NCBI GenBank assembly: GCA_021157525.1
Contig: JAGGWK010000016.1
Coordinates: 1,836 to 65,835 of the forward strand
Direction of reading: 5' to 3'
DNA length: 64,000 nucleotides
Origin: Candidatus Cloacimonadota bacterium
Lineage (GTDB): Bacteria; Cloacimonadota; Cloacimonadia; Cloacimonadales; TCS61
A program made the translations under genes and the position numbers. Under the pieces are notes generated by a model, which was not told where the DNA came from, searched no databases, and saw only the letters and a program-made list of their open reading frames with translations. This document shows, in pieces, positions 1 to 64,000 of the stretch. Within the stretch, counting starts at the first letter, position 1. The number at the start of each line of letters is the position of its first letter.

Positions 1-2
1 TT

Positions 3-1046
3 ATGTCTGATGGCCTTGGCAGTGGCGTAAAGGCAAACATCCTTTCTACCCTGACCTCCACCATCCTCTCGGTAATGATACAAAACGATGTGGGAATGAC
101 CGATATCCTGGAAACCTTGCTTGCTACATTGCCCACCTGTTCCTATCGTCAATTGGCATACAGCACCTTTACCTACGCCCAGTTTATGCCAAGTGGCAGG
201 ATGCATGTGGCAAACTACGATAACCCTCACATGATCCTGATAAGGGATGATAAAATCGTCAATGTAAGCGGCAATGAGCATATCATTCTGGATAAGAAGA
301 TCAATGAAGCCACCATCTCGCTGAAACCGGGAGATACCTGCATCTTTTTGAGTGATGGCGAGATCCATGCCGGCATGGATGGGATGTGCAATCTTGGCTT
401 TGGCTGGACGCAGGTAGCAGAATTTGCCGCGCGGCTGGCCAGTAAAGCAATGACTGCCAAAGAAATTGCCTATGAGCTTACCAACGTGGCGTGGCAACTC
501 TATTGCCAGCAACCGGGAGATGACACCACCGCTGTGGTTGTGCGGGTGCGGGAAAAACACAATCTCACAATGATGGTTGGCGCCCCCGAAAACCCCGAAG
601 ATGATGTGACCATCGTAGAACAATTGATGGCACCTCCGGGACGGAAGATCGTGTGTGGCGGAACCACCAGCAATATCGTGAGCCGCGAACTGGGCTGCGA
701 GGTGACGGTAGATTTCTCTTCAATACGAGACGACATTCCGCCGGTGGGAACAATGCCGGGAATCCATCTGTGCACCGAAGGCATCATCACCATCAGTAAT
801 GCTCTGAAGTTGCTGAAAGAACATCCATCTTACAAACGGCTGGAGATTTTTAATGACGGAGTAAGCCGGCTTGTGCATGAACTGATGCAGGCTGATGACA
901 TCACTATATTGATAGGGCAGGCAATGAATCAGGCACACAAATCAACAAACCTTCCAACAGAATTTGGCTTGAAAACTCAGATCATGGAGAAAATCGCCGG
1001 AATGTTAACAGCAGAAGGCAAACATGTACGCATTAACTACTTTTAA
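3..1046 (+). CDS. SpoIIE/PP2C-family protein phosphatase, 5'-truncated by the window edge, with an unrecognised C-terminal extension of about 150 aa
   Basis: The ORF is open from the window edge. Motifs SDGLGSG, GDTCIFLSDGEIHAG and GDDTTAVVVRV resemble the metal-binding Asp motifs of SpoIIE/PPM phosphatases. The tail (KIVCGGTTSNIVSRELG...) is not recognised. Confidence 0.7.
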   Translation: MSDGLGSGVKANILSTLTSTILSVMIQNDVGMTDILETLLATLPTCSYRQLAYSTFTYAQFMPSGRMHVANYDNPHMILIRDDKIVNVSGNEHIILDKKINEATISLKPGDTCIFLSDGEIHAGMDGMCNLGFGWTQVAEFAARLASKAMTAKEIAYELTNVAWQLYCQQPGDDTTAVVVRVREKHNLTMMVGAPENPEDDVTIVEQLMAPPGRKIVCGGTTSNIVSRELGCEVTVDFSSIRDDIPPVGTMPGIHLCTEGIITISNALKLLKEHPSYKRLEIFNDGVSRLVHELMQADDITILIGQAMNQAHKSTNLPTEFGLKTQIMEKIAGMLTAEGKHVRINYF

Positions 1047-1264
1047 AACAGATACCTTACGAAAATCCTGATAACAACAATGAGGGAGTTTGATATCCCG
1101 CATGTTTCTCCGGCAACACCGTGTCGTTTGGGGTAAATCTGCATGGAGGCAGGGATGGGGTTTCGGTGTGCATTATCTCTTCGGCAGAAAGAACATGTAA
1201 AAGAAACTTGACACAAAGACAAGCAAACACGACATTGCATCCAGATAAGAAAGAAGGAGGTTTG

Positions 1265-1480
1265 GTGGCACGACTTCACAATACCGTGCGGCAATTGCGC
1301 TTTATGCATGGCGAGATGACGCAGCAGGAGCTGGCTGACAAAGTTGCGGTTTCCCGACAAACCATCGGCGCAATAGAAAAAGGCAGATTCAACCCATCTG
1401 TGAAACTGGCTTTGGAGATTGCCGCGGTTTTTGCCAAACCCATGTCAGAAGTTTTTTTTCTGGAAGAGGAGGAAGCATGA
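1265..1480 (+). CDS. XRE-family helix-turn-helix transcriptional regulator (small, about 71 aa)
   Basis: MTQQELADKVAVSRQTIGAIEKGRFNPSVKLALEIAAVF is a classic Cro/C1-type HTH. AAGGAGG lies at 1254-1260, with in-frame TTG at 1262 and GTG at 1265. The start choice is uncertain and the tracked ORF from 1121 is probably too long. Confidence 0.8.
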   Translation: MARLHNTVRQLRFMHGEMTQQELADKVAVSRQTIGAIEKGRFNPSVKLALEIAAVFAKPMSEVFFLEEEEA

Positions 1481-1809
1481 CATTTCGATATCTTGGTATG
1501 ATTATCACCGGCGTGATATCTCTGCTCTGTGTCTATTTTTTTGGCATTGGCGGAATGTATAGCCTCAATCTGGCAATTCTGCTCTATTTTGTTCCCTGGC
1601 GAGAGCCGGATGAGCGGGAAAAGCAGCTGAACGCCAAAGTCTATAACATCACCTTCGGGCTCTTGATGATTTTGCTTATCAATATCTATGTCCTGTCACA
1701 ATTTGTCGTCGTAAGTGACCACTTGAAATCAATCTGGGTCGGCTTGGTAGCTTCGGGAATGTTCATCATCCTCGGCACCGTTGGCCTGGTGGTGTTTCAC
1801 AAAGAATAA
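1477..1809 (+). CDS. small integral membrane protein (3-4 predicted TM helices)
   Basis: The start overlaps the XRE stop by 4 nt (ATGA). Hydrophobic segments run throughout. An XRE gene paired with a small membrane protein is a common arrangement. Confidence 0.6.
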   Translation: MTFRYLGMIITGVISLLCVYFFGIGGMYSLNLAILLYFVPWREPDEREKQLNAKVYNITFGLLMILLINIYVLSQFVVVSDHLKSIWVGLVASGMFIILGTVGLVVFHKE

Positions 1810-1824
1810 TATGGAGAATAGAGA

Positions 1825-2637
1825 ATGAAATGTAACGGTATAATAAAAGTTAAAGGAAGCATGGGCAAGGTAAGACGGGTAAAATGCAATACTGTATTGG
1901 ATGAACACGCCATCTTCTGCCCTGTCTGCGGTACCGAAACCCCGGCTTTGAAAAATGATTTAAATGGAAAGAAAGTATTTCTGGATGCATGGCGTAAACG
2001 CAATGAAACCTTCCACCAGTGGTTCCCCTTTTCCCTCATCTTTGGCCTGATTATCGGCGCTCTTATTGCCACCTCGGTGGTCTTCGGTCACGCCCATTAT
2101 TGGCTGAACAATCTCTACCTGCTTTTCGTTGTTCCGCTGGCCCTTGTGCCCCTTACGTTCAGTCAGGATGCAGAAAGCACTCCCGGATTCTCAGCCTATT
2201 TTGCTGCACTGCGTTATTACCCCCGATTGTGGGTTTTTACCCTTTTCAACATCCTCTTTTTTTTCGTGGTAAAAGTGCTGTGCACCGGATTTTTACTTAA
2301 TGTAGAGATCGATCAGACTCTGCATCTGGTACGGCTGATCCTCTGCATCTACTGGCCGGTGGTGATGTTGCCGGTGGTATATCTCATTGCTCAGCGCAAG
2401 ATGCCGGTATTGCGAGCAATGCGCGTGGCATACAAGGCCGGGAAAGAAACCCGCTGGCAACAATTTTATGTGATGCTCTATAGTTTGCTCCTCAATGTCC
2501 TGGGTGCTGCACTGGCGGGCGTGGGTTTAGCTTACACCTTGCCCATCGGCTACCGCGCCATCAGCAATTATTGCATCCGTATGGAAGAATATGAACTCTT
2601 TGAAGATACACGAGGTAATCATGGCCAGAAAAATTAA
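1825..2637 (+). CDS. zinc-ribbon domain membrane protein
   Basis: An N-terminal CxxC...CPVCG zinc-ribbon (VKCNTVLDEHAIFCPVCGTE) is followed by several hydrophobic helices. GGAG lies upstream of the ATG. Confidence 0.6.
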   Translation: MKCNGIIKVKGSMGKVRRVKCNTVLDEHAIFCPVCGTETPALKNDLNGKKVFLDAWRKRNETFHQWFPFSLIFGLIIGALIATSVVFGHAHYWLNNLYLLFVVPLALVPLTFSQDAESTPGFSAYFAALRYYPRLWVFTLFNILFFFVVKVLCTGFLLNVEIDQTLHLVRLILCIYWPVVMLPVVYLIAQRKMPVLRAMRVAYKAGKETRWQQFYVMLYSLLLNVLGAALAGVGLAYTLPIGYRAISNYCIRMEEYELFEDTRGNHGQKN

Positions 2638-3439
2638 ACCCATAAAACGTAAAAAAAACGAGATTCAGGACACTATCGAAGCGATCCTCTTTGCCTTCGT
2701 GGTCGCCTTCCTCATAAAAAACTACATCTTCCAAAATTTCAAAATCCCATCTTCTTCCATGGAAAGTACCATGCTCATCGGGGATTTTTTATACGGTGAT
2801 CGCACGAGGTATTACTTCACCGATCCTCAGCAGGGAGATATTGTTATTTTCCAGCATCCAGGCGACCCCGATGAGCCCGGACTTCCGACCCTGGAAAATC
2901 CACATCCCCAATACACCAGGGATGACTACATGCTGCTGATAAAGCCCATCTACATCAACAAAAAGAACTTTAAGCCGGTGTGGCACCAAAAGAAAAACAT
3001 TGTAAAGCGGGTGATCGGCATGCCTGGCGATACAATTCAGGTGGTGAATAAACATGTGCTGATAAACGGCAAAGAATTTCGCACGGGCACCGAGCAATAC
3101 ATCGATTCCCGCGTGATTCCACGCAACAATGGTAACATCATGTGGAACGACACCTTTATGGGAAGCCGCGACAATATTGGCCCTGTGGTTGTACCGCCGG
3201 ATAGTTATTTCGTGATGGGCGACAACCGGGATGTGAGTGCCGACAGCCGCTACTGGGGATTTTTACCTCGTAAAGCTATCACCGGAGCCCCGGCCTTCGT
3301 CTTCTTTTCTCACGGTGCACCACCAGCCCGCACTTATCGGGATGCTTACTATCGTAGCCAGGGAATAAACAGACAACCCGCCAGAATACGCTGGAACCGC
3401 ATTTTCAAGGTTTTCCGCAATCCGCTGAAACACAAATAA
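2621..3439 (+). CDS. lepB: signal peptidase I
   Basis: Motifs SSSMESTMLIGD (catalytic Ser box), GDIVIF, KRVIGMPGDTIQ (Lys box) and GDNRDVSADSRYWGF are present. I chose the ATG at 2621 (MARKIKP...) over the tracked 2591 start. Confidence 0.9.
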   Translation: MARKIKPIKRKKNEIQDTIEAILFAFVVAFLIKNYIFQNFKIPSSSMESTMLIGDFLYGDRTRYYFTDPQQGDIVIFQHPGDPDEPGLPTLENPHPQYTRDDYMLLIKPIYINKKNFKPVWHQKKNIVKRVIGMPGDTIQVVNKHVLINGKEFRTGTEQYIDSRVIPRNNGNIMWNDTFMGSRDNIGPVVVPPDSYFVMGDNRDVSADSRYWGFLPRKAITGAPAFVFFSHGAPPARTYRDAYYRSQGINRQPARIRWNRIFKVFRNPLKHK

Positions 3440-3448
3440 GTCACATAT

Positions 3449-3478
3449 CAGGCAGGATGCGTTGTTGCATCCTGCCTG
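3449..3478 (+). terminator. perfect 12-bp hairpin downstream of lepB
   Basis: The sequence is CAGGCAGGATGC-gttgtt-GCATCCTGCCTG, 10 nt after the lepB stop. There is no T-tract (it is followed by AAAAG), so function as an intrinsic terminator is uncertain. Confidence 0.5.
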
Positions 3479-3631
3479 AAAAGCTACATAACTACACCTC
3501 TAATTCACCGCTTTTATGGCAGTTACCACATCTTAACACAATCTTAACTCTTTCCTTATACTATCTTCACATCATTCGGGTATAACCAAGTGAAAACTAT
3601 GCAGAAGAAATCTGCAGTTGAAGGAGGAAAA

Positions 3632-4666
3632 GTGAAAAGAGCTTTCTTTGTGATTTTCTTAATTATGATGGTTACCAGCTGGTTGGCTGCGGAAACCAAG
3701 TTTAAGATGGAATTGTGGAACCGGTGGACCTATGCTCGGGCCGATGGTGAAACCATTCAAAACGAAATGGCTCTGAAACGGGGCTACTTCCGTCTTGAAC
3801 CAAAATTCGGACAGAACATCAGTGGTCGCTTTAACCTGGATTTCTTCAGTGATGACGGCCCTGATGACGGCGTAGGCATCAAGCTGAAATATGCCTACCT
3901 TGATTTCGTAAATCTCATTCCCATCAGGGGGTCGAAACTTACGGCAGGTTTGATGAAAACCTATTTTGGCACCATCTACGATTGGGATTATACCACCATC
4001 GACAAAGATCCTTCAGACAAGTACAAATTTGTAAGCTCAACAGATTACGGTGTGGGCATTTTCGGTTATGTCCCCAATGGTCTGGGTTCTTATGCAGTAA
4101 ACCTGTATAATGGCGAAGGTTACAAAAAAACCGGCAGCGACATCAACAAAGATATGAACATCAACGCAAACCTGCGTCTTACTCCCATCCCCGGTGTAAC
4201 AGTAGGTGGATCGTACATGATGCAGACAAAGAACGACGACGAAATCGACGGCGAAAAAAATCCTGATCGTCAGGAAAACACTTTGATCGCTGGAATGAGC
4301 AAACTGGTATACGGCCATGCTTCGCTGCTGACTCAATACCTTATGAAAACTGTATCACTGCCTAATGTGGACGATGCAGAAGATGTAACCACCTCGGTGA
4401 TTTCTCTGATGCCGGCATATAAACTGAACAACATCTTCGACGTCGTGGCTCGCTACGATATCTATGATCCTGACACGGATACCGACGATGATGGCGAAAG
4501 TACGTTCATTGGTGGCGTAAATTATCACATCATGCGGGATGCCAAAAATGCACCGAAACTGCTGGTTCAGGCAAACTACCAGATAACGTCTTATGAAGAC
4601 GCAAAAGACGATGAATCTGAGCTGATGGTGCAATTGCGCTGGATCTTCTCAGAAACTTTTAAATAA
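3632..4666 (+). CDS. predicted outer-membrane porin, possibly phosphate-selective given its position
   Basis: Signal peptide (KRAFFVIFLIMMVTSWLAAE). The sequence is rich in alternating aromatic/polar beta-strand patterns. It lies directly upstream of pstS. Start candidates are GTG 3632 (after AGGAGG), ATG 3599 and GTG 3590. Confidence 0.55.
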   Translation: MKRAFFVIFLIMMVTSWLAAETKFKMELWNRWTYARADGETIQNEMALKRGYFRLEPKFGQNISGRFNLDFFSDDGPDDGVGIKLKYAYLDFVNLIPIRGSKLTAGLMKTYFGTIYDWDYTTIDKDPSDKYKFVSSTDYGVGIFGYVPNGLGSYAVNLYNGEGYKKTGSDINKDMNINANLRLTPIPGVTVGGSYMMQTKNDDEIDGEKNPDRQENTLIAGMSKLVYGHASLLTQYLMKTVSLPNVDDAEDVTTSVISLMPAYKLNNIFDVVARYDIYDPDTDTDDDGESTFIGGVNYHIMRDAKNAPKLLVQANYQITSYEDAKDDESELMVQLRWIFSETFK

Positions 4667-4681
4667 TCAAGGAGTATGAAC

Positions 4682-5497
4682 ATGTACAAAAAAACAGTGA
4701 TTATTATCGCATTACTGGCATTGGTCGCCATTCCCGCTTTTGCAAAGCGGGGTAACAAAGTTACCATCGCCGGCTCTACCACAGTACTTCCCATTGCCCA
4801 GAGCTGCGCCGAAGAATTTATGAACTGCCATCCTGATGTAAATATTTCAGTTCGCGGTGGGGGCTCTTCTGTGGGCATAGCGTCCATTATAGCCGGCACG
4901 GTTGATATCGGAGATGCTTCCCGCCACATCAAAGACAAAGAGTTGGTTCAGGCGCGGGAAATGGGCATAAACCCGGTAGAAAACGTGGTTGCAAATGACG
5001 GTATCGTCGTGATCGTAAACCCAGCCAACAGCATCAAAGCTCTTAGTCTGGATCAGGTAAAGGACATCTACACAGGGAAATTTTTGAACTGGAAAGAGAT
5101 CGGCGGGCCAAACATGCCGATAGTGGTGATTTCCCGAGACGTTTCCTCCGGGACGTTTGAAGTGTTTAAGGAAAAGGTGATGCAGGGCACTGCCGGTATA
5201 GACGGCGCACTGATGCTGGCCTCCAACAATGCGGTTGTATCCACGGTAGCATCCACTCCCGGAGCCATCGGATACGCTGGGCTGGGCTATGTTACATCCA
5301 GCATAAAAGTCCTTTCTATAGAGGGAGTGATGCCATCGAAAAAAACTATCCAATCCGGTGAATATCCCATATCCCGTACACTACACATGTACACAAACGG
5401 CAAAGCCAAAGGTAATGTGAAACTGTTTCTGGACTTTGTGCTCTCACCTGCGGGGCAAAAGATCGTAGAAGCTCAAGGCTTTGTAAAGGCGAACTGA
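4682..5497 (+). CDS. pstS: phosphate ABC transporter substrate-binding protein PstS (copy 1)
   Basis: ITIAGSTTVLPIAQ, VRGGGSSVGI, ISRDVSSGTFEVF and GAIGYAGLGYV are typical of the PstS-family PBP. ATG 4682 has better SD spacing than ATG 4676. Confidence 0.9.
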   Translation: MYKKTVIIIALLALVAIPAFAKRGNKVTIAGSTTVLPIAQSCAEEFMNCHPDVNISVRGGGSSVGIASIIAGTVDIGDASRHIKDKELVQAREMGINPVENVVANDGIVVIVNPANSIKALSLDQVKDIYTGKFLNWKEIGGPNMPIVVISRDVSSGTFEVFKEKVMQGTAGIDGALMLASNNAVVSTVASTPGAIGYAGLGYVTSSIKVLSIEGVMPSKKTIQSGEYPISRTLHMYTNGKAKGNVKLFLDFVLSPAGQKIVEAQGFVKAN

Positions 5498-5579
5498 CAG
5501 AAAAATTCCTCATGAAACGGAGTCGGCACTCCTACCGGCTCCGACGATATTTTGAGCTGTTATAAACCAAGGAAACAAG

Positions 5580-6395
5580 ATGAAAAAAACCATTTCCCTG
5601 CTGCTTCTGGCCCTTTTGTCAGGATGCGCTCCCCATATAGAGCGCATTGATATCGCCGGCTCTACCACCGTATTGCCCATAGTTCAGGCGGAAGCTGAAG
5701 AATATATGAACGCTCATCCCGCAGCAGCTATCTCGGTGCGTGGAGGTGGATCACAAGTGGGCATCACCTCCATCATTAACGGCACCATAGACATCGGTAT
5801 CGCATCTCGCCCGGTGACCAGCGTGGAAAAAACGCTGGCTGCAGAAAAGGGCGTAAAATTGATTCAGGCAACCATAGCCCATGATGCTGTGAGCGTAGTT
5901 GTGCATAAAAACAATCCTGTTAATAACCTCAGTCTGGCGCAGTTGCAAAGCATATTTGCAGGAAAGCTTACCAATTGGATGCAGGTAGGGGGTCCGGATA
6001 TGGCCATTGCCGTTATTTCACGGGATGTCTCATCCGGCTCCTTTGAAGTATTTTCTGATGTGGTGCTGGATAGTGTTCGGGTGGTAAACAGTGCTATGCG
6101 TCTGCCTTCTAACAATGCCGTAGTCTCCGCCATTTCATACACTCCCGGTGCCATTGGCTATGTGGGCCTGGGATATCTAAACAGCTATCTTAACGCCCTT
6201 TCCATAGATGACTCCATGCCATCAGTTTCTTCGGTTCAGGATGCATCCTATCCCCTGGCTCGGCCACTGTTTATGATCACTCTGGCCAGTTGTAGCCCGG
6301 CAACCAGAGAATTTATAGACTTTGTACTCTCGGCCTCCGGTCAGCAAATAGTTGCCCGACAGGGCTATGTCCCCCGTGAGGAGATGCAGCAATGA
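5580..6395 (+). CDS. pstS: phosphate ABC transporter substrate-binding protein PstS (copy 2, lipoprotein)
   Basis: Lipobox LLSGC. It has the same motif set as copy 1 (IAGSTTVLPIVQ, VRGGGSQVGI, ISRDVSSGSFEVF). It is a tandem paralog. Confidence 0.9.
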   Translation: MKKTISLLLLALLSGCAPHIERIDIAGSTTVLPIVQAEAEEYMNAHPAAAISVRGGGSQVGITSIINGTIDIGIASRPVTSVEKTLAAEKGVKLIQATIAHDAVSVVVHKNNPVNNLSLAQLQSIFAGKLTNWMQVGGPDMAIAVISRDVSSGSFEVFSDVVLDSVRVVNSAMRLPSNNAVVSAISYTPGAIGYVGLGYLNSYLNALSIDDSMPSVSSVQDASYPLARPLFMITLASCSPATREFIDFVLSASGQQIVARQGYVPREEMQQ

Positions 6396-7264
6396 AAAAC
6401 ATCAGAGAGACTACTTTCAAAAGCCTCACCTATGTTTCGGCTCTTTTTACCATCATTTTTTTGTTTGGTATTATCGGCAGCCTGTTTCTGGAAGGGCTTC
6501 CCCTCATCAAGCTGGTAACCTTCAAAACTTTTATTCTCAATCCTTCCTGGCATCCCACCAGTTATCCTGCAGATTTCGGTATTCTGTCCCTCATTGCAGG
6601 CTCTCTCATCGTTACTATGGGAGCGTTGATTCTGGCAATTCCTCTGGGTATTGGCTCTGCTATTTACATTTCGGAGATTGCCGGTAACAAAACACGGGAA
6701 ATCATCAAACCCATTATCGAACTTCTGGCAGGAATACCCTCGGTGGTATATGGTCTGTTTGGGATGGCATTTCTGTCTCCCTTTCTCATCCGTGTGTTTG
6801 GTATTCCCACCGGCCTCAATGCCTGTTCCGCATCCATTATTTTAGGGATAATGGTTGTTCCGATAATTTCCAGTATGAGTGAAGATGCCCTGAGCACGGT
6901 TCCCCGCCAGCTGCGGGAAGCCTCATTGGCTCTGGGCGCCACCCGCTGGGAAACAATAATGCGGGTGGTGCTTCCGGCGGCAAAAAGCGGCGTGATTGGC
7001 AGTGTGGTATTGGGCTTTGGACGGGCCATTGGAGAAACCATGGTGGTGATAATGGTTGCTGGCGGCGCAGCACAGATACCCACCAGCATCTTCCAGCCGG
7101 TACGGCCCATGACAGCAGCTGTGGCTGCCGAGATGGGAGAAACAGTATTTGGCAGTCCCCATTTTCATGCCCTCTATGCCATTGCCATTGTGCTGTTCAT
7201 CATCACCTTTGCCACCAATCTCATTACCGAGGTAGTATTTTTTCGTAAGGGAGACCTCAAATGA
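6392..7264 (+). CDS. pstC: phosphate ABC transporter permease PstC
   Basis: Multi-TM protein with the EAA-type loop ([25 protein letters not shown]). It overlaps the pstS2 stop by 4 nt. Confidence 0.9.
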   Translation: MKNIRETTFKSLTYVSALFTIIFLFGIIGSLFLEGLPLIKLVTFKTFILNPSWHPTSYPADFGILSLIAGSLIVTMGALILAIPLGIGSAIYISEIAGNKTREIIKPIIELLAGIPSVVYGLFGMAFLSPFLIRVFGIPTGLNACSASIILGIMVVPIISSMSEDALSTVPRQLREASLALGATRWETIMRVVLPAAKSGVIGSVVLGFGRAIGETMVVIMVAGGAAQIPTSIFQPVRPMTAAVAAEMGETVFGSPHFHALYAIAIVLFIITFATNLITEVVFFRKGDLK

Positions 7265-8115
7265 AACGCAGAGAATGGGAAGAATTTCTGGGAGTAAATT
7301 TGTTGCGCCTTGTCATCGGCATTACGGTGGCCTTTCTGATTCTATTTCTCTCTGTGATATTCAGCAAGGGTGGCCCTATGATTTCTTGGAGCTTTCTCAC
7401 GGAATCACCCCGGAAATATATGACAGAAGGTGGCATTTTCCCGGCCATCGTGGGCACCTTCTGGCTCACCATTCTATCCATTGCCTTTTCTCTACCGTTG
7501 GGAATCTTTACTGCCATCTATCTTTCCTGCTATGCTAGAGCTGCCTGGTTCGTTCGCATCACTCGTCTGTCCGTAAGAACCCTTGCTGGGGTGCCCTCCA
7601 TTATCTTCGGGCTTTTTGGTCGTATGGTATTTGTGCATCTCTTTGGCTTTGGTATCTCGATACTTTCCGGCGCCCTTACTCTGGGCATCCTGGCATTGCC
7701 GATGATTATCAATTCTTCCGAAGAGGCGATTCGCGGTGTTCCAAAAGATTTTTGGGAAGCTTCTCTGGCCCTTGGTGCTACTCAGCGGCAAACCATTCTA
7801 CGGGTAATTCTTCCCACCGCATTGCCAAACATTCTCACCGGAGTCATCATCAGTATTGGCCGCGTGGCTGGTGAAACCGCTCCCATCCTCTTTACCGCCG
7901 CCACCTTCTACACCCGCCAGATGCCCAGCTCAGCCATGGATGAAGTGATGGCACTGCCATATCACATCTATGCCTTGATGACCGAAGGCGCTCATGCATC
8001 CAAACAAGTACCCATAGCCTACGGGACTGCTGTAGTTCTGTTGCTGGTGGTGCTTTCCATCAGCGCCATAGCCATAATTATACGATATCATATGAGGAGA
8101 AAAAGAACATGGTAA
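7261..8115 (+). CDS. pstA: phosphate ABC transporter permease PstA
   Basis: Multi-TM protein with [25 protein letters not shown]. It has a 4-nt overlap with pstC. Confidence 0.9.
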
Positions 8116-8879
8116 AACCACATTACTCAACCACACACATCTGCACAGACAACGTAAACCTCTGGTTTGGCAACAAGCATGTGTTGAAAAACGTGAATCT
8201 TCCGGTCTATGATAAAAAAGTTACCGCCCTTATCGGGCCCTCTGGATGCGGAAAATCTACCCTTCTCCGTTGCTTCAACCGTATGAATGACCTCATTTCC
8301 ACCTGCCGCATCACCGGAAAAGTAACCCTCCATACGCAGGATATCTATGCACCCCACACCGATGTAACCACTGTTCGTACCAAAGTAGGCATGGTGTTTC
8401 AGAGTCCAAACCCCTTTCCAAAATCAATATACAACAACATTGCTTACGGCTTGCACATCCGAGGTGAGAAAAAACCAAAGGTAGAACAGATAGTAGAAAA
8501 GAGCCTCCGGGACGCTTGGCTGTGGGAGGAAGTAAAAGATCGCCTGAAGCAGTCAGCATTCTCACTTTCCGGTGGCCAACAACAGCGTCTCTGCATTGCC
8601 CGTGCTTTGGCAAACAACCCGGACATCCTGCTGCTGGATGAGCCTACTTCGGCTCTGGACCCGCAGTCCACAGCCAAAATCGAGGAACTCTGCCTGGAAT
8701 TGAAAAACAAAGTTACCATCCTCATCGTTACCCACAACATTGCTCAGGCGGGACGCATCTCCGATTATACCGCCTTTATGTATCTGGGGGAAATGGTGGA
8801 ATTTGGCGAAACCAGAAAGATGTTCACCGTTCCCAAAGACAAACGTACCGAAGCGTACCTCAATGGCGTATTTGGCTGA
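8109..8879 (+). CDS. pstB: phosphate ABC transporter ATP-binding protein PstB
   Basis: Walker [10 protein letters not shown], signature LSGGQQQRL, Walker [12 protein letters not shown], and the PstB-typical [18 protein letters not shown]. Confidence 0.95.
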
Positions 8880-8931
8880 TATGCAGTAAAAAGCGGTATG
8901 CATCCATAATAAAAAATAAACGGGAGAACAA

Positions 8932-9585
8932 ATGATTGAAAATGAAATAGTGGAGTTGACCAAGCTGATTATCGAACAAGCCACTCGGGTGGAAAACATG
9001 CTGGAACTGGCAATAAGTGGATTATTGCAAAATGACGAAGCCCTATTGAAACGGGTGAGTCAGCTGGAAGATGAACTGAACCAGCATGAAATGGAGTTAG
9101 ATGAGAAGTGTATCGGCGTCATTGCGCTGTATCAGCCAGAAGCAGGGAATCTGCGCACCGTGCTGATGATAATGAATATGAACAGTGATCTGGAGCGTAT
9201 GGGAGACTTGGCGGAAAACATCATGGAGAGCGCTCATTACCTCATCCGTCGCCCCTCGATAAAGCGGTTGATAAATATTCCCAATATGGCCGAAGAAGTG
9301 AAAAAAATGATCCATAACAGTATCACTGCTTTTATAGATGGAGACACCAAACTGGCGTGGCAGGTGTGTCGTAATGACGATGTGGTGGATGACCTCCAGG
9401 AGCATATCTATCGGGTGCTGGTAACCTATATGCTGGAAGACCCCACTACTATCAAACGCTGCATGAAGCTTAACGCTATTGCATCCAACCTGGAACGCAT
9501 GGCAGACCTCTCTACAAACATTGCCGAAGAGACCATTTTCATGGTAGACGGCGTCGTGATAAAACACCACGCAACGCAAAATTAG
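8932..9585 (+). CDS. phoU: phosphate signalling complex protein PhoU
   Basis: Two PhoU repeats, each with the E(R)xGD motif (DLERMGDLAENI and NLERMADLSTNI). It sits after pstB. Confidence 0.9.
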   Translation: MIENEIVELTKLIIEQATRVENMLELAISGLLQNDEALLKRVSQLEDELNQHEMELDEKCIGVIALYQPEAGNLRTVLMIMNMNSDLERMGDLAENIMESAHYLIRRPSIKRLINIPNMAEEVKKMIHNSITAFIDGDTKLAWQVCRNDDVVDDLQEHIYRVLVTYMLEDPTTIKRCMKLNAIASNLERMADLSTNIAEETIFMVDGVVIKHHATQN

Positions 9586-9608
9586 CCCGCATCACCTTCG
9601 GATATCAA

Positions 9609-9643
9609 CGTAGCAGCTATTTCTCATCAAAGCTGCTACGTTT
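9609..9643 (+). terminator. hairpin terminator candidate after phoU
   Basis: CGTAGCAGCT-12 nt loop-AGCTGCTACG followed by TTT. Confidence 0.5.
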
Positions 9644-9731
9644 CCCGTCCATGCCGGTTTCATCTTTTTTCTTTGTTGACATTCCATCGCCATTTCACGA
9701 TATATCACTTAAAAAAAGAAGGAATCAACAG

Positions 9732-10271
9732 ATGAAACGAATATTAGGGCTCGCGATTATTCTGCTTTTTTGGGTATCTCTCTGTAATGCTCTCTCCGAT
9801 ACCCGCATTACCTTCTTTGATGGCACAGTAAAACTGGCGCCCATGCTGTGGGTTAATGACTCCCTGCTCTATGTGTGGAATGGTCCTGAAACCATCAATC
9901 TTGCCGATGAACAGTTCTGCAAGGCCTTCTATCTCAAGGATATAGCCCAGTTGCGTATTAGTTCGGGGAAGAGCTATTTTACCTGCTTCAAAGAGCTGTC
10001 CTACGTTACTTTCCCGGCAGTCGCTGCCTTCATCATAGTAGATGCAGAAGATTTTGACCCCTCTTTTTTGTTTGGCGCCATCATCATCAGCTCGGTAGCA
10101 AATCTGGTATTATCCCCCTTCAGCTATTTCATCCAGTCGATTCCCCAATATATCGATCGCCCGGTGGAAATTCCTGGTGCTTATCTCATGGAAAAATACG
10201 GAAAGCACTTTTATATCAAGCAGGATGCAACAGCGGACATTGCCCGACTGGAATCCATAGCAAAGCCCTGA
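9732..10271 (+). CDS. hypothetical membrane protein
   Basis: ATG 9732 gives a signal-like N-terminus (MKRILGLAIILLFWVSLCNA) and there are two C-terminal hydrophobic helices. No family was recognised. Confidence 0.5.
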   Translation: MKRILGLAIILLFWVSLCNALSDTRITFFDGTVKLAPMLWVNDSLLYVWNGPETINLADEQFCKAFYLKDIAQLRISSGKSYFTCFKELSYVTFPAVAAFIIVDAEDFDPSFLFGAIIISSVANLVLSPFSYFIQSIPQYIDRPVEIPGAYLMEKYGKHFYIKQDATADIARLESIAKP

Positions 10272-10315
10272 GCCCATCCAGAAAAAAGGAAAGATGTGAA
10301 GTAAGGAATTACAAC

Positions 10316-10349
10316 AAAAAAACTTCCGCCGTTTATCCAACGCCGGAGG
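10316..10349 (-). terminator. intrinsic terminator for the minus-strand NifX-like/DUF5320 pair
   Basis: On the minus strand the sequence reads CCTCCGGCG-loop-CGGCGGAAG followed by TTTTTTT (the plus-strand A-run at 10316-10322). Confidence 0.65.
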
Positions 10350-10476
10350 TTCTAAAAATCTGCAAAGTATCCATCGCCCTCGATAGCACGAGTGGAGAAT
10401 AAATAGAGCACTAGAGCATATTTCCGTTTCCGTTACCGTAATCAGGTCACTTCATAACACCTTTGCACTCTGTAAT

Positions 10477-10869
10477 CTACAACATCAGAAAGTCTCTTGC
10501 TTCTCCTTTCTCCCATTCTGCTCGAATCAGCGGGAAATTTTCAGAGATTTTGACAACCCCTTCCTGAAGGGTTTTTTCTTTTAGCAGGATGCATTGAAAT
10601 TTCTTTTTGATCCGTTGTATATTTGGGCCGAATACTTTTGAGACAGCCACAGATACTTCTTCTTGTTGCAGAAGAGTGCTGATGCTTTTTGCTTTTTCGG
10701 GATCAGCATGAATGTCATCCTCTTCTTCAGTCGTGTTTTCAATTTTTTTTATTAGTGTGGCACCCTCAGCATTAATTTCATAAATATGATAATAATCTGC
10801 ATCACCAAAGTGATCACTCATAAAACTCTCCCCATCATTTGTCGCAAATGCTACCTTTAAACTATCCAT
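10477..10869 (-). CDS. NifB/NifX-like (dinitrogenase FeMo-cofactor binding domain family) protein
   Basis: KVAFATNDGESFMSDHFGDADYYHIYEI matches the conserved N-terminal signature of the NifX/NifB-C/DUF-type small proteins of anaerobes. GGAGG lies 5 nt before ATG 10869. Confidence 0.75.
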   Translation of the reverse strand: MDSLKVAFATNDGESFMSDHFGDADYYHIYEINAEGATLIKKIENTTEEEDDIHADPEKAKSISTLLQQEEVSVAVSKVFGPNIQRIKKKFQCILLKEKTLQEGVVKISENFPLIRAEWEKGEARDFLML

Positions 10870-10942
10870 ATTTTCCTCCAATTCCATTTAAAAAAAATTG
10901 GGCAGAAGATTATCTCAAATCTTCCGCCCAAGGTGTTCTCTG

Positions 10943-11101
10943 TTACTTCCGTCTTGTAGTGCCTTGTCCGGCTCCCTGGCCCCTGCCTTTTCCTTGACCG
11001 GTGCCAATGCCGCTTCCCATGGGATTGCCTGCGGCTTTTCCTAAACCACGTCCTGTTCTTGGGCCTTTTCCATCCGGCCCTGTTCCATCGCCTCTTGGCA
11101 T
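10943..11101 (-). CDS. small glycine-rich protein (52 aa), DUF5320-like; absent from the ORF track because it is under 60 aa
   Basis: My hand translation of the minus strand gives MPRGDGTGPDGKGPRTGRGLGKAAGNPMGSGIGTGQGKGRGQGAGQGTTRRK. GGAGG lies 5 nt upstream. The MPRGDGTGP... opening is what I recall for DUF5320 proteins, which commonly neighbour NifX-like genes. Confidence 0.6.
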   Translation of the reverse strand: MPRGDGTGPDGKGPRTGRGLGKAAGNPMGSGIGTGQGKGRGQGAGQGTTRRK

Positions 11102-11328
11102 GGTAACCTCCTTAATAAGCCAACAGTGGCTTTTTTATCTCACTCGAAAAGAGTTTTTATTTTCAAACTCATCACACAATGAGACAGTATATTGAACCTA
11201 TGTGCAAAAGCAATATCTTTTTTCTCTTCTCCACCACTTTTCTCTATCGGCCATATAAAAACGAGACCCCCACAAAATCCTCTTCACGATTTTTTCCGCC
11301 TCAAAATCCTGCATCCTGTGAGGTGAAC

Positions 11329-11749
11329 ATGAAACAAATAATGATAATTCTCAGTTGTCCGGCCATCGTCGGCTGCAGCCGGCTTTCTCACCGGGAGGTT
11401 ATCAGGATGCAGGGAATTCCCGGCTTTACGCTGCAGCGGATGCCGGGGCATTTCATGCTTTTTGTGGGGGTTGTTGATGATACTATTTATGCCATTCATG
11501 TGCTGTAACGCTATCAGCAGGTGGATGAGAAACTGATAACCAATCGGGTACCAAACCGGGTTTGGTTTATGAGGGCTTCCCACAATTCACAATTCCACAT
11601 TTATGTCTTCCAACCGGAAGCAAAATCTTGACTCCATGGAGGCTCTTTTGCAGATGGATGCCAAAATCACTTCTGGCTATGAGCACTACGATCTGGCGGC
11701 GATGGATCGGTTTGTTGAGGTGCTTCAACACAAAGGGGATGCATCCTGA
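11329..11749 (+). pseudogene. possible decayed gene remnant (NlpC/P60- or DUF1175-like C-terminal fragment?)
   Basis: A 60-codon ORF ending ...PGHFMLFVGVVDDTIYAIHVL stops at TAA 11506-11508. The same frame stays open for a further ~39 codons, and a second frame then reads ...LLQMDAKITSGYEHYDLAAMDRFVEVLQHKGDAS. No intact gene fills 11105-11921. Confidence 0.25.
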
Positions 11750-11921
11750 CAAAGGAAACCTGGTGCTGTGCGAAAGTGCCCAAAGCTTGTCTGAAGCGCA
11801 ATAATAGGAAGGTTTCGGGAGAAATGACAGTCCAATTCCCTAATCCGGCGAATTAAAATATCTTCACCCGCCTCCCATTGGAATAATACTTGCACAGTTA
11901 AGAAGGAATAAAGGGGGCTAT

Positions 11922-14900
11922 ATGAAAAGATTGGTGTGCGCTTTTACAATATTAATTGCGGGTCTGTGTCTTTCGGCTGAGCTGATTACCTTAGATGCAA
12001 ATGGTAACAAACCTCTCATCCAAAGCCATGAAATCTCTCCGACACAATCGATAATCGATTTTAACCTATACAGCTATGACCTTACTACCGAGATTGATAA
12101 CAGCACGGAATTCACCCGCATCTCCTGTCTGGGTGAAGGGGAAACCTACCAGATCGGGATGCCACAGCTTCCTGTCATTACCCGTTTTTTCGCCATTCCC
12201 GCCGGTGCCACCCTTTCGGTGTCTGTGGAGTCTGTTGACACAGAGACCATCACCAACGCAAAAGCCTTCCCCCGGCAACCTGAAAATGCTCAGATATCCG
12301 GAGCAACATCGTTTACTATCGATAATGAATTTTACAGTTCCAATCAGATATTCCCTGCAACCACGGTAGAAGTGGGGGGAAGCGGCATCTTCCGGGATGT
12401 ATCCGTGGCTATGGTTTCTTTCTACCCCTTCCGGTACAATCCCCAAAGCAATAGCATAGAAGTCATTACAAATGCTCAATTGCGGGTGGACATCAGCGAA
12501 GCGGGCAGGGTGATCGAACCACAGCGCAAGATTTCCCGCGCCTTTGAATCAATCTACAAAAAGATGATATTAAATTATGACGACATTTCCCGGGATGCAG
12601 AATATCAGCAACCCTGCTATCTTTTTATCACTCCAGACGATAGCCAGGTTCTTCCGGTGCTGGAAACTCTTACCGACTGGAAACGGCAGATGGGCTGGGA
12701 TGTAACTGTGGCAACAACAGCAGAAACAGGTACCAGTCTCAGTAGCATAAAAAACTATATCCAAAATGCCTATAACTTCTGGGATAATCGCCCCGAATTC
12801 GTTTGCCTGGTTGGCGACGCATCCGGGTCTTATGATATTCCCTGCGGTTTCCAAAATTCGGGAAACAGCGACTATGTTTACACTTTACTGGATGGAAACG
12901 ACCTCTACCCCGAAGTGGCTATTGGCCGCCTTTCCTTCGGCACGGTTTTTGACTTGCAAACAATCGTCAGCAAAATTTTGCAGTATGAAAAAACTCCCTA
13001 CATGGGAAACACCGACTGGTATGAGCACGCTCTCCTGGTGGGGGATACCTCCAGCTCGGGACAATCCTGCATCGACACAAACCTCTATATCAAAAGTGTT
13101 ATCGATTATAATCAGCCCCAATTCGATTTTTACGAAGTCTATAATTCTCCCTTTGTTACTCAGATGACTGCCGCCTTTAATGCCGGAGTAAGCTATTTTA
13201 ATTACCGTGGATATATCGGCATGAGCGGCTGGGGTACCGGTGATGTGAATAATCTTACCAATGGCCTGATGTTGCCTGTTGCCGTCAATCTTACCTGCGG
13301 AACGGGAAATTACTCCAGCGGCACCAGCATGAGTGAAGCCTTCCTTCGGGCCGGAACTCCATCGGCTCCCAAAGGCGGAATTGCCGGTATTGCCACCGCC
13401 ACCTCCTCTACCCATACCACCTTTAATAACAGTGTTTGCGCCGGCATTTTTTCCTCAATATTCTCCGACCATGTAGATAACCTCGGAACTGCTTTGGTGG
13501 GCGGAAAACTCAACATGTACCGCAGTTTTCCCCAGAATCCTTCAAATTGGGTAACAAAATTCTGCCACTGGAACAACCTGATGGGAGATCCGGGTATGAA
13601 GGTGTGGACAGCGGTCCCCGAGCAGATATTTGCAATATCTGAGAGTGAAATTGCCGTAGGCCAGAATTTTTACACCGTAGATGTAACTCACGGTCTGGGC
13701 ATCCCTCTGCAAGATGCCTGGGTTACTCTCTATCGAGAAAGTGATGGTTTTCAGGAGAGTGGCTATACCGATGAGAATGGTCGGATTGTCCTTCCCTGCC
13801 TTACGACCCTGGCCGAAGATTTTACTCTCACCGTTACCGGAAGTAACTGCATTCCCATACAAAATACCATCACTGTTTCTCAGCAAGCCGCCTTCTGCAA
13901 TGTGGAGTCATACAGCATAGATGACGATGGCAATGGTAGTTCCAACGGCAATGGCGATGGGATGATTAATCCCGGAGAAACCATCGAATTGACCATTGAA
14001 CTGCGGAACAGCGGAACCCAGAGTGTATCCGGAGCTTCTGCCGTGCTCAGCACAATTTCTCCCTTAGTCACCATCATCAGCGGAAATGCAGACTTTCCCA
14101 CCATCCCCGCCGGCTCTTCCGCATCCAGTTCTGCTCCCTGCGTGATAGCATTTTCTGCCGACGCCATCGGCGAAACCGATTTCGATGTAGCCATCTCTGA
14201 TAACGGCAACAATAACTGGGCAGATATTTTACAACTCCCGGTGGCCGCACCGCTGCTGCAGGTTACCGATGTGGATGTACTGGACATGGGCAACAACATC
14301 CTCGATCCCGGGGAAACCGCAAACTTGGCTATCACCATTACAAACAGCGGCCCCATGAATGAAACTACTTTGGATGCAGTGTTGCATATTCCCCATACAG
14401 AACTCACCGTGACTGACAGCATCGGCGCCTACAGCGGCATCAATGCCGGAGCTTCTACATCCAATGTTCTTAATACTTTTACGGTGGAGGCAAGTTCGCA
14501 ACTTTATCCGGGGATGCAGATACCTGCCACCCTTACGGTGGAAAACACCAACGGCACAGTGCGAGAGCTCGCCTTTTTGATAGAAATCGGCACCGTAACT
14601 CAGGGAGATCCACTGGGCAGCGATGCCTATGGATACATCTGTTTTGACGATGGCGATATAAACTATGCGGCAGCACCCACCTACGATTGGATTGAAATCG
14701 ACCCCACTTTCGGCGGTGCCGGCTCCCACCTTTCCCTGAACGATTCCGGGGATATGGGCGCCATTACCACCATTAATATGCCCTTTATTTTTATGTTTTA
14801 CGGACAGATCTACGATGACCTTACCATATGCACAAACGGCTGGATAAGCCCGGGTGATAGTGACAACAGAGATTATATGAACTGGCCGGTGCCCGGACCA

Positions 14901-16862
14901 CAGGGGCCTTCACCCATTATCGCCGCCTTCTGGGATGACCTGACCACCTCCGGCGGCCACGTGTGCACCTATCACGACGAAACAGCCCACGTGTTCATCA
15001 TCGAGTGGTCAGACATGAAAAATGATTATGACGGCTCCAGCGGTGAGACCTTCGAGATCATTATTTACGATCCCGCCTACTATCCTACCTCCACCGGGGA
15101 TTGTGAGATTCTGATTCAATACAAGGAATTTAACAATGTGAATGTAGGAACCTACAATGGTTACCACGTTTATCAGGGTCAGTATTGCACGGTGGGAATA
15201 GAGGATGCATCCGGTACGCAGGGATTGCAATACTCCTTTAACAACACCTACCCCACTGCTGCCAAGCCTCTGCAAGACGAATCGGCCATCTTTTTTACCG
15301 TAAACAGCGGCGCAGTTCTTCAGCCACCGGTTATCTCTTTGAGCACAGACAGCCTCTATTTTGCCGTCGATCAAACCGGCACCTATCAGCAGAACTTTAC
15401 CATCGCAAATCTGGGGGAAGCCACAATGATGTACTCCATCGACCGCTACTATGTGGATGGCGGGCAAACCCGGAACTCCGGTGGCCCTGATGACTTTGGG
15501 CACATGTGGTTTGACAGTACCGAGCCTAACGGCCCCGTATTTAATTGGCGGGAACTCCCCACCAGCGCTACGGAGGTTACCTTTGTCCACAATGACCAGG
15601 GCACAGACCTTATGCCCATCGGTTTCGACTTTCCCTTCTACGGCACGAATTATTCGCAGTTCCGCATCAATCCCAATGGATGGATCGGTTTCGGCGATGA
15701 CTGCACTGCCTGGAATAACCTGTCCCTCCCGCATCCTGATGCTCCCCGTCCGGCCATTATGCCCTTCTGGGATGACCTCGATCCCATCACCACGGGTCAT
15801 GTGTATTACCAAAGCTATACCGACAGCCTCATCGTGTGGTTTGATGGTGTAGATCACTACTCGGGTAACTACAACGGCAATTACACCTTTCAGATAATCA
15901 TCTACAGCGATGGTGATATGCGGCTGCAATATCTCACGATGACAGGTGACATAAACAGTGCCACCATCGGCATCCAGAATGAAGATAACAGCGATGAACT
16001 GCAGCTCTCGTACAACACCACCTTTGTGCAGGATAACATGGCCGTGGAGATCAAGCGGGTTGTAGATTGGGCTACCATAAGCCCGGAAAGCGGGATCATT
16101 CCCGGGGGCGAAGCTGCCACAATTGGCGTTCAGGTAGAGCCGCAGATGCTTCTGCTGGGATCCTATATGTGCCGCCTCTCTATCACCTGTAACGATCCTA
16201 ACCAGACCGTGACGTTCCTCCCCGTTGTGATGGATGTGGTGGGGGATATTTCAGCGATTTCTCTTTCCCAAGATGCTGTTGACTTTGGCTCGGTACCTAT
16301 TACTACCACCAGCACAGATACTCTGGTTATCCAAAATTTGGGGACAGCAAACCTGGAGATCAGTGAAATTGCTTGCTCAAATGATGTATTTTCTGTGGCA
16401 CAAACCAGCTACACCATCCTGCCTTACGAAAGTGCAGAATTGTATATCTCATTCGAACCGGTGGAATTGGGCGCTCAGACTGCAGATATCACCATTTTCT
16501 CAAACGATCCCGACGATCCTGAATATGTAATCTCTGCCCAAGGCGTGGGAACCGACAATACCGGATCGGGTAATCCGGTACCGCTGCCTACCGCCTATTA
16601 CCAGAATTACCCCAATCCTTTCAATCCCGAAACCACCCTGGCCTTCAGTCTGGGCGATGCGCAATCGGTGAACCTGAGTATCTTTAATGTAAAAGGGGAA
16701 AAGGTGAAAACCCTTGTTGACGCTGATTTTGCCCCGGGAAGATATGAAATCCTCTGGAACGGCACCGACGCCAAAGGGCGAACCGTTGCCAGTGGTCTTT
16801 ACTTCTCCCGCTTCCAGGCGGGCAGTAAAGTTTCCATAAAGAAAATGATGTTATTAAAATAA
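11922..16862 (+). CDS. giant secreted multidomain protein: gingipain-like peptidase C25 module, CARDB-like Ig domains, two NIDO-like modules, a choice-of-anchor-D-like domain and a T9SS C-terminal sorting domain
   Basis: Signal peptide. C25 propeptide-type segment (GMPQLPVITRFFAIP). C25 core motifs (YLFITPDD, IKNYIQNAY, FVCLVGD, SDYVYT, AIGRLSF, LTCGTGNY). C-terminal YYQNYPNPFNPETT...KKMMLLK. Confidence 0.85.
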   Translation: MKRLVCAFTILIAGLCLSAELITLDANGNKPLIQSHEISPTQSIIDFNLYSYDLTTEIDNSTEFTRISCLGEGETYQIGMPQLPVITRFFAIPAGATLSVSVESVDTETITNAKAFPRQPENAQISGATSFTIDNEFYSSNQIFPATTVEVGGSGIFRDVSVAMVSFYPFRYNPQSNSIEVITNAQLRVDISEAGRVIEPQRKISRAFESIYKKMILNYDDISRDAEYQQPCYLFITPDDSQVLPVLETLTDWKRQMGWDVTVATTAETGTSLSSIKNYIQNAYNFWDNRPEFVCLVGDASGSYDIPCGFQNSGNSDYVYTLLDGNDLYPEVAIGRLSFGTVFDLQTIVSKILQYEKTPYMGNTDWYEHALLVGDTSSSGQSCIDTNLYIKSVIDYNQPQFDFYEVYNSPFVTQMTAAFNAGVSYFNYRGYIGMSGWGTGDVNNLTNGLMLPVAVNLTCGTGNYSSGTSMSEAFLRAGTPSAPKGGIAGIATATSSTHTTFNNSVCAGIFSSIFSDHVDNLGTALVGGKLNMYRSFPQNPSNWVTKFCHWNNLMGDPGMKVWTAVPEQIFAISESEIAVGQNFYTVDVTHGLGIPLQDAWVTLYRESDGFQESGYTDENGRIVLPCLTTLAEDFTLTVTGSNCIPIQNTITVSQQAAFCNVESYSIDDDGNGSSNGNGDGMINPGETIELTIELRNSGTQSVSGASAVLSTISPLVTIISGNADFPTIPAGSSASSSAPCVIAFSADAIGETDFDVAISDNGNNNWADILQLPVAAPLLQVTDVDVLDMGNNILDPGETANLAITITNSGPMNETTLDAVLHIPHTELTVTDSIGAYSGINAGASTSNVLNTFTVEASSQLYPGMQIPATLTVENTNGTVRELAFLIEIGTVTQGDPLGSDAYGYICFDDGDINYAAAPTYDWIEIDPTFGGAGSHLSLNDSGDMGAITTINMPFIFMFYGQIYDDLTICTNGWISPGDSDNRDYMNWPVPGPQGPSPIIAAFWDDLTTSGGHVCTYHDETAHVFIIEWSDMKNDYDGSSGETFEIIIYDPAYYPTSTGDCEILIQYKEFNNVNVGTYNGYHVYQGQYCTVGIEDASGTQGLQYSFNNTYPTAAKPLQDESAIFFTVNSGAVLQPPVISLSTDSLYFAVDQTGTYQQNFTIANLGEATMMYSIDRYYVDGGQTRNSGGPDDFGHMWFDSTEPNGPVFNWRELPTSATEVTFVHNDQGTDLMPIGFDFPFYGTNYSQFRINPNGWIGFGDDCTAWNNLSLPHPDAPRPAIMPFWDDLDPITTGHVYYQSYTDSLIVWFDGVDHYSGNYNGNYTFQIIIYSDGDMRLQYLTMTGDINSATIGIQNEDNSDELQLSYNTTFVQDNMAVEIKRVVDWATISPESGIIPGGEAATIGVQVEPQMLLLGSYMCRLSITCNDPNQTVTFLPVVMDVVGDISAISLSQDAVDFGSVPITTTSTDTLVIQNLGTANLEISEIACSNDVFSVAQTSYTILPYESAELYISFEPVELGAQTADITIFSNDPDDPEYVISAQGVGTDNTGSGNPVPLPTAYYQNYPNPFNPETTLAFSLGDAQSVNLSIFNVKGEKVKTLVDADFAPGRYEILWNGTDAKGRTVASGLYFSRFQAGSKVSIKKMMLLK

Positions 16863-16874
16863 GTAGGAGCGAAT

Positions 16875-19856
16875 ATGAAGCAGTTTAGTGTAATTGTGCT
16901 ATTATTGATCGTGGGCCTGTTGCCCGCGCAAATGTATTGGGAAAACGATGGTTTGCCGGTGAGGCAGGGAGTGAATATTGAGTGGTTCCGGTCTTCTGCA
17001 CAAGTGGGCACCGATATCGTTTATGGATGGTCTGATACCCGTCGCGGCGACCGCGACATCTGGGCTCAGCGTATCGATAGCGACGGCAACTCGGTGTGGC
17101 AGGACGGCGGTGTAATGATCAACGGCTATGTTAACCGCCAGGAAGACATCGTGCTTATCCCGGTGGGAAATGACGAAGTGATCTGTGCCTGGATAGACTT
17201 CCGCAATGGCGATGACGGTGACGTCTATGCTCAAAAGCTGGATGGCACCGGTAACCTGATGTGGAATGCTGAAGGTGTGCCGCTGTGCCTCGATCCTGAC
17301 GAACAAATTTCTCTTAATATCGTGAGCGACGACAATGGCGGCGCCTTCGTGATATGGATAGACAGCCGTAATTCCGGTGGTGTGGACATCTTTGGTACTC
17401 ATATTCTGGCAAACGGCACCATCGCCGCAGGGTGGGACGTAAATGGTAATTCCATCGTGGCCGAAAGTGGCCCTCAAAACGGCCATACCTTCTGGGAAGA
17501 TGGCAATGGCGGTGCCGTGCTTGCATGGCATGACGAACGGGATCCCAATAACCCGAGCATTTACATGCAGCGTATCGCACCGGATGGCACTCTGATGTGG
17601 AATGCCGGCGGCAACGAATTGTGCGTGGTAAACGGCGAGCAAACCAATGTAAAAATGGCTCTCCTCACCAATGGAAACATGTTTTTTACCTGGCGTGACA
17701 AACGCTCTGATGCCGACGGAAATCTCTATTGCCGCGCGGTTGCCTTGGATGGCACCTTTGTGTATGACGAAACAGTGGTGTACGCAGGCAGTGGTATTCA
17801 GCGTAACCCCCGTGCTGCTTCAGGTTCGGATGGCAGCGCCTTTGTGGTGTGGGAAGATGGTCGAAGTGACTTTTATTTCAAAGACATTTATGCTCAGAAG
17901 ATAAATGCCGACGGTTCCCTTGCCTGGGATCCAGCCGGTGTGGTAGTGAGTGATGCCGATAATGATCAGCTGAATCCCCGGCTTTTTGGGGATGATAGCG
18001 GCGGAACCTGGATCATCTGGGATGACGCCCGAGGATCTGGTTACCCCGAATTGGACATCTATGTGCAACACCTCAATGCCGATGGGAGCCCACAATTAAC
18101 CGCCAATGGTCAATTGCTGTGCAATGCCCCCGGAGAACAATTTGCTCCCCTTATCAAGGATGCAGGGAATGGACGGATTTATGCCAATTGGGGCGATAAC
18201 CGTACCGGCTCTACCGGTATTTACCTGCAGATTTTAGATAGCAATGGCAACGAACTGCTCGGAGCCAATGGCGAAGAACTCTGGTATGGCCTCTGCGGCG
18301 ATGCGATAAATTATCAACTGCTCATTGCCGATGAAAAACCGGTGATAACCTGGATAGATACACGTAAATCAGTAATCGCTAACCAGATTTATATGCAGGT
18401 ACTCAATCCCGATGGCACAAACATCCTCACTCCCGATGGAGAACCGATAACCAACATGACCAACTACAATCAGGAAAACATGGATGTGGTCTATGGCAAC
18501 GGGTTGGTCGCTGCATCATGGGAAGAAAATCGTGGAGACTTCAAACAGATCTATGCTCAGGCGGTAGATTTGAACAATAACTACATTTGGTCTGCCGATA
18601 CCGGCCTGTTGGTGGGTGACGTGTATGCTCAGCAAGAATTCACCAAGATTGATGCAAGTGGCGACAATTTTAACATCGGCTGGTCGGATTATCGCGACTG
18701 GATGAACGGCTTTGAAATCTACGGCCAGAAAATTGACGCCGATGGCAATCTGCTGTGGGGCGCCGAAGGCAAACTTATTGCATCCAATGCAGGTGACGAT
18801 GTACTGGCTGATGTGGTGGGAAATTACTACATCTGGCAAGGTGGTGACCTCTATGACCAGGATATCTATGTGAAAAAAGTGGATGACGATGGTAACACCG
18901 CAGCAGGATGGCCGGCTGCCGGCTTGGTAGTGTGTGCTGCGCCAGACAATCAGGAAAAAGCATCCGGTATGATGACTCCTGACGGATTGCTGATCGTGTG
19001 GCGGGATAAGCGGGATGGAAACTTTGATATCTATGGCCAGATTGTTCAGCCTGACGGCACCTTCTTATGGACCGATGATGGCCTGCCTCTGGTTCAGGTA
19101 GAAAACGATCAGGATAATTTCCAGTTTGTCTATTCCACAGATATCGCAATGGTATGGGAAGATTTTCGCAACGGTGTTTACTACGACATCTACATGCAGC
19201 GCTTTAATGACAACGGTGCAGAATTATGGCAGGAAGATGGCATCAGCGTGATACAGAAAAACAGCGACCAAGTGTCACCTGCTATCACCACAGACGGCGA
19301 GTTTTACTTTGTTTTCTGGGAAGATTACTCCATCGAATCTGAATCCAATCTCTATGGACAGAAATTTACCCTTGATGGCACCAAGTGGTGGAATCCCGAT
19401 GGCAAACTGATCAGTGACGCCATCCGTAACCAAAATGCGCCGGTAGCTCATACCGATGGTAACGGTAACATCTATGTGATCTGGGAAGATACCCGCTCCA
19501 GCGGCAAAACCGATATCTACAACATCTATGCGCAAAAAATCGATGTGGATACGTCGGTTCATCCCAATGAGCCAGCTCCGGCAAACCATGTGATTTCCCA
19601 AAACTATCCAAATCCCTTCAATGGCAACACCAGCATCTCCTTCGATCTGAACCAAAGCATCTATCCCGGTGCTCAGCTGAAAATATACAATGTTCGTGGT
19701 CAGCTGGTGCGCAATCTGCAACCGGCCGGCAACAGCAATTTCAGCTGGGATGGCCGTGATAACAAAGGTTCAGCAGTTGCCGAAGGCATTTATATGTATC
19801 GTCTTGAAGCCGATTCCTTTACATCGGCACCCCGTAAAATGGTTCTTTTGAAATAG
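16875..19856 (+). CDS. secreted repeat protein (about 16 propeller-blade-like repeats) with a T9SS C-terminal sorting domain
   Basis: Signal peptide. There are 16 copies of a unit of ~55-60 aa centred on D-I-Y-A-Q-K-I-D-x-D-G-x-x-x-W. The tail is QNYPNPFNGNTS...RKMVLLK. Confidence 0.8.
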   Translation: MKQFSVIVLLLIVGLLPAQMYWENDGLPVRQGVNIEWFRSSAQVGTDIVYGWSDTRRGDRDIWAQRIDSDGNSVWQDGGVMINGYVNRQEDIVLIPVGNDEVICAWIDFRNGDDGDVYAQKLDGTGNLMWNAEGVPLCLDPDEQISLNIVSDDNGGAFVIWIDSRNSGGVDIFGTHILANGTIAAGWDVNGNSIVAESGPQNGHTFWEDGNGGAVLAWHDERDPNNPSIYMQRIAPDGTLMWNAGGNELCVVNGEQTNVKMALLTNGNMFFTWRDKRSDADGNLYCRAVALDGTFVYDETVVYAGSGIQRNPRAASGSDGSAFVVWEDGRSDFYFKDIYAQKINADGSLAWDPAGVVVSDADNDQLNPRLFGDDSGGTWIIWDDARGSGYPELDIYVQHLNADGSPQLTANGQLLCNAPGEQFAPLIKDAGNGRIYANWGDNRTGSTGIYLQILDSNGNELLGANGEELWYGLCGDAINYQLLIADEKPVITWIDTRKSVIANQIYMQVLNPDGTNILTPDGEPITNMTNYNQENMDVVYGNGLVAASWEENRGDFKQIYAQAVDLNNNYIWSADTGLLVGDVYAQQEFTKIDASGDNFNIGWSDYRDWMNGFEIYGQKIDADGNLLWGAEGKLIASNAGDDVLADVVGNYYIWQGGDLYDQDIYVKKVDDDGNTAAGWPAAGLVVCAAPDNQEKASGMMTPDGLLIVWRDKRDGNFDIYGQIVQPDGTFLWTDDGLPLVQVENDQDNFQFVYSTDIAMVWEDFRNGVYYDIYMQRFNDNGAELWQEDGISVIQKNSDQVSPAITTDGEFYFVFWEDYSIESESNLYGQKFTLDGTKWWNPDGKLISDAIRNQNAPVAHTDGNGNIYVIWEDTRSSGKTDIYNIYAQKIDVDTSVHPNEPAPANHVISQNYPNPFNGNTSISFDLNQSIYPGAQLKIYNVRGQLVRNLQPAGNSNFSWDGRDNKGSAVAEGIYMYRLEADSFTSAPRKMVLLK
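16935..19550 (+). repeat. in-frame tandem array of ~16 diverged coding repeats (period ~165-180 nt)
   Basis: Motif series: DIWAQRIDSDGNSVW, DVYAQKLDGTGNLMW, SIYMQRIAPDGTLMW, DIYAQKINADGSLAW, DIYVQHLNADGSP, GIYLQILDSNGNE, QIYMQVLNPDGTN, EIYGQKIDADGNLLW, DIYGQIVQPDGTFLW, DIYMQRFNDNGAELW, NLYGQKFTLDGTKWW, NIYAQKID and others. Confidence 0.7.
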
Positions 19857-19864
19857 GAGTTGGG

Positions 19865-22159
19865 ATGAAAAAACTTATCCTCCTTGCGATTCTTGCGGTA
19901 GCCTGCTCCCTTATCTGGGGGCAGGTTTCCCTGGATCCACGTTATCATACCTACCAGGAAATAAAAACCGAAATAGATTCTCTTGCTGCTCTCTACCCGG
20001 AATTGGTAATGGTCGATTCCATCGGTGTTACCCATACCGACAACCTTCCCATCTGGGCTGTAAAACTCTCGGATAACGTAACGGACGACGAAGATGAGCC
20101 GGCCGTACTTTATGTGGGCCAGTGCCATGCCGAAGAAGTATTGGGCAACGAGATCGTGATGTATATGATCAAAGATATTCTGGATCACCGGATGATGCAG
20201 CCCTATGCCTATTGGCTGCAATATCTGGAAGTGTGGTTCATCCCCACCATCAATCCAGAAGGATTACAGGTAGTGATGGATGGCTTGGATACTGCCTACC
20301 GTAAAAACAAAACCGATTGCAACGAAAACGGCACGTTCCTGGAAAACATCGATTATGAGGTGGGCCCGGGAAATGACGAAGATGGGGTAGATCCCAATCG
20401 CAATTATGCTTTTAACTGGATTCATGGAGATACCCTGTGGTGTCCCTATGGTGAAGAAACCTATGATTATTATCGTGGCCCATATCCGTTCTCCGAAGGC
20501 GGAACCCAGGCCGTTCGCGATCTTGCATCGCAACAGCATTTTCTCTATTCCATCAACTGGCATTCATCCCGAACCGGAAATTTCTCGGAACAGCTTTTTT
20601 ATCCTTATCAATGGACAGATACCAAAAAAGCGGTGGATTTTGAATATAACAAACTTATCGGCGAAACAGTTGCCGGGCTAATCGTGCGGGAAACCCCTAC
20701 CGGCAGCCAGCAATACTATGAACCGTCACCATCTATGAATCACAAAGGATCGGCGCACGAGTGGTTTTATCAGGCCCACGGAACAGTGCAGTTGCTCATA
20801 GAATGTGGTACAAACAATCTGCAGCCCGCTGCTCCCCTGGTAGATGACACCTGCCAGCGGAACAGCGTGGGCGCCTATTGGTTGCTGAATAAAGCTCTTG
20901 GCGCTCAGGTAGATTCTCCCATGATTACCGGACACATCACCTCCGCTTCCACTGGTCAGCCTTTGGTAGCCGAGGTTGTGGTGGAGGAAAAGCACTCATC
21001 GTTTTTTGCTCCCCGCCTTAGTGATGAACTCTATGGCCGCTACTGGCGTCCCATCATGCCGGGAACCTACACTGTTCAGATCTCAAAAACCGGTTATGAA
21101 ACTCAGGTTTTTACCAATGTAACGGTTAACAATTCCGGCGCTACAACGATTGACGCCCAGCTGGTTCCTCTGGCTGCCGCCACTCTGCAAGGCACCATCA
21201 CCTCTTCATTACCCCTCAATGACGTGACCATCACCCTGATGGATGACGAGCCGATAACGGTGATGGCTGATCCCAGCGGCGCTTTCCAACTGGATTATTT
21301 TGCAGGTGAGTATCCCCTGCAAATCACGGCACCCGGCACGGTTCCAATCCTTACTTCCGTTACTCTGGATGCAGGAGCCAATAGCCTGGATGCAACTCTT
21401 TTGGCCGAAGAAGTAATATTTAGCGAAGATTGGACAGAAGGCTTTGCCGACTGGGGAACTTCCGGGCCCTGGGTGATAAACATCAATCCCGATACAGGAC
21501 AGCACTATGTGGATGACTCTGCTGATCCCTTTTATGATAACTATCTGGATGCCCGGTTGTGGACAGCCAACATAAACACTCATGGCGCATCCGATGACAT
21601 GGTGCTGATGATCGAACAAAAGTATTACACCGAATGGGACGAAGACTTTTGCTACATCGACATCTCCACCGATGGCCAAAACTGGGATGAGCTGGCATCC
21701 TATACCGGACAAAAAGATTACTGGCACACCGTGCTCTTCGACCTGGGTGACTATACCGAAGAAAACGTCCGCCTGCGCTTCCGTCTGGTTACCGACTCTT
21801 CCCTCAATGATCCCGGCTGGTCTGTCGGCAATGTGCGCATTGTGGCTTCCACCGGCGCAAATACCCCCCAGATACCAGCGGCTACAACCCTTCTGCAGGG
21901 AAATTACCCAAATCCCTTCAATCCCGAAACAATCATTCGCTTCTCTCTGGCAACTGCCGGGGATGTGAAACTGAATATTTACAATCTGAAAGGGCAAAAA
22001 ATACGCACGCTGGTGGATGACGAACTGCCGGTAGCAGAGCACGCCATCCTGTGGGACGGTGTGGACGACACCCATAAAAAGGTGGCATCCGGCGTGTATT
22101 TTTATACCCTCAAAACCGGGGATTACCGTTCCACGAAAAAAATGCTGTTAATAAAATAG
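19865..22159 (+). CDS. M14-family zinc carboxypeptidase with a CarboxypepD_reg-like domain, a jelly-roll (MAM-like) domain and a T9SS C-terminal sorting domain
   Basis: HTYQEIKTEIDSL, zinc motif CHAEE (HxxE), NPEG, YRKNK, GVDPNRNY, INWHS and LLIECG (catalytic Glu context). The tail is GNYPNPFNPETI...KKMLLIK. Confidence 0.85.
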   Translation: MKKLILLAILAVACSLIWGQVSLDPRYHTYQEIKTEIDSLAALYPELVMVDSIGVTHTDNLPIWAVKLSDNVTDDEDEPAVLYVGQCHAEEVLGNEIVMYMIKDILDHRMMQPYAYWLQYLEVWFIPTINPEGLQVVMDGLDTAYRKNKTDCNENGTFLENIDYEVGPGNDEDGVDPNRNYAFNWIHGDTLWCPYGEETYDYYRGPYPFSEGGTQAVRDLASQQHFLYSINWHSSRTGNFSEQLFYPYQWTDTKKAVDFEYNKLIGETVAGLIVRETPTGSQQYYEPSPSMNHKGSAHEWFYQAHGTVQLLIECGTNNLQPAAPLVDDTCQRNSVGAYWLLNKALGAQVDSPMITGHITSASTGQPLVAEVVVEEKHSSFFAPRLSDELYGRYWRPIMPGTYTVQISKTGYETQVFTNVTVNNSGATTIDAQLVPLAAATLQGTITSSLPLNDVTITLMDDEPITVMADPSGAFQLDYFAGEYPLQITAPGTVPILTSVTLDAGANSLDATLLAEEVIFSEDWTEGFADWGTSGPWVININPDTGQHYVDDSADPFYDNYLDARLWTANINTHGASDDMVLMIEQKYYTEWDEDFCYIDISTDGQNWDELASYTGQKDYWHTVLFDLGDYTEENVRLRFRLVTDSSLNDPGWSVGNVRIVASTGANTPQIPAATTLLQGNYPNPFNPETIIRFSLATAGDVKLNIYNLKGQKIRTLVDDELPVAEHAILWDGVDDTHKKVASGVYFYTLKTGDYRSTKKMLLIK

Positions 22160-22171
22160 AGTGAGGACTAT

Positions 22172-25100
22172 ATGAAAAAACTGACATTCCTGGCCATCGC
22201 GTTGCTTCTTATCGCAGGCTTGGCGGCCCGTTTTGAGTTTACCGGTGACGATGCCCAATTGCAGTTCACCTACTATAATGATGACTTGCAGGATACCAGA
22301 GATGCCGAAGTGGCTATCGTGGCACTGCCTGCTACCGACGTAACCATCTCTGTGGATCAGGCCCAATGTGCCATCTACGACGCTGCGGGAAATTACCTGC
22401 GAGACGAAACCCTGCGTGGTGACGACGTGGTAGAGATCACCGATCACTTTGTGATGCGGGAACTCTATGGCCACACATTGCGGGTAAATAAAGTGCGTCA
22501 GACCGATGACCTGAAAATCGTGGTAAAATCGGTAGAGGGTCAGATGCAGGCTGCATCCAGACTGGACGTTCCCGCTTCCGTGTCTCAAGCTTTTTTGCAA
22601 GTGTATAAAAACACGGTAGATAACTTTGATATTTCTTATCTTTCCCGTGCCGAAGTAGCGCCATCCCGAATGCTGATAATTACACCTTCGGGGCTGGAGC
22701 AGTATGTTCAGCAGTTGGCTCAATGGAAAAATCAGCGGGGCGTACTTACGGAAATCGTTCATCTGGAAGACGTTGGTACTACAAATGTGGAAATCAAAAA
22801 TTATATCCAAAATGTGTATAATACGCAGGATACACCTCCGGATCATCTGCTCATTATCGGTGATGTGGATATGCCATACTCCTTTCCCACTTTCCTCATC
22901 GACGGCAATGTGGGACGTGAGATGGATGTAACCGACCTTCCTTATACGTTGTTGGATGGCACCGATTATTTCCCTGAGATGATCTATGGCCGGATCTCGG
23001 TGGATGCTCCCATGGAGATGATGATCGTCATCAACAAAATTCTCAACTACGAAAAAACGCCCTACATGGATGATCCGGACTGGTTTGAACGAGCCCTGGT
23101 TGTGGCTGGAAACTTCAGTAATTCACCACCTGTCCCCACCACTCCTGTATCAGTGAGCCGATGGTTGAAAGAAAAATTTGTGGATTATGGGTATCAGCAG
23201 GTGGATGAAGTGTATTATCCACCTACCGCCAACGGCGTGGTTCCCATCTCTAATGCCTTGGATAACGGTGTGGGATTTGTCACCTATCGGGGCTGGGGAA
23301 ATGCCCACGGCTGGAATTATCCCTATTTCCACGAAGAAGATGTAAACAATCTGAACAACGGCTGGAAATTACCGGTGATGACCTCTGTGGTCTGTAACAC
23401 CGGTGACTTTGGGAATATCAACGTGGATCCCTGTTTTGGTGAAAAATGGCTCCGTGCCGGTACCACACCCACCTCTCCAAAGGGCGGTGTGGCTTTTGTT
23501 GGCCCATCCGACCTTCATACCAGTACCAGGCTCAATAACAGCATTTTTGCCGGTTTCTGGACTGGCGTATTGGATGAAGGTATCCGTGAATTCGGCGTTG
23601 CCGTACTCCGTGGAAAGATGGAATTATACCGTAATTTCCCCAACGATCAAGGGGCAGACGGTTATGTGAATTTCTATTTTCACGTGTATAACGTTATCGC
23701 AGATCCCAGCCTGATGATGTGGACGAAAACCCCACAACCCATTACAGCATCCCTGCCTGCCTCAGTTACCATAGGAACCAATCTTATCACCATAGATCTT
23801 CCCGGACTGGACGGTGCCGTTGCTACCGCCTACAAGCAGGATGAATATTGCAATGCCGTGACAGTGGAAAATGGCGTAGCTTATCTTCCGCTAAATTCTA
23901 CTACTGAGGGTGAGGTGATCGTTACCATCACCAAACCGGATTATCTGCCTCTGGAAACCACTATCCCAATCACTCAGGAAGCAGAAGATATTGGCGTGTC
24001 AGACATTTCACCTCAGGGAGATGTAATTGCCGGCACCACTGTGGATGTAGCCATTACTCTGCAAAACTATGGAACCAGCGCTGTGAGTGGCGTAACAGCT
24101 AACCTCAGCACCGATAATGCCTTGGCTGTGGTGCAAACGACTTCCGCATCTTACGGCGATATCGCCGCCGGAGCCAGCGCAACGCAAAACTTCACGATAG
24201 CCCTGGATCCCCAGATTCCCGATAACATGGCCATTATCTTTGACGTGGAAATCCCCGGATTTGGCCCGGCAAAATTTTCCCTTCACGTAGGTAGCCTGGC
24301 TTTCGACGTTACATCGGTAGTGGTAAATGATGCCAATGGCGTGCTTGATCCCGGCGATACCGCCGACATCACCGTCACTCTGAAAAATATCGGCAGCTTC
24401 GATACCACTGTGGATGCCGCTTTGACGGCCATCACCACCGGCGCTGAAGTAACTCAGGCAAACGGCGGAAATCACACCGTTGCCGTGGGGGCCAGCTTCG
24501 ACGCTACTTTCACGGTTCATGTGTTTGTTGACTGCTACATAGGCAGATCCCTTCCCTTTGATGTGGAGCTTACTTCCAGTAGTGCACAACAATCTGTCGC
24601 CCGGGTAAACCTTACTGCCGGTATTATTGATAATACTGCTCCCACCGGCCACGACTGGTATGGTTACTGGGCCTATGACAGCAACGATACCGACTTTGAT
24701 CAGGCGCCTGTGTATGAATGGCACGAAACTGATCCGGAAAATGGCGGGAGTGGCTCAGTTATCAGCCTGACAGATGACGACACCCAGTCCATTCCACTGC
24801 CCTTCCCATTTACCTACTACGGCAATGAATATGACAGCCTGAGTGTGTGCTCCAATGGCTGGGTTTCTTTTGAGACCACTTGGTATCACGACTTTACAAA
24901 CTGGACGATTCCCTGCCCGCTGGGACCATACGCCATGATCGCCGCCTATTGGGATGACCTGAAAGGCGAAAGCTATATGGTGGGTGACAGCACTTTCTGG
25001 CATGATATCCGTGTAACCTACGACTATCTGGAAAGCGACAATATCTTTGTTATCCAATGGAACGATCTGTACAACAGGCTGGATGACGTTACCGAATATG

Positions 25101-25654
25101 CCTTCCAGCTGGTGCTTTACGATCCGGCTCATTATCCGGTGCAAAGTGGTGATGGCATTATTCAGGTGAACTACCAATCCATCAACAACCCGGATAACGA
25201 AAATAACTACACGACCGTAGGAGTAGAAAATGCCAACCAGCAAGATGGTCTCCTCTATACCTTCGCCAATATCTATCAGCCGGGAGCATCGGAATTAGCC
25301 AACAACATGGCCATCCGCTTTACTACTGAAGCTCCCGATGGATACACCCCGGCAGGGCATACCACCGTCCCGGCTGCTCTGGTAACCCTCCAACAAAATT
25401 ATCCCAATCCGTTTAATCCCGTTACTACCATCAGCTATTCCATACAGGATGCAGGAAACGTGGAGCTTATCGTGTACAATGTTCGTGGCGAGAAAGTGCG
25501 CACCCTCGTGCAGGAAACAATGGAAGCCGGCACCCACAAAGTGGTGTGGAACGGTATAGATGATAACGAAAATGCTGTGGCCAGTGGCATCTATTTCTAT
25601 CGCATCGTCACAAAAAACAGCTCAATCACCAAAAAAAGTCTGTTATTGAAGTAG
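22172..25654 (+). CDS. secreted gingipain-like peptidase C25 family protein with CARDB-like domains, one NIDO-like module and a T9SS C-terminal sorting domain
   Basis: MLIITPSG, IKNYIQNVY, HLLIIGD, TDLPYTLLDG, IYGRISV, YRGWGNAHGW and SVVCNTGDF. The tail is QQNYPNPFNPVTT...KKSLLLK. It is a paralog of 11922..16862. Confidence 0.85.
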   Translation: MKKLTFLAIALLLIAGLAARFEFTGDDAQLQFTYYNDDLQDTRDAEVAIVALPATDVTISVDQAQCAIYDAAGNYLRDETLRGDDVVEITDHFVMRELYGHTLRVNKVRQTDDLKIVVKSVEGQMQAASRLDVPASVSQAFLQVYKNTVDNFDISYLSRAEVAPSRMLIITPSGLEQYVQQLAQWKNQRGVLTEIVHLEDVGTTNVEIKNYIQNVYNTQDTPPDHLLIIGDVDMPYSFPTFLIDGNVGREMDVTDLPYTLLDGTDYFPEMIYGRISVDAPMEMMIVINKILNYEKTPYMDDPDWFERALVVAGNFSNSPPVPTTPVSVSRWLKEKFVDYGYQQVDEVYYPPTANGVVPISNALDNGVGFVTYRGWGNAHGWNYPYFHEEDVNNLNNGWKLPVMTSVVCNTGDFGNINVDPCFGEKWLRAGTTPTSPKGGVAFVGPSDLHTSTRLNNSIFAGFWTGVLDEGIREFGVAVLRGKMELYRNFPNDQGADGYVNFYFHVYNVIADPSLMMWTKTPQPITASLPASVTIGTNLITIDLPGLDGAVATAYKQDEYCNAVTVENGVAYLPLNSTTEGEVIVTITKPDYLPLETTIPITQEAEDIGVSDISPQGDVIAGTTVDVAITLQNYGTSAVSGVTANLSTDNALAVVQTTSASYGDIAAGASATQNFTIALDPQIPDNMAIIFDVEIPGFGPAKFSLHVGSLAFDVTSVVVNDANGVLDPGDTADITVTLKNIGSFDTTVDAALTAITTGAEVTQANGGNHTVAVGASFDATFTVHVFVDCYIGRSLPFDVELTSSSAQQSVARVNLTAGIIDNTAPTGHDWYGYWAYDSNDTDFDQAPVYEWHETDPENGGSGSVISLTDDDTQSIPLPFPFTYYGNEYDSLSVCSNGWVSFETTWYHDFTNWTIPCPLGPYAMIAAYWDDLKGESYMVGDSTFWHDIRVTYDYLESDNIFVIQWNDLYNRLDDVTEYAFQLVLYDPAHYPVQSGDGIIQVNYQSINNPDNENNYTTVGVENANQQDGLLYTFANIYQPGASELANNMAIRFTTEAPDGYTPAGHTTVPAALVTLQQNYPNPFNPVTTISYSIQDAGNVELIVYNVRGEKVRTLVQETMEAGTHKVVWNGIDDNENAVASGIYFYRIVTKNSSITKKSLLLK

Positions 25655-25661
25655 AGAAATT

Positions 25662-26828
25662 ATGCTGGGATTAATACTGGGATTATTCTTATTGATTGGT
25701 TTTGCCAGTGTGGAATATCATCGGCACCTATACTATCGTAGCCGGATTCCCCATGTTGTGCATATTAACGGCACCCGAGGCAAATCCAGTGTAACCCGTT
25801 TGATCGCCGCCGGACTTCGTGCCGGCGGCCTGAAAACTATAGCCAAGACCACCGGGTCGGCACCGCGCCTGATCTTTGAATCGGGCAATGAAACACCGAT
25901 TAAACGGCATTTCGGAGCCAATATCAAAGAGCAGCTCAAGATTATCAAGTATGCATCCAAACGAGATGCCGAAGTACTGGTGCTGGAATGCATGGCCGTT
26001 ACCCCGGAATATCAGTGGGTGGCCGAACACAAAATGGTACGCTCCACCGTGGGGGTAATGACCAATTGCCGCCTGGATCACCTGGATGTGATGGGACCCG
26101 GCCTGAGAAATTGCACCCTCTCACTGTGCAATACTATTCCCACCAACGGCAAAATGTTCACCTCGGAAAACTATGTTTTTCCATTGATGAAGAAAGTGGC
26201 GGATAAACAGGGAACCGAGATTTTCTATGCTGATCCCAGGACGATCAGTGATGAGGAGATGCAGGGCTTTAATCACATCGAGCACAAAGAAAATGTTTCT
26301 CTGGCTCTGGATGTGTGCGCTCAGTTTGGTGTGCCTCGCAAGGTTGCTCTGGAGGGGATGTATAAAGCAATCCCGGATATCGGAGCTACCGAAGTGTTTC
26401 ATTATACTAAGCATCATAAAGATGTGCTTTTTGCCCACTCCTTTGCCGCCAATGATCCACAGTCAACTCGGGTGCTGCTGCAATACATCCCCAAGCTTTA
26501 TAAGGATATCGATGCCATCTCGCTGGTGCTGAACACTCGTGCAGATCGTATCTATCGTTCGAAGCAGCTTATCGATATGCTGGCAGATATGGATTTTGAT
26601 CAGTTGATATTGGTGGGACAGCAAACCAATGCCATGCGTCAATATGCAGCCCAACGAAAGATTCCGATGAACAAAGTGCATGACATCGGCTGGGCTACGG
26701 GAGATGAAGTGGCGGAAGAGGCCATGAAAATAAAGGCATCCAGAATATTGCTGTTTGGCATTGGAAACATCGGTGGCAACGGTGGATTAATAGTAGATTT
26801 TTTCAAAGAGAGGAATACAAATGTTTGA
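25662..26828 (+). CDS. pgsB: poly-gamma-glutamate synthase PgsB/CapB (Mur-ligase-like amide ligase)
   Basis: It is collinear with Bacillus PgsB as I recall it: N-terminal TM, INGTRGKSSVTRL (P-loop), KTTGS, PIKR, ECMAV.PEYQ, DHLDVMGP, FAANDPQST, NTRADR and GIGNIGG. Confidence 0.9.
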   Translation: MLGLILGLFLLIGFASVEYHRHLYYRSRIPHVVHINGTRGKSSVTRLIAAGLRAGGLKTIAKTTGSAPRLIFESGNETPIKRHFGANIKEQLKIIKYASKRDAEVLVLECMAVTPEYQWVAEHKMVRSTVGVMTNCRLDHLDVMGPGLRNCTLSLCNTIPTNGKMFTSENYVFPLMKKVADKQGTEIFYADPRTISDEEMQGFNHIEHKENVSLALDVCAQFGVPRKVALEGMYKAIPDIGATEVFHYTKHHKDVLFAHSFAANDPQSTRVLLQYIPKLYKDIDAISLVLNTRADRIYRSKQLIDMLADMDFDQLILVGQQTNAMRQYAAQRKIPMNKVHDIGWATGDEVAEEAMKIKASRILLFGIGNIGGNGGLIVDFFKERNTNV

Positions 26829-27270
26829 AGTAGCAATTGGCTTAGGTGTGCTGATCAGTCTGTTTTTTCTGGAAACCTTTGGCGCGGCAGCAGGGGGTAT
26901 TGTGGTGGCCGGATATGTGGCCATGTATTTGCATCAACCCTGGACCATTGCCGCCACCCTGATCATTAGCCTTTTGGTGTTTTTAATCGTAAAATTGCTG
27001 AGCAAAGTGATGTTTATGTATGGCCGTCGCCGCATGGTGATTTCTGTATTATTGGGCTTCATCCTGGGATGGGCAGCCCGTACGTACGGCCTCTTCTTTT
27101 TCTTGCCAGCCGACTATTCGGTGAACGTCATCGGCTTTATTATTCCCGGGCTTATCGCTAATTCCATGGAGCGCCAGGGTGCGCTTAAAACCCTCTCCAT
27201 CATGACTGTTGCAGCGGTGCTGGTGCGCCTGATCCTGGTGGTGTTGTTCGCCGGCAAATTAATCGGATAG
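26821..27270 (+). CDS. pgsC: poly-gamma-glutamate biosynthesis membrane protein PgsC/CapC
   Basis: A 149-aa multi-TM protein with GGIVVAGYVAMYL, MYGRRRM and GFIIPGLIANSMERQG, matching the Bacillus PgsC pattern. It overlaps pgsB by 8 nt. Confidence 0.9.
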   Translation: MFEVAIGLGVLISLFFLETFGAAAGGIVVAGYVAMYLHQPWTIAATLIISLLVFLIVKLLSKVMFMYGRRRMVISVLLGFILGWAARTYGLFFFLPADYSVNVIGFIIPGLIANSMERQGALKTLSIMTVAAVLVRLILVVLFAGKLIG

Positions 27271-27279
27271 GAGAGAAGA

Positions 27280-28383
27280 ATGTTTATTCCAAGTGCAAAA
27301 TCAAAACTGAGTCTCATCGTACTTTTGGTTGTTTCCATCGCTCTCTTTATCTGGGTAGATAGCAGCCGAACCTTTGTAAAAGAAAAATACTATCACGAAA
27401 AACTGGCCGCCGCCCAGCGTATGCAGCAAGCCATGGATGCAGTAAAAGGATATCGTGCCAGCCAGAACGTATTTATCGATGAGCAAAATGACCCGGGAAA
27501 AACCGGACTCATCGGCGAGAAGGAAACCCTTATCACCACAGACCGTGGGAGTCTTACGGCAAAGCTCACTACCCTCAATCCAAATCTGGCAGCGGCTGTA
27601 GTCGCTATGCTTAAAGAAGCCAAACTGCACAAAGGTGATCGTGTGGCTGTGAGCTGCACCGGATCCCTGCCAGCCGCCAATATGGCTGTGTATAGCGCCG
27701 CTGCTGTGCTGGGACTTGACCTCACCGTCATTACATCGGTGGGAGCTTCCATGTTTGGTGCCAACGACCCGCAATTTACCTGGCTGGATATGGAACGGTT
27801 TTTCAATGAGCAGGGCATCTTTCCCTATCGCAGTATCGCAGCCTCTATGGGTGGCGGGCGCGACCTGGGCCGTGGCCTCAACCTTGCTGGTCGTGCGCTT
27901 ATAGAAGACGCAATCAAACGGAATGAAGTGGAGCTGGTTCATGAAGTGAGCCTGGAGAAAAATATCAACCGTAAGATGGCTCTGTTTACTCAGGCATCAG
28001 ACAAGCCGGTGAAACTCTATATCAATATCGGTGGCGGACTTTCCAGTCTGGGAAATTCGATAAACGGGCGCCTGGTACCTCCGGGATATCATCGTTATGT
28101 TTCGGTGAAAAACATCCCCCTCAAGGGTACGATGTTTCTCTATGCAGAGCAGGGTGTCGGCGTGATACATCTGTTGGATATACCACAGATTGCCAGCAAG
28201 TACGATCTGCCCACAGCTCCGGATCCTATTCCCCAACCCGGCACGGGACGCATGTTTGTGGATGAACGCTATAACGTCACCGTTGCCAGCATTGCTTTGG
28301 CACTGCTCCTCATCCTTATATTTACCGTGATCTTCTTTGACCATAAACAGCTCAAATTGAAAGAAGAGGAAATCAACATCTAA
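27280..28383 (+). CDS. membrane-anchored protein in the PgsA position; not CapA-like; tentatively the 'poly-gamma-glutamate system protein' family seen with PgsBC in non-Bacillus taxa
   Basis: It has N- and C-terminal TM helices. It lacks the CapA/PgsA metallophosphatase-like GDxMxGR signature. Its position is immediately after pgsC (9-nt gap). The family name comes from memory and has not been searched. Confidence 0.5.
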   Translation: MFIPSAKSKLSLIVLLVVSIALFIWVDSSRTFVKEKYYHEKLAAAQRMQQAMDAVKGYRASQNVFIDEQNDPGKTGLIGEKETLITTDRGSLTAKLTTLNPNLAAAVVAMLKEAKLHKGDRVAVSCTGSLPAANMAVYSAAAVLGLDLTVITSVGASMFGANDPQFTWLDMERFFNEQGIFPYRSIAASMGGGRDLGRGLNLAGRALIEDAIKRNEVELVHEVSLEKNINRKMALFTQASDKPVKLYINIGGGLSSLGNSINGRLVPPGYHRYVSVKNIPLKGTMFLYAEQGVGVIHLLDIPQIASKYDLPTAPDPIPQPGTGRMFVDERYNVTVASIALALLLILIFTVIFFDHKQLKLKEEEINI

Positions 28384-29255
28384 TGAAACAATTCTATATC
28401 ACCCTGCTACTGTGCGTTATCGGTGTTACACTGATGGCAGGTGAAATCACCGCCATCGGCTCTCACGATGATTACATGATTTATAACAAAACCAATTCAA
28501 AAATAGTGCGTTATCTGGAACTAAAGCCCCAAGCTTCCGTAACCTTTCATACGGTGAACATCAATTCCATCGACGTGCTTACCCGTTTGGTAATGCCATC
28601 GAACAAGGGGGTGGAATATCGGTACGAAATCGCCTTTGACGGTACTCGCAAGAAAATTACCAAAACGGCTCGTACCAGCAGAACATCCCAAGGGGTAAAT
28701 GGCGAAACGATATCAAAATACAACAAATTGTGCCAGGCCATCCCCCGCAATAACAAACAGGTAACCATTATCAACACATCGGCTTACACTCTGCTGGTGA
28801 AGATCAATTCAACCGAAATATCCCGTAGTACCAGAACCATAGACTACGTGGCCTACTCACCCGATGTGTACGATGCCGATACGGTGCTTAAACTGAATGG
28901 CCGGGAATTTACATACTATCATGGCGGGAAAATTTCCCTCACACTGGAAGGCCCAATCTATCTGAAAGTGTTCAGCCGCTTGCTGTTTGACAATAGTTAC
29001 ACTCCCAGCATGCACTACGCTTTTAATGTGTACGACAACAATACGCTGCTCAGAGCCTACACCGAAAAGGCCCATAAATCCCGGAACACCTGTTTGGTAG
29101 GGGATGCTACCATCATCCCGTCTACCGCAGATATAAATATCATCAGGCTGGATGCAGGTACGCACCACATTCGCATAGAAGATGGCGCGATCAATCGCAA
29201 TGTTATCTTTAAATTCTATATTAGCAAATCTGCTGTGGAAATCGAGTCCAAATGA
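28383..29255 (+). CDS. hypothetical secreted/periplasmic beta-rich protein, translationally coupled to the PGA genes
   Basis: Its ATG shares one base with the upstream TAA. Signal peptide MKQFYITLLLCVIGVTLMAGE. No family was recognised. Confidence 0.6.
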   Translation: MKQFYITLLLCVIGVTLMAGEITAIGSHDDYMIYNKTNSKIVRYLELKPQASVTFHTVNINSIDVLTRLVMPSNKGVEYRYEIAFDGTRKKITKTARTSRTSQGVNGETISKYNKLCQAIPRNNKQVTIINTSAYTLLVKINSTEISRSTRTIDYVAYSPDVYDADTVLKLNGREFTYYHGGKISLTLEGPIYLKVFSRLLFDNSYTPSMHYAFNVYDNNTLLRAYTEKAHKSRNTCLVGDATIIPSTADINIIRLDAGTHHIRIEDGAINRNVIFKFYISKSAVEIESK

Positions 29256-30268
29256 AAAGCTATATCCTTATAATGATCTTCCTCAGCTCACTTCTGTGGG
29301 CTACCGGCCTGAACTTTTCCCATCGTGTTTCCCTGGATACCTACTACACAGACAATGTCCTCAATCTCTCGGAGAGCAGTCTGGACGAGTTTGACGGCGG
29401 GACCCATCCGGAAAAATATGATCTGGAAACCTCTGATGACCTGGTGACCTCGGTACGGCTGTGGCTGGATGTAAAACATCGTTATGTGCTGGGCCATACC
29501 AGCATCCAGCGCCTCGTGCTGAAATTTGAAAAACATTGGAGCAATGATCTGCTGGACGGTGGCTACATTCAGCTTAAACACCGACAATACCTCAGCAAAT
29601 CGGTGCGGGTGATGGCAGATTATTTCTACTATCCCGAAATCTACGTAAACCAATACATCCCGGCTCTGAAGGATGTGGCGGATTACAAAGAATACAGTTA
29701 TGCTGAAAATGCCTGGCGCTGCACTGTGGAATGGGATGTGACGCCTGCTCTGGAGCTTGCTTATCGGGCAGAATTTACACAGAAATACTACAACAAATAT
29801 TTTACCGAGTATGATGCATCCGGCTTGAAACATCGGCTCGTCGCCAGCTATCGGGTGAGTGATAAGCTGAGGATTTCCGGCTTTGCGGCCTACGAATCCG
29901 ATGATGCTGATGGGGAAGATGCCTACCCGGATGTTTCGGCAATTACTCAGATAAAAGATGCATCTTACCAAGAAAATCAGACGGGGATTTCTCTGGATTT
30001 TGCTGTGACTCCATCCTGGAAGATCACTGCCGTTGCCCAGTATCAGATGCGCTTTTATCAAAGTGATGTGGCTGGCGATACCTATCATCTGGGACGGGAT
30101 GACTACCGCACGGACCTGCGGCTGGAAGTGGAGACATCTCAATGGAAAAATCTTCGCATCCAACCTTGGTGGCATCTGGAAAAACGGGAAGTTTCCTCAC
30201 CCTTTGCGGAGGTGAAGTCCGCTAAGGAATATGTTACCAACGAGATGGGCGTGACTGTCCGTTTCTAA
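29252..30268 (+). CDS. predicted outer-membrane beta-barrel protein, last gene of the PGA-linked operon
   Basis: ATGA overlap with the upstream gene. It has a signal peptide, pervasive alternating hydrophobic/polar strands rich in Y/W, and the C-terminus ...EMGVTVRF (terminal Phe, as in OMP sorting signals). Confidence 0.6.
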   Translation: MKSYILIMIFLSSLLWATGLNFSHRVSLDTYYTDNVLNLSESSLDEFDGGTHPEKYDLETSDDLVTSVRLWLDVKHRYVLGHTSIQRLVLKFEKHWSNDLLDGGYIQLKHRQYLSKSVRVMADYFYYPEIYVNQYIPALKDVADYKEYSYAENAWRCTVEWDVTPALELAYRAEFTQKYYNKYFTEYDASGLKHRLVASYRVSDKLRISGFAAYESDDADGEDAYPDVSAITQIKDASYQENQTGISLDFAVTPSWKITAVAQYQMRFYQSDVAGDTYHLGRDDYRTDLRLEVETSQWKNLRIQPWWHLEKREVSSPFAEVKSAKEYVTNEMGVTVRF

Positions 30269-30296
30269 GAAACAGACCAATCAATTTCTTCCCAAA

Positions 30297-30326
30297 GAAC
30301 CCGGCTTTTCGCCGGGATTCTTTTTT
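30297..30326 (+). terminator. rho-independent terminator closing the 11922-30268 gene run
   Basis: GAACCCGGC-ttttc-GCCGGGATTC followed by TTTTTT, 29 nt after the stop. Confidence 0.8.
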
Positions 30327-30664
30327 AGGGTGTAAAATACATGTTTTGCCAGGCGGAGAGATCGTGCTTTGAAGACTCCATATATAAGGTTTGTTCGAAG
30401 ACCCAATATCTTTGCCGGTGCAGCATCCCGTATAAACATCCCTAGGGATAGAAACATCGAAACGTCTCGAGGGGAAAGCTGTCCCTGAAAATATTTTTCT
30501 TCTCTCAGAAAAACACGAAAAAATCTCACAGGGAGCGATGTATAGCGGGTCGCTCTCTTTGAATAAGATAAAGAATTATGTTATAGCCGGAAAAAGGGCT
30601 TTACAACGGGAGTGACAAAAAAAAATTGTACCATCCTTAATTGTAAAACGCAGGGAGTATTTTC

Positions 30665-31501
30665 ATGAACATGATGAGATCAGTTCATTTTGTTTTGTTG
30701 GTTATTGCATTTTCCTGGGGACCGTGGTTTGTTGCCATTGCCACCGGAAGCAGTATGCAGAGCACAATGGGAGTTGTGTGTACCGGTCTGGGAGGTCTTG
30801 GCCCAGCTTTTTCTGCACTGCTGATGCTTACTCAATCAACAAAACACAAGCGACGTAGTTATTGGCGGCGGGTAATCGATGCATCGATAATCCCCGGAAA
30901 AATGTGGGCGGTATTGCTTTTGCTTGCGCCGCTGTCTGCCGTGCTGGCGGTTTTCTTTTCTCTGCCGTTGGGCCATTCACTGAGTCAGTTTGCCCTCCTG
31001 CCTACTATCATGGCGCAGCCTCTCAAGATATTTGGATTTCTTTCAGTACTTTTGCTGATGGGTCCCATATCCGAAGAGTTGGGTTGGCGCGGCTATTGGC
31101 TGGAGTCTCTGGGAAAGCAATTCAATCTGTTTACATCCTCTCTCATTATAGCCGTTACCTGGGTTTTATGGCATTTCCCGCTGTTCCATATTGTTGGGTC
31201 GCCATTAGCCGGTCTCAGCTCAGATCCTCTCAGGATGGTTGTATTTCTGGGCCGCGTATTACCTATCTCAATACTCTTTACCTGGGTGTATTGCTGTAGC
31301 AATCGCAGTATTCTGGCGGCGATTTTGTTTCACCTGACGATCAATTTCACCGGTTCCATCATTCATATAGACAGTGTTTCCAAATTCATAGAGATGCTGT
31401 TGTTGTACCTTATAGCGGGTATTGTTTTACTGAAAAAGAGAGAACTCTTCTTTTCCCCTCCACAAGCACTGGATGCAAAAATGAAGCGGCAGACAGTATA
31501 G
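30665..31501 (+). CDS. CPBP-family intramembrane glutamic endopeptidase (CAAX protease/Abi-like)
   Basis: Multi-TM protein with the three CPBP motifs: ISEELGWRGYW (EExxxR), LWHFPLF (FxxxH) and LFHLTINF (HxxxN). Confidence 0.85.
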   Translation: MNMMRSVHFVLLVIAFSWGPWFVAIATGSSMQSTMGVVCTGLGGLGPAFSALLMLTQSTKHKRRSYWRRVIDASIIPGKMWAVLLLLAPLSAVLAVFFSLPLGHSLSQFALLPTIMAQPLKIFGFLSVLLLMGPISEELGWRGYWLESLGKQFNLFTSSLIIAVTWVLWHFPLFHIVGSPLAGLSSDPLRMVVFLGRVLPISILFTWVYCCSNRSILAAILFHLTINFTGSIIHIDSVSKFIEMLLLYLIAGIVLLKKRELFFSPPQALDAKMKRQTV

Positions 31502-31776
31502 TTTTACCTGCCGCAGTCATTAGGGTGAGAGCTTCCCAGTTCCGCTAAGAGAGCTACTTTCCGTGTTGCAGGCATGGAGCCACACAAGTCGCCACGCGTC
31601 AGCAAGCTGACTTGGCCCAGATGACACCCTTTGGGCTGGTTAAACTTAACTGTCTTTTCGACCGAAACGAAATGGAGTGGAGAAATCTCACAATCAAAGA
31701 ATATGTGCATTTTAGGTTTTGATATCTCTACACTCCATTTTTTCATTGTGGCACAGTCACGGGAATGGAACCAGTA

Positions 31777-32157
31777 TTACTCTACGTAAATCCTCACAGT
31801 GGTTACCGATCCATCATCTTCTTCCACATCAGCATAAAACAGATCACCCACCTCACCAGCGGCCACCAGGGTAAAAAGTTCTTTCCATTTGATGCTGGAA
31901 AAATCGAAATTAGTCTCGCCCATGTTGGCTTTCATCTGAGCATTTGAAGGGATGAGCCTTGCAGCCAGCTTTACCACCGAAACCGGCAAACTGATGTGGA
32001 GCTTGGGATGGGAGTGTTCTTCCCTGGTGACGAGGATGACAAATTTTTTCCCTTGCTGTGGCGGCTTTGGGCCCATAGCTGCCAGCAGCTGGGCCGCTTC
32101 TGCCGCAGTGATGGTTCCTTCGGAAACCATATCCAGGATTTTACGCGTCTCACTCAT
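31777..32157 (-). CDS. small protein with an N-terminal SHOCT-like helix motif and an unknown C-terminal domain
   Basis: RKILDMVSEGTITAAEAAQLLAAMG lies at the N-terminus. It overlaps the upstream DUF4097 gene by 8 nt. Confidence 0.65.
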   Translation of the reverse strand: MSETRKILDMVSEGTITAAEAAQLLAAMGPKPPQQGKKFVILVTREEHSHPKLHISLPVSVVKLAARLIPSNAQMKANMGETNFDFSSIKWKELFTLVAAGEVGDLFYADVEEDDGSVTTVRIYVE

Positions 32158-33523
32158 CGGTTTTTCCCATGGCTTTCAAGAGCCGCTCCGCATCGTCAGC
32201 TGATATTTTCCCGGCTTCCAGAAGTTCCAGGATTTTCAGCCGGGAACGTTCATCGACTTTTTGTCTGGTAGCGGGGGAGACGTCACGATCCTTTACCACA
32301 TGTTGAACCGCATCCACCACTTTGCTGATGTTGCTGTTTATGGTGGTTTCTGCCTTTTTCTTAAAAGTATCGCTGGAGACGTCGTGGAGAATGGTGGTTA
32401 CTTCAGTTTTGATACCTTCCAAAGCGTCATTCACCACGGTTTCCACATCAGACAACTGAATCTTGCTGAAGCGGTTTTGGGCTGCTTTCAGCTTTTCCTG
32501 GGCTTTTTTCAGTTTTACTTCCACCATATCTCTGGTTTTTTCATCGGGTATCTCTTGTAGAACAGAGGAGAAAACCTCGGAAATATCGGGCAGGATAATA
32601 GCCTGGTTAATGGCTGATTTTTTGTTGGTGATCACGATGCTGCCACTCTGATTATTTACTGTGATATCTACTTTTGCCGCTCCACGAACGATCTCGACGA
32701 TTTTGGCTTCATCCTTGGTGTGCTGATCATAATCGTCTGGGATACCGATGTGTATCTTTCCATGAAGGTTGGTGGCACTGAGGTCAAATTCCAGCTCGTC
32801 GGGAATCACCAGGGTGATCTTGCCATTGTCGTTTTCAAGCTGTATAGTCCCTGCCAGTATGGGTGAGAATTCGTAGTAGATTCCGCCGTTTTCGCCAACG
32901 ATAGAAACATTTTTAAAGGCGCTCTGCAAACTGCGTACCACGCCATTTTCATGTTTCAGATTCAGGTTGCCTTCGCATCCCACCAGTTTCACCGGCCCAT
33001 TCTCGGTGGTCAGCCGGATGTCGCCGTGGGTGTGTTTCATTTTCATCGGTCCGTTTTCAGTTTTGACAATTATCGTTCCCGTGCAATCCAGCACTTTAAC
33101 CGGCCCATTTTCCGCCTTGATATCCAGCGTCCCTTCTATCGCTTCTACCTTTAATGGCCCGTTTTCGCTTCTCAATTCCTGGATGCCATGGAGGTTTTTC
33201 AAGGAGATGCTACCATTTTCCGTACTTCCCCGCACTTCTGTGACGTAGGGTACTTTCAATTTGCATTTCCATACGGCTTCATTGGTCTTTTCCATGTCGT
33301 GTAATGCGATGTGCAGCGTGTTTTTCTCTTCATCAAAGGTGGTTTCAAGGATGCTTTCCAGAGTAATTTCCTCAGGCGCATTACTTACAAAATCAACTTT
33401 GATCGAGAGCTCGGTCTCTTCTTCTTCCCCGCCGATGACGGCGATGCCCAGGTTCTCGCTTTCTACTTGTACTACCAGATCCGTTCTGGTGTTAAATCGA
33501 AGTGTTTTTTCAAGATTGTTCAT
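32150..33523 (-). CDS. DUF4097-family beta-strand repeat protein (putative adhesin/LiaG-YvlB-like) with a coiled middle region and a C-terminal SHOCT-like motif
   Basis: Repeated ENGxIxL/ENGPVKV units (ENGSISL, ENGPLKV, ENGPVKV, ENGPMKM, ENGPVKL, ENGVVRS, ENGGIYY, DNGKITL). The C-terminus is LKILELLEAGKISADDAERLLKAMGK. Confidence 0.8.
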   Translation of the reverse strand: MNNLEKTLRFNTRTDLVVQVESENLGIAVIGGEEEETELSIKVDFVSNAPEEITLESILETTFDEEKNTLHIALHDMEKTNEAVWKCKLKVPYVTEVRGSTENGSISLKNLHGIQELRSENGPLKVEAIEGTLDIKAENGPVKVLDCTGTIIVKTENGPMKMKHTHGDIRLTTENGPVKLVGCEGNLNLKHENGVVRSLQSAFKNVSIVGENGGIYYEFSPILAGTIQLENDNGKITLVIPDELEFDLSATNLHGKIHIGIPDDYDQHTKDEAKIVEIVRGAAKVDITVNNQSGSIVITNKKSAINQAIILPDISEVFSSVLQEIPDEKTRDMVEVKLKKAQEKLKAAQNRFSKIQLSDVETVVNDALEGIKTEVTTILHDVSSDTFKKKAETTINSNISKVVDAVQHVVKDRDVSPATRQKVDERSRLKILELLEAGKISADDAERLLKAMGKTDE

Positions 33524-33525
33524 GG

Positions 33526-33885
33526 TTACCTTCCTTTGATCTTCCTGATCGCTTCATCCACCGAGAGGGTGCCTGCTTCTATTCTGGCAAGGATCTCCTC
33601 CGACGGGTGTTTGCCGGTTTTTGTAGCTTTGCACAGGATGGCTTGAACCTGAGCAAGGCGATTTTTTACCGTTGGGTATGAGATGCGCAGCGCCTTCTCC
33701 ACTTCTTTGATATTACCGCTGCAACATACAAAAACTTTTACAAATTCTGCCTGCGCAGCGGACAGGGCAGAAAAGTCGTCGATAGAAAAATGACCCTGGA
33801 TGGTCGTATTGCAGGACGGGCAGTGATATTCGGTGATTTCCAGAGTCGCATTGCATGCCGGACATGCTTTCAATCGTTTGTTCAT
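33526..33885 (-). CDS. DUF2089-family protein (zinc-ribbon plus HTH) with a C-terminal SHOCT-like motif
   Basis: CPACNATLEITEYHCPSCNTTIQGHF, then FVKVFVCCSGNIKEVEKALRISYPTVKNRL, and EEILARIEAGTLSVDEAIRKIKG at the end. AAGGAGGA lies before ATG 33885; the tracked start at 33969 is unlikely. Confidence 0.8.
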   Translation of the reverse strand: MNKRLKACPACNATLEITEYHCPSCNTTIQGHFSIDDFSALSAAQAEFVKVFVCCSGNIKEVEKALRISYPTVKNRLAQVQAILCKATKTGKHPSEEILARIEAGTLSVDEAIRKIKGR

Positions 33886-34333
33886 ATTATTTCCTCCTTG
33901 ATATCCGGGAGCAATGTCGCCTAAGCGGTTAAATATGTCAATGATAAAATAAATAAAATTAATAAACACATTGAATATATCAATTATGAGATGGCAAATG
34001 AAGGAAAGAGAGCTCTACTCTCCATGCCTGCGGCACAGAGCCACAAAAGCCCACGCCATTCTTCTATCGTTCCAGCGCTCCGCGCAGGGATGTATGTTTT
34101 GTCACATGCAGATTTGTGCACCCATGAGCATGCTCATGGAAAGTAGCGTTGTGTCCAGATGTGAGATTCTTATACTCCGTTTCTTTTTGGAAAAAGTAAC
34201 GCAAATCCACGATGGTTCCGGCTTTAGACACCTAAGGAGACGATTATCTGTGTGATGGCTTATGAACCCGGAAAAAAGGAGTGGAAAATAGGGGGATAAA
34301 AAAATCGTTAGCCAAGATGACTAACGACAAAAA

Positions 34334-34420
34334 TGGTACCAGAGGCCGGAATCGAACCGGCACGGACCAAGGTCCGAGGGATTTTAAGTCCCTTGTGTCT
34401 ACCAATTCCACCACTCCGGC
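34334..34420 (-). tRNA. tRNA-Leu (anticodon UAA), 87 nt, CCA encoded
   Basis: The reverse complement is GCCGGAGTGGTGGAATTGGTAGACAC...CTTAAAATC...long variable arm...GGTTCGATTCC...ACCA. It folds as a class II cloverleaf. The acceptor stem has two G-U pairs. Confidence 0.9.
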
Positions 34421-34436
34421 ATGTAGACAGCAAAAA

Positions 34437-34510
34437 TGGAGGCGACACCCGGATTTGAACCGGGGATGAGGATTTTGCAGACCCTTGCCTTACCACTTGG
34501 CGATGTCGCC
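34437..34510 (-). tRNA. tRNA-Cys (anticodon GCA), 74 nt, CCA encoded
   Basis: The reverse complement is GGCGACATCGCCAAGTGGTAAGGC...CTGCAAA...GGTTCAAATCCGGGTGTCGCCTCCA. Confidence 0.9.
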
Positions 34511-34524
34511 CCATATAAAAAAAA

Positions 34525-34599
34525 TGGAGCGGGAGACGGGATTCGAACCCGCGACAACCACGTTGGCAACGTGGAACTCTACCACTGAGTTACTCCCGC
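34525..34599 (-). tRNA. tRNA-Gly (anticodon GCC), 75 nt, CCA encoded
   Basis: The reverse complement is GCGGGAGTAACTCAGTGGTAGAGT...TTGCCAA...GGTTCGAATCCCGTCTCCCGCTCCA. Confidence 0.9.
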
Positions 34600-34647
34600 G
34601 TCTGCATCAAAATACAGAAAGCAAAATCGAAAAGCCGGGTTGACTTG

Positions 34648-35205
34648 TCAAACACTTTTTTGCATCTCTTGAGAAAATACCTCAGCAGTGAAACGTAAAA
34701 TTATGCAGTCTTGAGAGTTCCAGCAATCTCGACGGAGCCCAGCTTTGCGACAGGTCTCTTCCAAAAAGGTCACTCTATTCCAATGCCACTCCACCGCCAC
34801 CTGCGGAAGGAGCAATCCGGAGCGGTTTCCACACCGAATCATCAGGCCGTCGCGGCCCACCAGTATCTCATCGATATTGGTTACCCGGGTCATGGGGGAC
34901 AGGATTGATATCTCGATGGTGATATCAGGCAGCTCATCAAGGCTAAGGGGTGGAAAGCGAGGATCCCGGAAAGCTGCCGCCTCAGCCATGTCAACGATGG
35001 TGTCAAAAAGTGGTTTCACACCCACCACATAGCCGATGCATCCCCGTAATGCATCCTGCTTGTGAAGGGTAACAAAGGCACCGCATTTCTGCTCAAAAAC
35101 CGCATCTTTCGGTGGTGAGATATCCAGCGGCCGATGCTCCAGCTTGCATTGGATAACACGTCGAGCCAGAGAAAGTAAAAAATCCTGCTGGGATGGCGTC
35201 AGCAT
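34648..35205 (-). CDS. AmmeMemoRadiSam system protein A (AMMECR1 domain)
   Basis: CGAFVTLHK...LRGCIGY is the AMMECR1 signature, and the ~185-aa size fits. Confidence 0.85.
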   Translation of the reverse strand: MLTPSQQDFLLSLARRVIQCKLEHRPLDISPPKDAVFEQKCGAFVTLHKQDALRGCIGYVVGVKPLFDTIVDMAEAAAFRDPRFPPLSLDELPDITIEISILSPMTRVTNIDEILVGRDGLMIRCGNRSGLLLPQVAVEWHWNRVTFLEETCRKAGLRRDCWNSQDCIILRFTAEVFSQEMQKSV

Positions 35206-35214
35206 AGTGGCTCC

Positions 35215-36009
35215 CTATTGGATGATAATCCGGTATTTCAGGTTGTAGTGACGTTTGCCGATGTAAACAATATTTTCACCCAGAGACAGCTGGATACGGC
35301 GCTCTGTATGTTCATCCAGACCACCTACCGTTACGCCGTTCACGATGTTGCCCATCTCGCTACTGCGATCTACCAGAAAATATTCATTGTAATTGCGCAC
35401 GATAGAAAACTGTGTCTTTGAAATGGTAAAGGGCATTTCCTGGATGAGGTTGAGGTCGTTGCGATAAAAAAGCCCTTCGCCGCGTCCCGGGCAAAAGCGT
35501 CCTACCCGAAAGGGAAATTTGGTAATTTCCATATTATCCACGCCGTCCAGCGTTTGTATCGATTCCGCAGTGTCGGCTACCAGCAACACGGTTCGCTCTT
35601 CATCTACTTCTGAAAGATCGGGTTTTTTGATGCGTGGTTCCAGCTCCGTAAGGCGTATGCCATGGATGCGAATTCGCTCGGCCATGGAGTGGATTATCGG
35701 GCGAAGTCGCTGGCCGATGGGCGAATTGAGGATGCTGTTAAATATCGATGGTTCGATGATTTCCGCCGTTACATTGGTGGTGGCGATCACAGTGGCAAGA
35801 CGGTGCAATCCCAGAATTTGTCCCAATTCCCCAAACACATCTCCCGGTCCCAGAACCGCCAGAACCACTTCCTGATGGTCGGAATTTTTTTTGATGATTT
35901 CTACATTGCCGGAAACGATGTAATAGATGTCGTCACACCCGTTTCCTTCTTGGATAATGGTATCCCCAGCCATGAAATTTACTATTGTCGTCCTGTGTTC
36001 ATTGGTCAT
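35215..36009 (-). CDS. cyclic-nucleotide-binding domain / FHA domain fusion protein
   Basis: The N-terminus reads FMAGDTIIQEGNGCDDIYYIVSGNVEI...GPGDVFGELG (cNMP-binding beta-roll). The C-terminus reads FPFRVGR...FSIVRNYNEYFLVDRSSEMGNIVNG (FHA-type). There is a 4-nt overlap with the upstream Memo-like gene. Confidence 0.75.
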   Translation of the reverse strand: MTNEHRTTIVNFMAGDTIIQEGNGCDDIYYIVSGNVEIIKKNSDHQEVVLAVLGPGDVFGELGQILGLHRLATVIATTNVTAEIIEPSIFNSILNSPIGQRLRPIIHSMAERIRIHGIRLTELEPRIKKPDLSEVDEERTVLLVADTAESIQTLDGVDNMEITKFPFRVGRFCPGRGEGLFYRNDLNLIQEMPFTISKTQFSIVRNYNEYFLVDRSSEMGNIVNGVTVGGLDEHTERRIQLSLGENIVYIGKRHYNLKYRIIIQ

Positions 36010-36842
36010 GCTCTCTCCTCTTTATAAAACATCGTTGCCAGATATCCTACCACTCGGTGAAAATCTCCGGTTACTTTTCCAGAATGGGTGTATTGAAGGG
36101 TCTTTATGCCGTTATAACCACTTTTTTGCGCCAGATGCATCAGGGTGAGTATCCCACCAAATCCACATGCCTCCAATTCCCGCGTCATCATGAAATGCCC
36201 CAGATTACCGATGTCACCATCCTCTATCAGTCGAGCGGTGCGGCCGTCTATCTTCTCTGCCATGGATGCATCATGGTAGTGGGATGCATCAGAGCTGACG
36301 ATGAAGACGGTGTCTTGTAGCCGATTTTGATACTGCTGCCACAGCAGGTTTGCCAATTCCTCACTGTTGCCAGGGGTTTGGTTGCCTAGCAGGATGGGAA
36401 CGATACTGGCCTGTGGACGCAGAATTTGCAGGAAGGGCAATTGAACCTCCAATGCGTGTTCAATTTCATGAACCTGGCGGTTAAACACCGACCCCGGCAT
36501 GGCCAGTAATGCTGCAACGTCAGACCTGTTTACCTGCATCCTACCCAATGGTGTATCGTAAGCGGAAAAATCTCCCACACTCCACGAAAAGCCGGCGCTG
36601 TGGTGACTGGGGGCGATGATAACCGCGGTGGAAAAGTGCTTATTGGCCAGAGCATGATAGCTGTATCCGGCGCAGGGGCCGGAATAGACGTAGCCCGCAT
36701 GAGGGGAAATCACACCCAGAACATCCTCCGTGGGTGAAACAGTGCGAGGACTGGATATGTACGATGTCACCAGTGATGCCAGCTCGGTGGCATCACCGGG
36801 GTAAAATTGCCCTGTATATCGTGATTTGCGTATTTCTTTCAT
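36006..36842 (-). CDS. AmmeMemoRadiSam system protein B (MEMO1 family)
   Basis: GQFYPGD, ISPHAGYVYSGPCAGYSY, IIAPSHH and SSDASHYH (the Memo metal-site motifs). ATG 36842 is preferred over the tracked 36893. Confidence 0.85.
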   Translation of the reverse strand: MKEIRKSRYTGQFYPGDATELASLVTSYISSPRTVSPTEDVLGVISPHAGYVYSGPCAGYSYHALANKHFSTAVIIAPSHHSAGFSWSVGDFSAYDTPLGRMQVNRSDVAALLAMPGSVFNRQVHEIEHALEVQLPFLQILRPQASIVPILLGNQTPGNSEELANLLWQQYQNRLQDTVFIVSSDASHYHDASMAEKIDGRTARLIEDGDIGNLGHFMMTRELEACGFGGILTLMHLAQKSGYNGIKTLQYTHSGKVTGDFHRVVGYLATMFYKEERA

Positions 36843-36977
36843 GGTCACCTCTTTTTTCCACTCCTTTGTATGAATGACCCAGATTAGGGTCAAGCAAAAA
36901 TCCAGTTACAAAGGAGTTGACAGATTGAACCGGGGAAATTTCGTCACAAAAAAATTGATGTGAGTTAATGGCAAAAT

Positions 36978-38687
36978 ATGAAAAAAATAGCAATTACAAC
37001 TGGTGATCCTGCCGGTATCGGCCCCGAAATTTCTACCAAAGCTCTGCGCTTTTACCCTATGCATCCCCGGGTTGCATACATCCTTTATGGCCATTGTACC
37101 CACTACCAGAACGGCCACCATCTGCAAACCATCCGCTCCATAGACGATGTTACTGCCCCCGGGCTGTATCTGATACCTGTTCACGATGATGCCATCGTTC
37201 CCGGTAAGCCATCTGCTCATTCTGGACGCATCGCCCTGGATGTGTTGCAGCGGGTTTCTGCCGACCTGGTTTCTGGTGCTCTGGATGCCGTGGTTACCTG
37301 TCCGGTGAGCAAGCACGAAATCCGCAAAAGTGATCCCGGCTTTATCGGTCATACCGAGTTTTTTGCACAGGCAGCTGGCGTAGATGATGCGGTTATGGCC
37401 TTTTGGAGTGAGAAGATGCAGGTGGCGTTGCTCACCACGCATCTGGGGCTGAAGGATGTCTCGGCTGCTCTGGATGCCAATGCAGTGTTGGCAAAGCTGG
37501 CCATCATCGCCCGATTTGCCACCGTCCAAAAACAAAACCCTCGCATGGCGATGCTGGCCCTCAATCCTCACGCTGGCGAGGAGGGTGCTTTTGGCAACGA
37601 AGATGCCGCATTGGCAGAGATGTTGAAGAATTTTGCCCACACTTCCGGCATCCAGATAGATGGACCCTTTCCCGCCGATACCTTTTTTGCATCCAAGGCA
37701 AAAAACTATGATATGATCATCTCCCCCTATCACGATCAGGGGCTGATACCCTTTAAATCCTTTGTGCAGGACGGCGGTGTGAACACCACTCTGGGACTGC
37801 CTTTTGTGCGCACATCGGTAGATCATGGCACCGCCTTCGACATCGCGGGAAAAGGATGTGCCCGGGAAGGAAGCCTGGAAGCCGCTCTCTTCTGTGCCGA
37901 AAAGCAGTTAGGACTGCAAAAAAAAGAAGCCCCCGCAATTTACAACCATTTTGCCGCCCACTACGACACCTACATGGGGCACGTGCAGTATGCCGGATGG
38001 ATAGATCTGGTGCTGGAACAATATTACCGGCGTCACGGCAAAAACCCGGGACGGGTGTTGGAATTGGCCTGCGGAACAGCGAATATTGCCTGCGAGCTGG
38101 TGAAACGGGGAATGAGGGTTGATGCTTCGGATTATGCACCGGCCATGCTGAAAATCGCCGCAGAAAAACCCTTCGCTCCCATCCTGAAATGTGCCGATAT
38201 GACGGCGCCATTACCACAAAATACTTACGATCTCATCCTCTGTCTCTTCGATAGTATAAACTACCTGCTGAATACCGCCGATGTGGCGCAACTCTTTACC
38301 AGCACCGCTCAAGGCCTCACTTCAGGCGGGCTCTTCATCTTCGATATCTCCACCATTCACAACTGCGAAGAGAATTTTGACGGCTACGTGAACATAGAAG
38401 ATACCTTGGACGAATACCTGATTCACACCAGCGAATATGATCCTGAAGAACGCCTCCAGCAATCACAGTTCACCTTCTTCCGCAATACCGGCTTCGGTTT
38501 CCAGCGCTACGACGAGATTCATCAACAAAAAATCTACACCGTGGTAGAGGTGATGGCTCTGCTGGAAATCTCCCCTCTCAAGCTCCTGGGTATTTACGGG
38601 CCGGACCAGCAAAACCTCAAACGTCACGTGGATATGGGATTGGATGAAATCCATGGTCGCCTCTTCTTCGTCTGTGCCAAAGCCTGA
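36978..38687 (+). CDS. pdxA: fusion protein: PdxA-family NAD-dependent 4-hydroxythreonine-4-phosphate dehydrogenase (aa ~1-318) plus a class I SAM-dependent methyltransferase (aa ~325-569)
   Basis: PdxA motifs: IAITTGDPAGIGPEI, GHTEFF, NPHAGEEGAFG, YHDQGLIPFK and RTSVDHGTAFDIAGKG. After these comes VLELACGTANIACELVKRGMRVDASDYAPAML (SAM motif I / post-I). It is a single uninterrupted 569-codon frame. Confidence 0.8.
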   Translation: MKKIAITTGDPAGIGPEISTKALRFYPMHPRVAYILYGHCTHYQNGHHLQTIRSIDDVTAPGLYLIPVHDDAIVPGKPSAHSGRIALDVLQRVSADLVSGALDAVVTCPVSKHEIRKSDPGFIGHTEFFAQAAGVDDAVMAFWSEKMQVALLTTHLGLKDVSAALDANAVLAKLAIIARFATVQKQNPRMAMLALNPHAGEEGAFGNEDAALAEMLKNFAHTSGIQIDGPFPADTFFASKAKNYDMIISPYHDQGLIPFKSFVQDGGVNTTLGLPFVRTSVDHGTAFDIAGKGCAREGSLEAALFCAEKQLGLQKKEAPAIYNHFAAHYDTYMGHVQYAGWIDLVLEQYYRRHGKNPGRVLELACGTANIACELVKRGMRVDASDYAPAMLKIAAEKPFAPILKCADMTAPLPQNTYDLILCLFDSINYLLNTADVAQLFTSTAQGLTSGGLFIFDISTIHNCEENFDGYVNIEDTLDEYLIHTSEYDPEERLQQSQFTFFRNTGFGFQRYDEIHQQKIYTVVEVMALLEISPLKLLGIYGPDQQNLKRHVDMGLDEIHGRLFFVCAKA

Positions 38688-39291
38688 TCTCTGGCAAAAA
38701 CAGGTCGTCGACTTCGGTGCATCGGAGGTGTGCGGTGTAGATGAAGCAGGCCGCGGACCATTGGCCGGGCCGGTGGTGGTGGTTGCTGTCATCCTGGATG
38801 CAAACCGCCCCATAGCCGGGCTGGATGACTCCAAAAAAATTTCCGCATCAAAGCGGGAAGCACTTTATTCCCAGATCGTTGCCGCTGCAACAGCTTACAA
38901 TATTCAACGGATTTCTCCTCGGATAATCGATGAGATAAACATTTTGCAGGCGACCCTTCGTGGCATGCAACAGGCTGCGCTGGCTATCGTCACTTCGGCT
39001 TCCACCATCCTGATAGACGGAAACCGCGTGCCCAAAGAACTGTTTGGCCGCGCCCGGGCCGTGGTGAAGGGTGATGGGAAATACGCCGCCATCGCTGCGG
39101 CATCCATCTTGGCAAAAGTCACTCGCGACCGCATCATGGAAGAATATGATGCAATTTACCCGGGATATGGTTTTGCCCAAAACAAAGGCTATCCCACCAA
39201 ACAGCATTTGGCTGCCATCTGCAACCTGGGCATCACGCCGATACACCGCAAAACCTACAAACCTGTCCAACAGCTTACACTGGATTTTTAA
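38644..39291 (+). CDS. rnhB: ribonuclease HII
   Basis: CGVDEAGRGPLAGPVV, DSKK, IDGN and ASILAKVTRD. The true start is uncertain (ATG 38644 or 38653). The ORF overlaps the preceding gene by up to 44 nt. Confidence 0.85.
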   Translation: MKSMVASSSSVPKPDLWQKQVVDFGASEVCGVDEAGRGPLAGPVVVVAVILDANRPIAGLDDSKKISASKREALYSQIVAAATAYNIQRISPRIIDEINILQATLRGMQQAALAIVTSASTILIDGNRVPKELFGRARAVVKGDGKYAAIAAASILAKVTRDRIMEEYDAIYPGYGFAQNKGYPTKQHLAAICNLGITPIHRKTYKPVQQLTLDF

Positions 39292-39293
39292 CG

Positions 39294-39323
39294 CAAAAAA
39301 AGAGGGAGATAAAAATCTCCCTC
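39294..39323. terminator. hairpin terminator between convergent rnhB and the lipoprotein gene (better on the minus strand)
   Basis: AAAAAAA-GAGGGAGAT-aaaa-ATCTCCCTC. On the minus strand the stem is followed by a T-run. Confidence 0.7.
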
Positions 39324-39341
39324 ATTTACGAAAGCGGTCTC

Positions 39342-39992
39342 TTACTTGTTTGTGTGCTCGATGCGACCTTCGTTCCGAGTCTGATTGGTTGTGCTGCTTG
39401 GCTTTTCGCCACCGGCAGCATGATCGGCTTTTTTGAATCCGGTGTATTTAAAGATAGTTGTTTCATCAACGCTAATCCAGTTTTCATAGGATTCAAAGAC
39501 ATCGCCCCAGTCATCTACCAGCTGGACATCCCAGTAACCTTCTGAGACTTTCCAGTCATCGGTTTCACCGGGATCGATGGAAGTATAAGGAATGAGGTTG
39601 TCACCCCAGATAGAGGAGGAACTGGGAGAGAGATAGAGCTCTTCGATGTAGAAACTTGAACTGTTATTCCAGATACTGGCTATACCTGCATCTGGATAGA
39701 TTCTCAGTTTTTTGGTTTTGCCAGCTTCTACAGTAACGGTTGTATCATCAGAAAATACGTAGTCCCCGGTGTAGTTTACATCAATGTCTTTTTCTTCGTT
39801 TCCAAAGATGCTGGATGCGAGGGACCAGGATTTGGTGAAATACTCGCTATAGTCCAGTTCGATCTCTTCCCCGTTGTTCAGAGTAAAGCTAACGTAGCTG
39901 GATGTTTCGTTGTACACTTTCAGGTCGCCATCTTGTGAGCAACCTACCATTACCAACGCAACTGCGAAAAGTAATACCCATGTTTTTTTCAT
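39342..39992 (-). CDS. hypothetical lipoprotein (paralog family with 39989..40909)
   Basis: Lipobox LVMVGCSQ. The shared C-terminal module is DAGIASIWNNSSSFYIEELYLSPSSSSIWGDN...YWDVQLVDDWG. Confidence 0.65.
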   Translation of the reverse strand: MKKTWVLLFAVALVMVGCSQDGDLKVYNETSSYVSFTLNNGEEIELDYSEYFTKSWSLASSIFGNEEKDIDVNYTGDYVFSDDTTVTVEAGKTKKLRIYPDAGIASIWNNSSSFYIEELYLSPSSSSIWGDNLIPYTSIDPGETDDWKVSEGYWDVQLVDDWGDVFESYENWISVDETTIFKYTGFKKADHAAGGEKPSSTTNQTRNEGRIEHTNK

Positions 39993-40909
39993 AATTCCTC
40001 CGTTTTTTTTATCCCCGCTTGGGGGCTTTTTGTTTCTACATTGTAGATGTTTTTTCCCTCTGGATGCCGGTGCTGTTTTGCCAATGCAAAATCTGAGTAT
40101 TGCAGCTCCAGAGTCTGGTCTGTCACTATCATCTGTTCGTACAAAACCAGCTCGGTGCTGTTTTCATCCACCAGCAGGATGTCCCAGAAATTTTGTGATA
40201 GCGTCCACAGGCAGGATTCCAGCTGTTCCATGGGAACCGCAAGTTGGTTAGACCCCCAATAGAGACTGTCTGATGGTGCAAGATACACCTCTATGATATC
40301 GATGTCGGCAGAGTTATTGTATATCGAGAGTGCGCCAGCATCTGCCTCTAGAATAAAATCTTCTACTATGCCCGGTGCGATGGTAAGTATCTCGTCATCG
40401 GAAAAGATATGATCTCCCCGGTAAGAGATGGTAATAGGTTGTGGCCCTGTGAGATCAGAAAAGGAAAACCCTGTGGATTCGTCGGCGTGAAGGAGAGTGA
40501 AGTTTTGGCCATCCAGCCAGAACCAGGCGTCTGCAGAAGTGTCATTTTCCACTATCAGATGATATTGCTGGGTTCCTATGGCATAATACTTGATCTCCCC
40601 AGGCTCGATCTGCAAATAGACTGTCACCGGACTTTCACCGGCAAAATAATAGGTAAGCACCACTTCGCCATTGCCCTGAGAAAAAAGATTACTGTCCAGA
40701 TCCCAGAAAAAAGTGGTTTCTTCCAATCCCTGAAGGGTGTACTCCGGCAATGGAGCTGTGCTTGCATCATCTAGAGTAAAAAAGACGGTGTATGTGCTTT
40801 GGTTGCTGACGGTAAGTTCTGCTCCGGTTCCTCCATTGGCAGTGGTGTCCGATATGCGGCATCCCATCATCAACAGAAACAAAAATACCGGTAAAAAGAG
40901 ACGTCTCAT
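39989..40909 (-). CDS. hypothetical lipoprotein (larger paralog)
   Basis: Lipobox LLMMGCRI after ATG 40909 (AGGAG upstream). The shared module is DAGALSIYNNSADIDIIEVYLAPSDSLYWGSN...FWDILLVDENS. Confidence 0.65.
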   Translation of the reverse strand: MRRLFLPVFLFLLMMGCRISDTTANGGTGAELTVSNQSTYTVFFTLDDASTAPLPEYTLQGLEETTFFWDLDSNLFSQGNGEVVLTYYFAGESPVTVYLQIEPGEIKYYAIGTQQYHLIVENDTSADAWFWLDGQNFTLLHADESTGFSFSDLTGPQPITISYRGDHIFSDDEILTIAPGIVEDFILEADAGALSIYNNSADIDIIEVYLAPSDSLYWGSNQLAVPMEQLESCLWTLSQNFWDILLVDENSTELVLYEQMIVTDQTLELQYSDFALAKQHRHPEGKNIYNVETKSPQAGIKKTEEL

Positions 40910-41144
40910 TCTGTACTCCTGATGTTCATTTTTTTTATGTGCCAAATATGGAAAACTGCCTCCGGTTATGCAAGGGATATTTTATCCCCGGGACAAAATA
41001 CTCCTCAGCCTTAGGGTTTCTGAAGACTGAGCGCTGAACTATTTAACAGCGCAGATTATTTTAAATCTTGACATCAAAAGATTAGATTTTTGTTTTAGCA
41101 AAGTTTTTGACCTTTTGTTCGGGGTCTTTGATATTGGGAGTAGT

Positions 41145-43343
41145 ATGAAGAAATTAAATCTGTGTTTACTTTTTTTGATGGCCTCGCTTCTGGCCTTTCC
41201 CAAAATCTCGCTTTCAAGCGTTCACAGCCTGTTGCCTACATCAACGGATCTCACCGATGCTCCGAAGGCGGATTTTTTCAGCCAGAGCAGTATCATCATC
41301 TGGGGTGGTTCCTCAGCCGATGAAGATGAAAATGAGATCAATGAAATGATCGCCACGGATGTGGTGGCCTTTCGCATCGATCGGTGGCTGCATCATCCCG
41401 AATCTGTGTCAGATGTGTTGGCAGATACCGATATCAAGGCGGAAAATCTCACCAGCCAGAACCTCATCCTGGTGGGCACTCCCGCATCAAACCAGGTACT
41501 GAACGCCATCTTACCCTATCTTCCTTTCAGTTTGGATGCACAAAAACTTTCCCTGGGAGGTCTCTCCTGGGAAGGCGATGAAGTGGGTATCACCCTGCGC
41601 TACCCCAATCCCTTTAATCCAGCGTATCAGGTTCTGGTGATTTCTGCACCCAGCTACGAAGCTTTGCGCTACATCCCAAAACCCTTCGATTATTGCGTGT
41701 ATCAGCTCACCGACTACAATCCCATGGCCGACCGCTTTATGGAAATTGCGCTGGGAAATTTTACCGCATCCTGGAGCCTGGATGCAGTGGCTCTGGTGGA
41801 TAACGAAGAAATCGACAGCGGCGAAAATGATATTCCCGATTATACACCTCCAGCCAGTTTCCCGCCACCATCCTGGGCAAAAAACGGCGTGATGTACGAG
41901 ATCTTTGTGCGCAGTTTTGCCGACAGCAATAACGACGGCATCGGAGACTTGCAGGGTCTCATCGGCAAACTGGATTATCTCAATGACGGCGACCCGGCTA
42001 CCACTACCGATCTTGGCATCTCTGTCATCTGGCTGATGCCGATCTTCGATTCTCCCAGCTATCACGGTTACGATGTACGGGACTATTACCACATCAATCC
42101 CGATTATGGTACTAACGAAGATTTTCAGGAATTACTCCGCCGGGCTCACGCCCGGGGTATCCGCATTATCACCGATATGGTGCTCAATCATGCATCAAAC
42201 CAGCATCCCTTCTTTTTGGATGCCTACGGCAACCCCCAATCAGATTATGACGACTGGTTTTTCTTTACAAACGTATCAAACACCCGGGCACACAACTGGC
42301 AATTCCGGCACCGTCCCGGTGATCGCGCACAGCTGAATCCCTTTATGCCTGCCTGGAATGTGAATAATCCAGCCGTCCAGAAGTGGTTATTTACCATGTG
42401 TAAATACTGGATTGACCCCAATGGAGACGGGGACTTTTCCGACGGTATAGACGGTTTTCGCTGCGATTATGTAAAGGGCCCGCCTCACAGCTTTTGGAAG
42501 AAATTCCGTTATGAAATGAAATCTCTGAATCCTGAGCTTTTGCTGCTGGCAGAAGATTGGGAAGGCATGAGCTCCATTGCCCAGAGCTTTGATGACGAAT
42601 TTGATATGGCTTTTGATTTTCCCTTTCAAGGCAGCGTGATGGAGCTGATCTCCAGCGGGAATGCCGCTGTGCTTACGCGGCTGCTTAAGGAAGAGCAAAG
42701 CCTTCTGCCGCCTCAGGCAATGATGAATCGCTTCATAAACAATCACGACATGAATCGTATTTTTACGCGGCTCAGCGAAGATGAAGGGAAACTGAGCCTG
42801 GCGCTGTTACTCACGATGCCCGACATGCCTATGCTCTATTATGGCGATGAGCTGGGTATGCGCGGGAAAAAAGATCCCTATGACGAAGGGATTCGGCGAC
42901 CCATGGAGTGGTGCGCAGACAACGCATCTCCTCAGATGACTTCTTGGTACCCGGTGTGGGATGCATCGCCGGATGGCATCTCGGTGGAAGAGGAGACCGA
43001 TGACCCGGCATCCATCCTCAGCTATACCCGGGCACTCATCGCATTACGCAGGATGCATCCAGCTATGGAAACAGGTGACCTTACCCTGATTCCTACTTAT
43101 ATTTCTGGTGATGAAGGAGTGGAGGGAAGTCGGCATTCTCTTTGTTACCTGCTGGAAAATGGTGAAGAAACCATCGTTGTTGTGGCCAATCTGGCTACTG
43201 CTCAAAAAGTTCTGATAGGTCAGGAAAACCTTCCGCATCCATTGCAGCCGCTCCTGGGAAGTGGCACGTTAATTCCGGATGGGGAATATTATAAACTTGC
43301 CTGCGAGGCAAAAAAACTCTATGTTTTTCAATATGCAAATTAG
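41145..43343 (+). CDS. secreted GH13 alpha-amylase-family glycosidase with an N-terminal extension of ~230 aa
   Basis: GH13 regions I-IV: DMVLNHAS, GFRCDYVKG, LLAEDW and FINNHDM. It also has YEIFVRSFADSNNDGIGDL. ATG 41145 gives a signal peptide. Confidence 0.85.
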   Translation: MKKLNLCLLFLMASLLAFPKISLSSVHSLLPTSTDLTDAPKADFFSQSSIIIWGGSSADEDENEINEMIATDVVAFRIDRWLHHPESVSDVLADTDIKAENLTSQNLILVGTPASNQVLNAILPYLPFSLDAQKLSLGGLSWEGDEVGITLRYPNPFNPAYQVLVISAPSYEALRYIPKPFDYCVYQLTDYNPMADRFMEIALGNFTASWSLDAVALVDNEEIDSGENDIPDYTPPASFPPPSWAKNGVMYEIFVRSFADSNNDGIGDLQGLIGKLDYLNDGDPATTTDLGISVIWLMPIFDSPSYHGYDVRDYYHINPDYGTNEDFQELLRRAHARGIRIITDMVLNHASNQHPFFLDAYGNPQSDYDDWFFFTNVSNTRAHNWQFRHRPGDRAQLNPFMPAWNVNNPAVQKWLFTMCKYWIDPNGDGDFSDGIDGFRCDYVKGPPHSFWKKFRYEMKSLNPELLLLAEDWEGMSSIAQSFDDEFDMAFDFPFQGSVMELISSGNAAVLTRLLKEEQSLLPPQAMMNRFINNHDMNRIFTRLSEDEGKLSLALLLTMPDMPMLYYGDELGMRGKKDPYDEGIRRPMEWCADNASPQMTSWYPVWDASPDGISVEEETDDPASILSYTRALIALRRMHPAMETGDLTLIPTYISGDEGVEGSRHSLCYLLENGEETIVVVANLATAQKVLIGQENLPHPLQPLLGSGTLIPDGEYYKLACEAKKLYVFQYAN

Positions 43344-43352
43344 GAGGATTAC

Positions 43353-44546
43353 ATGAAAAGAGTTTTTATCTTTGGTTTTTTATTACTCTCGATTTTTGCC
43401 TGGAGTCAAACCCAGATAATCTTGTGGCATTCATATAGGGGTGACGAGAAAGCCGCACTAAAAGAGGTGGTAGAAGCTTTTAACGCTTCCCATACAGATA
43501 TCCAGATAAAAGCTCTGGGAATACCCTATGATGCCTTTGCCGATAAAATTACCGCTGCCATTCCACGGGGTAAAGGTCCGGACATCTTTATTTATGCTCA
43601 TGACCGCATTGGCGGCTGGGCAGAAGCTGGCATTATCGACCCTATCAGTTTTTTCCTGGAAGAAAATACTGAGGAGCAATTTGTGGAAGGCTCCTGGGAA
43701 CCCATGATCTATGACGGTGAAGTGTATGGACTGCCCATGTCCCTCAAATCCATCATTCTTTTTTATAATCCAAACATCATAAAAACGCCACCAAAAACCA
43801 CCGATGAAATGATAGCCATGGCTAAAGCCCATACCAATGCCGAAACTGGGGAGTACGGCCTGGTGTACGAGATCGCAAACTTCTATTATCACGCTTGCTG
43901 GTTGCAGGGTTTTGGTGGCAGAGTGTTCGATGACAACAATCAACCAGTCCTCAATTCTCCGGAAAACATCCGCTCCTTCCAGTTTGCCCGTGATCTTTAT
44001 GCCAAAGAGAAGATCGTTCCCCCGGAAGTTTCAAATGTGCTGGTAACTACCCTTTTCAACGAAGGTAAAGCCGGGATGGTCATCAGTGGGCCATGGTTCC
44101 GCGGCGAGATAAATGATGTGCCGTACGAAATTGCTCTGTTGCCGGAGATCAGCGAAGTGGGCAAACCAGCGATACCCTTCATGAGTACAGAAGGAGTGAT
44201 GATGTCGGCAAAATCAAAAAACAAAGATGCTGCCTACGTTGCCATGGAATTTCTGGTACAGGAAAAGGCTGCTACCATCATGGCACTGAAGGGCAAACAA
44301 CCGGTTGCACTGAAAAAAGTGTATGACAATCCGGCCGTAAAGAACGACAAATATCTGCCAAAGTTCCGTGCCCAAATTGCCAAATCGAGACCCATGCCCA
44401 GCATTCCGCAGATGACCTCGGTGTGGTCTCCTGCATCTACGGCTATCGCAGCGGCGGTAAACGGCAATAAAACACCGGAAGAAGCCCTTAATGAAGCCCA
44501 GCGTAAAGTGGTGGACGCATTGAGCAAGGCGGGATACAAAAAATAG
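43353..44546 (+). CDS. maltose/maltodextrin-type ABC transporter substrate-binding protein (MalE-like)
   Basis: The pattern ILWHSYRGDEKAALKEVVEAFN...GKGPDIFIYAHDRIGGWAEAG is MalE-like, and it has a signal peptide. Confidence 0.8.
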   Translation: MKRVFIFGFLLLSIFAWSQTQIILWHSYRGDEKAALKEVVEAFNASHTDIQIKALGIPYDAFADKITAAIPRGKGPDIFIYAHDRIGGWAEAGIIDPISFFLEENTEEQFVEGSWEPMIYDGEVYGLPMSLKSIILFYNPNIIKTPPKTTDEMIAMAKAHTNAETGEYGLVYEIANFYYHACWLQGFGGRVFDDNNQPVLNSPENIRSFQFARDLYAKEKIVPPEVSNVLVTTLFNEGKAGMVISGPWFRGEINDVPYEIALLPEISEVGKPAIPFMSTEGVMMSAKSKNKDAAYVAMEFLVQEKAATIMALKGKQPVALKKVYDNPAVKNDKYLPKFRAQIAKSRPMPSIPQMTSVWSPASTAIAAAVNGNKTPEEALNEAQRKVVDALSKAGYKK

Positions 44547-44640
44547 AAGTACTGTCATTTTAGTTTGAGCGATGTAAAACGGAATATCGCCCTGAATATA
44601 GATCATTATCAGATTCGCTTTTGTAAATAAAAGAGGGACC

Positions 44641-46419
44641 ATGAAAAAGCACTTCTCCTGGCGTATAATTGCTCTGGCCTTGGTGCTGGTGTTACTTTAC
44701 CTGCTGCTGATCCGCTTGCAGAGTAACACCATGGATTGGCAAAATCAGCGCTATACGCTGGACATGGCTTACACCGATACAGCATCGTTGGAGGCTGTCC
44801 TTTCTGCCCATGATGGCGTGTCGGTGGACACTATTCAGCAGATTATTACCGCACTGCAATCTTCGAATCACCAAATACAATCCATCGCTGTGGTGCAGGG
44901 ACGCACGTTCCTTGCCCATTCCGATAGCTCTATGGTAGGAGCCCGCATCACCAAAGAGATTTTTGACATCCAGCGGGAATTGCAGCGGGAGGAGGCTTTA
45001 CCTACCCTGTGGCAGGCTCCCACTACTTCCGATGCTTCGGCCACCTTGTATCGCGGCATCATGCATAATGGCCACGTCACTGAACTTATTGTCTATCACA
45101 CTGGAATGCAACAGGAATTTACCCCCGTTGCTTCTCGCCTGCCCATCTTCCTGATTCTTCTGGGATTCTTCGTTGTGGCGCTGCTGTTTGAGTATTTCAT
45201 TCCCCGCTATAGTGCTCCCATCTCACTGGTGTGCTTTGTTATCGCAGTGGTACTGATTACTTCGTTGCTCAATGCGCAATTTATCCGTGACTATAATCAG
45301 TGGCAGGAGTACCTGGGTCAGTATCAGATGCGACTGGATGCATCCCTGAATGGAACCGGCGCAGTGTTGGATGTAAACATACCCCACTGGTATCCGAAAA
45401 TAACGTCGGCCATAAAAACCTGGAACGTTACGCTGTCGGTTGTCTTTGGGTTGCTATTGCTCTTTATACTCAGCGGTCTCTTCGAAAAATCCTTTGCCGG
45501 ATTGATAGAATATCGAATGGCATACTCCTATGTTTTTCCTGCCATGTTTGGGGTTTTCCTGCTGGTGTTCTTTCCTTTTATTTACGGATTTCTTATCGGT
45601 TTTACCAATTATGGACTGGGGGATTTTGGCAGCAATCTCATCAGTTACTTCAGTAATCTCGGTAACTATTCTTTGGGAAATTTCATCGATATTTTGCGCA
45701 CCATTGATCTCACAGATCCACACAATTTCTATTATACTCTGCTCCATACCATATTTTGGACGGTGCTCAACGTAACCCTTCATGTGAGTATCGGCGTGGG
45801 ATTAGCTCTTATTTTGAACAATCCTCAGCTCAAGGGACGCACCTTTTTCCGGGTGCTCCTGATTTTGCCCTGGGCGATTCCCAATTACATCACTGCCCTC
45901 ATCTGGCGTGGGATGTTTCATAAACAATTTGGTGCGGTGAACGGGTTTTTGGAGCTCCTGGGCTTCCAGCCCATCAGTTGGTTTACCCAGGCTCATACCG
46001 CCTTTTTGGCAAACCTTGTCACCAATGTCTGGTTGGGATTTCCCTTTATGATGATCATCGCTCTGGGGGCGCTGCAGAGCATCCCAAAAGAGCTCTACGA
46101 AGCGTCTTCCATAGATGGATCCACCCGCTGGCAATCCTTTTGGAACGTTACCTTTCCTCTGCTGAAACCGGCCATGATTCCCGCTGTTATCCTTGGTACT
46201 ATCTGGACCTTTAACCAATTTAATGTGATCTATCTGGTATCTGGCGGGGGGCCGGATGGTGCTACAGAGCTTCTCATTACCGATGCTTATAAGTTGGCAT
46301 TTGAGCAGTATCGCTACGGCTATGCTGCTGCCTACTGCATTATCATCTTTGCTCTGTTGCTTATTTATGGAGTCTTTACCAACAAAGTTTCCAAAGCCAG
46401 TCAGGGGGTGTATGAATGA
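44641..46419 (+). CDS. carbohydrate ABC transporter permease (MalF-like) with an N-terminal extension of ~290 aa
   Basis: The C-terminal ~300 aa are a typical MalF/binding-protein-dependent permease (EAA loop EASSIDGSTRWQSFWNVTFPLLKP). The N-terminal part has extra TM helices and a periplasmic segment of ~130 aa. Confidence 0.8.
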   Translation: MKKHFSWRIIALALVLVLLYLLLIRLQSNTMDWQNQRYTLDMAYTDTASLEAVLSAHDGVSVDTIQQIITALQSSNHQIQSIAVVQGRTFLAHSDSSMVGARITKEIFDIQRELQREEALPTLWQAPTTSDASATLYRGIMHNGHVTELIVYHTGMQQEFTPVASRLPIFLILLGFFVVALLFEYFIPRYSAPISLVCFVIAVVLITSLLNAQFIRDYNQWQEYLGQYQMRLDASLNGTGAVLDVNIPHWYPKITSAIKTWNVTLSVVFGLLLLFILSGLFEKSFAGLIEYRMAYSYVFPAMFGVFLLVFFPFIYGFLIGFTNYGLGDFGSNLISYFSNLGNYSLGNFIDILRTIDLTDPHNFYYTLLHTIFWTVLNVTLHVSIGVGLALILNNPQLKGRTFFRVLLILPWAIPNYITALIWRGMFHKQFGAVNGFLELLGFQPISWFTQAHTAFLANLVTNVWLGFPFMMIIALGALQSIPKELYEASSIDGSTRWQSFWNVTFPLLKPAMIPAVILGTIWTFNQFNVIYLVSGGGPDGATELLITDAYKLAFEQYRYGYAAAYCIIIFALLLIYGVFTNKVSKASQGVYE

Positions 46420-47252
46420 TCAATCAACAATCGCGCACACGCACCATCCTTACCTATCTATTTCTTATCATTGTTACACTCATCACCATCTATCCGGTGC
46501 TTTGGGTGCTCAAAGTGGCCTTTGGTGGCAAATCTCTCCTTTCTACCAATCTCAGCCTCATCCCTGATCACCTCACGTTGGAGAATTTCCGCGTCGTTTT
46601 CTTTGAAAAACCCTTTCTCACTTGGTTGCGCAACTCCCTGATCGTGTCGGTAGTCACTGTGATTTCCAGCCTCTTTTTGGCGACTTTTGCTGCCTACGCC
46701 TTTTCACGGTTTAAGTTCCCCGGCCAACGTACCGGGATGATGTCGTTACTCATCACCCAGATGTTTCCCGGGGTGCTGATGATCATTCCCCAATTTATTC
46801 TGATTTCGGATGTTTTGCATCTCTACGGATCATTGTGGGGCTTGGTGATCATCTACTCCACCACGGCTTTGCCCTTTTCCATCTGGATACTGAAAGGCTA
46901 TTTTGATACTATCCCGGTATCATTGGAAGAATCTGCCACCATCGATGGAGCATCCAAAGGGCGCATTTTCTGGGAAATCATTTTGCCTCTCAGTAAGCCA
47001 TCCATCGCTATCACCGGGCTTTTTTCCTTTATGACAGCCTGGAATGAGTTTATCTTGGCTGCTACTTTTTTAGATGCAGAATCGAAATATACTCTACCCA
47101 TCGGTTTACGCCAGATGGTTGGAGAATTTGGTGCCGAATGGGGAAGCTTTGCAGCTTCATCGTTACTCGTCGCTATTCCTGTGGTTGTACTGTTCATGGC
47201 ATTCCAGAAGTATCTGGTGTCTGGCCTTACAGCGGGCGGCGTAAAAGGTTAA
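46416..47252 (+). CDS. carbohydrate ABC transporter permease (MalG-like)
   Basis: EESATIDGASKGRIFWEILPL-type EAA loop and six TM helices. It overlaps the upstream permease by 4 nt. Confidence 0.85.
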   Translation: MINQQSRTRTILTYLFLIIVTLITIYPVLWVLKVAFGGKSLLSTNLSLIPDHLTLENFRVVFFEKPFLTWLRNSLIVSVVTVISSLFLATFAAYAFSRFKFPGQRTGMMSLLITQMFPGVLMIIPQFILISDVLHLYGSLWGLVIIYSTTALPFSIWILKGYFDTIPVSLEESATIDGASKGRIFWEIILPLSKPSIAITGLFSFMTAWNEFILAATFLDAESKYTLPIGLRQMVGEFGAEWGSFAASSLLVAIPVVVLFMAFQKYLVSGLTAGGVKG

Positions 47253-47269
47253 AAACATAAGGAGGGAAT

Positions 47270-48100
47270 ATGGGAAACAAGATCTTTCGCTTCATCTTGA
47301 TATTCCTGTGCCTGAGTCTCTGGCTTATGGCAGCTACGGAAATCCAGTTGAAAGATCCAAAGAATGATGACAAAGGGCCGGGGAATTACACCTACCCTAC
47401 CGATCCCATCTACGTTGGCGGGTCCTTCGACCTCACCAAGGCGATCATCACCGACAAAGGCGATGTTATCGAATTTAAAATCTACTTCGACGCTCCGGTA
47501 ACCTTTAATTGGGGTGACTTCTGGGATGTGCAACAGCTGCAGATCTATCTGGATTTTGATCACGTTGCCGGCTCGGGATATACCGAAACCATCCCCGGCA
47601 CCCAAGTGATGGTTGATCCTGCTGATGCCTGGGAAAAAGTGGTCTTTATCGATCCCCATACCGTGGCAAAGATCAATGGGGAAATTGAGCTGAAAGCCGG
47701 TGCTATGAAAAATGACATCGTGCTTCCCAGCAAAATCAAACCTATCGGAAAATTCCTGAAAGCCACCGTAAAAAAAGCAGATCTGGGGGTGGATGCAACG
47801 GCCGATATCACCACCTGGGGATATGGCATCCTTATGCTCAGCGCTACCGGATTCCCCGGGGATTGGTGTGTGCTGATGCGTCGGGTGAACGAATATGAAG
47901 GGCAGCATCGTTTTGGAAATGGCTCCGACGGTGCAGGCGATCCCAATGTGATCGATATGTTTGTGGATGATGCAGACGGCTCGGATGATGAAATCCAGAT
48001 ACAGTATGACATGCTGAAAAACTGGGAAAGCGGGATGGATCCTGAAGATACATCCGAAGACAAACTGACAGTGATAAAACTGGTTTATCCAGGAAAATAA
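47270..48100 (+). CDS. secreted protein with a glucodextranase C-terminal/DOMON-like domain (copy 1)
   Basis: Signal peptide, then LKDPKNDDKGPGNYTYPTDPIYVGGSFDLTKAIITDKGDVIEFKIYF. This resembles the Glucodextran_C/DOMON-like fold signature as I recall it. It is a paralog of 49985..51034. Confidence 0.6.
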   Translation: MGNKIFRFILIFLCLSLWLMAATEIQLKDPKNDDKGPGNYTYPTDPIYVGGSFDLTKAIITDKGDVIEFKIYFDAPVTFNWGDFWDVQQLQIYLDFDHVAGSGYTETIPGTQVMVDPADAWEKVVFIDPHTVAKINGEIELKAGAMKNDIVLPSKIKPIGKFLKATVKKADLGVDATADITTWGYGILMLSATGFPGDWCVLMRRVNEYEGQHRFGNGSDGAGDPNVIDMFVDDADGSDDEIQIQYDMLKNWESGMDPEDTSEDKLTVIKLVYPGK

Positions 48101-48114
48101 CAAAGGAGGATTCT

Positions 48115-49917
48115 ATGAAAAAATTGCTCGTAATTGCAATGTGCTTGTTGGTGGCCTCGATGGCCTTTGCTCAGGCGAAGATTGACCTGAAGGGGACGAT
48201 TTACAACCAATTCCGCTGGACTGATGGTACCGCCATGATGGGCGCCCATACCGAAAACCCTTGGAACGGCAGCCGCTCTGACTATACCAAAGGTAACTTC
48301 ATGCGCAGTGAAGTGGAATTTGAAGTAAATGCCACCATCAGCAAATATGTAAAAGCCTATTTACGTGTAAAAACTATCTGGGATGGAGATGATGGAAACA
48401 GCAGTGTAGAAGCTAATTCCGCCGCTTGGGAAACCTATTGGGATGCCAATACCGGCTGGTTTAAACTGCGTGGTTTCCGCATTGATCTGATGCCTGACCT
48501 TAGTTTTGTCGATCAGATTCAATTGGGTACTCCCATGGGCCTGGGATTCAGCAAATGGTTTATGGCAGATCGCCGCTATATCGACCGCGACAACGCCAAA
48601 GGTATCTACATCAAAGGTAATGCCGGGAAAGCAAAATGGAACCTCGTACGCCTGTGGCAAGCCAATTGGCAAGGATGGAACTGGGGCACCGGTGACTTCC
48701 ATGCAGAAGATGGTACCTGGGCTGCAAATATCAATGGCGACATCATGGAAGGCCACCATATCGCACTGGATGGCTTCTGGTTTGCCGATACCGAGTTTGA
48801 TCCCACCGATCCTGAAAACCCGAACTATTCTGTGGGAAACGATGATCCTAACGGCATGATGGAAACCAAGGAAATGTATCAGAACATAGGTTTTGGTCTT
48901 TCGGGAAAATGGGACGTCAGTGACGCTGTAAACATCGATTATAATGTGATGTACACCGGATCGATAGTGGATGATAGCCTGGATGTGGATGACGATAATA
49001 TCATTGATGGCTACGGCGGCTGGGAACCTGTTCCCCAATATGCCAAAGTATGGGCTCCCAGTGGTGTGCTTACCGTCAGCGGAACCGATCCTTTCGAAGT
49101 AGGTTTCAGTCCCCGCTTCCAGTTCTTTTATATCAACCACAACTACACCTCCTTCTGGGGTAGCCGCAGAGAAGACGATATGCTACTGATAGAGGGCGGC
49201 ATCGATGCTATTCGCAATACCTATGGCGAGCGTCTGGGACTGAATGCCTTCATGTGGAACAGCGACCAGAATGCAGTGCGTCATGAATTCCGCGACAATG
49301 AAAACCTGCGTCTTGGTGAAGACCTGGTAGAATCCCCCGTAGGATACTGGGGCGCAACTCTGGACCTGAAACAGGATATGGACTTGATGACCATCAAAGG
49401 CCAATTCAACTATCTGGGCCGCACCGACAACACCGGTGGTGACACAGATGAAGAAGATGACCTGTATGACGGCAGTGGCACCATGTATATGCCTGCTCAT
49501 GATTTCACCGGTATGGTTGCAGATCTGGAATTGAGCGGAAACGTCTCGGATTGGGATTGGAAATTAAATGTGGATTATGGTAACTGGGCCGATGATTATG
49601 ACAAAAGCACCGGTGTCGACGATGTGGCTTGTACTGCAATGAAAGTAATGCCCACTATCGGACGTCAATTAAGTCGTACTATCGGCATGGAGATTTATCC
49701 TGCATACCAGATGGTAACCGATGAAGTTGATGGCGAGACAACCTTTGAATACAACCAGATTGTGATTGGCCATAAATGGGTTTATAACTTTGGCGGATTC
49801 GATTTCTGGCTTCGTGGTGAACACAAAATCTATTCACCCGATGATCAGGATAGCACAACTGAAGACTATAAACTTGCTTCAAACACGCTACATGCAGCCT
49901 TTGAAGTGAAATTCTAA
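48115..49917 (+). CDS. predicted 600-aa outer-membrane beta-barrel (candidate glycan porin)
   Basis: Signal peptide ending AFAQA, beta-strand periodicity with many W/Y/G/D loops, and the C-terminus ...LHAAFEVKF. I saw no LamB signature. Confidence 0.65.
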   Translation: MKKLLVIAMCLLVASMAFAQAKIDLKGTIYNQFRWTDGTAMMGAHTENPWNGSRSDYTKGNFMRSEVEFEVNATISKYVKAYLRVKTIWDGDDGNSSVEANSAAWETYWDANTGWFKLRGFRIDLMPDLSFVDQIQLGTPMGLGFSKWFMADRRYIDRDNAKGIYIKGNAGKAKWNLVRLWQANWQGWNWGTGDFHAEDGTWAANINGDIMEGHHIALDGFWFADTEFDPTDPENPNYSVGNDDPNGMMETKEMYQNIGFGLSGKWDVSDAVNIDYNVMYTGSIVDDSLDVDDDNIIDGYGGWEPVPQYAKVWAPSGVLTVSGTDPFEVGFSPRFQFFYINHNYTSFWGSRREDDMLLIEGGIDAIRNTYGERLGLNAFMWNSDQNAVRHEFRDNENLRLGEDLVESPVGYWGATLDLKQDMDLMTIKGQFNYLGRTDNTGGDTDEEDDLYDGSGTMYMPAHDFTGMVADLELSGNVSDWDWKLNVDYGNWADDYDKSTGVDDVACTAMKVMPTIGRQLSRTIGMEIYPAYQMVTDEVDGETTFEYNQIVIGHKWVYNFGGFDFWLRGEHKIYSPDDQDSTTEDYKLASNTLHAAFEVKF

Positions 49918-49932
49918 ATCTGAGTTCTTTGC

Positions 49933-49960
49933 CAGGCGGGATGCAGCTGTATCCCGCCTG
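49933..49960 (+). terminator. 10-bp hairpin after the OMP gene (intra-locus attenuator or stabiliser?)
   Basis: CAGGCGGGAT-gcagctgt-ATCCCGCCTG, 16 nt after the stop. There is no T-tract. The arms are nearly identical to the hairpin at 3449-3478. Confidence 0.4.
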
Positions 49961-49984
49961 AATCTTGACGTTAAAAGGATTTAC

Positions 49985-51034
49985 ATGAAGCAGTTTCTGA
50001 TTACAGGATTTTTCATCGTGATGACGTGCCTCTGGGGGGCAGACATTCTGGTACAGCTGGATGATGCAACCGGAGACGATTATGGTGCCGGAAAGGTGGT
50101 GTATCCCGAGCACCCCATGTTTACTCCCGGACTCTTTGACATAGATCAGTTTCGCATAGAAGATGCGGGAGACAATTATCTCTTTGTGGTGCGGGTCAAG
50201 GGGAAGGTGCAGCCGGTAGATTTTTCTGAGTTTGAATATCGCTACAATATCCCCGATGATTTTATATTTCCACTGGTGCAGATCTACATCGATACCGATC
50301 ATACCATGGATGCCGGTATCACGCAAACTTTGGCAGGAGTAAATGCCGTTATCGCCCCGGAATCTGCCTGGGAACGGGCCGTGGTCTTCACCTCATTACC
50401 TCAGCGGTTCAAGATTCAAACCGAACATTTTCATTCTCCCTATGTCTCCCGCATCTTCTTTTCTCCCAAAATCCACATCTCCCGGGATGGTCATGAGATG
50501 AAGGTCTCGGTACCCAAAAAGTTCCTGGGTACTCTGCATCCAGACTGGGGCTACACGGTGCTGATGCTGGGACACGAACCCGGTATGACGGTGAAGAAGA
50601 GCATTTATGTGATGGAAGTGAAATCCACCGCATCGCTGCTGGGCTTTGGTGGTGGTGATGCCGGACTGGTTTCCCGGTACAATACAAACATCATTGATAT
50701 GATAGCACCGCTGAATTTTTCCCAGGAATCTACGTTGCGCAATTACTCGGCAGAGAACAAGACGCTGGCGGTTATTCATGGGGTTTATCCCCATCCCAGC
50801 GCGTTAAAAGGACGCAGTGTTGCCGGGGTTGTTAAGCAGATTGCAGACGAAAAAGTAGTGATTAATCTGGGAAGCGAACAGGGCTTGCAGGTGGGCGATC
50901 TTCTGCTGGTGGATAATGCGGTTGTGGTGGTTGTGGATCAGCTTTTTCCCCAGCTTTGCATGGCTCACTGTCGCACAGCAGCGGATGCATCCAAGCTCAC
51001 TCAAGGGCTCAAGGTGGTACCATGGCACGAATAA
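49985..51034 (+). CDS. secreted protein with a glucodextranase C-terminal/DOMON-like domain (copy 2)
   Basis: LVQLDDATGDDYGAGKVVYPEHPMFTPGLFDIDQFRIEDAGDNYLFVVRV parallels copy 1. It has a signal peptide. Confidence 0.6.
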   Translation: MKQFLITGFFIVMTCLWGADILVQLDDATGDDYGAGKVVYPEHPMFTPGLFDIDQFRIEDAGDNYLFVVRVKGKVQPVDFSEFEYRYNIPDDFIFPLVQIYIDTDHTMDAGITQTLAGVNAVIAPESAWERAVVFTSLPQRFKIQTEHFHSPYVSRIFFSPKIHISRDGHEMKVSVPKKFLGTLHPDWGYTVLMLGHEPGMTVKKSIYVMEVKSTASLLGFGGGDAGLVSRYNTNIIDMIAPLNFSQESTLRNYSAENKTLAVIHGVYPHPSALKGRSVAGVVKQIADEKVVINLGSEQGLQVGDLLLVDNAVVVVVDQLFPQLCMAHCRTAADASKLTQGLKVVPWHE

Positions 51035-52662
51035 TTTTTATCATTTCGGTACTATTTTTGTTCGCAGGATGCAATGCCACAAATTCTTCCGGTCAGATGC
51101 TCAATGATCCGCCGCAGTCACCCGGCATCACTTACTGGTGGAATGACACCGTTTTTTATGAGATTTTTGTGCGGAGTTTTTATGATAGCGACGGCGACGG
51201 TATCGGTGACTTACCTGGCATCATAGAAAAGTTGGATTACCTCAACGATGGCAATCCCGACACCAACGATGACCTGGGCATCACAGGCATCTGGCTGATG
51301 CCGGTGACTCAGTCACCCAGCTACCATGGTTACGACACAACCGATTATTACACTATCGAAGAGGATTACGGCACCAACGAAGATTTTCAGAATCTCATTG
51401 CCGCCTGTCATGCCCGGGGCATTAAGGTAGTGGTGGATTTTGTGATGAACCACTGTTCCAGCCAGCATCCGTGGTTTCTGGCATCACAGCAGAATGATCC
51501 GGAGTATCGCAACTGGTTCCGATGGGAATCCTCCGATCCCGGTTATTTGGGCCCGTGGGGGCAGCCGGTGTGGCATTTGGGAGAAAACGGTGAATATTAT
51601 TATGGCCTTTTTTGGAGCGGGATGCCAGACCTCAATTTTGCATATCAGCCGGTAATTGATGAGATTCTTTCCATCACAGACTTCTGGTTGCAGGATATGC
51701 AGGTGGATGGCTTTCGATGTGATGCGGTAAAATACATTTTTGAAGATGGCCAACAACTGGAAAACGTTCCCCAAACCTTTACTTGGTGGGAAGATTTCCA
51801 CAGTCATTATACTCAGATAAATCCCGACGCCATGGCCGTTGGCGAAGCATGGGACGATACAGACATCGTGGCGCAATACGCAGATAACCGGTTTGATTTT
51901 TGTTTTGAGTTTGACTTTGCCGAGGCGATGATTGAGGCAGTAAATGCCGCCTCTTCTCTGCCGGTGATACATAAAATACAGGAAATGAAAATCCTCTATC
52001 CCTACCACCAATACGGCACATTCCTTACCAATCATGACCAGAACCGGGTTTTCAATGCCCTGGGAGAAAGCACTCAAAAAGCCAAATTTGCCGCATCCCT
52101 TTACCTCACCATGTCTGGCATTCCCTTTATCTATTATGGCGAAGAAATCGGCATGAAAGGTACCAAGCCAGACCCCGACATCCGCCGTCCCATGCAGTGG
52201 AATGCAACAGAAAACGGCGGGTTTTCATCGGCTACACCGTGGCACAATCTCAATAGCAACTATACCAGCATAAATGTGGAAAATCAGCAGGCTGATTCTA
52301 CATCGTTGTGGCGGCACTACAATCAGCTTATCACCTGGCGCACTGCCCATCCTGCCCTTTCCAGAGGAACCCTGCAATTGCTCAACAGCTCAAATATCAA
52401 TCAGCTGCTTATGCTGCGACAGTATAATGATGATATCCTGCTTGTGTCGCTGAATTTCAGCAGTAACGGCACCAGGGTGCAAACGGGACCCACAGACCTT
52501 ACACCGGGCAGTTATCGCCTCAACGATCTGGCATCCGGCACGGAAGTGGCCGCACTTACTATTCTCGCAAATGGCGATATCGCCGAAGAATGCCTTTTAC
52601 CACCGCAGGAGAAATATTCGCTGCGGCTGTATCAATTGGAAAAAATTCCCCGGGAGGAATAA
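51022..52662 (+). CDS. GH13 alpha-amylase-family lipoprotein
   Basis: ATG 51022 gives MARIIFIISVLFLFAGCN (lipobox). GH13 regions: DFVMNHCS, GFRCDAVKY, AVGEAW and FLTNHDQ. Confidence 0.85.
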   Translation: MARIIFIISVLFLFAGCNATNSSGQMLNDPPQSPGITYWWNDTVFYEIFVRSFYDSDGDGIGDLPGIIEKLDYLNDGNPDTNDDLGITGIWLMPVTQSPSYHGYDTTDYYTIEEDYGTNEDFQNLIAACHARGIKVVVDFVMNHCSSQHPWFLASQQNDPEYRNWFRWESSDPGYLGPWGQPVWHLGENGEYYYGLFWSGMPDLNFAYQPVIDEILSITDFWLQDMQVDGFRCDAVKYIFEDGQQLENVPQTFTWWEDFHSHYTQINPDAMAVGEAWDDTDIVAQYADNRFDFCFEFDFAEAMIEAVNAASSLPVIHKIQEMKILYPYHQYGTFLTNHDQNRVFNALGESTQKAKFAASLYLTMSGIPFIYYGEEIGMKGTKPDPDIRRPMQWNATENGGFSSATPWHNLNSNYTSINVENQQADSTSLWRHYNQLITWRTAHPALSRGTLQLLNSSNINQLLMLRQYNDDILLVSLNFSSNGTRVQTGPTDLTPGSYRLNDLASGTEVAALTILANGDIAEECLLPPQEKYSLRLYQLEKIPREE

Positions 52663-53763
52663 ATGGCACAGGTTATATTAAAAAACGTGAACAAAATCTA
52701 CGACGGCAAAGTGCATGTGGTGAAGGACAACAGTCTGGAAATCCATGATAAGGAATTCATGGTTCTGGTAGGCCCGTCTGGATGCGGAAAATCGACAACT
52801 TTGCGCATGATCGCCGGCCTGGAAGAGATTACCTCCGGCGAGATTCTTATCGGAGATCGGGTGATAAACAACGTTCCTCCCAAAGATCGGGATATTGCCA
52901 TGGTCTTTCAAAATTATGCACTGTATCCCCACATGACTGTGTTTAATAATATGGCTTATGGCCTCAAGCTGCGTAAGTTTTCCAAAGCTGAAATCAGGCA
53001 GCGGGTAGGAGAGGCAGCAGAGATTCTGGGACTGGAAGAGCTGTTGGAACGAAAGCCAAAAGCACTCTCTGGAGGCCAGCGGCAGAGGGTAGCCCTGGGA
53101 CGCGCCATTGTGCGGCATCCTCAGGTGTTTCTCTTTGACGAACCCCTGAGTAATCTGGATGCCAAACTGCGGGTGCAAATGCGGGCGGAAATCAGCAAAT
53201 TGCACAATCGCCTCAATACCACCATCATCTATGTGACTCATGACCAGGTGGAAGCCATGACCATGGGAGACCGCATTGCAGTGCTCCATGACGGCATTAT
53301 CCAGCAGGTGGATACTCCCCTGAATCTCTACGACCATCCCTGCAACATGTTTGTGGCAGGATTCATCGGCTCTCCGGCCATGAATTTCATTCCTGGCCGC
53401 ATGGAACAGGGTGAGACCTCACGATTTATCAGTCAGGGAATCGATGTGGCGATTCCGGCGTACTTCAACGAGTCTCTCAAATCTCACGTTCCCGGTGATG
53501 TGGTGCTGGGCATTCGGCCTGAGAATATCCGCATCGATACCCAGGGAAGCACCCAGGCTCTGGTGGAAGTGGTAGAGCCGATGGGCAACGAAATCGTCGT
53601 TTATTGTGTCATTGATGAAACCCGGTTTTTGCTGCGCCTGGAAGAGCGGATGAATCTTCATCCGGGAGATACCATTTCGCTGGATTTCAAGATGGATTTT
53701 GCCCATTTCTTTGATACTGAGACAGAGAAAGCATACAACTATGACATATCCGGAAGAGGATAA
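52663..53763 (+). CDS. sugar ABC transporter ATP-binding protein (MalK/MsmX/UgpC type)
   Basis: [23 protein letters not shown] and LFDEPLSNLD, plus a C-terminal regulatory (TOBE-like) domain. Confidence 0.9.
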   Translation: MAQVILKNVNKIYDGKVHVVKDNSLEIHDKEFMVLVGPSGCGKSTTLRMIAGLEEITSGEILIGDRVINNVPPKDRDIAMVFQNYALYPHMTVFNNMAYGLKLRKFSKAEIRQRVGEAAEILGLEELLERKPKALSGGQRQRVALGRAIVRHPQVFLFDEPLSNLDAKLRVQMRAEISKLHNRLNTTIIYVTHDQVEAMTMGDRIAVLHDGIIQQVDTPLNLYDHPCNMFVAGFIGSPAMNFIPGRMEQGETSRFISQGIDVAIPAYFNESLKSHVPGDVVLGIRPENIRIDTQGSTQALVEVVEPMGNEIVVYCVIDETRFLLRLEERMNLHPGDTISLDFKMDFAHFFDTETEKAYNYDISGRG

Positions 53764-53783
53764 GCAGCTCACGAACCCACAAA

Positions 53784-53827
53784 CAAAAAAAACTGACTCC
53801 GGCGCAAAGCGCTGGAGTCAGTTTTTT
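53784..53827. terminator. bidirectional intrinsic terminator between convergent malK-like and C10 peptidase genes
   Basis: An A-run, then a 15-bp stem AACTGACTCCGGCGC-aaa-GCGCTGGAGTCAGTT (one G-U pair), then TTTTT. Confidence 0.85.
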
Positions 53828-53835
53828 ATCTGAGC

Positions 53836-56286
53836 TTATTTCAAGAGCACCATTTTTCTGGTTGCACTTTGGTTATCGGTTTGGATGCGGTAGAAGTAAA
53901 TTCCGCTGCCGGCTTTTTGTCCGGCGTTTGTGTTGCCCATCCAGGTGATCTCGTGGGCTCCGGCGGTTTGATGCTGATTTACCAGGGTTTTTACCAACTG
54001 GCCTCTGGTGTTGAATACCTGCAGGCTCACGTTGCCATCGGTAGCCAGGTTGTAGCTGATGGTGGTAGTGGGATTGAAGGGATTCGGGTAGTTGTTTCCC
54101 AGACTGAAGGGTTGGCTGGGAGTTGTGGTGTTTCCGGTGCCGGTGGGAGTTTGAGAAACGATGATACCCTGAATGCAGAAATTGAAGTCAAAGGTGGCAG
54201 GCAGTGGAATCCAGCCACTGGTCTTGATAAATCCACCTTTACCGGGGATGTTTGGACCTGCATCATGCCAGGCGGCAGGTTGAATGCCACTGATGGAATG
54301 AATGCGGTATCCCACATAATAGTCTTCTTCAGAAGCGATCACAGCTACGTTATCAAAGACAACTGAGCTCCATTGGCCATCGGCAAAATCCATGACCTGC
54401 TGTTCAGAGATAAGGTGCTCGCCATGCCACAATTGCGCATAAATCTCACCCTGATCAGGATTGAAGGGAGCGATGAAATTTACTTTTGCACAGGCATCGC
54501 CAATGAAGTCGGCGATATCGTCGTCGGCAAACCGGATGCCCACGCTCATTTCGGGGACGAACTGGAACTTTTCGGTGGGTTCACCGGCAAATTGCAACAT
54601 ATGGTCATGAGGATATTCTTCCAGCTCAAAGTTGATGGTCTGATTGTTTGCCGTAACGTCTATGGTAACTGCGTCGAAGTAATTACCTTCTTTACTGGCC
54701 ACTGCATCGTAGGTTCCGGGCATCACGCCGGTGATGGAGAAAACGCCGGTATCATCTGTAACGCCGGAGGAGACAATGGCTCCATCCTGATAGACATTGA
54801 TGTGGGTATTTTCTACTGAGATGGGACTGGAAACGGTTCCATCCAGATGGGTGTAGTCATCCATAAAGATGATGAGGATGTTGTTGGTTTCATTGATGGT
54901 TGCGGTTCCTGTTTTGTAGTAGTAGCCGCCGTCGGGTACTTCGATATAGGCGGTGTAAGTGTACTCACCAGCGTACATGAAATCGGTTTCGAAGTTGCCG
55001 TTGGGATTATCTATAACGAAGGTATAATTGTGTGTACCTTCCAACGTGAGCTGTGTGAGTTCCAGTGGTGCGCCGGATGCGATCACCTGACCCTGCATCA
55101 AAAAGGGCACCTGGCCTCCTTCGATGTTAATTACAGCAGAGGAAATCTGGTTGTAGCCTGATGGCATGCCGCCGGGGAGTGAATACCAGCCGTTTTGAGA
55201 ACCACCCCATCCCATGTTCAGATGGAAGGTGTCGTCTGCCTCGTTCCAGCCGTCACAGATGATGGCGTGTCCGCTGCCGCCATTGGCCAGGATGCCGAAA
55301 TAGGCAGGTCGGGCTTCCATCATGTCGGTGCGAAGGTTGTTGTAAAATGTCGAATTCGTGTATGATACGTAGGTGGCAGAGTCGTAGCTAAAGGTATTGA
55401 GCAAGGCGGGGCGTACATCTTGGGAGTAGGCACCGGAGCCTTCTGTGGAATAGTTCATCTCCACCGAAACCCCGGCGGCGAAATTGAGAGCGCCGATCAT
55501 TTCATCAGTAGCTGTGCCACCGCCGGCCCACGTGATTGCCAGGTCTTGGAGATAGCCATTTAAGGTGGGGAAGGATGGGAAATCCCAGGTAGTGGCGTCG
55601 TTATCGATATAGATGTATGGGTTTGTGGAGTTTGAAATGTAGTCATAGCTATTGTTAAAATTCGGGTTTCCGCACCAGCGGTGGTAGTACATAATCTGTG
55701 CCATAGCGGTAGCCACGCATCCAGTAAGGGTGCGGCCGCCATTGCCGGGATCTATGGGGCAGAAGGTGTTCCATGGATCTGGAGACTGATTCCACTCGGT
55801 TTCTATCCAGCCTTCGGTAGGAGAAAAACCTTCCGGCGGCCAGATGCCGTCTTCGGTATTGGTAAAATCCACGGTTCCGCTGAGGTAGCGATCCCAGGAT
55901 GCATGATTTTCGGCGATGATGGTTTCATCGGTGAGAGGGATGGCATCCAGTCGGGACTGCATGTCTGCCTGCACATAGAGGTAGCCGATGTTGTGAGTGG
56001 GATCATCAGTACTGAAACTGTTTCTGAAGGAATATCCCACTACCGGCACGATGTCGGTATCGGTGGAGATGATTACGTATCCTGCAGGTGCCAGGATAAA
56101 TACATGAGCGACGACGGTGCCATTCTGGCTGGTCATTTCATAGGATGATGCGATGTTATGGGTGGTTTTGCCATGGGCTCGCAGATGCATCTCTGCCAGT
56201 GTCTGGGCTGTTTGTTGGCTGATTGTTTCGCCCCAGGCTGAAACAATCAGCAGAGCGATAATTGCGAAAAGTACTATTCTTTTCAT
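53836..56286 (-). CDS. peptidase C10 (streptopain-like) family cysteine protease with Ig-like domains and a T9SS C-terminal sorting domain
   Basis: N-terminal inhibitor-like propeptide segment. Catalytic Cys context TGCVATAMAQIMYYHRW. His context GGSGHAIICDGW. The tail is NNYPNPFNPTTT...RKMVLLK. Confidence 0.85.
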   Translation of the reverse strand: MKRIVLFAIIALLIVSAWGETISQQTAQTLAEMHLRAHGKTTHNIASSYEMTSQNGTVVAHVFILAPAGYVIISTDTDIVPVVGYSFRNSFSTDDPTHNIGYLYVQADMQSRLDAIPLTDETIIAENHASWDRYLSGTVDFTNTEDGIWPPEGFSPTEGWIETEWNQSPDPWNTFCPIDPGNGGRTLTGCVATAMAQIMYYHRWCGNPNFNNSYDYISNSTNPYIYIDNDATTWDFPSFPTLNGYLQDLAITWAGGGTATDEMIGALNFAAGVSVEMNYSTEGSGAYSQDVRPALLNTFSYDSATYVSYTNSTFYNNLRTDMMEARPAYFGILANGGSGHAIICDGWNEADDTFHLNMGWGGSQNGWYSLPGGMPSGYNQISSAVINIEGGQVPFLMQGQVIASGAPLELTQLTLEGTHNYTFVIDNPNGNFETDFMYAGEYTYTAYIEVPDGGYYYKTGTATINETNNILIIFMDDYTHLDGTVSSPISVENTHINVYQDGAIVSSGVTDDTGVFSITGVMPGTYDAVASKEGNYFDAVTIDVTANNQTINFELEEYPHDHMLQFAGEPTEKFQFVPEMSVGIRFADDDIADFIGDACAKVNFIAPFNPDQGEIYAQLWHGEHLISEQQVMDFADGQWSSVVFDNVAVIASEEDYYVGYRIHSISGIQPAAWHDAGPNIPGKGGFIKTSGWIPLPATFDFNFCIQGIIVSQTPTGTGNTTTPSQPFSLGNNYPNPFNPTTTISYNLATDGNVSLQVFNTRGQLVKTLVNQHQTAGAHEITWMGNTNAGQKAGSGIYFYRIQTDNQSATRKMVLLK

Positions 56287-56666
56287 TTTTCCTCCGATTG
56301 GTCTTTTATATTGGGTAGCTGCTACTCTCTTTTATAGAGAGTTGCAACGAATTTCATTATTATCAAAATACCCTTTCTTTAAAAATTAATGTAGGTCTTA
56401 TCTGTCAACCCAATATCGGAGATTTTCACAGTGCTTCCGGATGCAGGTGATGGAGAGTGTGGAATTTGTAAGAGATAACTCTCTACTGTGCAGTCGGCTA
56501 TGGTCCGAAATGCTATGACGGATTTTGTGAAAAGACGCTGGGAAAATATGGTGTATCGTGCGCTCTGGTATAACTACTGATAACCTTAACGATTTCACAA
56601 ACTTGACAAATATTCTCATAGAAATTTCGTGACGTTTTTAAAAGAACAAGAGGAGGCTAAATTCTT

Positions 56667-58901
56667 ATGAATATACCAACTATGTGGTATGTCGCGCCTG
56701 TGGCTGCTTTTATTGCTCTCATATTTGCGCGCATCTTTTTTTTAAATGTACGAAAACAAGATCCCGGTAATGCACGGATGCAGGAAATTGCCGGTTATGT
56801 TCGGGAAGGTGCCTTTGCGTACTTGAAACAGCAATATAGAGCGGTTGGGATTTTCTTCATCGTCGCATTTATTCTCTTTAATTTTATGGCCCATGTACTT
56901 CATGTGCTGCATTGGCTGGTTCCTTTTGCCTTTCTTACCGGTGGCTTCTTCAGCGGTTTAGCCGGATACATCGGCATGAATACTGCCACAATGGCATCAA
57001 ACCGTACCACTCAAGCATGCTCAAAAAGTCTGAACAAAGGACTGAAAGTGGCCTTTCATGCTGGTAGCGTGATGGGACTGACCGTGGTGGGCCTTGCCCT
57101 TATCGATATTTCCTTATGGTTTTTTGTCCTCAATAACTTTATCCATGATCTTCACCTGATTACGGTGATCATGCTGAGTTTTGGCATGGGTGCTTCTACT
57201 CAGGCCCTTTTTGCCCGTTTAGGCGGCGGGATATATACCAAAGCTGCCGACGTTGGTGCTGACCTGGTAGGTAAAGTTGAAGAGGGGATTCCTGAAGATG
57301 ATCCACGTAATCCAGCTACCATCGCCGATAACGTAGGCGACAATGTGGGGGATGTTGCCGGTATGGGTGCTGACCTGTACGAATCCTACGCCGGTTCCAT
57401 ATTGGCAACTGCATCCCTGGGGATGTCTGCTGCTTTGCAACTGGGTATAAAACCCAACAGCACAGAAGCCTATCAACTGGTTACTGCACCCATGATTTTG
57501 GCCGGTATCGGTATATTGCTCTCCATTTTGGGAATCTTTCTGGTTCGTACCAAAGAAAACGCCGGCACCAAAGAGCTGATGTTTGCCCTGAACAAAAGTG
57601 TGTATGGCAGCTCTGCCTTTATTATTATCGCCGGGTTCTTCGTTACCCGCTACATGCTCCCCGGTAATTTGATAAACACCACCGGTGTTTTTTGCTCCAT
57701 GGTTGTTGGCTTGCTTGCCGGTGTACTCATCGGGTATTTTACCGAACGCTACACCTCCGATCATTACAAACCTACCCGTGGCATCGCAGCCCAGGGACAA
57801 TATGGCCCGGCTACGGTTATCATCGATGGTCTGGCAGTTGGGATGCAATCAACGGCAGCACCCCTGATCATCATCTCCATCGCAATTCTTGGTGCCTTTA
57901 CCTTGAGCGGTGGCTTTACTCAGGGTATCGAGTTTGGTCTCTATGGCATCGGTTTTGGCGCAGTCGGGATGCTGGCAACTTTGGGCGTTACGTTAGCCAC
58001 GGATGCCTTTGGCCCAATTGCCGACAATGCAGGTGGAAATGCCGAGATGGCTAAACTTCCCCTGGAGGTGCGTAAACGTACCGATGCTCTGGACTCTGTG
58101 GGAAACACCACTGCAGCTACCGGCAAAGGATTTGCCATCGGTTCCGCAGCTCTCACGGCTATGGCGCTTTTGGCGGCCTATCTGGAAGAAGTACGCAATG
58201 GTCTGCATCTGATAGGAACCAATGATTTGGTGATCCGATATTCCGACACTATCTCCGACACGGTTTCGGTCTCTACTGCATCCATTGCCGATTTTATTGC
58301 CTATTATGGAGTGAACCTGATGAATCCAAAATTCCTCATCGGGATTTTCCTCGGTACTATGGCGGTATTTTTATTCTCGTCTATGACGATGAAGGCTGTG
58401 GGTCGCGCAGCAGGAGCTATGGTGGCAGAAGTGCGCCGACAATTCAAAGAAATGCCCGGCATCCTCAAGGGTGAAACCACGCCGGATTACAAGCGTTGTG
58501 TGCTGATCTCAACTGTGGGAGCACAAAAAGAAATGGTGGCTCCGGCCATGGTTGGCATCCTTACTCCCATAATAGTCGGCTTGCTGCTGGGTGTAGCCGG
58601 TGTGCTTGGGGTTCTTACCGGAGGCCTGGTTTCCGGCTTTGCCCTGGCCTGCATGATGAATAATGCCGGAGGAGCTTGGGATAACGCAAAGAAATATGTA
58701 GAAACAGGAAAATATGGTGGCAAGGGCAGCAAAACCCACACTGCCTGTGTGGTTGGCGACACGGTGGGTGATCCCTTCAAAGACACCTCGGGTCCCTCTA
58801 TAAATATCCTGATAAAATTGATGAGCATGGTAAGCATTGTATTCGCCGGATTAATCGTCGCATATTCACCGGCAATACAGGCGTTGCTTAAAATAACATA
58901 A
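56667..58901 (+). CDS. hppA: membrane-integral K+-dependent-type cation-pumping pyrophosphatase
   Basis: GGGIYTKAADVGADLVGKVE, DNVGDNVGD and GNTTAATGKGFAIGSAAL. Ala rather than Lys in GNTT[A/K]A is the established marker of the K+-dependent subfamily. Confidence 0.9.
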   Translation: MNIPTMWYVAPVAAFIALIFARIFFLNVRKQDPGNARMQEIAGYVREGAFAYLKQQYRAVGIFFIVAFILFNFMAHVLHVLHWLVPFAFLTGGFFSGLAGYIGMNTATMASNRTTQACSKSLNKGLKVAFHAGSVMGLTVVGLALIDISLWFFVLNNFIHDLHLITVIMLSFGMGASTQALFARLGGGIYTKAADVGADLVGKVEEGIPEDDPRNPATIADNVGDNVGDVAGMGADLYESYAGSILATASLGMSAALQLGIKPNSTEAYQLVTAPMILAGIGILLSILGIFLVRTKENAGTKELMFALNKSVYGSSAFIIIAGFFVTRYMLPGNLINTTGVFCSMVVGLLAGVLIGYFTERYTSDHYKPTRGIAAQGQYGPATVIIDGLAVGMQSTAAPLIIISIAILGAFTLSGGFTQGIEFGLYGIGFGAVGMLATLGVTLATDAFGPIADNAGGNAEMAKLPLEVRKRTDALDSVGNTTAATGKGFAIGSAALTAMALLAAYLEEVRNGLHLIGTNDLVIRYSDTISDTVSVSTASIADFIAYYGVNLMNPKFLIGIFLGTMAVFLFSSMTMKAVGRAAGAMVAEVRRQFKEMPGILKGETTPDYKRCVLISTVGAQKEMVAPAMVGILTPIIVGLLLGVAGVLGVLTGGLVSGFALACMMNNAGGAWDNAKKYVETGKYGGKGSKTHTACVVGDTVGDPFKDTSGPSINILIKLMSMVSIVFAGLIVAYSPAIQALLKIT

Positions 58902-58932
58902 CTTCGGAGTGTTTTAAATTGTTTACAAAAAA

Positions 58933-58958
58933 GACGGGGTCTTGTACCTCGTCTTTTT
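58933..58958 (+). terminator. terminator candidate after hppA
   Basis: GACGGGG-tcttgta-CCTCGTC followed by TTTTT. Confidence 0.6.
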
Positions 58959-58971
58959 GGTGTATAAAAAA

Positions 58972-61104
58972 ATGAAAAAACTCATAACGATAATGGTGCT
59001 GGTAGCACTTTTGGGAGCTCTGGATGCCAGAGCAAAAATTGGTCTGGTTCTGAGCGGTGGCGGTGCTCGGGGCATGGCCCACATCGGTGTGCTCAAGGTT
59101 CTGGATGAACTGGGGGTAAAACCCGACTACATAGCGGGGACCAGCACCGGTGCCTTGATAGGCGGGCTGTATGCCTGTGGCATGAGTGGTGCAGAGATCG
59201 AAACGCTTTTTAAAAACATGGATTGGGATGTGCTGATGCCGGAAACCATGGGACGGGATCAGTTGCACATCAGTGAAAAGCGCTGGGGGCCTTTCGGCCC
59301 GTTGGCTTTTGAGCTTACCAGCGGGATGCGTCCCAAGCTACCGCAATCCTTTTTAGCAAGTAATGCACAGATAAATGCCCTTTTCTCTATGTTTTATCCC
59401 TACGCAAATCTGCGGGATTTTTCCTCATTGCCCATACCTTTTCGCTGTGTTGGCACAAACATTCTCACCGGCGAACTGAAAGTGTTCAGCAGCGGCTCCC
59501 TCCACGAAGCCGTTCTCGCTTCCATGACTTTTCCCTCACTGCTGGAGCCCTTTGAACTGGATGGCAATCTCTATATCGATGGCGGTATCATGTCCAATCT
59601 ACCCACCGAAGTGGTGCAGGATATGGGTGCCGACATTATCATCGGCGTGCAGGTGAATTCTGGTCTGAAACAGCGGGAGCAACTGGAAAACATTATCGAT
59701 GTGCTGGACCAGACAATAAACATTGGAATCGTGCGCAATATCGAGCGCTCAACTCCCAATTGTGACATCCTGATAAAACCGGAACTTACCGCCATCCCCC
59801 TTACAGGATTTACCGCTGTGGAAGATGTGGTGGCTCAGGGAGAAGCGGCGGCCCGTAATGCTACTTTGCAACTTCTGCCTTACCGGCATCCGGATAATAA
59901 GCTGCCAAAGTCCCCATCTCTGCCTTCCGGCATCTCCTTCAACAGTATAAAAGTAGTGGGAAACCAATACATCAGCAATGCAAAAGTGCGAGAATTTGTG
60001 GGGCTGGAAAAACACAAAGTCTATTCTCTGGATGAAATCGCTGAAGCCTTCCGCAGTGCTTTCAGCTCACGACTTTTCAAAACAATTTATCCGACCATCA
60101 TTCAGTCGGCTACCGGATATCAGCTGGTGATTCGCTGCAAAGAAAATGCTCGTTACCGCTTGAATTTCAACTTTACCTACAATGCAGAAAACGAACTCAC
60201 CGGCCGCTCTACCGTTACTTTGAGCAATACACTTCAACCGAATTCCAAACTGCTGATGAGCCTCCTGGTGGGCTCCAAAAACGAGCTGAGTCTGGATTAT
60301 GTAAAAAATTTCGGAAGTCACTGGGGTATCTATTTCCGGCTGTTTCCCTACATAAAAGAGCAAACCTTGTACTCTTACAATGACGACCATGAGCGGCTCA
60401 ACAGCGAGCGTTCCCTGGAGTATGGTGGCGTCGGCGGCATTGGGGTTTTTGCCCGCAAAGCATTGATTGTCGAGACCTACAGTTTTGCCTTTCACTCCCA
60501 AACCTACCGGCGCATCGCAGATTTTGAAGAGAAACGATACAAATCTGCCGGTGTGGGTCTGAAGCTTTATAGCGAGCAATTGGATGACTATCTGTTGCCC
60601 ACTCGGGGATTTCAGCTTTTGGCAAAACTCAACGCTACCACTCCGTTCATCAGCAACACAGAGGAATACAAAAAGTTTTATTTCAAAAGTAAATTACTGT
60701 TGCCCATTACCAAAGGGCTTTCCTTCAAAGGGCAAATGGAATATGGCTCTTTCTTCCGAAAGATGGATAATACCTTTGATCCCTTCTATATCGGCGGTAT
60801 AGACAGCTATCCCGGACTGCAACTGCAGGAGATGAGTGCTCCGATCTACCGTTATGGCACCGTGGCCATGAGATTGCATGGACAGCATATGATGCTGGAC
60901 ATTTTTGCCAGTTCACTGTTTTTAGGAAACGTGGATGTGTGGCAGCCGGAAAAATATCAGTATCACTGCGGTGGGATGCAGCTCGCAATAAAATCCCGGT
61001 TTGTTCCTCTGCGGCTTGCCTGGGCCGTTGATGAAGAATATCACTCGACGATTCATTTTTCCGTAGGCTACGAACTGGATCCCTTTACCTTTTCCAGAAG
61101 ATAA
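58972..61104 (+). CDS. patatin-like phospholipase fused to a POTRA-like segment and an Omp85-type beta-barrel (PlpD/type Vd-like)
   Basis: GLVLSGGGARGMAHIGVL (oxyanion GGGxRG), GTSTGA (GxSxG) and YIDGG (catalytic Asp). These are followed by ISFNSIKVVGNQYIS (POTRA-like) and a beta-rich region of ~330 aa. ATG 58972 gives a signal peptide. Confidence 0.8.
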   Translation: MKKLITIMVLVALLGALDARAKIGLVLSGGGARGMAHIGVLKVLDELGVKPDYIAGTSTGALIGGLYACGMSGAEIETLFKNMDWDVLMPETMGRDQLHISEKRWGPFGPLAFELTSGMRPKLPQSFLASNAQINALFSMFYPYANLRDFSSLPIPFRCVGTNILTGELKVFSSGSLHEAVLASMTFPSLLEPFELDGNLYIDGGIMSNLPTEVVQDMGADIIIGVQVNSGLKQREQLENIIDVLDQTINIGIVRNIERSTPNCDILIKPELTAIPLTGFTAVEDVVAQGEAAARNATLQLLPYRHPDNKLPKSPSLPSGISFNSIKVVGNQYISNAKVREFVGLEKHKVYSLDEIAEAFRSAFSSRLFKTIYPTIIQSATGYQLVIRCKENARYRLNFNFTYNAENELTGRSTVTLSNTLQPNSKLLMSLLVGSKNELSLDYVKNFGSHWGIYFRLFPYIKEQTLYSYNDDHERLNSERSLEYGGVGGIGVFARKALIVETYSFAFHSQTYRRIADFEEKRYKSAGVGLKLYSEQLDDYLLPTRGFQLLAKLNATTPFISNTEEYKKFYFKSKLLLPITKGLSFKGQMEYGSFFRKMDNTFDPFYIGGIDSYPGLQLQEMSAPIYRYGTVAMRLHGQHMMLDIFASSLFLGNVDVWQPEKYQYHCGGMQLAIKSRFVPLRLAWAVDEEYHSTIHFSVGYELDPFTFSRR

Positions 61105-61120
61105 AACAAAGAGAGGATAT

Positions 61121-63454
61121 ATGGCTACTCAACACAAAGAAATCTTCCCGGTGATTCCCCTGAGAAACACCATAATCTTTCCCAATACCATCACACCGCT
61201 GCTGGTAGGACGAAAAGCGTCCATCATGGCAGTAGAAGAAGCAGAACTGTTTGGGCACAAAATCATCTGCGTTACTCAAAAAAATAAGATAGATTCTGAT
61301 GAAGATCCGGCAGCAAAAGATCTGTATCGGGTGGGAACCACCTGCACCATCCTGCAATCCCTGCGCCTGCCCGATGGCAATATGCGGCTTTTGGTAGAAG
61401 GGGAGTACCGGGTGGAAATCCAGAGGTACAGTCGCTCCAGAAAAATGCTTCGCGGCCATGCGGTGCGCATAGACAAAATCCAGAGCCGGGATGCTGTGGA
61501 GATGGAAGCGCTGGTACGTTCCTTCCGCAAATCCTTTATGGAATATGTGGAGCTTAATCACTCCCTGGCAGACGAAACCCTTGCGCCGCTTCAACAGATT
61601 ACCCGGGCTGAAGAGCTCTTTTACTTTGCCATGGCAAACATCCAGCTTGATAACGAAATCAAGCAGGATTTGCTGGAAGTTGACGACCTCTTTGAATCCA
61701 TATCGCAACTGTACAAGCAGGTGATCGAAGAGATTCAGATACTGAAACTGGAGAACAAGATCGATGTAACGGTGAAAACCAAGCTGAACAAGCTTCAGCG
61801 GGAATATTACCTCACCGAGCAGCTCAAGGCTATTCACAACGAATTGGGCATTACCAAAGAAGACAAAGCCGACATCCTGGACTTTAAGGAGCGGGTGGAA
61901 AAGGCAAACCTCAGTGATGAAGCTCGTAAAAAAGCCGAAGAGGAAGTGCGCAAGCTTTCCCGCATGAATGCTTTCTCACCGGAATATTCCGTAGTGCATT
62001 CCTATCTCAACTGGATTTTAGACATCCCCTGGGATGAGCCGGAAAGGGCCGATCTGGATCTGAAAAAAGCCCGTGCTATCCTGGATGCAGATCACTATGG
62101 ACTGGTAAAAGTGAAGGAGCGGATTCTGGAATATCTGGCCGTAGTGAAACTGGCCGATAAAGTAAAAGGGCAGATTCTCTGCTTTGTGGGACCTCCCGGC
62201 GTTGGGAAAACATCCTTGGGAAAATCCATTGCCCGGGCCATGAATCGCAAATTTGTGCGCCTCTCTCTGGGTGGAGTGCGGGATGAAGCCGAGATTCGCG
62301 GGCACCGCCGTACCTACGTGGGCGCGCTCCCCGGCGTGATCATCCAGAGCATGAAAAAGGCCGAAACCCGTAACCCCCTCATCATGATGGATGAAATTGA
62401 CAAAATGAGCAGTGACTTCCGTGGCGACCCCGCCTCAGCCCTGCTGGAAGTGCTGGATCCTGAACAAAATGACTCCTTCCGAGATCACTATCTCGACTTT
62501 GAATACGACCTGTCTCAGGTGATTTTCATTACCACGGCAAACACTCTGTCATCCATCCCACAGCCATTGCTGGACAGGATGGAAGTGATAGAGCTTCCCG
62601 GCTACACTGCTGTGGAAAAGGTAAGTATCGCTCAGAAGCATTTGCTCGAAAAAGTGTTGAAACAGCATGATCTTGCAGGAAAAATAGATGTGAACTATCC
62701 ACGGGAAACGCTGGAAAACATCATAAAACTCTATACCCGGGAAGCTGGCGTGCGTGGCCTGGAACGGCAACTCTCTTCCATCCTGCGCAAAGTAGTAAAA
62801 AAGTACGTGGAAGGGGGAACGGACAAAGAGATAACCGTAACCCCTGAAGATCTGGAAACCTATCTGGGTGTGCCAAAACACCTCTATTCCGAAGTGAACC
62901 GTATCAGCAGACCCGGCATCGTTACCGGCCTGGCATGGACGGCGTTCGGCGGCGAAACCCTACAGATAGAAGTGGTGAAGATGAAAGGCTCCGGCAAGCT
63001 GAAACTCACCGGCCAGCTGGGAGACGTGATGCAGGAATCGGCGCAGGCTGCCTACAGTTATGCCCGACTTCACGCAGAAGATTACGGCATCACCGAAGAA
63101 TTTTATAAAACCTGCGATCTGCATCTGCACATCCCCGAAGGCGCTATCCCCAAAGACGGCCCATCAGCTGGCGTGACCATGACCACCGCTATCGTGTCAA
63201 TATTGGCAAACCGCAAAGTAAAATGCAACCTGGCCATGACTGGGGAAATTACCCTTTCGGGAAGCGTGCTGCCCATCGGCGGATTGGCCGAAAAGCTGAT
63301 CGCTGCCAAGCGTGCAAAGATCAAAAACGTTATCATTCCCCGGAAAAATGAGCCCAGTCTCAGCGAAATCGCCGACGAGATTAAGAAGGGGTTCAATATT
63401 ATTCTGGTGGATGATGTGAAGGAAGTTCTGGCCGAGGCGTTGCTCAAAAGCTGA
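61121..63454 (+). CDS. lon: ATP-dependent Lon protease (LonA)
   Basis: N-terminal LON domain, Walker A GPPGVGKTS, DEIDK, and proteolytic PKDGPSAGVTM (Ser) with a downstream Lys. Confidence 0.95.
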   Translation: MATQHKEIFPVIPLRNTIIFPNTITPLLVGRKASIMAVEEAELFGHKIICVTQKNKIDSDEDPAAKDLYRVGTTCTILQSLRLPDGNMRLLVEGEYRVEIQRYSRSRKMLRGHAVRIDKIQSRDAVEMEALVRSFRKSFMEYVELNHSLADETLAPLQQITRAEELFYFAMANIQLDNEIKQDLLEVDDLFESISQLYKQVIEEIQILKLENKIDVTVKTKLNKLQREYYLTEQLKAIHNELGITKEDKADILDFKERVEKANLSDEARKKAEEEVRKLSRMNAFSPEYSVVHSYLNWILDIPWDEPERADLDLKKARAILDADHYGLVKVKERILEYLAVVKLADKVKGQILCFVGPPGVGKTSLGKSIARAMNRKFVRLSLGGVRDEAEIRGHRRTYVGALPGVIIQSMKKAETRNPLIMMDEIDKMSSDFRGDPASALLEVLDPEQNDSFRDHYLDFEYDLSQVIFITTANTLSSIPQPLLDRMEVIELPGYTAVEKVSIAQKHLLEKVLKQHDLAGKIDVNYPRETLENIIKLYTREAGVRGLERQLSSILRKVVKKYVEGGTDKEITVTPEDLETYLGVPKHLYSEVNRISRPGIVTGLAWTAFGGETLQIEVVKMKGSGKLKLTGQLGDVMQESAQAAYSYARLHAEDYGITEEFYKTCDLHLHIPEGAIPKDGPSAGVTMTTAIVSILANRKVKCNLAMTGEITLSGSVLPIGGLAEKLIAAKRAKIKNVIIPRKNEPSLSEIADEIKKGFNIILVDDVKEVLAEALLKS

Positions 63455-63690
63455 TGGACTTTACCATAGAATCTTCTACCTTTTTAGCTGATGGCAGCAC
63501 CCGGTACATTATACGGGTGCTGCCTGCGCAGCTGGTGTATTTTGGCTTTTTCATCGAAGCCTTCGAAGGAATGTGCCTCTATACTACTCCCCAAAAAGGC
63601 CAATCCCTGTTGCAGGTGGACGTGGTACCGGACTATCTTCAGCAGTTTCAGGATGTCTTGGCGCAGATGCGGGATGTGGATTATTGCTAG
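63454..63690 (+). CDS. small protein, DUF4911-like (tentative)
   Basis: Its ATG overlaps the lon stop. YIIRVLPAQLVYFGFFIEAFEGMCLYTT resembles the DUF4911 pattern as I recall it. Confidence 0.5.
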   Translation: MDFTIESSTFLADGSTRYIIRVLPAQLVYFGFFIEAFEGMCLYTTPQKGQSLLQVDVVPDYLQQFQDVLAQMRDVDYC

Positions 63691-64000
63691 AGGGTTTGCA
63701 GAGAGGAGAAAGTAACCACGAATTTGCACGAAAACTTCTGCATGAGGCAGATTGATCTTTTGCGTTTTGTCGAAAAGTCAGGGCTTTTGGCAAAGGGTTT
63801 CGACCATTCGCAAGGTTTCGCATTCGCTCAACCATTGAGAAGGACTATGTTGGGCAAAAGACGGGGTAGTCTGAACGGAAGATCGTCTTCCTGAGGCTGA
63901 ACCTACAAAGGCCTACGACGAAGGATGAGGGTTTTCCCATATTATGTTAGTTCGTCATGAAAAAGTATCTAACTTATTGAAAAATATATTGACTACGACG

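What the first reader, a model, noticed from the sequence alone, without database searches (positions are those of the whole stretch)
11922..30268. Nine co-directional, near-abutting genes couple four giant T9SS-tailed surface proteins to a poly-gamma-glutamate synthase module
Seen: the junctions between the nine plus-strand genes are +12, +8, +12 and +7 nt, an 8-nt overlap, +9 nt, a 1-nt overlap and a 4-nt overlap. Most starts have a purine-rich SD-like sequence. I found no hairpin plus T-tract until 30297-30326. The 800 nt upstream (11105-11921) hold only decayed coding sequence. Established: PgsB/PgsC form the PGA synthase core; C25 and M14 are peptidase families; NYPNPFNP...LLK tails are T9SS-type sorting domains. 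Inference: this looks like one transcription unit or functional island. In it, surface-displayed peptidase and binding proteins would be made together with an anionic PGA polymer. They could trim, anchor or organise it. In Firmicutes those roles belong to CapD (a GGT) or PgdS, and neither is present here. I know of no described system that links T9SS cargo to PGA synthesis.
Basis: partly seen in the sequence, partly recalled or inferred. Interest (0 to 1): 0.8.

Follow-up and report, generated by a model that had tools for sequence, protein, structure and literature searches.

The report
Polyglutamate locus linked to T9SS proteins
A Cloacimonadota gene cluster joins the machinery for making and exporting the capsule polymer poly-gamma-glutamate to four large secreted surface proteins, and the same linkage recurs in several gene orders across other bacterial phyla, so it is probably a real and so far undescribed functional unit.

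Summary
There are nine abutting plus-strand genes at 11922-30268, with junctions exactly as stated and one clean terminator at 30300-30326. The genes are two C25-like proteins, an uncharacterised 993-aa protein and an M14 carboxypeptidase, all with T9SS sorting tails.

The organism is a Cloacimonadota bacterium.
- In 29 of 60 species-representative genomes (Bacteroidales 14/16, Ignavibacteria/Chlorobiota 4/7, Cloacimonadota 9/25), a C25 gene sits directly upstream of pgsB on the same strand.
- The same gene set also occurs in at least four other orders. One is a marine lineage with pgsB-pgsC-g7-g8-g9-x-g2-M14-C25.

The linkage is facultative. Many related C25 genes lie away from pgs.

The C25 domains are non-canonical. 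The catalytic Cys is kept, the canonical His is lost, and a near-invariant His sits in another active-site loop.

Best reading: this is a diderm-type PGA synthesis and export module whose extracellular processing or anchoring arm is T9SS cargo, taking the place of CapD/PgdS. That function is inferred, not shown. I found no paper describing the link.

The parts
11105..11921 (.). About 800 nt gap upstream of the cluster with no credible gene. Presumed promoter region.
   Evidence: Only short ORFs are present, and the 109-aa ORF has no Pfam hit. Sigma-70-like matches are no more frequent than in shuffles. 'Decayed coding' was not verified.
11922..16862 (+). g1: 1646-aa T9SS cargo. It has a signal peptide, a C25 propeptide, a non-canonical C25 domain (YRGYIG in place of GHG, Cys kept, 'THTTFNN' loop), Ig-like, NIDO-like and choice-of-anchor-D domains, and a type A sorting tail.
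   Evidence: Pfam and NCBIfam hits; motif alignment; pI 4.05. Orthologues lie in the same clusters in L001, L096, L098, L100 and L136.
16875..19856 (+). g2: 993-aa T9SS cargo with no recognised catalytic domain. There is a weak GH43-like/beta-propeller signal at 787-913, internally repetitive sequence, and a type A sorting tail.
   Evidence: Orthologues travel with the M14 gene next to pgs genes in three gene orders.
19865..22159 (+). g3: 764-aa T9SS cargo. An M14 zinc carboxypeptidase (carboxypeptidase-T-like) with a CarboxypepD_reg domain, a MAM-like domain and a sorting tail.
   Evidence: PF00246 at 118 bits. The alignment to carboxypeptidase T keeps HxxE, NRN and the catalytic Glu. A WHS motif offset from the printed alignment could supply the third zinc ligand; that is my reading.
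22172..25654 (+). g4: 1160-aa T9SS cargo. It has a non-canonical C25 domain (C408 kept, canonical His replaced by W375, H449 in the 'SDLHTST' loop), a C25_C Ig domain, a conserved region of about 450 aa (res 600-1070, NIDO-like signature) and a sorting tail. This is the gene most widely linked to pgsB.
   Evidence: Synteny.
25662..26828 (+). g5: PgsB/CapB, the ATP-dependent amide ligase of PGA synthase.
   Evidence: TIGR04012 at 412 bits against a cut-off of 222.7. The best named homologues are Cloacimonadota PgsB.
26821..27270 (+). g6: PgsC/CapC, the membrane subunit of PGA synthase.
   Evidence: TIGR04011 at 119.5 bits against 96.45; PF14102.
27280..28383 (+). g7: TIGR04332 'poly-gamma-glutamate system protein'. 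It has N- and C-terminal transmembrane helices flanking an alpha/beta domain. It is present where PgsA/CapA would be expected.
   Evidence: 310.8 bits against a cut-off of 100. Found in 79 of the related loci. AF2 pLDDT 87.6. No real PDB fold match, best TM about 0.2, and no PDB sequence match.
28383..29255 (+). g8: 290-aa secreted basic protein (pI 9.3) of an unnamed family, always between g7 and g9.
   Evidence: No Pfam, NCBIfam or PDB match. Orthologues were recognised by profile in Bacteroidales (hhalign probability 100%) and in the marine lineage (99.5%). pI.
29252..30268 (+). g9: 338-aa outer-membrane beta-barrel with 14 predicted strands and a C-terminal Phe, from an unnamed family. Candidate PGA exit channel.
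   Evidence: AF2 pLDDT 86.6, pTM 0.81, 14 strands. Top Foldseek hits are OmpG/CymA (E 2e-9, TMq 0.5-0.57), and the PgaA and PelB barrels also match. All homologues are 'hypothetical' with no Pfam domain.
30300..30326 (+). Intrinsic terminator-like hairpin (CCCGGC-TTTTC-GCCGGG) with a T-tract, closing the cluster.
   Evidence: The sequence is shown.

Best explanation
This is a diderm (outer-membrane-bearing) version of a poly-gamma-glutamate (PGA) locus, found widely in the Fibrobacteres-Chlorobi-Bacteroidetes (FCB) group of phyla. Here it has been extended with its own extracellular arm.

Inferred from family membership: PgsB and PgsC polymerise glutamate at the inner membrane.

Inferred from strict co-occurrence, topology and fold: g7 (TIGR04332), a membrane protein anchored at both ends, takes the place of the missing PgsA/CapA. 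g8, a basic secreted protein, and g9, a 14-strand outer-membrane barrel, carry the polyanion through the periplasm and across the outer membrane.

Shown: the four T9SS-tailed proteins carry type A sorting domains and are genetically linked to this module in several phyla and several gene orders.

Inferred: they are delivered to the cell surface by the type IX secretion system and act there on the polymer, filling the slot that CapD (anchoring), PgdS and PghP (cleavage) fill in Firmicutes and their phages.
- The M14 enzyme is a plausible exo-gamma-glutamyl carboxypeptidase.
- The two C25-like proteins keep the nucleophilic Cys but have lost the canonical His, with a near-invariant His in a neighbouring active-site loop. 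They are plausible non-canonical PGA hydrolases or transpeptidases, or else PGA-binding tethers.
- g2 is a plausible binding or scaffold protein.
For: Family scores for PgsB, PgsC and TIGR04332 are all well above their curated cut-offs.

The five-gene core pgsB-pgsC-g7-g8-g9 is conserved in Cloacimonadota, Bacteroidales, Ignavibacteria/Chlorobiota and a marine lineage.

g9 is a confidently modelled 14-strand barrel resembling OmpG/CymA and the exopolymer barrels PgaA and PelB. g8 is basic, pI 9.3.

C25 linkage:
- 29 of 60 genomes have a C25 gene directly upstream of pgsB.
- All 36 long C25 matches within 10 kb of pgsB are on the pgsB strand, and 30 of them start 3.16-4.73 kb upstream.
- C25 occurs only where g9 is present: 30/30 against 17/27, Fisher p = 2e-4.

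The same gene set appears in different orders: g1-g2-M14-g4-pgs (window, L001); g2-M14-g1-g4-pgs (L098; L100 shows the same g2-M14-g1-g4 order, but its contig ends before any pgs gene); pgs-g7-g8-g9-x-g2-M14-C25 (11 marine loci); C25-g9-pgsB (L057); and C25-pgs in Bacteroidales.

M14 keeps HxxE, NRN and the catalytic Glu in the printed alignment. Across about 111 His-less C25 ORFs, Cys is kept and 106 keep the 'HT' His.

Precedent from the literature: cap/pgs operons carry a dedicated PGA-cleaving or anchoring enzyme gene (PMC3815933), and the phage PGA hydrolase PghP is a zinc peptidase related to carboxypeptidase A (PMC4497714).

The tight junctions and single terminator in the window fit one operon.
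Against: No activity, transcript or polymer data exist. PGA production by any member of these phyla was not found in the papers searched.

The linkage is facultative. It is 9/25 in Cloacimonadota and 0/4 in Flavobacteriia. At least 16 g4-like C25 genes have no pgs gene within the flanks seen. In one genome the C25 gene is about 39 kb from pgsB (L097 and L007 lie on the same contig).

The canonical catalytic His is missing, so the C25 domains may be inactive.

Three loci carry canonical C25 genes next to pgsB, with the His, the Cys and the Arg-pocket Asp all present (L069, L076, L081). That fits a general protease-capsule association better than a PGA-specific enzyme.

All four cargo proteins are very acidic, pI 4.05-4.34, so simple electrostatic binding of a polyanion is unlikely.

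C25 plus M14 T9SS cargo is also a known pairing unrelated to PGA: gingipains and CPG70 in Porphyromonas (from memory).
Confidence: 0.55

Rival explanations
1. Co-regulated surface traits without any direct action on PGA. The T9SS proteins are ordinary nutritional or adhesive surface enzymes of protein-fermenting bacteria. They are encoded next to the capsule genes because both belong to one envelope, biofilm or particle-attachment programme. For example, the hydrated PGA layer might retain or protect the enzymes, or protect the cell from them.
For: Canonical gingipain-like C25 genes, with the Arg-pocket Asp conserved, also sit upstream of pgsB in L069, L076 and L081. Many g4-like C25 genes occur without pgs nearby. 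T9SS peptidases are common in these genomes; there is another one, a C10, at 53836-56286. Other unrelated T9SS-tailed genes flank pgs loci in L007, L008 and L042.
Against: The same three or four cargo families, not arbitrary T9SS cargo, stay with pgs through several rearrangements and across phyla. The strand and position bias is extreme. The C25 domains have lost the canonical catalytic His, which is unexpected for bulk protein degradation.
Confidence: 0.25
2. Sortase-like coupling. The C25-like proteins work like the T9SS sortase PorU, through a Cys acyl-enzyme that is resolved by an amine. They would covalently join PGA to a surface acceptor, or join T9SS cargo to the PGA chain, so that PGA serves as the surface anchor that A-LPS provides in Porphyromonas.
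For: The best NCBIfam match of the C25 domains is PorU, although far below its cut-off (76-111 bits). The nucleophilic Cys is invariant while the general acid/base His is rearranged. CapD sets a precedent for anchoring PGA by transpeptidation (PMC3815933). PorU is a Cys-dependent transpeptidase (PMC5121618, PMC8545088).
Against: PorU membership fails (cut-off 420 bits). No acceptor is known. Unlike what is reported for PorU, whose tail is retained (from memory), these proteins have ordinary cargo tails. There is no direct evidence of any kind.
Confidence: 0.15
3. Adjacency without functional meaning. The T9SS genes and the pgs genes are neighbours by descent or by hitch-hiking on a transferred island.
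For: The linkage is absent in about half of the genomes examined. Part of the Cloacimonadota signal comes from related genomes.
Against: The linkage spans phyla whose PgsB proteins are only 43-48% identical to the window's. It survives at least four rearrangements and is always co-directional.
Confidence: 0.05

Closest known systems
Bacillus pgsBCA(E)-pgdS and B. anthracis capBCADE operons
   Same: Both have a PgsB/PgsC synthase core. Both encode, in the same operon, a secreted enzyme that cleaves or anchors the polymer (PMC3815933).
   Different: There is no PgsA/CapA, PgsE, CapD (GGT) or PgdS (NlpC/P60) here. TIGR04332 is present instead. An outer-membrane barrel and a basic secreted protein are added. 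The candidate processing enzymes are T9SS cargo of the C25 and M14 families. The organism is diderm.
NCBIfam TIGR04332-type PGA system (PgsB + PgsC + 'poly-gamma-glutamate system protein')
   Same: g5-g7 meet all three curated models. Database annotations already name these genes in Cloacimonadota and Bacteroidales MAGs. Cloacimonadota CapBC was noted in PMC8542988.
   Different: I found no description of the g8 and g9 families, or of the C25/M14/g2 linkage. The fold of g7 has no PDB counterpart.
Porphyromonas T9SS cargo and sortase: gingipains RgpB/Kgp (C25), PorU (C25-like sortase), CPG70 (M14; from memory)
   Same: The C25 fold aligns over about 430 residues to RgpB and Kgp (E 5e-32). Both have type A sorting tails, and an M14 carboxypeptidase appears as co-cargo.
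   Different: The canonical His211, Glu152 and Asp163 of RgpB are not conserved, and a new 'HT' His sits in another loop. PorU model scores are 76-111 bits against a cut-off of 420. There is a large conserved C-terminal region with a NIDO-like signature. The genes are linked to PGA genes.
Phage PGA hydrolase PghP (zinc peptidase related to carboxypeptidase A)
   Same: It shows that a carboxypeptidase-A-like zinc enzyme can hydrolyse gamma-glutamyl bonds of PGA (PMC4497714). g3 is a zinc carboxypeptidase whose HxxE, NRN and catalytic Glu are intact in the alignment.
   Different: g3 is a 764-aa multidomain, carboxypeptidase-T-like M14 protein with a T9SS tail. No homology to PghP was tested, and its specificity is unknown.
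Outer-membrane channels OmpG/CymA (14 strands) and the exopolymer barrels PgaA and PelB
   Same: The predicted 14-strand monomeric barrel gives Foldseek E 2e-9 to 2e-7 and TMq 0.45-0.57. It is encoded with a polymer synthase, as PgaA and PelB are.
   Different: There is no sequence similarity (9-11% identity; no PDB or Pfam sequence hit). There is no periplasmic TPR domain. The substrate would be a polyamide rather than a polysaccharide.

Membership tests
PGA synthase PgsB (TIGR04012) | Whole-protein score above the curated equivalog cut-off, with a Mur-ligase-type ATP-binding core | tested here: met
   412.4 bits against 222.7; Mur_ligase_M domain; invariant GTRGKS motif
PGA synthase PgsC (TIGR04011 / PF14102) | Score above the curated cut-off | tested here: met
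   119.5 bits against 96.45
TIGR04332 poly-gamma-glutamate system protein | Score above the cut-off, and encoded next to pgsB/pgsC | tested here: met
   310.8 bits against 100. Adjacent to pgsC here and in 79 related loci.
Bacillus-type pgsBCA(E)/capBCADE operon | PgsA/CapA (PGA_cap) subunit present | tested here: not met
   No such Pfam or NCBIfam hit in the cluster or in the other window ORFs scanned
Bacillus-type pgsBCA(E)/capBCADE operon | CapD (gamma-glutamyltransferase) or PgdS (NlpC/P60) encoded with the synthase | tested here: not met
   No GGT or NlpC/P60 domain in the window ORFs scanned (same calls)
Peptidase family C25 (gingipain-like) | C25 catalytic-domain fold and sequence | tested here: met
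   PF01364 at 212 bits (g4) and 189 bits (g1); aligns to RgpB and Kgp, E 5e-32
Peptidase family C25 (gingipain-like) | Catalytic His-Cys dyad at the canonical positions (RgpB His211 and Cys244) | tested here: not met
   Cys is kept (g4 C408). His is replaced by W in g4 and Y in g1, and by E in the Bacteroidales orthologues. No canonical His in about 111 subfamily ORFs.
T9SS sortase PorU (NF033707) | Score above the equivalog-domain cut-off | tested here: not met
   75.5 bits (g1), 76.5 bits (g4) and up to 111 bits (an orthologue), against a cut-off of 420
Peptidase family M14 | Domain score, plus zinc ligands (HxxE...H) and the catalytic Glu | tested here: met
   PF00246 at 118 bits. HAEE, NRN and the catalytic E align with carboxypeptidase T. 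A WHS motif offset from the printed alignment could supply the third zinc ligand; that is my reading.
T9SS type A cargo (TIGR04183 / PF18962) | C-terminal sorting domain above the cut-off | tested here: met
   23.8, 29.9, 37.4 and 40.5 bits against 23 for g1-g4. The four tails and one further tail in the window are 38-53% identical to each other.
T9SS type A cargo (TIGR04183 / PF18962) | The organism has a functioning T9SS that exports these proteins | not testable with these tools
   No T9SS core gene lies in the window, and the whole genome is not available
Outer-membrane beta-barrel channel | Signal peptide, closed antiparallel barrel, aromatic C-terminal residue | tested here: met
   14 strands at pLDDT 86.6; porin-like Foldseek hits; the protein ends ...VTVRF. 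Channel function was not tested.

The most novel reading that the evidence does not exclude
The His-less C25 proteins form a new catalytic class of clan CD enzymes, with Cys plus a relocated His. They would act as PGA-specific transpeptidases on the outer surface, covalently fixing a poly-gamma-glutamate capsule to the outer membrane, or fixing T9SS cargo to PGA. That would be a diderm, T9SS-dependent counterpart of CapD anchoring. It would imply that many uncultured FCB-group bacteria, including an abundant marine lineage, wear a PGA coat exported through a dedicated 14-strand barrel.
Probability: 0.2. Interest if true: 0.85.

Novelty: new variant of a known kind. Interest (0 to 1): 0.68.

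Why it matters
PGA capsules and slimes are understood almost entirely from Firmicutes. How a diderm bacterium gets the polymer across its outer membrane, and how it cuts or retains the polymer, is essentially undescribed.

This locus offers concrete candidates for each step: TIGR04332, a basic periplasmic protein, a new barrel family, and T9SS-delivered C25 and M14 proteins.

It is found in Cloacimonadota from anaerobic digesters and anoxic waters, in Bacteroidales, in Ignavibacteria, and in a marine lineage that is very frequent in ocean metagenomes.

If the link is functional, three things follow:
- PGA would join the list of surface structures serviced by the type IX secretion system.
- A purpose would be defined for a large, His-less branch of the gingipain family.
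- New PGA-modifying enzymes of biotechnological interest would become available.

Tried and rejected
- Sequence searches of profiles for g7, g8 and g9 against PDB chains found nothing at E <= 1.
- The g7 model has no meaningful structural neighbour (best TM about 0.2), so I could not support 'g7 is a PgsA-like fold'.
- g2 gave no usable domain or PDB hit beyond its sorting tail and a sub-threshold GH43-like stretch.
- The idea that the cargo proteins bind PGA by bulk positive charge was rejected. They are strongly acidic (pI 4.05-4.34); only g8 is basic.
- The idea that the g4-type C25 subfamily is dedicated to pgs loci was tested in reverse with a metagenome scan and rejected. Many members have no pgs neighbour.
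- The taxon of the marine lineage could not be named.
- Literature searches for PGA with T9SS, pgsB with Cloacimonetes, TIGR04332, and polyglutamic acid with peptidase C25 returned nothing relevant except PMC8542988. That paper notes CapBC in Cloacimonadota but makes no link to C25.
- Sigma-70 promoter matches are uninformative; their counts equal those in shuffles.
- I could not check whether H449 lies next to C408 in three dimensions.
- The status of the catalytic His in PorU itself was not established.


Full report
**1. What is in the window**

Nine plus-strand ORFs occupy 11922-30268. Family scans give:

| Gene | Size | Content |
|---|---|---|
| g1 | 1646 aa | C25 propeptide, C25 domain, several Ig-like, NIDO-like and choice-of-anchor-D domains, T9SS type A tail |
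| g2 | 993 aa | Only a sub-threshold GH43-like/beta-propeller stretch, plus the tail |
| g3 | 764 aa | M14 carboxypeptidase, CarboxypepD_reg, MAM-like domain, tail |
| g4 | 1160 aa | C25, C25_C Ig domain, tail |
| g5 | 388 aa | PgsB, TIGR04012, 412 bits against a cut-off of 222.7 |
| g6 | 149 aa | PgsC, TIGR04011, 119.5 bits against 96.45 |
| g8 | 290 aa | No family; has a signal peptide |
| g9 | 338 aa | No family; has a signal peptide |

The only strong plus-strand hairpin with a T-tract is at 30300-30326. Terminator-like matches inside the cluster are weak, lie in coding sequence, and are no more frequent than in shuffles.

Upstream lie a pstSCAB-phoU operon, two small minus-strand genes (one NifX-like, one Gly-rich) and an 800-nt gap without a credible gene. 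Downstream is a CPBP/Rce1-like membrane protease. No PgsA, GGT or NlpC/P60 domain was found in any of the window ORFs scanned. Four of the five T9SS tails in the 64 kb are in this cluster.

**2. Organism**

The best named PgsB and g7 homologues are from Candidatus Cloacimonadota MAGs. An 84%-identical PgsB sits in a cluster with the same nine genes and spacing (L001).

**3.

I scanned one genome per GTDB species with a PgsB alignment, which returned 80 loci. I then located homologues of every window protein in them by tblastn, with the sorting tails removed from the queries.

The five genes pgsB-pgsC-g7-g8-g9 form a conserved core. g7 was found in 79 loci and g9 in 59. g8 was found by tblastn in 27 loci and by profile comparison in loci where tblastn failed: Bacteroidales L042 with hhalign probability 100%, and marine L139 with 99.5%.

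A full-length C25 gene lies directly upstream of pgsB on the same strand in 29 of the 60 genomes that have enough upstream sequence to judge:

| Group | C25 directly upstream |
|---|---|
| Bacteroidales/Bacteroidota | 14/16 |
| Ignavibacteria/Chlorobiota | 4/7 |
| Cloacimonadota | 9/25 |
| Unclassified | 2/6 |
| Flavobacteriia | 0/4 |

These C25 genes are homologous to g4 over both the catalytic domain and the 450-aa region that follows it. Three further genomes have a C25 gene within 10 kb. All 36 long C25 matches near pgsB are co-directional with it, and 30 of them start 3.16-4.73 kb upstream. C25 appears only in loci that also have the g9 barrel (30/30 against 17/27, Fisher p = 2e-4).

PgsB identity between the window and the Bacteroidales or Ignavibacteria loci is only 43-48%. 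The adjacency is therefore either ancient or was transferred as a unit.

**4. Several gene orders, one gene set**

- The window, L001 and L096 have g1-g2-M14-g4; pgs follows in the window and L001, while the L096 contig ends first.
- L098 has g2-M14-g1-g4-pgs. L100 has the same g2-M14-g1-g4 order, but its contig ends before any pgs gene. L019 and L027 have g1-like, then g4-like, then pgsB.
- L057 has C25-g9-pgsB-pgsC-g7.
- L025 has the C25 gene 7 kb downstream of pgsB.
- Eleven contigs from marine metagenomes (Tara and others) have pgsB-pgsC-g7-g8-g9-(353-aa unknown)-g2-M14-C25, all abutting on one strand. That lineage is abundant; its g7 cluster alone has 430 member sequences. I could not name the lineage.

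The same cargo families stay with pgs through independent rearrangements. This is the strongest argument that g2, the M14 gene and the C25 genes, and not merely 'some T9SS genes', are functionally tied to the PGA module.

**5. Limits of the linkage**

I ran the reverse test: a metagenome scan seeded with the C25 alignment, followed by a search for pgs genes around each hit.

| Outcome for g4-like C25 genes | Loci |
|---|---|
| pgs immediately downstream | 3 (plus 2 partial) |
| pgs upstream (marine order) | 11 |
| No pgs within at least 9.5 kb upstream and 2 kb downstream | 16 |
| No pgs downstream, short upstream flank | 28 |
| Not judgeable | 20 |

In one genome the C25 gene is about 39 kb from pgsB (L097 and L007 are parts of one contig). 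L136 carries g1-g2-M14-g4 followed by unrelated genes, and its upstream side was not seen.

So the His-less C25 subfamily is wider than the pgs loci, and adjacency is facultative. In several Cloacimonadota the gap between the C25 gene and pgsB is about 600 nt and holds a small ORF, so an internal promoter is possible there. In the window the gap is 7 nt.

**6. The C25 domains are not canonical**

g4 aligns over about 430 residues with RgpB and Kgp (E 5e-32). In an alignment of the pgs-linked proteins with RgpB:

- The catalytic Cys is invariant (g4 C408).
- The canonical His (RgpB His211, in the 'GHG' motif) is W in the Cloacimonadota g4 type (YRGWGNAHGW), Y in g1 (YRGYIG) and E in Bacteroidales and Ignavibacteria (YRGEGW).
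- RgpB Glu152 and the Arg-binding Asp163 are not conserved either.
- A His-Thr pair is present in the loop that aligns with RgpB residues about 280-285: 'SDLHTST' in g4, 'NTHTTYNN' in Bacteroidales, 'STHTTFNN' in g1. From memory, that loop forms part of the S1 pocket.

Across 118 distinct C25 ORFs collected from both scans, about 111 belong to the His-less subfamily, and 106 of them keep both the Cys and this 'HT' His. Basic residues specific to the subfamily are invariant next to the lost His (R373) and elsewhere in the domain (K289, K482).

I read this as a non-canonical active site rather than simple decay, but it is unproven. The proteins could also be binding-only.

They are not PorU. NF033707 scores are 76-111 bits against a cut-off of 420. 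Three loci (L069, L076, L081) instead carry canonical C25 genes upstream of pgsB, with His, Cys, Glu and Asp all present. This favours a looser protease-capsule association and is counted against the main reading.

**7. The other parts**

- **g3.** It keeps the M14 HxxE and NRN motifs and the catalytic Glu when aligned to carboxypeptidase T. A WHS motif offset from the printed alignment could supply the third zinc ligand (my reading), so the enzyme is probably active.
- **g9.** It was modelled with confidence (pLDDT 86.6, pTM 0.81) as a 14-strand barrel. Its best structural neighbours are the 14-strand monomeric channels OmpG and CymA (E 2e-9, TMq 0.5-0.57), and the PgaA and PelB exopolymer barrels are also on the list. 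Every homologue is annotated 'hypothetical' and has no Pfam domain.
- **g7.** It was modelled with pLDDT 87.6 as an alpha/beta domain held between an N-terminal and a C-terminal transmembrane helix. It has no meaningful PDB neighbour. By the positive-inside rule the domain should face the periplasm; that is inference.
- **g8.** It is secreted and basic, pI 9.3.
- **The four cargo proteins.** They are very acidic, pI 4.05-4.34.

**8. Mechanism proposed**

PgsBC polymerises glutamate. g7 takes the place of the missing PgsA. g8 and g9 take the polyanion across the periplasm and the outer membrane. The T9SS delivers g1-g4 to the surface, where they cut, trim or fix the polymer.

*Shown:* family membership of PgsB, PgsC and g7; type A sorting tails; the barrel prediction; recurrent linkage.

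*Inferred:* every functional step beyond the synthase, including export through g9 and any action of the cargo proteins on PGA.

The analogy is explicit in the literature. cap and pgs operons carry a PGA-anchoring or PGA-cleaving enzyme gene (CapD, PgdS; PMC3815933). A carboxypeptidase-A-like zinc enzyme from phage, PghP, hydrolyses PGA (PMC4497714).

The rival readings are:
1. Co-regulated surface traits without direct action on PGA.
2. A PorU-like transpeptidase that couples PGA to the surface, or couples cargo to PGA.
3. Meaningless adjacency.

**9. Novelty**

PGA synthesis genes in Cloacimonadota have been noted before (PMC8542988), and TIGR04332 is a curated family. I found no paper that mentions the g8 or g9 families, the C25/M14/g2 linkage, or any connection between T9SS and PGA. 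Fusobacterium nucleatum is cited as the first Gram-negative PGA producer (Candela 2009, cited in PMC4497714 and PMC3815933).

I class the finding as a new variant of a known kind of system: the known PGA synthase core with an undescribed diderm export and processing periphery.

**10. Verdict**

The linkage is facultative, and it is strongest for the C25 gene. Interest 0.68.

Noticed in passing
window 53836-56286 (-): A fifth T9SS-tailed protein: a C10 (streptopain-like) cysteine peptidase with an N-terminal Spi/I69 inhibitor domain and a CarboxypepD_reg domain. Its tail is about 44-53% identical to those of g3 and g4.
   Followed up: partly
window 4676-9585 (+): A phosphate-uptake operon with two tandem PstS-like binding proteins, then pstC, pstA, pstB and phoU. 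It ends about 2.3 kb upstream of the cluster.
   Followed up: partly
window 10477-11101 (-) and hairpin 10898-10931: A NifX/NifB-like (Nitro_FeMo-Co) 136-aa gene and a 52-aa Gly/Arg-rich ORF on the minus strand, separated by a very strong 14-bp-stem hairpin with a T-run.
   Followed up: no
window 41115-53763 (+): A starch/maltodextrin utilisation block: two alpha-amylase-family enzymes, an ABC sugar transporter (binding protein, two permeases, MalK-like ATPase), two proteins with the glucodextranase SLH-like C-terminal module, and a 600-aa protein with no family.
   Followed up: no
window 58942-61104 (+): A single 720-aa ORF combining a patatin-like phospholipase domain with an Omp85-superfamily barrel domain.
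   Followed up: no
window 36978-38687 (+): A 569-aa ORF fusing PdxA (pyridoxal phosphate biosynthesis) to a SAM-methyltransferase domain. It overlaps a 306-aa minus-strand ORF (36906-37826) that has no family hit, so one of the two is probably not a gene.
   Followed up: no
window 31777-33969 (-): Three minus-strand genes carrying DUF2089 HTH/zinc-ribbon and SHOCT-like domains, just downstream of the cluster.
   Followed up: no
L007 11653-12030 and 13456-13854: In one Cloacimonadota genome, two small genes with the '23S rRNA intervening sequence protein' domain (PF05635) are inserted between pgsC and g7 and between g7 and g8, splitting the otherwise tight core.
   Followed up: no
L053 about 3100-6400: In an Ignavibacteriales genome, the C25 gene upstream of pgsB matches only in fragments spread over several stretches. 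This suggests a frameshifted or decaying copy.
   Followed up: no
L033 4283-5200: A Gemmatimonadota locus shows two tandem PgsC-like matches after pgsB and no g7, g8 or g9. This is a different accessory set.
   Followed up: no
L042 3324-6014 and 15005-16015: In a Bacteroidales genome, the C25-pgs core is flanked by another T9SS-tailed protein with a sortilin/BNR-like beta-propeller (upstream) and an LVIVD-repeat beta-propeller protein (downstream). These may be counterparts of g2.
   Followed up: partly
L004 9472-9984 (also L018, L019, L022, L027): Several Cloacimonadota have a gap of about 600 nt between the C25 gene and pgsB. In L004 the gap holds a 170-aa ORF with no family. The window has 7 nt there instead.
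   Followed up: partly

What the first reader, a model, noticed from the sequence alone, without database searches (positions are those of the whole stretch)
25662..30268. Non-canonical PGA operon for a diderm: pgsB-pgsC plus three unrecognised envelope proteins, ending in a predicted outer-membrane barrel
Seen: clear PgsB and PgsC are followed by (i) a 367-aa protein with TM helices at both ends, (ii) a 290-aa signal-peptide protein and (iii) a 338-aa protein with beta-barrel periodicity ending in ...GVTVRF. All three are translationally coupled (TAATG and ATGA overlaps). No CapA/PgsA-type sequence (GDxMxGR), PgsE or CapD/GGT is present. Established: in Bacillus the synthase is PgsBCA(E). How PGA crosses an outer membrane has not been characterised, to my knowledge. 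Inference: the last two genes are candidate periplasmic and outer-membrane export or anchoring components, by analogy with PgaA, AlgE or Wza for polysaccharides.
Basis: partly seen in the sequence, partly recalled or inferred. Interest (0 to 1): 0.75.

Follow-up and report, generated by a model that had tools for sequence, protein, structure and literature searches.

The report
Outer-membrane export module for polyglutamate
A poly-gamma-glutamate synthase operon of a two-membrane (Cloacimonadota) bacterium ends with an unnamed periplasmic protein and an unnamed 14-stranded outer-membrane barrel; both follow the synthase genes in about ten bacterial phyla and are sometimes fused to them, so they are probably the missing route by which this polymer crosses the outer membrane.

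Summary
The five translationally coupled genes are present as described, at 25662-30268, and are followed by an intrinsic terminator.

One of the three "unrecognised" proteins is in fact recognised. ORF3 (27280-28383) is NCBIfam TIGR04332, "poly-gamma-glutamate system protein". This is the known third gene of Gram-negative capBC clusters, called capA in Francisella and "PgsF" in a 2025 Cloacimonadota preprint.

ORF4 and ORF5 match no Pfam or NCBIfam family.
- **ORF5:** the AlphaFold2 model (pLDDT 86) is a 14-stranded barrel. Its best structural matches are CymA and OmpG.
- **ORF4:** the model is a secreted, basic protein made of two jelly-roll domains.

- Of 68 species-representative genomes found through ORF3 with enough downstream DNA, 63 carry ORF4 and then ORF5 directly after pgsB-pgsC-ORF3. 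They span about ten phyla.
- Of 24 metagenome loci found through ORF5, 22 have pgsB-pgsC-ORF3 directly upstream.

**Fusions:** natural ORF4-ORF5 and ORF3-ORF4-ORF5 fusion proteins exist.

**Best reading (confidence 0.65):** an inner-membrane, periplasmic and outer-membrane conduit that exports PGA, analogous to synthase-dependent polysaccharide secretion. I found no paper describing it. This rests on computation only; the product and the direction of transport are untested.

The parts
25662..26828 (+). pgsB (capB): poly-gamma-glutamate synthase, ATP-dependent amide ligase with an N-terminal membrane anchor
   Evidence: TIGR04012 1.4e-123, 412 bits against a cut-off of 223; Mur_ligase_M. Hydrophobic segment at residues 1-19.
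26821..27270 (+). pgsC (capC): four-helix membrane subunit of the synthase; overlaps pgsB by 8 nt
   Evidence: TIGR04011 1.2e-34; PF14102 1.4e-34. Four hydrophobic segments. Junction sequence.
27280..28383 (+). ORF3: TIGR04332 'poly-gamma-glutamate system protein' (the third gene of Gram-negative clusters; Francisella 'capA', 'PgsF'). Two transmembrane helices flank a domain of about 300 aa that is inferred to be periplasmic
   Evidence: TIGR04332 9.5e-93, 310.8 bits against a cut-off of 100. Transmembrane segments at 10-28 and 335-353. 243 relatives among GTDB species representatives. The topology is inferred from triple-fusion proteins that have three hydrophobic segments.
28383..29255 (+). 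ORF4: secreted, basic protein of two beta-sandwich (jelly-roll, CBM-like) domains; candidate periplasmic PGA-binding link
   Evidence: No Pfam or NCBIfam family. AF2 model pLDDT 79.9: signal helix plus two all-beta domains. Fold matches to tandem CBM22, CBM51 and BcsB, all with low TM-scores. The family lies directly after ORF3 in nearly all loci. Median net charge +15. Found fused to the ORF5 barrel in 17 of 146 representatives.
29252..30268 (+). ORF5: 14-stranded outer-membrane beta-barrel; candidate PGA channel
   Evidence: AF2 pLDDT 85.9, pTM 0.79, 14 strands. Foldseek matches: CymA at 9e-10, OmpG at TMt 0.62-0.67. Alternating lipid-facing and charged lumen-facing residues; C-terminal Phe. 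Scattered sub-threshold Pfam outer-membrane barrel hits in 6 of 60 relatives. 732 cluster representatives in the 1.84-billion-protein library.
30300..30326 (+). Intrinsic terminator (CCCGGC-TTTTC-GCCGGG followed by ATTCTTTTTT) that closes the operon
22172..25654 (+). C25 (gingipain)-like surface protein with a T9SS C-terminal sorting domain; a probable accessory partner of the cluster in T9SS-bearing phyla. It ends 7 nt before pgsB
   Evidence: PF01364 1.7e-62 and Por_Secre_tail. Full-length homologues lie next to pgsB in most Cloacimonadota, Bacteroidota, Ignavibacteria and Latescibacterota loci. The Cys aligned to RgpB Cys244 is invariant, but the RgpB His211 position is E, W or Q.
19865..22159 (+). 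M14 zinc carboxypeptidase with a T9SS sorting domain; a possible accessory gene, and the link is weak
   Evidence: PF00246 5.9e-34. Full-length homologues lie upstream of the C25-like gene in L001, L007, L008 and L013 only, all Cloacimonadota-type loci.

Best explanation
This is a diderm-type poly-gamma-glutamate (PGA) synthesis and export operon of a Cloacimonadota bacterium.

Proposed mechanism:
1. PgsB, an ATP-dependent ligase, and its membrane partner PgsC polymerise glutamate at the inner membrane and pass the chain outward.
2. ORF3 (TIGR04332) is anchored in the inner membrane by two helices and has a periplasmic domain. It takes the place that PgsA/CapA holds in Bacillus.
3. ORF4, a basic protein of two jelly-roll domains, binds or guides the polyanionic chain through the periplasm.
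4. ORF5, a 14-stranded outer-membrane barrel, lets the chain through the outer membrane.

Together ORF3, ORF4 and ORF5 would form a trans-envelope conduit. It would work like the synthase-dependent exopolysaccharide systems (BcsA/B/C, PgaCD/A, Alg8-44/K/E) but is built from unrelated proteins.

Shown here: the gene identities, the predicted folds, the conserved gene order across phyla, and the natural fusions.

Inferred: that the proteins contact each other, that the substrate is PGA, and that transport is outward.
For: Operon anatomy: five coupled genes ending in a terminator. Identities of pgsB, pgsC and ORF3.

ORF5: a confident 14-strand barrel model, closest to CymA and OmpG. The strand pattern is amphipathic, with 24 K/R and 21 D/E residues facing the lumen, which indicates a water-filled channel. 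Independent weak Pfam hits to outer-membrane barrel families occur in relatives.

ORF4: a signal peptide plus two beta-sandwich domains. The fold resembles polymer-binding CBMs and BcsB. The family is basic: median net charge +15, positive in 90% of 67 members.

Phyletic linkage:
- 63 of 68 GTDB species-representative loci found through ORF3 have ORF4 and then ORF5 immediately downstream. By record title they include Cloacimonadota, Bacteroidota, Ignavibacteria, Calditrichota, Nitrospirota, Acidobacteriota, Latescibacterota, Fibrobacter and Lentisphaeria.
- 22 of 24 metagenome loci found through ORF5 have pgsB-pgsC-ORF3 directly upstream.

Fusions: among 146 ORF5 representatives, 17 carry one to three ORF4-type modules N-terminal to the barrel. 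Four are ORF3-(ORF4)-ORF5 single polypeptides. L065 has an ORF4-like-ORF5 fusion and L083 an ORF3-ORF4 fusion. Fusion proteins with three hydrophobic segments place the ORF3 domain in the periplasm.

Biology: a Cloacimonadota enrichment culture shows a DAPI-stained matrix that its authors interpret as PGA (bioRxiv 10.1101/2025.11.11.687785).
Against: - There is no experiment on any ORF4 or ORF5 family member.
- I could not measure the pore, because model coordinates are not exposed. The long conserved external loops (YNKYFTEYD, KDASY, D..YH.GR.D) might plug the barrel.
- Those loops are acidic, and the lumen has only about +3 net charge. Alginate's AlgE pore, by contrast, is electropositive (from memory).
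- The classic Gram-negative clusters are described as three-gene (Fusobacterium, the one Gram-negative shown to secrete PGA; Francisella). If they truly lack ORF4 and ORF5, the pair is not universally required.
- In Francisella the capBCA locus has not been tied to PGA production at all (PMC4688374).
- Five of the 68 loci lack a detectable ORF5. Three metagenome loci have a non-matching 280-aa protein in the ORF4 slot. One ORF5 homologue is an orphan (L104).
Confidence: 0.65

Rival explanations
1. ORF4 and ORF5 retain or anchor PGA at the cell surface instead of conducting it. On this reading they are a capsule anchor, standing in for CapD-mediated attachment in B. anthracis. The barrel would serve as the outer-membrane foothold and the jelly-roll modules as PGA-binding lectin-like domains.
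For: ORF4 has a CBM-like fold and a strongly basic charge. The number of ORF4 modules fused to the barrel varies from one to three or more, as in adhesin-like repeats. No CapD/GGT is present. The conserved motifs lie in external loops of ORF5.
Against: In the fusions the ORF4 modules are N-terminal to the barrel, and in the triple fusions they sit between ORF3's membrane helices and the barrel. That places them in the periplasm, not on the surface. An anchor also leaves the polymer without a route across the outer membrane.
Confidence: 0.12
2. The cluster does not make secreted PGA. PgsBC-ORF3-ORF4-ORF5 would instead build or modify another envelope component, for example by gamma-glutamylating a periplasmic or outer-membrane target. 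ORF5 would be the target or its assembly partner.
For: [quoted passage not shown] A C25-like surface protein that lacks the canonical catalytic His but keeps the Cys is tightly linked in T9SS phyla.
Against: PgsB and PgsC score as equivalogs of the PGA synthase. Fusobacterium, with the same core, secretes PGA (Candela 2009, cited in PMC3815933). A Cloacimonadota enrichment shows a DAPI-stained matrix interpreted as PGA.
Confidence: 0.1
3. ORF5 is an uptake channel. It would admit glutamate, peptides or PGA fragments to feed synthesis or to recycle the polymer, with ORF4 acting as a periplasmic binding protein.
For: The closest structural matches, CymA and OmpG, are import channels for oligosaccharides. 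Secreted peptidases (M14, C25-like) lie just upstream.
Against: Covalent fusion to the inner-membrane ORF3 suits a fixed conduit attached to the synthase, not a diffusion porin. The cluster holds no inner-membrane importer. The linkage is to the synthase, not to catabolic genes.
Confidence: 0.06
4. The adjacency is a chance or lineage-specific arrangement with no functional meaning.
For: None beyond the single orphan ORF5 (L104) and a few loci that lack ORF5.
Against: The same order is conserved at 17-25% protein identity across about ten phyla. The linkage holds in both directions. Gene fusions recur.
Confidence: 0.02

Closest known systems
Bacillus PgsBCA(E) / CapBCADE poly-gamma-glutamate synthase
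   Same: PgsB and PgsC are clear orthologues (TIGR04012, TIGR04011). They are adjacent, overlapping and in the same order.
   Different: There is no PgsA/CapA (PGA_cap), PgsE or CapD/GGT. Instead there are ORF3 (TIGR04332), ORF4 and ORF5. The host has an outer membrane.
Three-gene Gram-negative capB-capC-third-gene clusters (Fusobacterium nucleatum, Candela et al. 2009; Francisella capBCA; 'CapB, CapC, PgsF' in Cloacimonadota, bioRxiv 10.1101/2025.11.11.687785)
   Same: The core is the same. ORF3 belongs to the family that NCBI names 'poly-gamma-glutamate system protein' (TIGR04332), the name given to Francisella capA in PMC5362203.
   Different: Those descriptions stop at three genes. Here two further conserved genes, ORF4 and ORF5, belong to the unit. 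I could not test whether Fusobacterium, Francisella or Leptospira have them.
Synthase-dependent exopolysaccharide secretion (cellulose BcsA/B/C, PNAG PgaCD/B/A, alginate Alg8-44/K/E, Pel PelF/D/E/B/C)
   Same: The logic matches: an inner-membrane synthase that polymerises and translocates, a periplasmic polymer-handling protein, and a dedicated outer-membrane beta-barrel, all in one operon. ORF4's fold weakly matches BcsB's jelly-roll domains.
   Different: The polymer is a polyamide, not a polysaccharide. The barrel has 14 strands, not 16-18. There is no TPR scaffold, no sequence similarity and no c-di-GMP receptor domain.
CymA (Klebsiella oxytoca) and OmpG (E. coli), 14-stranded monomeric outer-membrane channels
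   Same: These are the best structural matches to the ORF5 model: E 9e-10 and TM about 0.52-0.67, with the same strand number.
   Different: Sequence identity is 8-10%. They import oligosaccharides, lie in different gene contexts, and lack the conserved loop motifs of the ORF5 family.
Composite OPX/beta-barrel translocons of Myxococcus (PMC9601211, PMC9603273)
   Same: A soluble periplasmic component is paired with a separate integral outer-membrane barrel for polymer export. They were likewise found by synteny and structure prediction.
   Different: There is no Poly_export/OPX domain in ORF4. The barrels differ in size. Those systems belong to Wzx/Wzy or ABC pathways, not to an amide-ligase synthase.

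Membership tests
PgsB (TIGR04012) | Full-length match above NCBIfam's equivalog cut-off; Mur-ligase ATP-binding middle domain | tested here: met
   412.4 bits against a cut-off of 222.7; residues 6-381 match profile positions 5-380. PF08245 at 9.3e-07.
PgsC / CapC (TIGR04011, PF14102) | Full-length match above the cut-off; small polytopic membrane protein adjacent to pgsB | tested here: met
   119.5 bits against a cut-off of 96.45 (NCBIfam) and 27 (Pfam). Four hydrophobic segments. Overlaps pgsB by 8 nt.
TIGR04332 poly-gamma-glutamate system protein (ORF3) | Match above the cut-off, and location next to pgsB/pgsC | tested here: met
   310.8 bits against a cut-off of 100; residues 11-318 match profile positions 2-307 of 307. 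Immediately downstream of pgsC here and in all 84 comparison loci that hold pgsC.
PgsA / CapA (Pfam PGA_cap) | Sequence match to the CapA family in any gene of the operon | tested here: not met
   No such hit for ORF3, ORF4 or ORF5 at E <= 0.1 in Pfam or NCBIfam, nor in the other window ORFs scanned.
CapD / gamma-glutamyltranspeptidase (PGA anchoring or depolymerising enzyme) | GGT-family domain in or near the operon | tested here: not met
   No GGT hit among about 38 window ORFs scanned. ORFs under 200 aa outside 20-36 kb were not scanned.
Outer-membrane beta-barrel protein (general class), for ORF5 | Signal peptide; even number of antiparallel amphipathic strands with short periplasmic turns and long external loops; C-terminal aromatic residue | tested here: met
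   Hydrophobic N-terminus at 5-23. 14 strands, turns of 2-5 residues, loops of 7-29 residues. Alternating hydrophobic and charged residues; terminal Phe. PDB fold matches are all outer-membrane barrels. Sub-threshold OMP_b-brl, Porin_4 and MtrB_PioB hits occur in some relatives.
Exopolysaccharide outer-membrane porins AlgE / PgaA / BcsC / PelB | 16-18-stranded barrel, usually with a periplasmic TPR domain; sequence or family match | tested here: not met
   ORF5 has 14 strands and no TPR. None of these proteins is among the top 50 fold matches, and there is no Pfam hit. ORF5 may work like them but is not a member.
OPX (Wza-type) polysaccharide export proteins | Poly_export / SLBB domains | tested here: not met
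   No Pfam hit in ORF4 or ORF5, nor in 67 and 60 relatives respectively.
BcsB-like periplasmic polymer guide, for ORF4 | Tandem carbohydrate-binding jelly-roll plus flavodoxin-like domains and a C-terminal membrane anchor | tested here: inconclusive
   Foldseek lists BcsB chains at E about 1e-4 but with TM 0.12-0.23. Only the jelly-roll part is shared, and ORF4 has no anchor.
Peptidase family C25 (gingipain), for the neighbouring gene 22172-25654 | C25 domain with the catalytic His-Cys dyad (RgpB His211 and Cys244; the numbering is from memory and is consistent with the 1cvr alignment) | tested here: not met
   The domain matches (PF01364 1.7e-62; 4ief 4.9e-32). The Cys is invariant in 37 homologues. 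The His position is Trp here and Glu, Trp or Gln in the homologues, and no invariant His exists anywhere in the alignment. The match to the PorU sortase model is 76 bits against a cut-off of 420.

The most novel reading that the evidence does not exclude
ORF3, ORF4 and ORF5 form a previously undescribed, dedicated trans-envelope secretion apparatus for a polyamide, that is, a polymer that is neither a polysaccharide nor a ribosomal protein. It is widespread in the FCB-group phyla and several others. In some lineages it is condensed into a single polypeptide that runs from the inner membrane to an outer-membrane barrel. In T9SS-bearing phyla a His-less C25-like surface protein may act as its surface processing or anchoring partner.
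Probability: 0.5. Interest if true: 0.85.

Novelty: new variant of a known kind. Interest (0 to 1): 0.72.

Why it matters
How PGA leaves a cell with two membranes has no described answer. Capsule-finding models list only CapABCDE for PGA, even though the same paper notes that diderms need an extra outer-membrane component (PMC5542703). Ten full-text literature searches turned up no periplasmic or outer-membrane PGA component.

This finding names two concrete candidate families. The ORF5 family has at least 732 cluster representatives. The conserved gene order and the natural fusions make the hypothesis directly testable.

It also bears on three practical matters:
- the ecology of Cloacimonadota and Bacteroidota in digesters and sediments (floc and matrix formation);
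- engineering PGA secretion in Gram-negative production hosts;
- annotation, since hundreds of 'hypothetical proteins' could be given a provisional role.

Tried and rejected
- **Direct homologue search with ORF4.** It gave only 3 hits. I built a 67-sequence alignment from the synteny slot and searched again, which gave 26 hits.
- **Family and structure databases.** Pfam and NCBIfam found nothing specific for ORF4 or ORF5, or for 67 and 60 relatives respectively. PDB sequence searches gave nothing significant for ORF3 (best hit ClpP, E 0.007, not pursued), PgsB or PgsC.
- **Metagenome scan with the broad ORF5 alignment.** I repeated it with the narrower alignment A1.
- **Literature.** Searches for 'TIGR04332' and 'PgsF' led nowhere useful.
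- **ORF3 as a hidden CapA.** Considered and rejected on sequence: no PGA_cap match.
- **C25-like neighbour as the T9SS sortase PorU.** Considered and rejected: 76 bits against a cut-off of 420.
- **ORF5 as a generic porin placed by chance.** Considered and rejected on the reciprocal synteny and the fusions.
- **Not possible with these tools.** I could not look at Fusobacterium, Francisella or Leptospira loci: the single genome scan kept only the 80 best of 243 ORF3 relatives, and none came from those genera.

Full report
**1. The observation**

The window carries five same-strand ORFs at exactly the stated coordinates.

| Gene | Coordinates | Length |
|---|---|---|
| pgsB | 25662-26828 | 388 aa |
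| pgsC | 26821-27270 | 149 aa |
| ORF3 | 27280-28383 | 367 aa |
| ORF4 | 28383-29255 | 290 aa |
| ORF5 | 29252-30268 | 338 aa |

The junction sequences show tight coupling. pgsB and pgsC overlap by 8 nt. Nine nucleotides with a GGAGAG Shine-Dalgarno-like stretch precede ORF3. ORF3 and ORF4 share TAATG, and ORF4 and ORF5 share ATGA.

A six-pair all-GC hairpin (CCCGGC-TTTTC-GCCGGG) followed by ATTCTTTTTT lies at 30300-30326, about 30 nt after the ORF5 stop.

pgsB and pgsC are unambiguous: TIGR04012 at 1.4e-123, TIGR04011 at 1.2e-34 and PF14102 at 1.4e-34.

ORF3 has strong hydrophobic segments at 10-28 and 335-353. ORF4 and ORF5 each have a single N-terminal signal-like segment.

No CapA/PGA_cap, GGT/CapD or Asp/Glu racemase domain appears in the operon or in the other large ORFs of the window that I scanned. 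The junctions leave no room for a small PgsE-like ORF.

**2. One correction: ORF3 is a known family**

ORF3 scores 310.8 bits (cut-off 100, E 9.5e-93) against NCBIfam TIGR04332, "poly-gamma-glutamate system protein".
- That is the product name given to capA of the Francisella capBCA locus in a strain-sequencing paper (PMC5362203).
- From memory, Candela et al. 2009 (cited in PMC3815933) described three-gene Gram-negative clusters whose third product is conserved among Gram-negatives and unrelated to CapA or CapE.

So the three-gene core is the known Gram-negative layout. What has no name is ORF4 and ORF5.

**3. ORF5 is an outer-membrane barrel**

A direct homologue search found only 14 proteins. 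The named ones come from Cloacimonadota, and all are labelled hypothetical with no Pfam domain.

With that alignment (A1), AlphaFold2 gave a confident model: mean pLDDT 85.9 and pTM 0.79. It has an N-terminal signal helix and 14 beta strands. The turns on one side are 2-5 residues long and the loops on the other side are 7-29 residues long, which is the classic outer-membrane protein pattern.

Foldseek against the PDB returned only outer-membrane barrels. The 14-stranded CymA ranks first (E 9e-10, TM 0.52-0.56). The 14-stranded OmpG has the highest target-normalised TM-score (0.62-0.67). Sequence identity is 8-10%.

Within the predicted strands, one face is hydrophobic (L, V, Y, A, I, F, W). 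The other face is highly charged, with 24 K/R and 21 D/E residues, as expected for a water-filled lumen. The protein ends in Phe.

Across 60 relatives, Pfam gives only scattered weak hits to outer-membrane barrel families: OMP_b-brl in 6, Porin_4 in 3, then DUF2490, Omp85 and MtrB_PioB. This independently supports the class but assigns no family.

The most conserved residues sit in the predicted external loops. These are Y32, N35, S40, D62-D63, the YNKYFTEYD motif at 179-188, KDASY at 235-239, D276..YH.GR.D284, and R312. I could not compute a pore radius.

**4. ORF4 is a secreted, basic, two-domain beta-sandwich protein**

ORF4 evolves fast. A direct search gave 3 hits. The proteins in the same slot of related loci align with it at 17-36% identity and share conserved columns.

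A profile built from 67 slot-mates recovered 26 database proteins. With 25 of them as the alignment, the model reached pLDDT 79.9 and pTM 0.53. It shows a signal helix and two all-beta domains, at about residues 20-145 and 155-285.

Fold matches are to tandem carbohydrate-binding modules (CBM22-1/-2, CBM51) and, more weakly, to the periplasmic cellulose-synthase subunit BcsB. TM-scores are low (0.2-0.3) because the match is domain by domain. This indicates a jelly-roll, polymer-binding type of fold and nothing more.

The family is markedly basic: median net charge +15, positive in 90% of 67 members. ORF5 and the ORF3 domain are near neutral. That fits binding of a polyanion.

**5.

*From the ORF5 side, first look.* The contexts of three divergent homologues (33%, 32% and 22% identity) all showed C25-like, pgsB, pgsC, ORF3-like, ORF4-like and ORF5-like genes in that order.

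*From the ORF3 side.* A scan of one genome per GTDB species found 243 relatives, and the best 80 were fetched. By record title they come from:
- Cloacimonadota;
- two MAGs labelled Armatimonadota;
- many Bacteroidota;
- Ignavibacteria and Melioribacter;
- Calditrichota, Nitrospirota and Acidobacteriota;
- Latescibacterota, Fibrobacter, Lentisphaeria and Auribacterota;
- unclassified bacteria.

HMMs iterated over all ORFs of these loci place an ORF4 homologue directly after ORF3 and an ORF5 homologue directly after ORF4 almost everywhere. Of 68 loci with at least 2.4 kb downstream of ORF3:
- 63 have both;
- 4 have ORF4 only (L047, L060, L071, L078; L071 does show a tblastn ORF5 hit);
- 1 has neither (L036).

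*From the ORF5 side, reciprocal scan.* A metagenome scan seeded on ORF5 motifs returned 44 loci. Of the 24 with enough upstream DNA:
- 22 have pgsB-pgsC-ORF3 immediately upstream; one of these, L085, is the window's own sequence at 99% identity;
- 1 has the cluster in a different order (L119);
- 1 is an orphan among housekeeping genes (L104).

Three loci have an unrelated 280-aa signal-peptide protein in the ORF4 slot.

Protein identity between the window and the Bacteroidota versions is only 17-25% for ORF4 and ORF5, against 45-48% for ORF3. The order has therefore survived long divergence.

**6. Gene fusions**

A profile search of 1.84 billion representatives found 732 ORF5-family clusters at E <= 1e-3 and 469 at E <= 1e-10. 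Scanning the best 146 with my ORF3, ORF4 and ORF5 HMMs gave the following:

| Architecture | Number |
|---|---|
| Barrel only | 124 (plus 1 scored as two ORF5 pieces) |
| One to three ORF4-type modules N-terminal to the barrel | 17 |
| Inner-membrane ORF3 fused to the barrel | 4 (P0130, P0131, P0165 with an ORF4 module between; P0138 without) |

The Acidobacteriota locus L065 has both a free ORF4 and an ORF4-like-ORF5 fusion. L083 has an in-frame ORF3-ORF4 fusion.

In P0138, P0165 and L083 there are three hydrophobic segments: the N-terminus of ORF3, the C-terminus of ORF3, and a signal-like segment before the ORF4 or ORF5 part. The barrel must end up in the outer membrane. An odd number of crossings with the N-terminus in the cytoplasm therefore places the 300-aa ORF3 domain in the periplasm. 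This is an inference.

These Rosetta-stone fusions are the strongest argument that ORF3, ORF4 and ORF5 act as one physical chain from the inner to the outer membrane.

**7. Mechanism**

The best-supported reading runs as follows:
1. PgsBC polymerises glutamate and hands the chain across the inner membrane. This is established for Bacillus PgsBC(A), from general knowledge.
2. ORF3 takes the PgsA-like membrane-anchored position outside the cytoplasm.
3. ORF4 binds or guides the polyanion through the periplasm.
4. ORF5 is the outer-membrane exit.

This mirrors the logic of synthase-dependent polysaccharide secretion and of the composite periplasmic-protein/beta-barrel translocons found by similar means in Myxococcus (PMC9601211, PMC9603273). 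The proteins themselves are unrelated.

A 14-strand barrel of the CymA/OmpG class passes oligosaccharides, so a single unbranched PGA strand is sterically plausible. This step is inference.

Some points count against a simple electropositive pore. The external loops are acidic and the lumen is only slightly positive. The loops may gate or plug the barrel.

Rivals kept open:
- surface anchoring instead of conduction;
- a product other than free PGA, since in Francisella the capBCA locus has not been linked to PGA (PMC4688374);
- uptake.

I put 0.65 on export, about 0.9 on ORF5 being an outer-membrane barrel, and about 0.9 on a functional link between ORF4/ORF5 and the PGA synthase.

**8. Comparison with what is known, and novelty**

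PgsB, PgsC and ORF3 are members of known families. ORF4 and ORF5 fail every membership test I could run:
- Pfam and NCBIfam;
- OPX;
- AlgE, PgaA, BcsC and PelB.

None of the ten literature searches produced a description of a periplasmic or outer-membrane PGA component. The capsule-system survey models PGA with CapABCDE only, while noting that diderms need an extra protein for outer-membrane translocation (PMC5542703). The Cloacimonadota papers mention only CapBC and "other proteins", or CapB/CapC/PgsF.

I therefore rate this a new variant of a known kind of system: a known synthase with a previously undescribed export module. All evidence is computational.

**9. Surroundings**

pgsB starts 7 nt after a 1160-aa C25-like protein with a T9SS sorting domain. 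That gene is preceded, with gaps of 8-12 nt, by an M14 carboxypeptidase, a 993-aa protein and a second C25-like protein, all T9SS cargo.

Full-length homologues of the proximal C25-like protein lie next to the pgs cluster in most loci from T9SS-bearing phyla. They are absent in the Nitrospirota, Acidobacteriota and Calditrichota loci.

In 37 such proteins the Cys aligned with gingipain Cys244 is invariant. The His211 position is Glu, Trp or Gln, and no His is invariant anywhere. It is not PorU. Its role is open. It could process or anchor PGA, or be a modified substrate.

Noticed in passing
window 22172-25654 (+): A C25 (gingipain)-like T9SS cargo protein ends 7 nt before pgsB. Full-length homologues flank the pgs cluster in most Cloacimonadota, Bacteroidota, Ignavibacteria and Latescibacterota loci. 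The catalytic Cys is invariant, but the canonical catalytic His is replaced by Glu, Trp or Gln, and no invariant His exists. It may be a pseudo-peptidase or a new catalytic arrangement tied to PGA.
   Followed up: partly
window 11922-25654 (+): Four consecutive genes for T9SS-sorted surface proteins, separated by gaps of only 8-12 nt, run straight into pgsB. They are a 1646-aa C25-like protein with a propeptide (Tyr at the His211 position), a 993-aa protein, an M14 carboxypeptidase, and the 1160-aa C25-like protein. The M14 gene is also upstream in L001, L007, L008 and L013.
   Followed up: partly
L021:13379-15497, and the same slot in most Bacteroidota and Ignavibacteria loci: In these phyla two more conserved genes follow ORF5. 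One is an LVIVD-repeat beta-propeller of about 335 aa. The other is an HGSNAT_cat (acyltransferase-like) membrane protein of about 370 aa. They may modify the polymer. Both are absent from the window, where a terminator follows ORF5.
   Followed up: partly
P0130, P0131, P0165, P0138 (library proteins); L065:12009-13961; L083:9905-11926: Natural single-polypeptide fusions of ORF3-(ORF4)-ORF5, ORF4-like-ORF5 and ORF3-ORF4. Some would span from the inner membrane to an outer-membrane barrel in one chain, which is unusual in itself.
   Followed up: yes
L104:6938-7981; L119:6857-12922: L104 holds an orphan ORF5 homologue between acetate kinase and histidyl-tRNA synthetase genes, with no pgs genes within 7 kb. 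In L119 the ORF5 homologue lies upstream of pgsB instead of after ORF4.
   Followed up: partly
L102:6154-6990, L108:6124-6975, L111:4558-5409: A signal-peptide protein of about 280 aa occupies the ORF4 slot but is not recognised by the ORF4 HMM even at E <= 10. It is either a very divergent form or a non-homologous replacement.
   Followed up: no
L069:7244-8230, L079:7155-8204: In Calditrichota-type loci a TolB-like beta-propeller gene sits directly upstream of pgsB, where T9SS phyla have the C25-like gene.
   Followed up: no
window 31777-33969 (-), 56667-61104 (+): The SHOCT/DUF2089-type genes just downstream of the operon, and the H+-pyrophosphatase plus patatin-Omp85 genes further on, also neighbour the pgs cluster in the distant Cloacimonadota locus L001. 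Wider synteny is therefore conserved in the phylum.
   Followed up: no
window 53836-56286 (-): A C10 (streptopain-like) cysteine peptidase with an I69 inhibitor-like prodomain and a T9SS sorting domain. It is another secreted protease in a genome region rich in them.
   Followed up: no
window 4676-9585 (+) and 41115-53763 (+): Ordinary operons. The first is a phosphate ABC transporter with two PstS-like binding proteins and PhoU. The second is a maltodextrin-type cluster with two alpha-amylases, an ABC transporter and a MalK-like ATPase.
   Followed up: no
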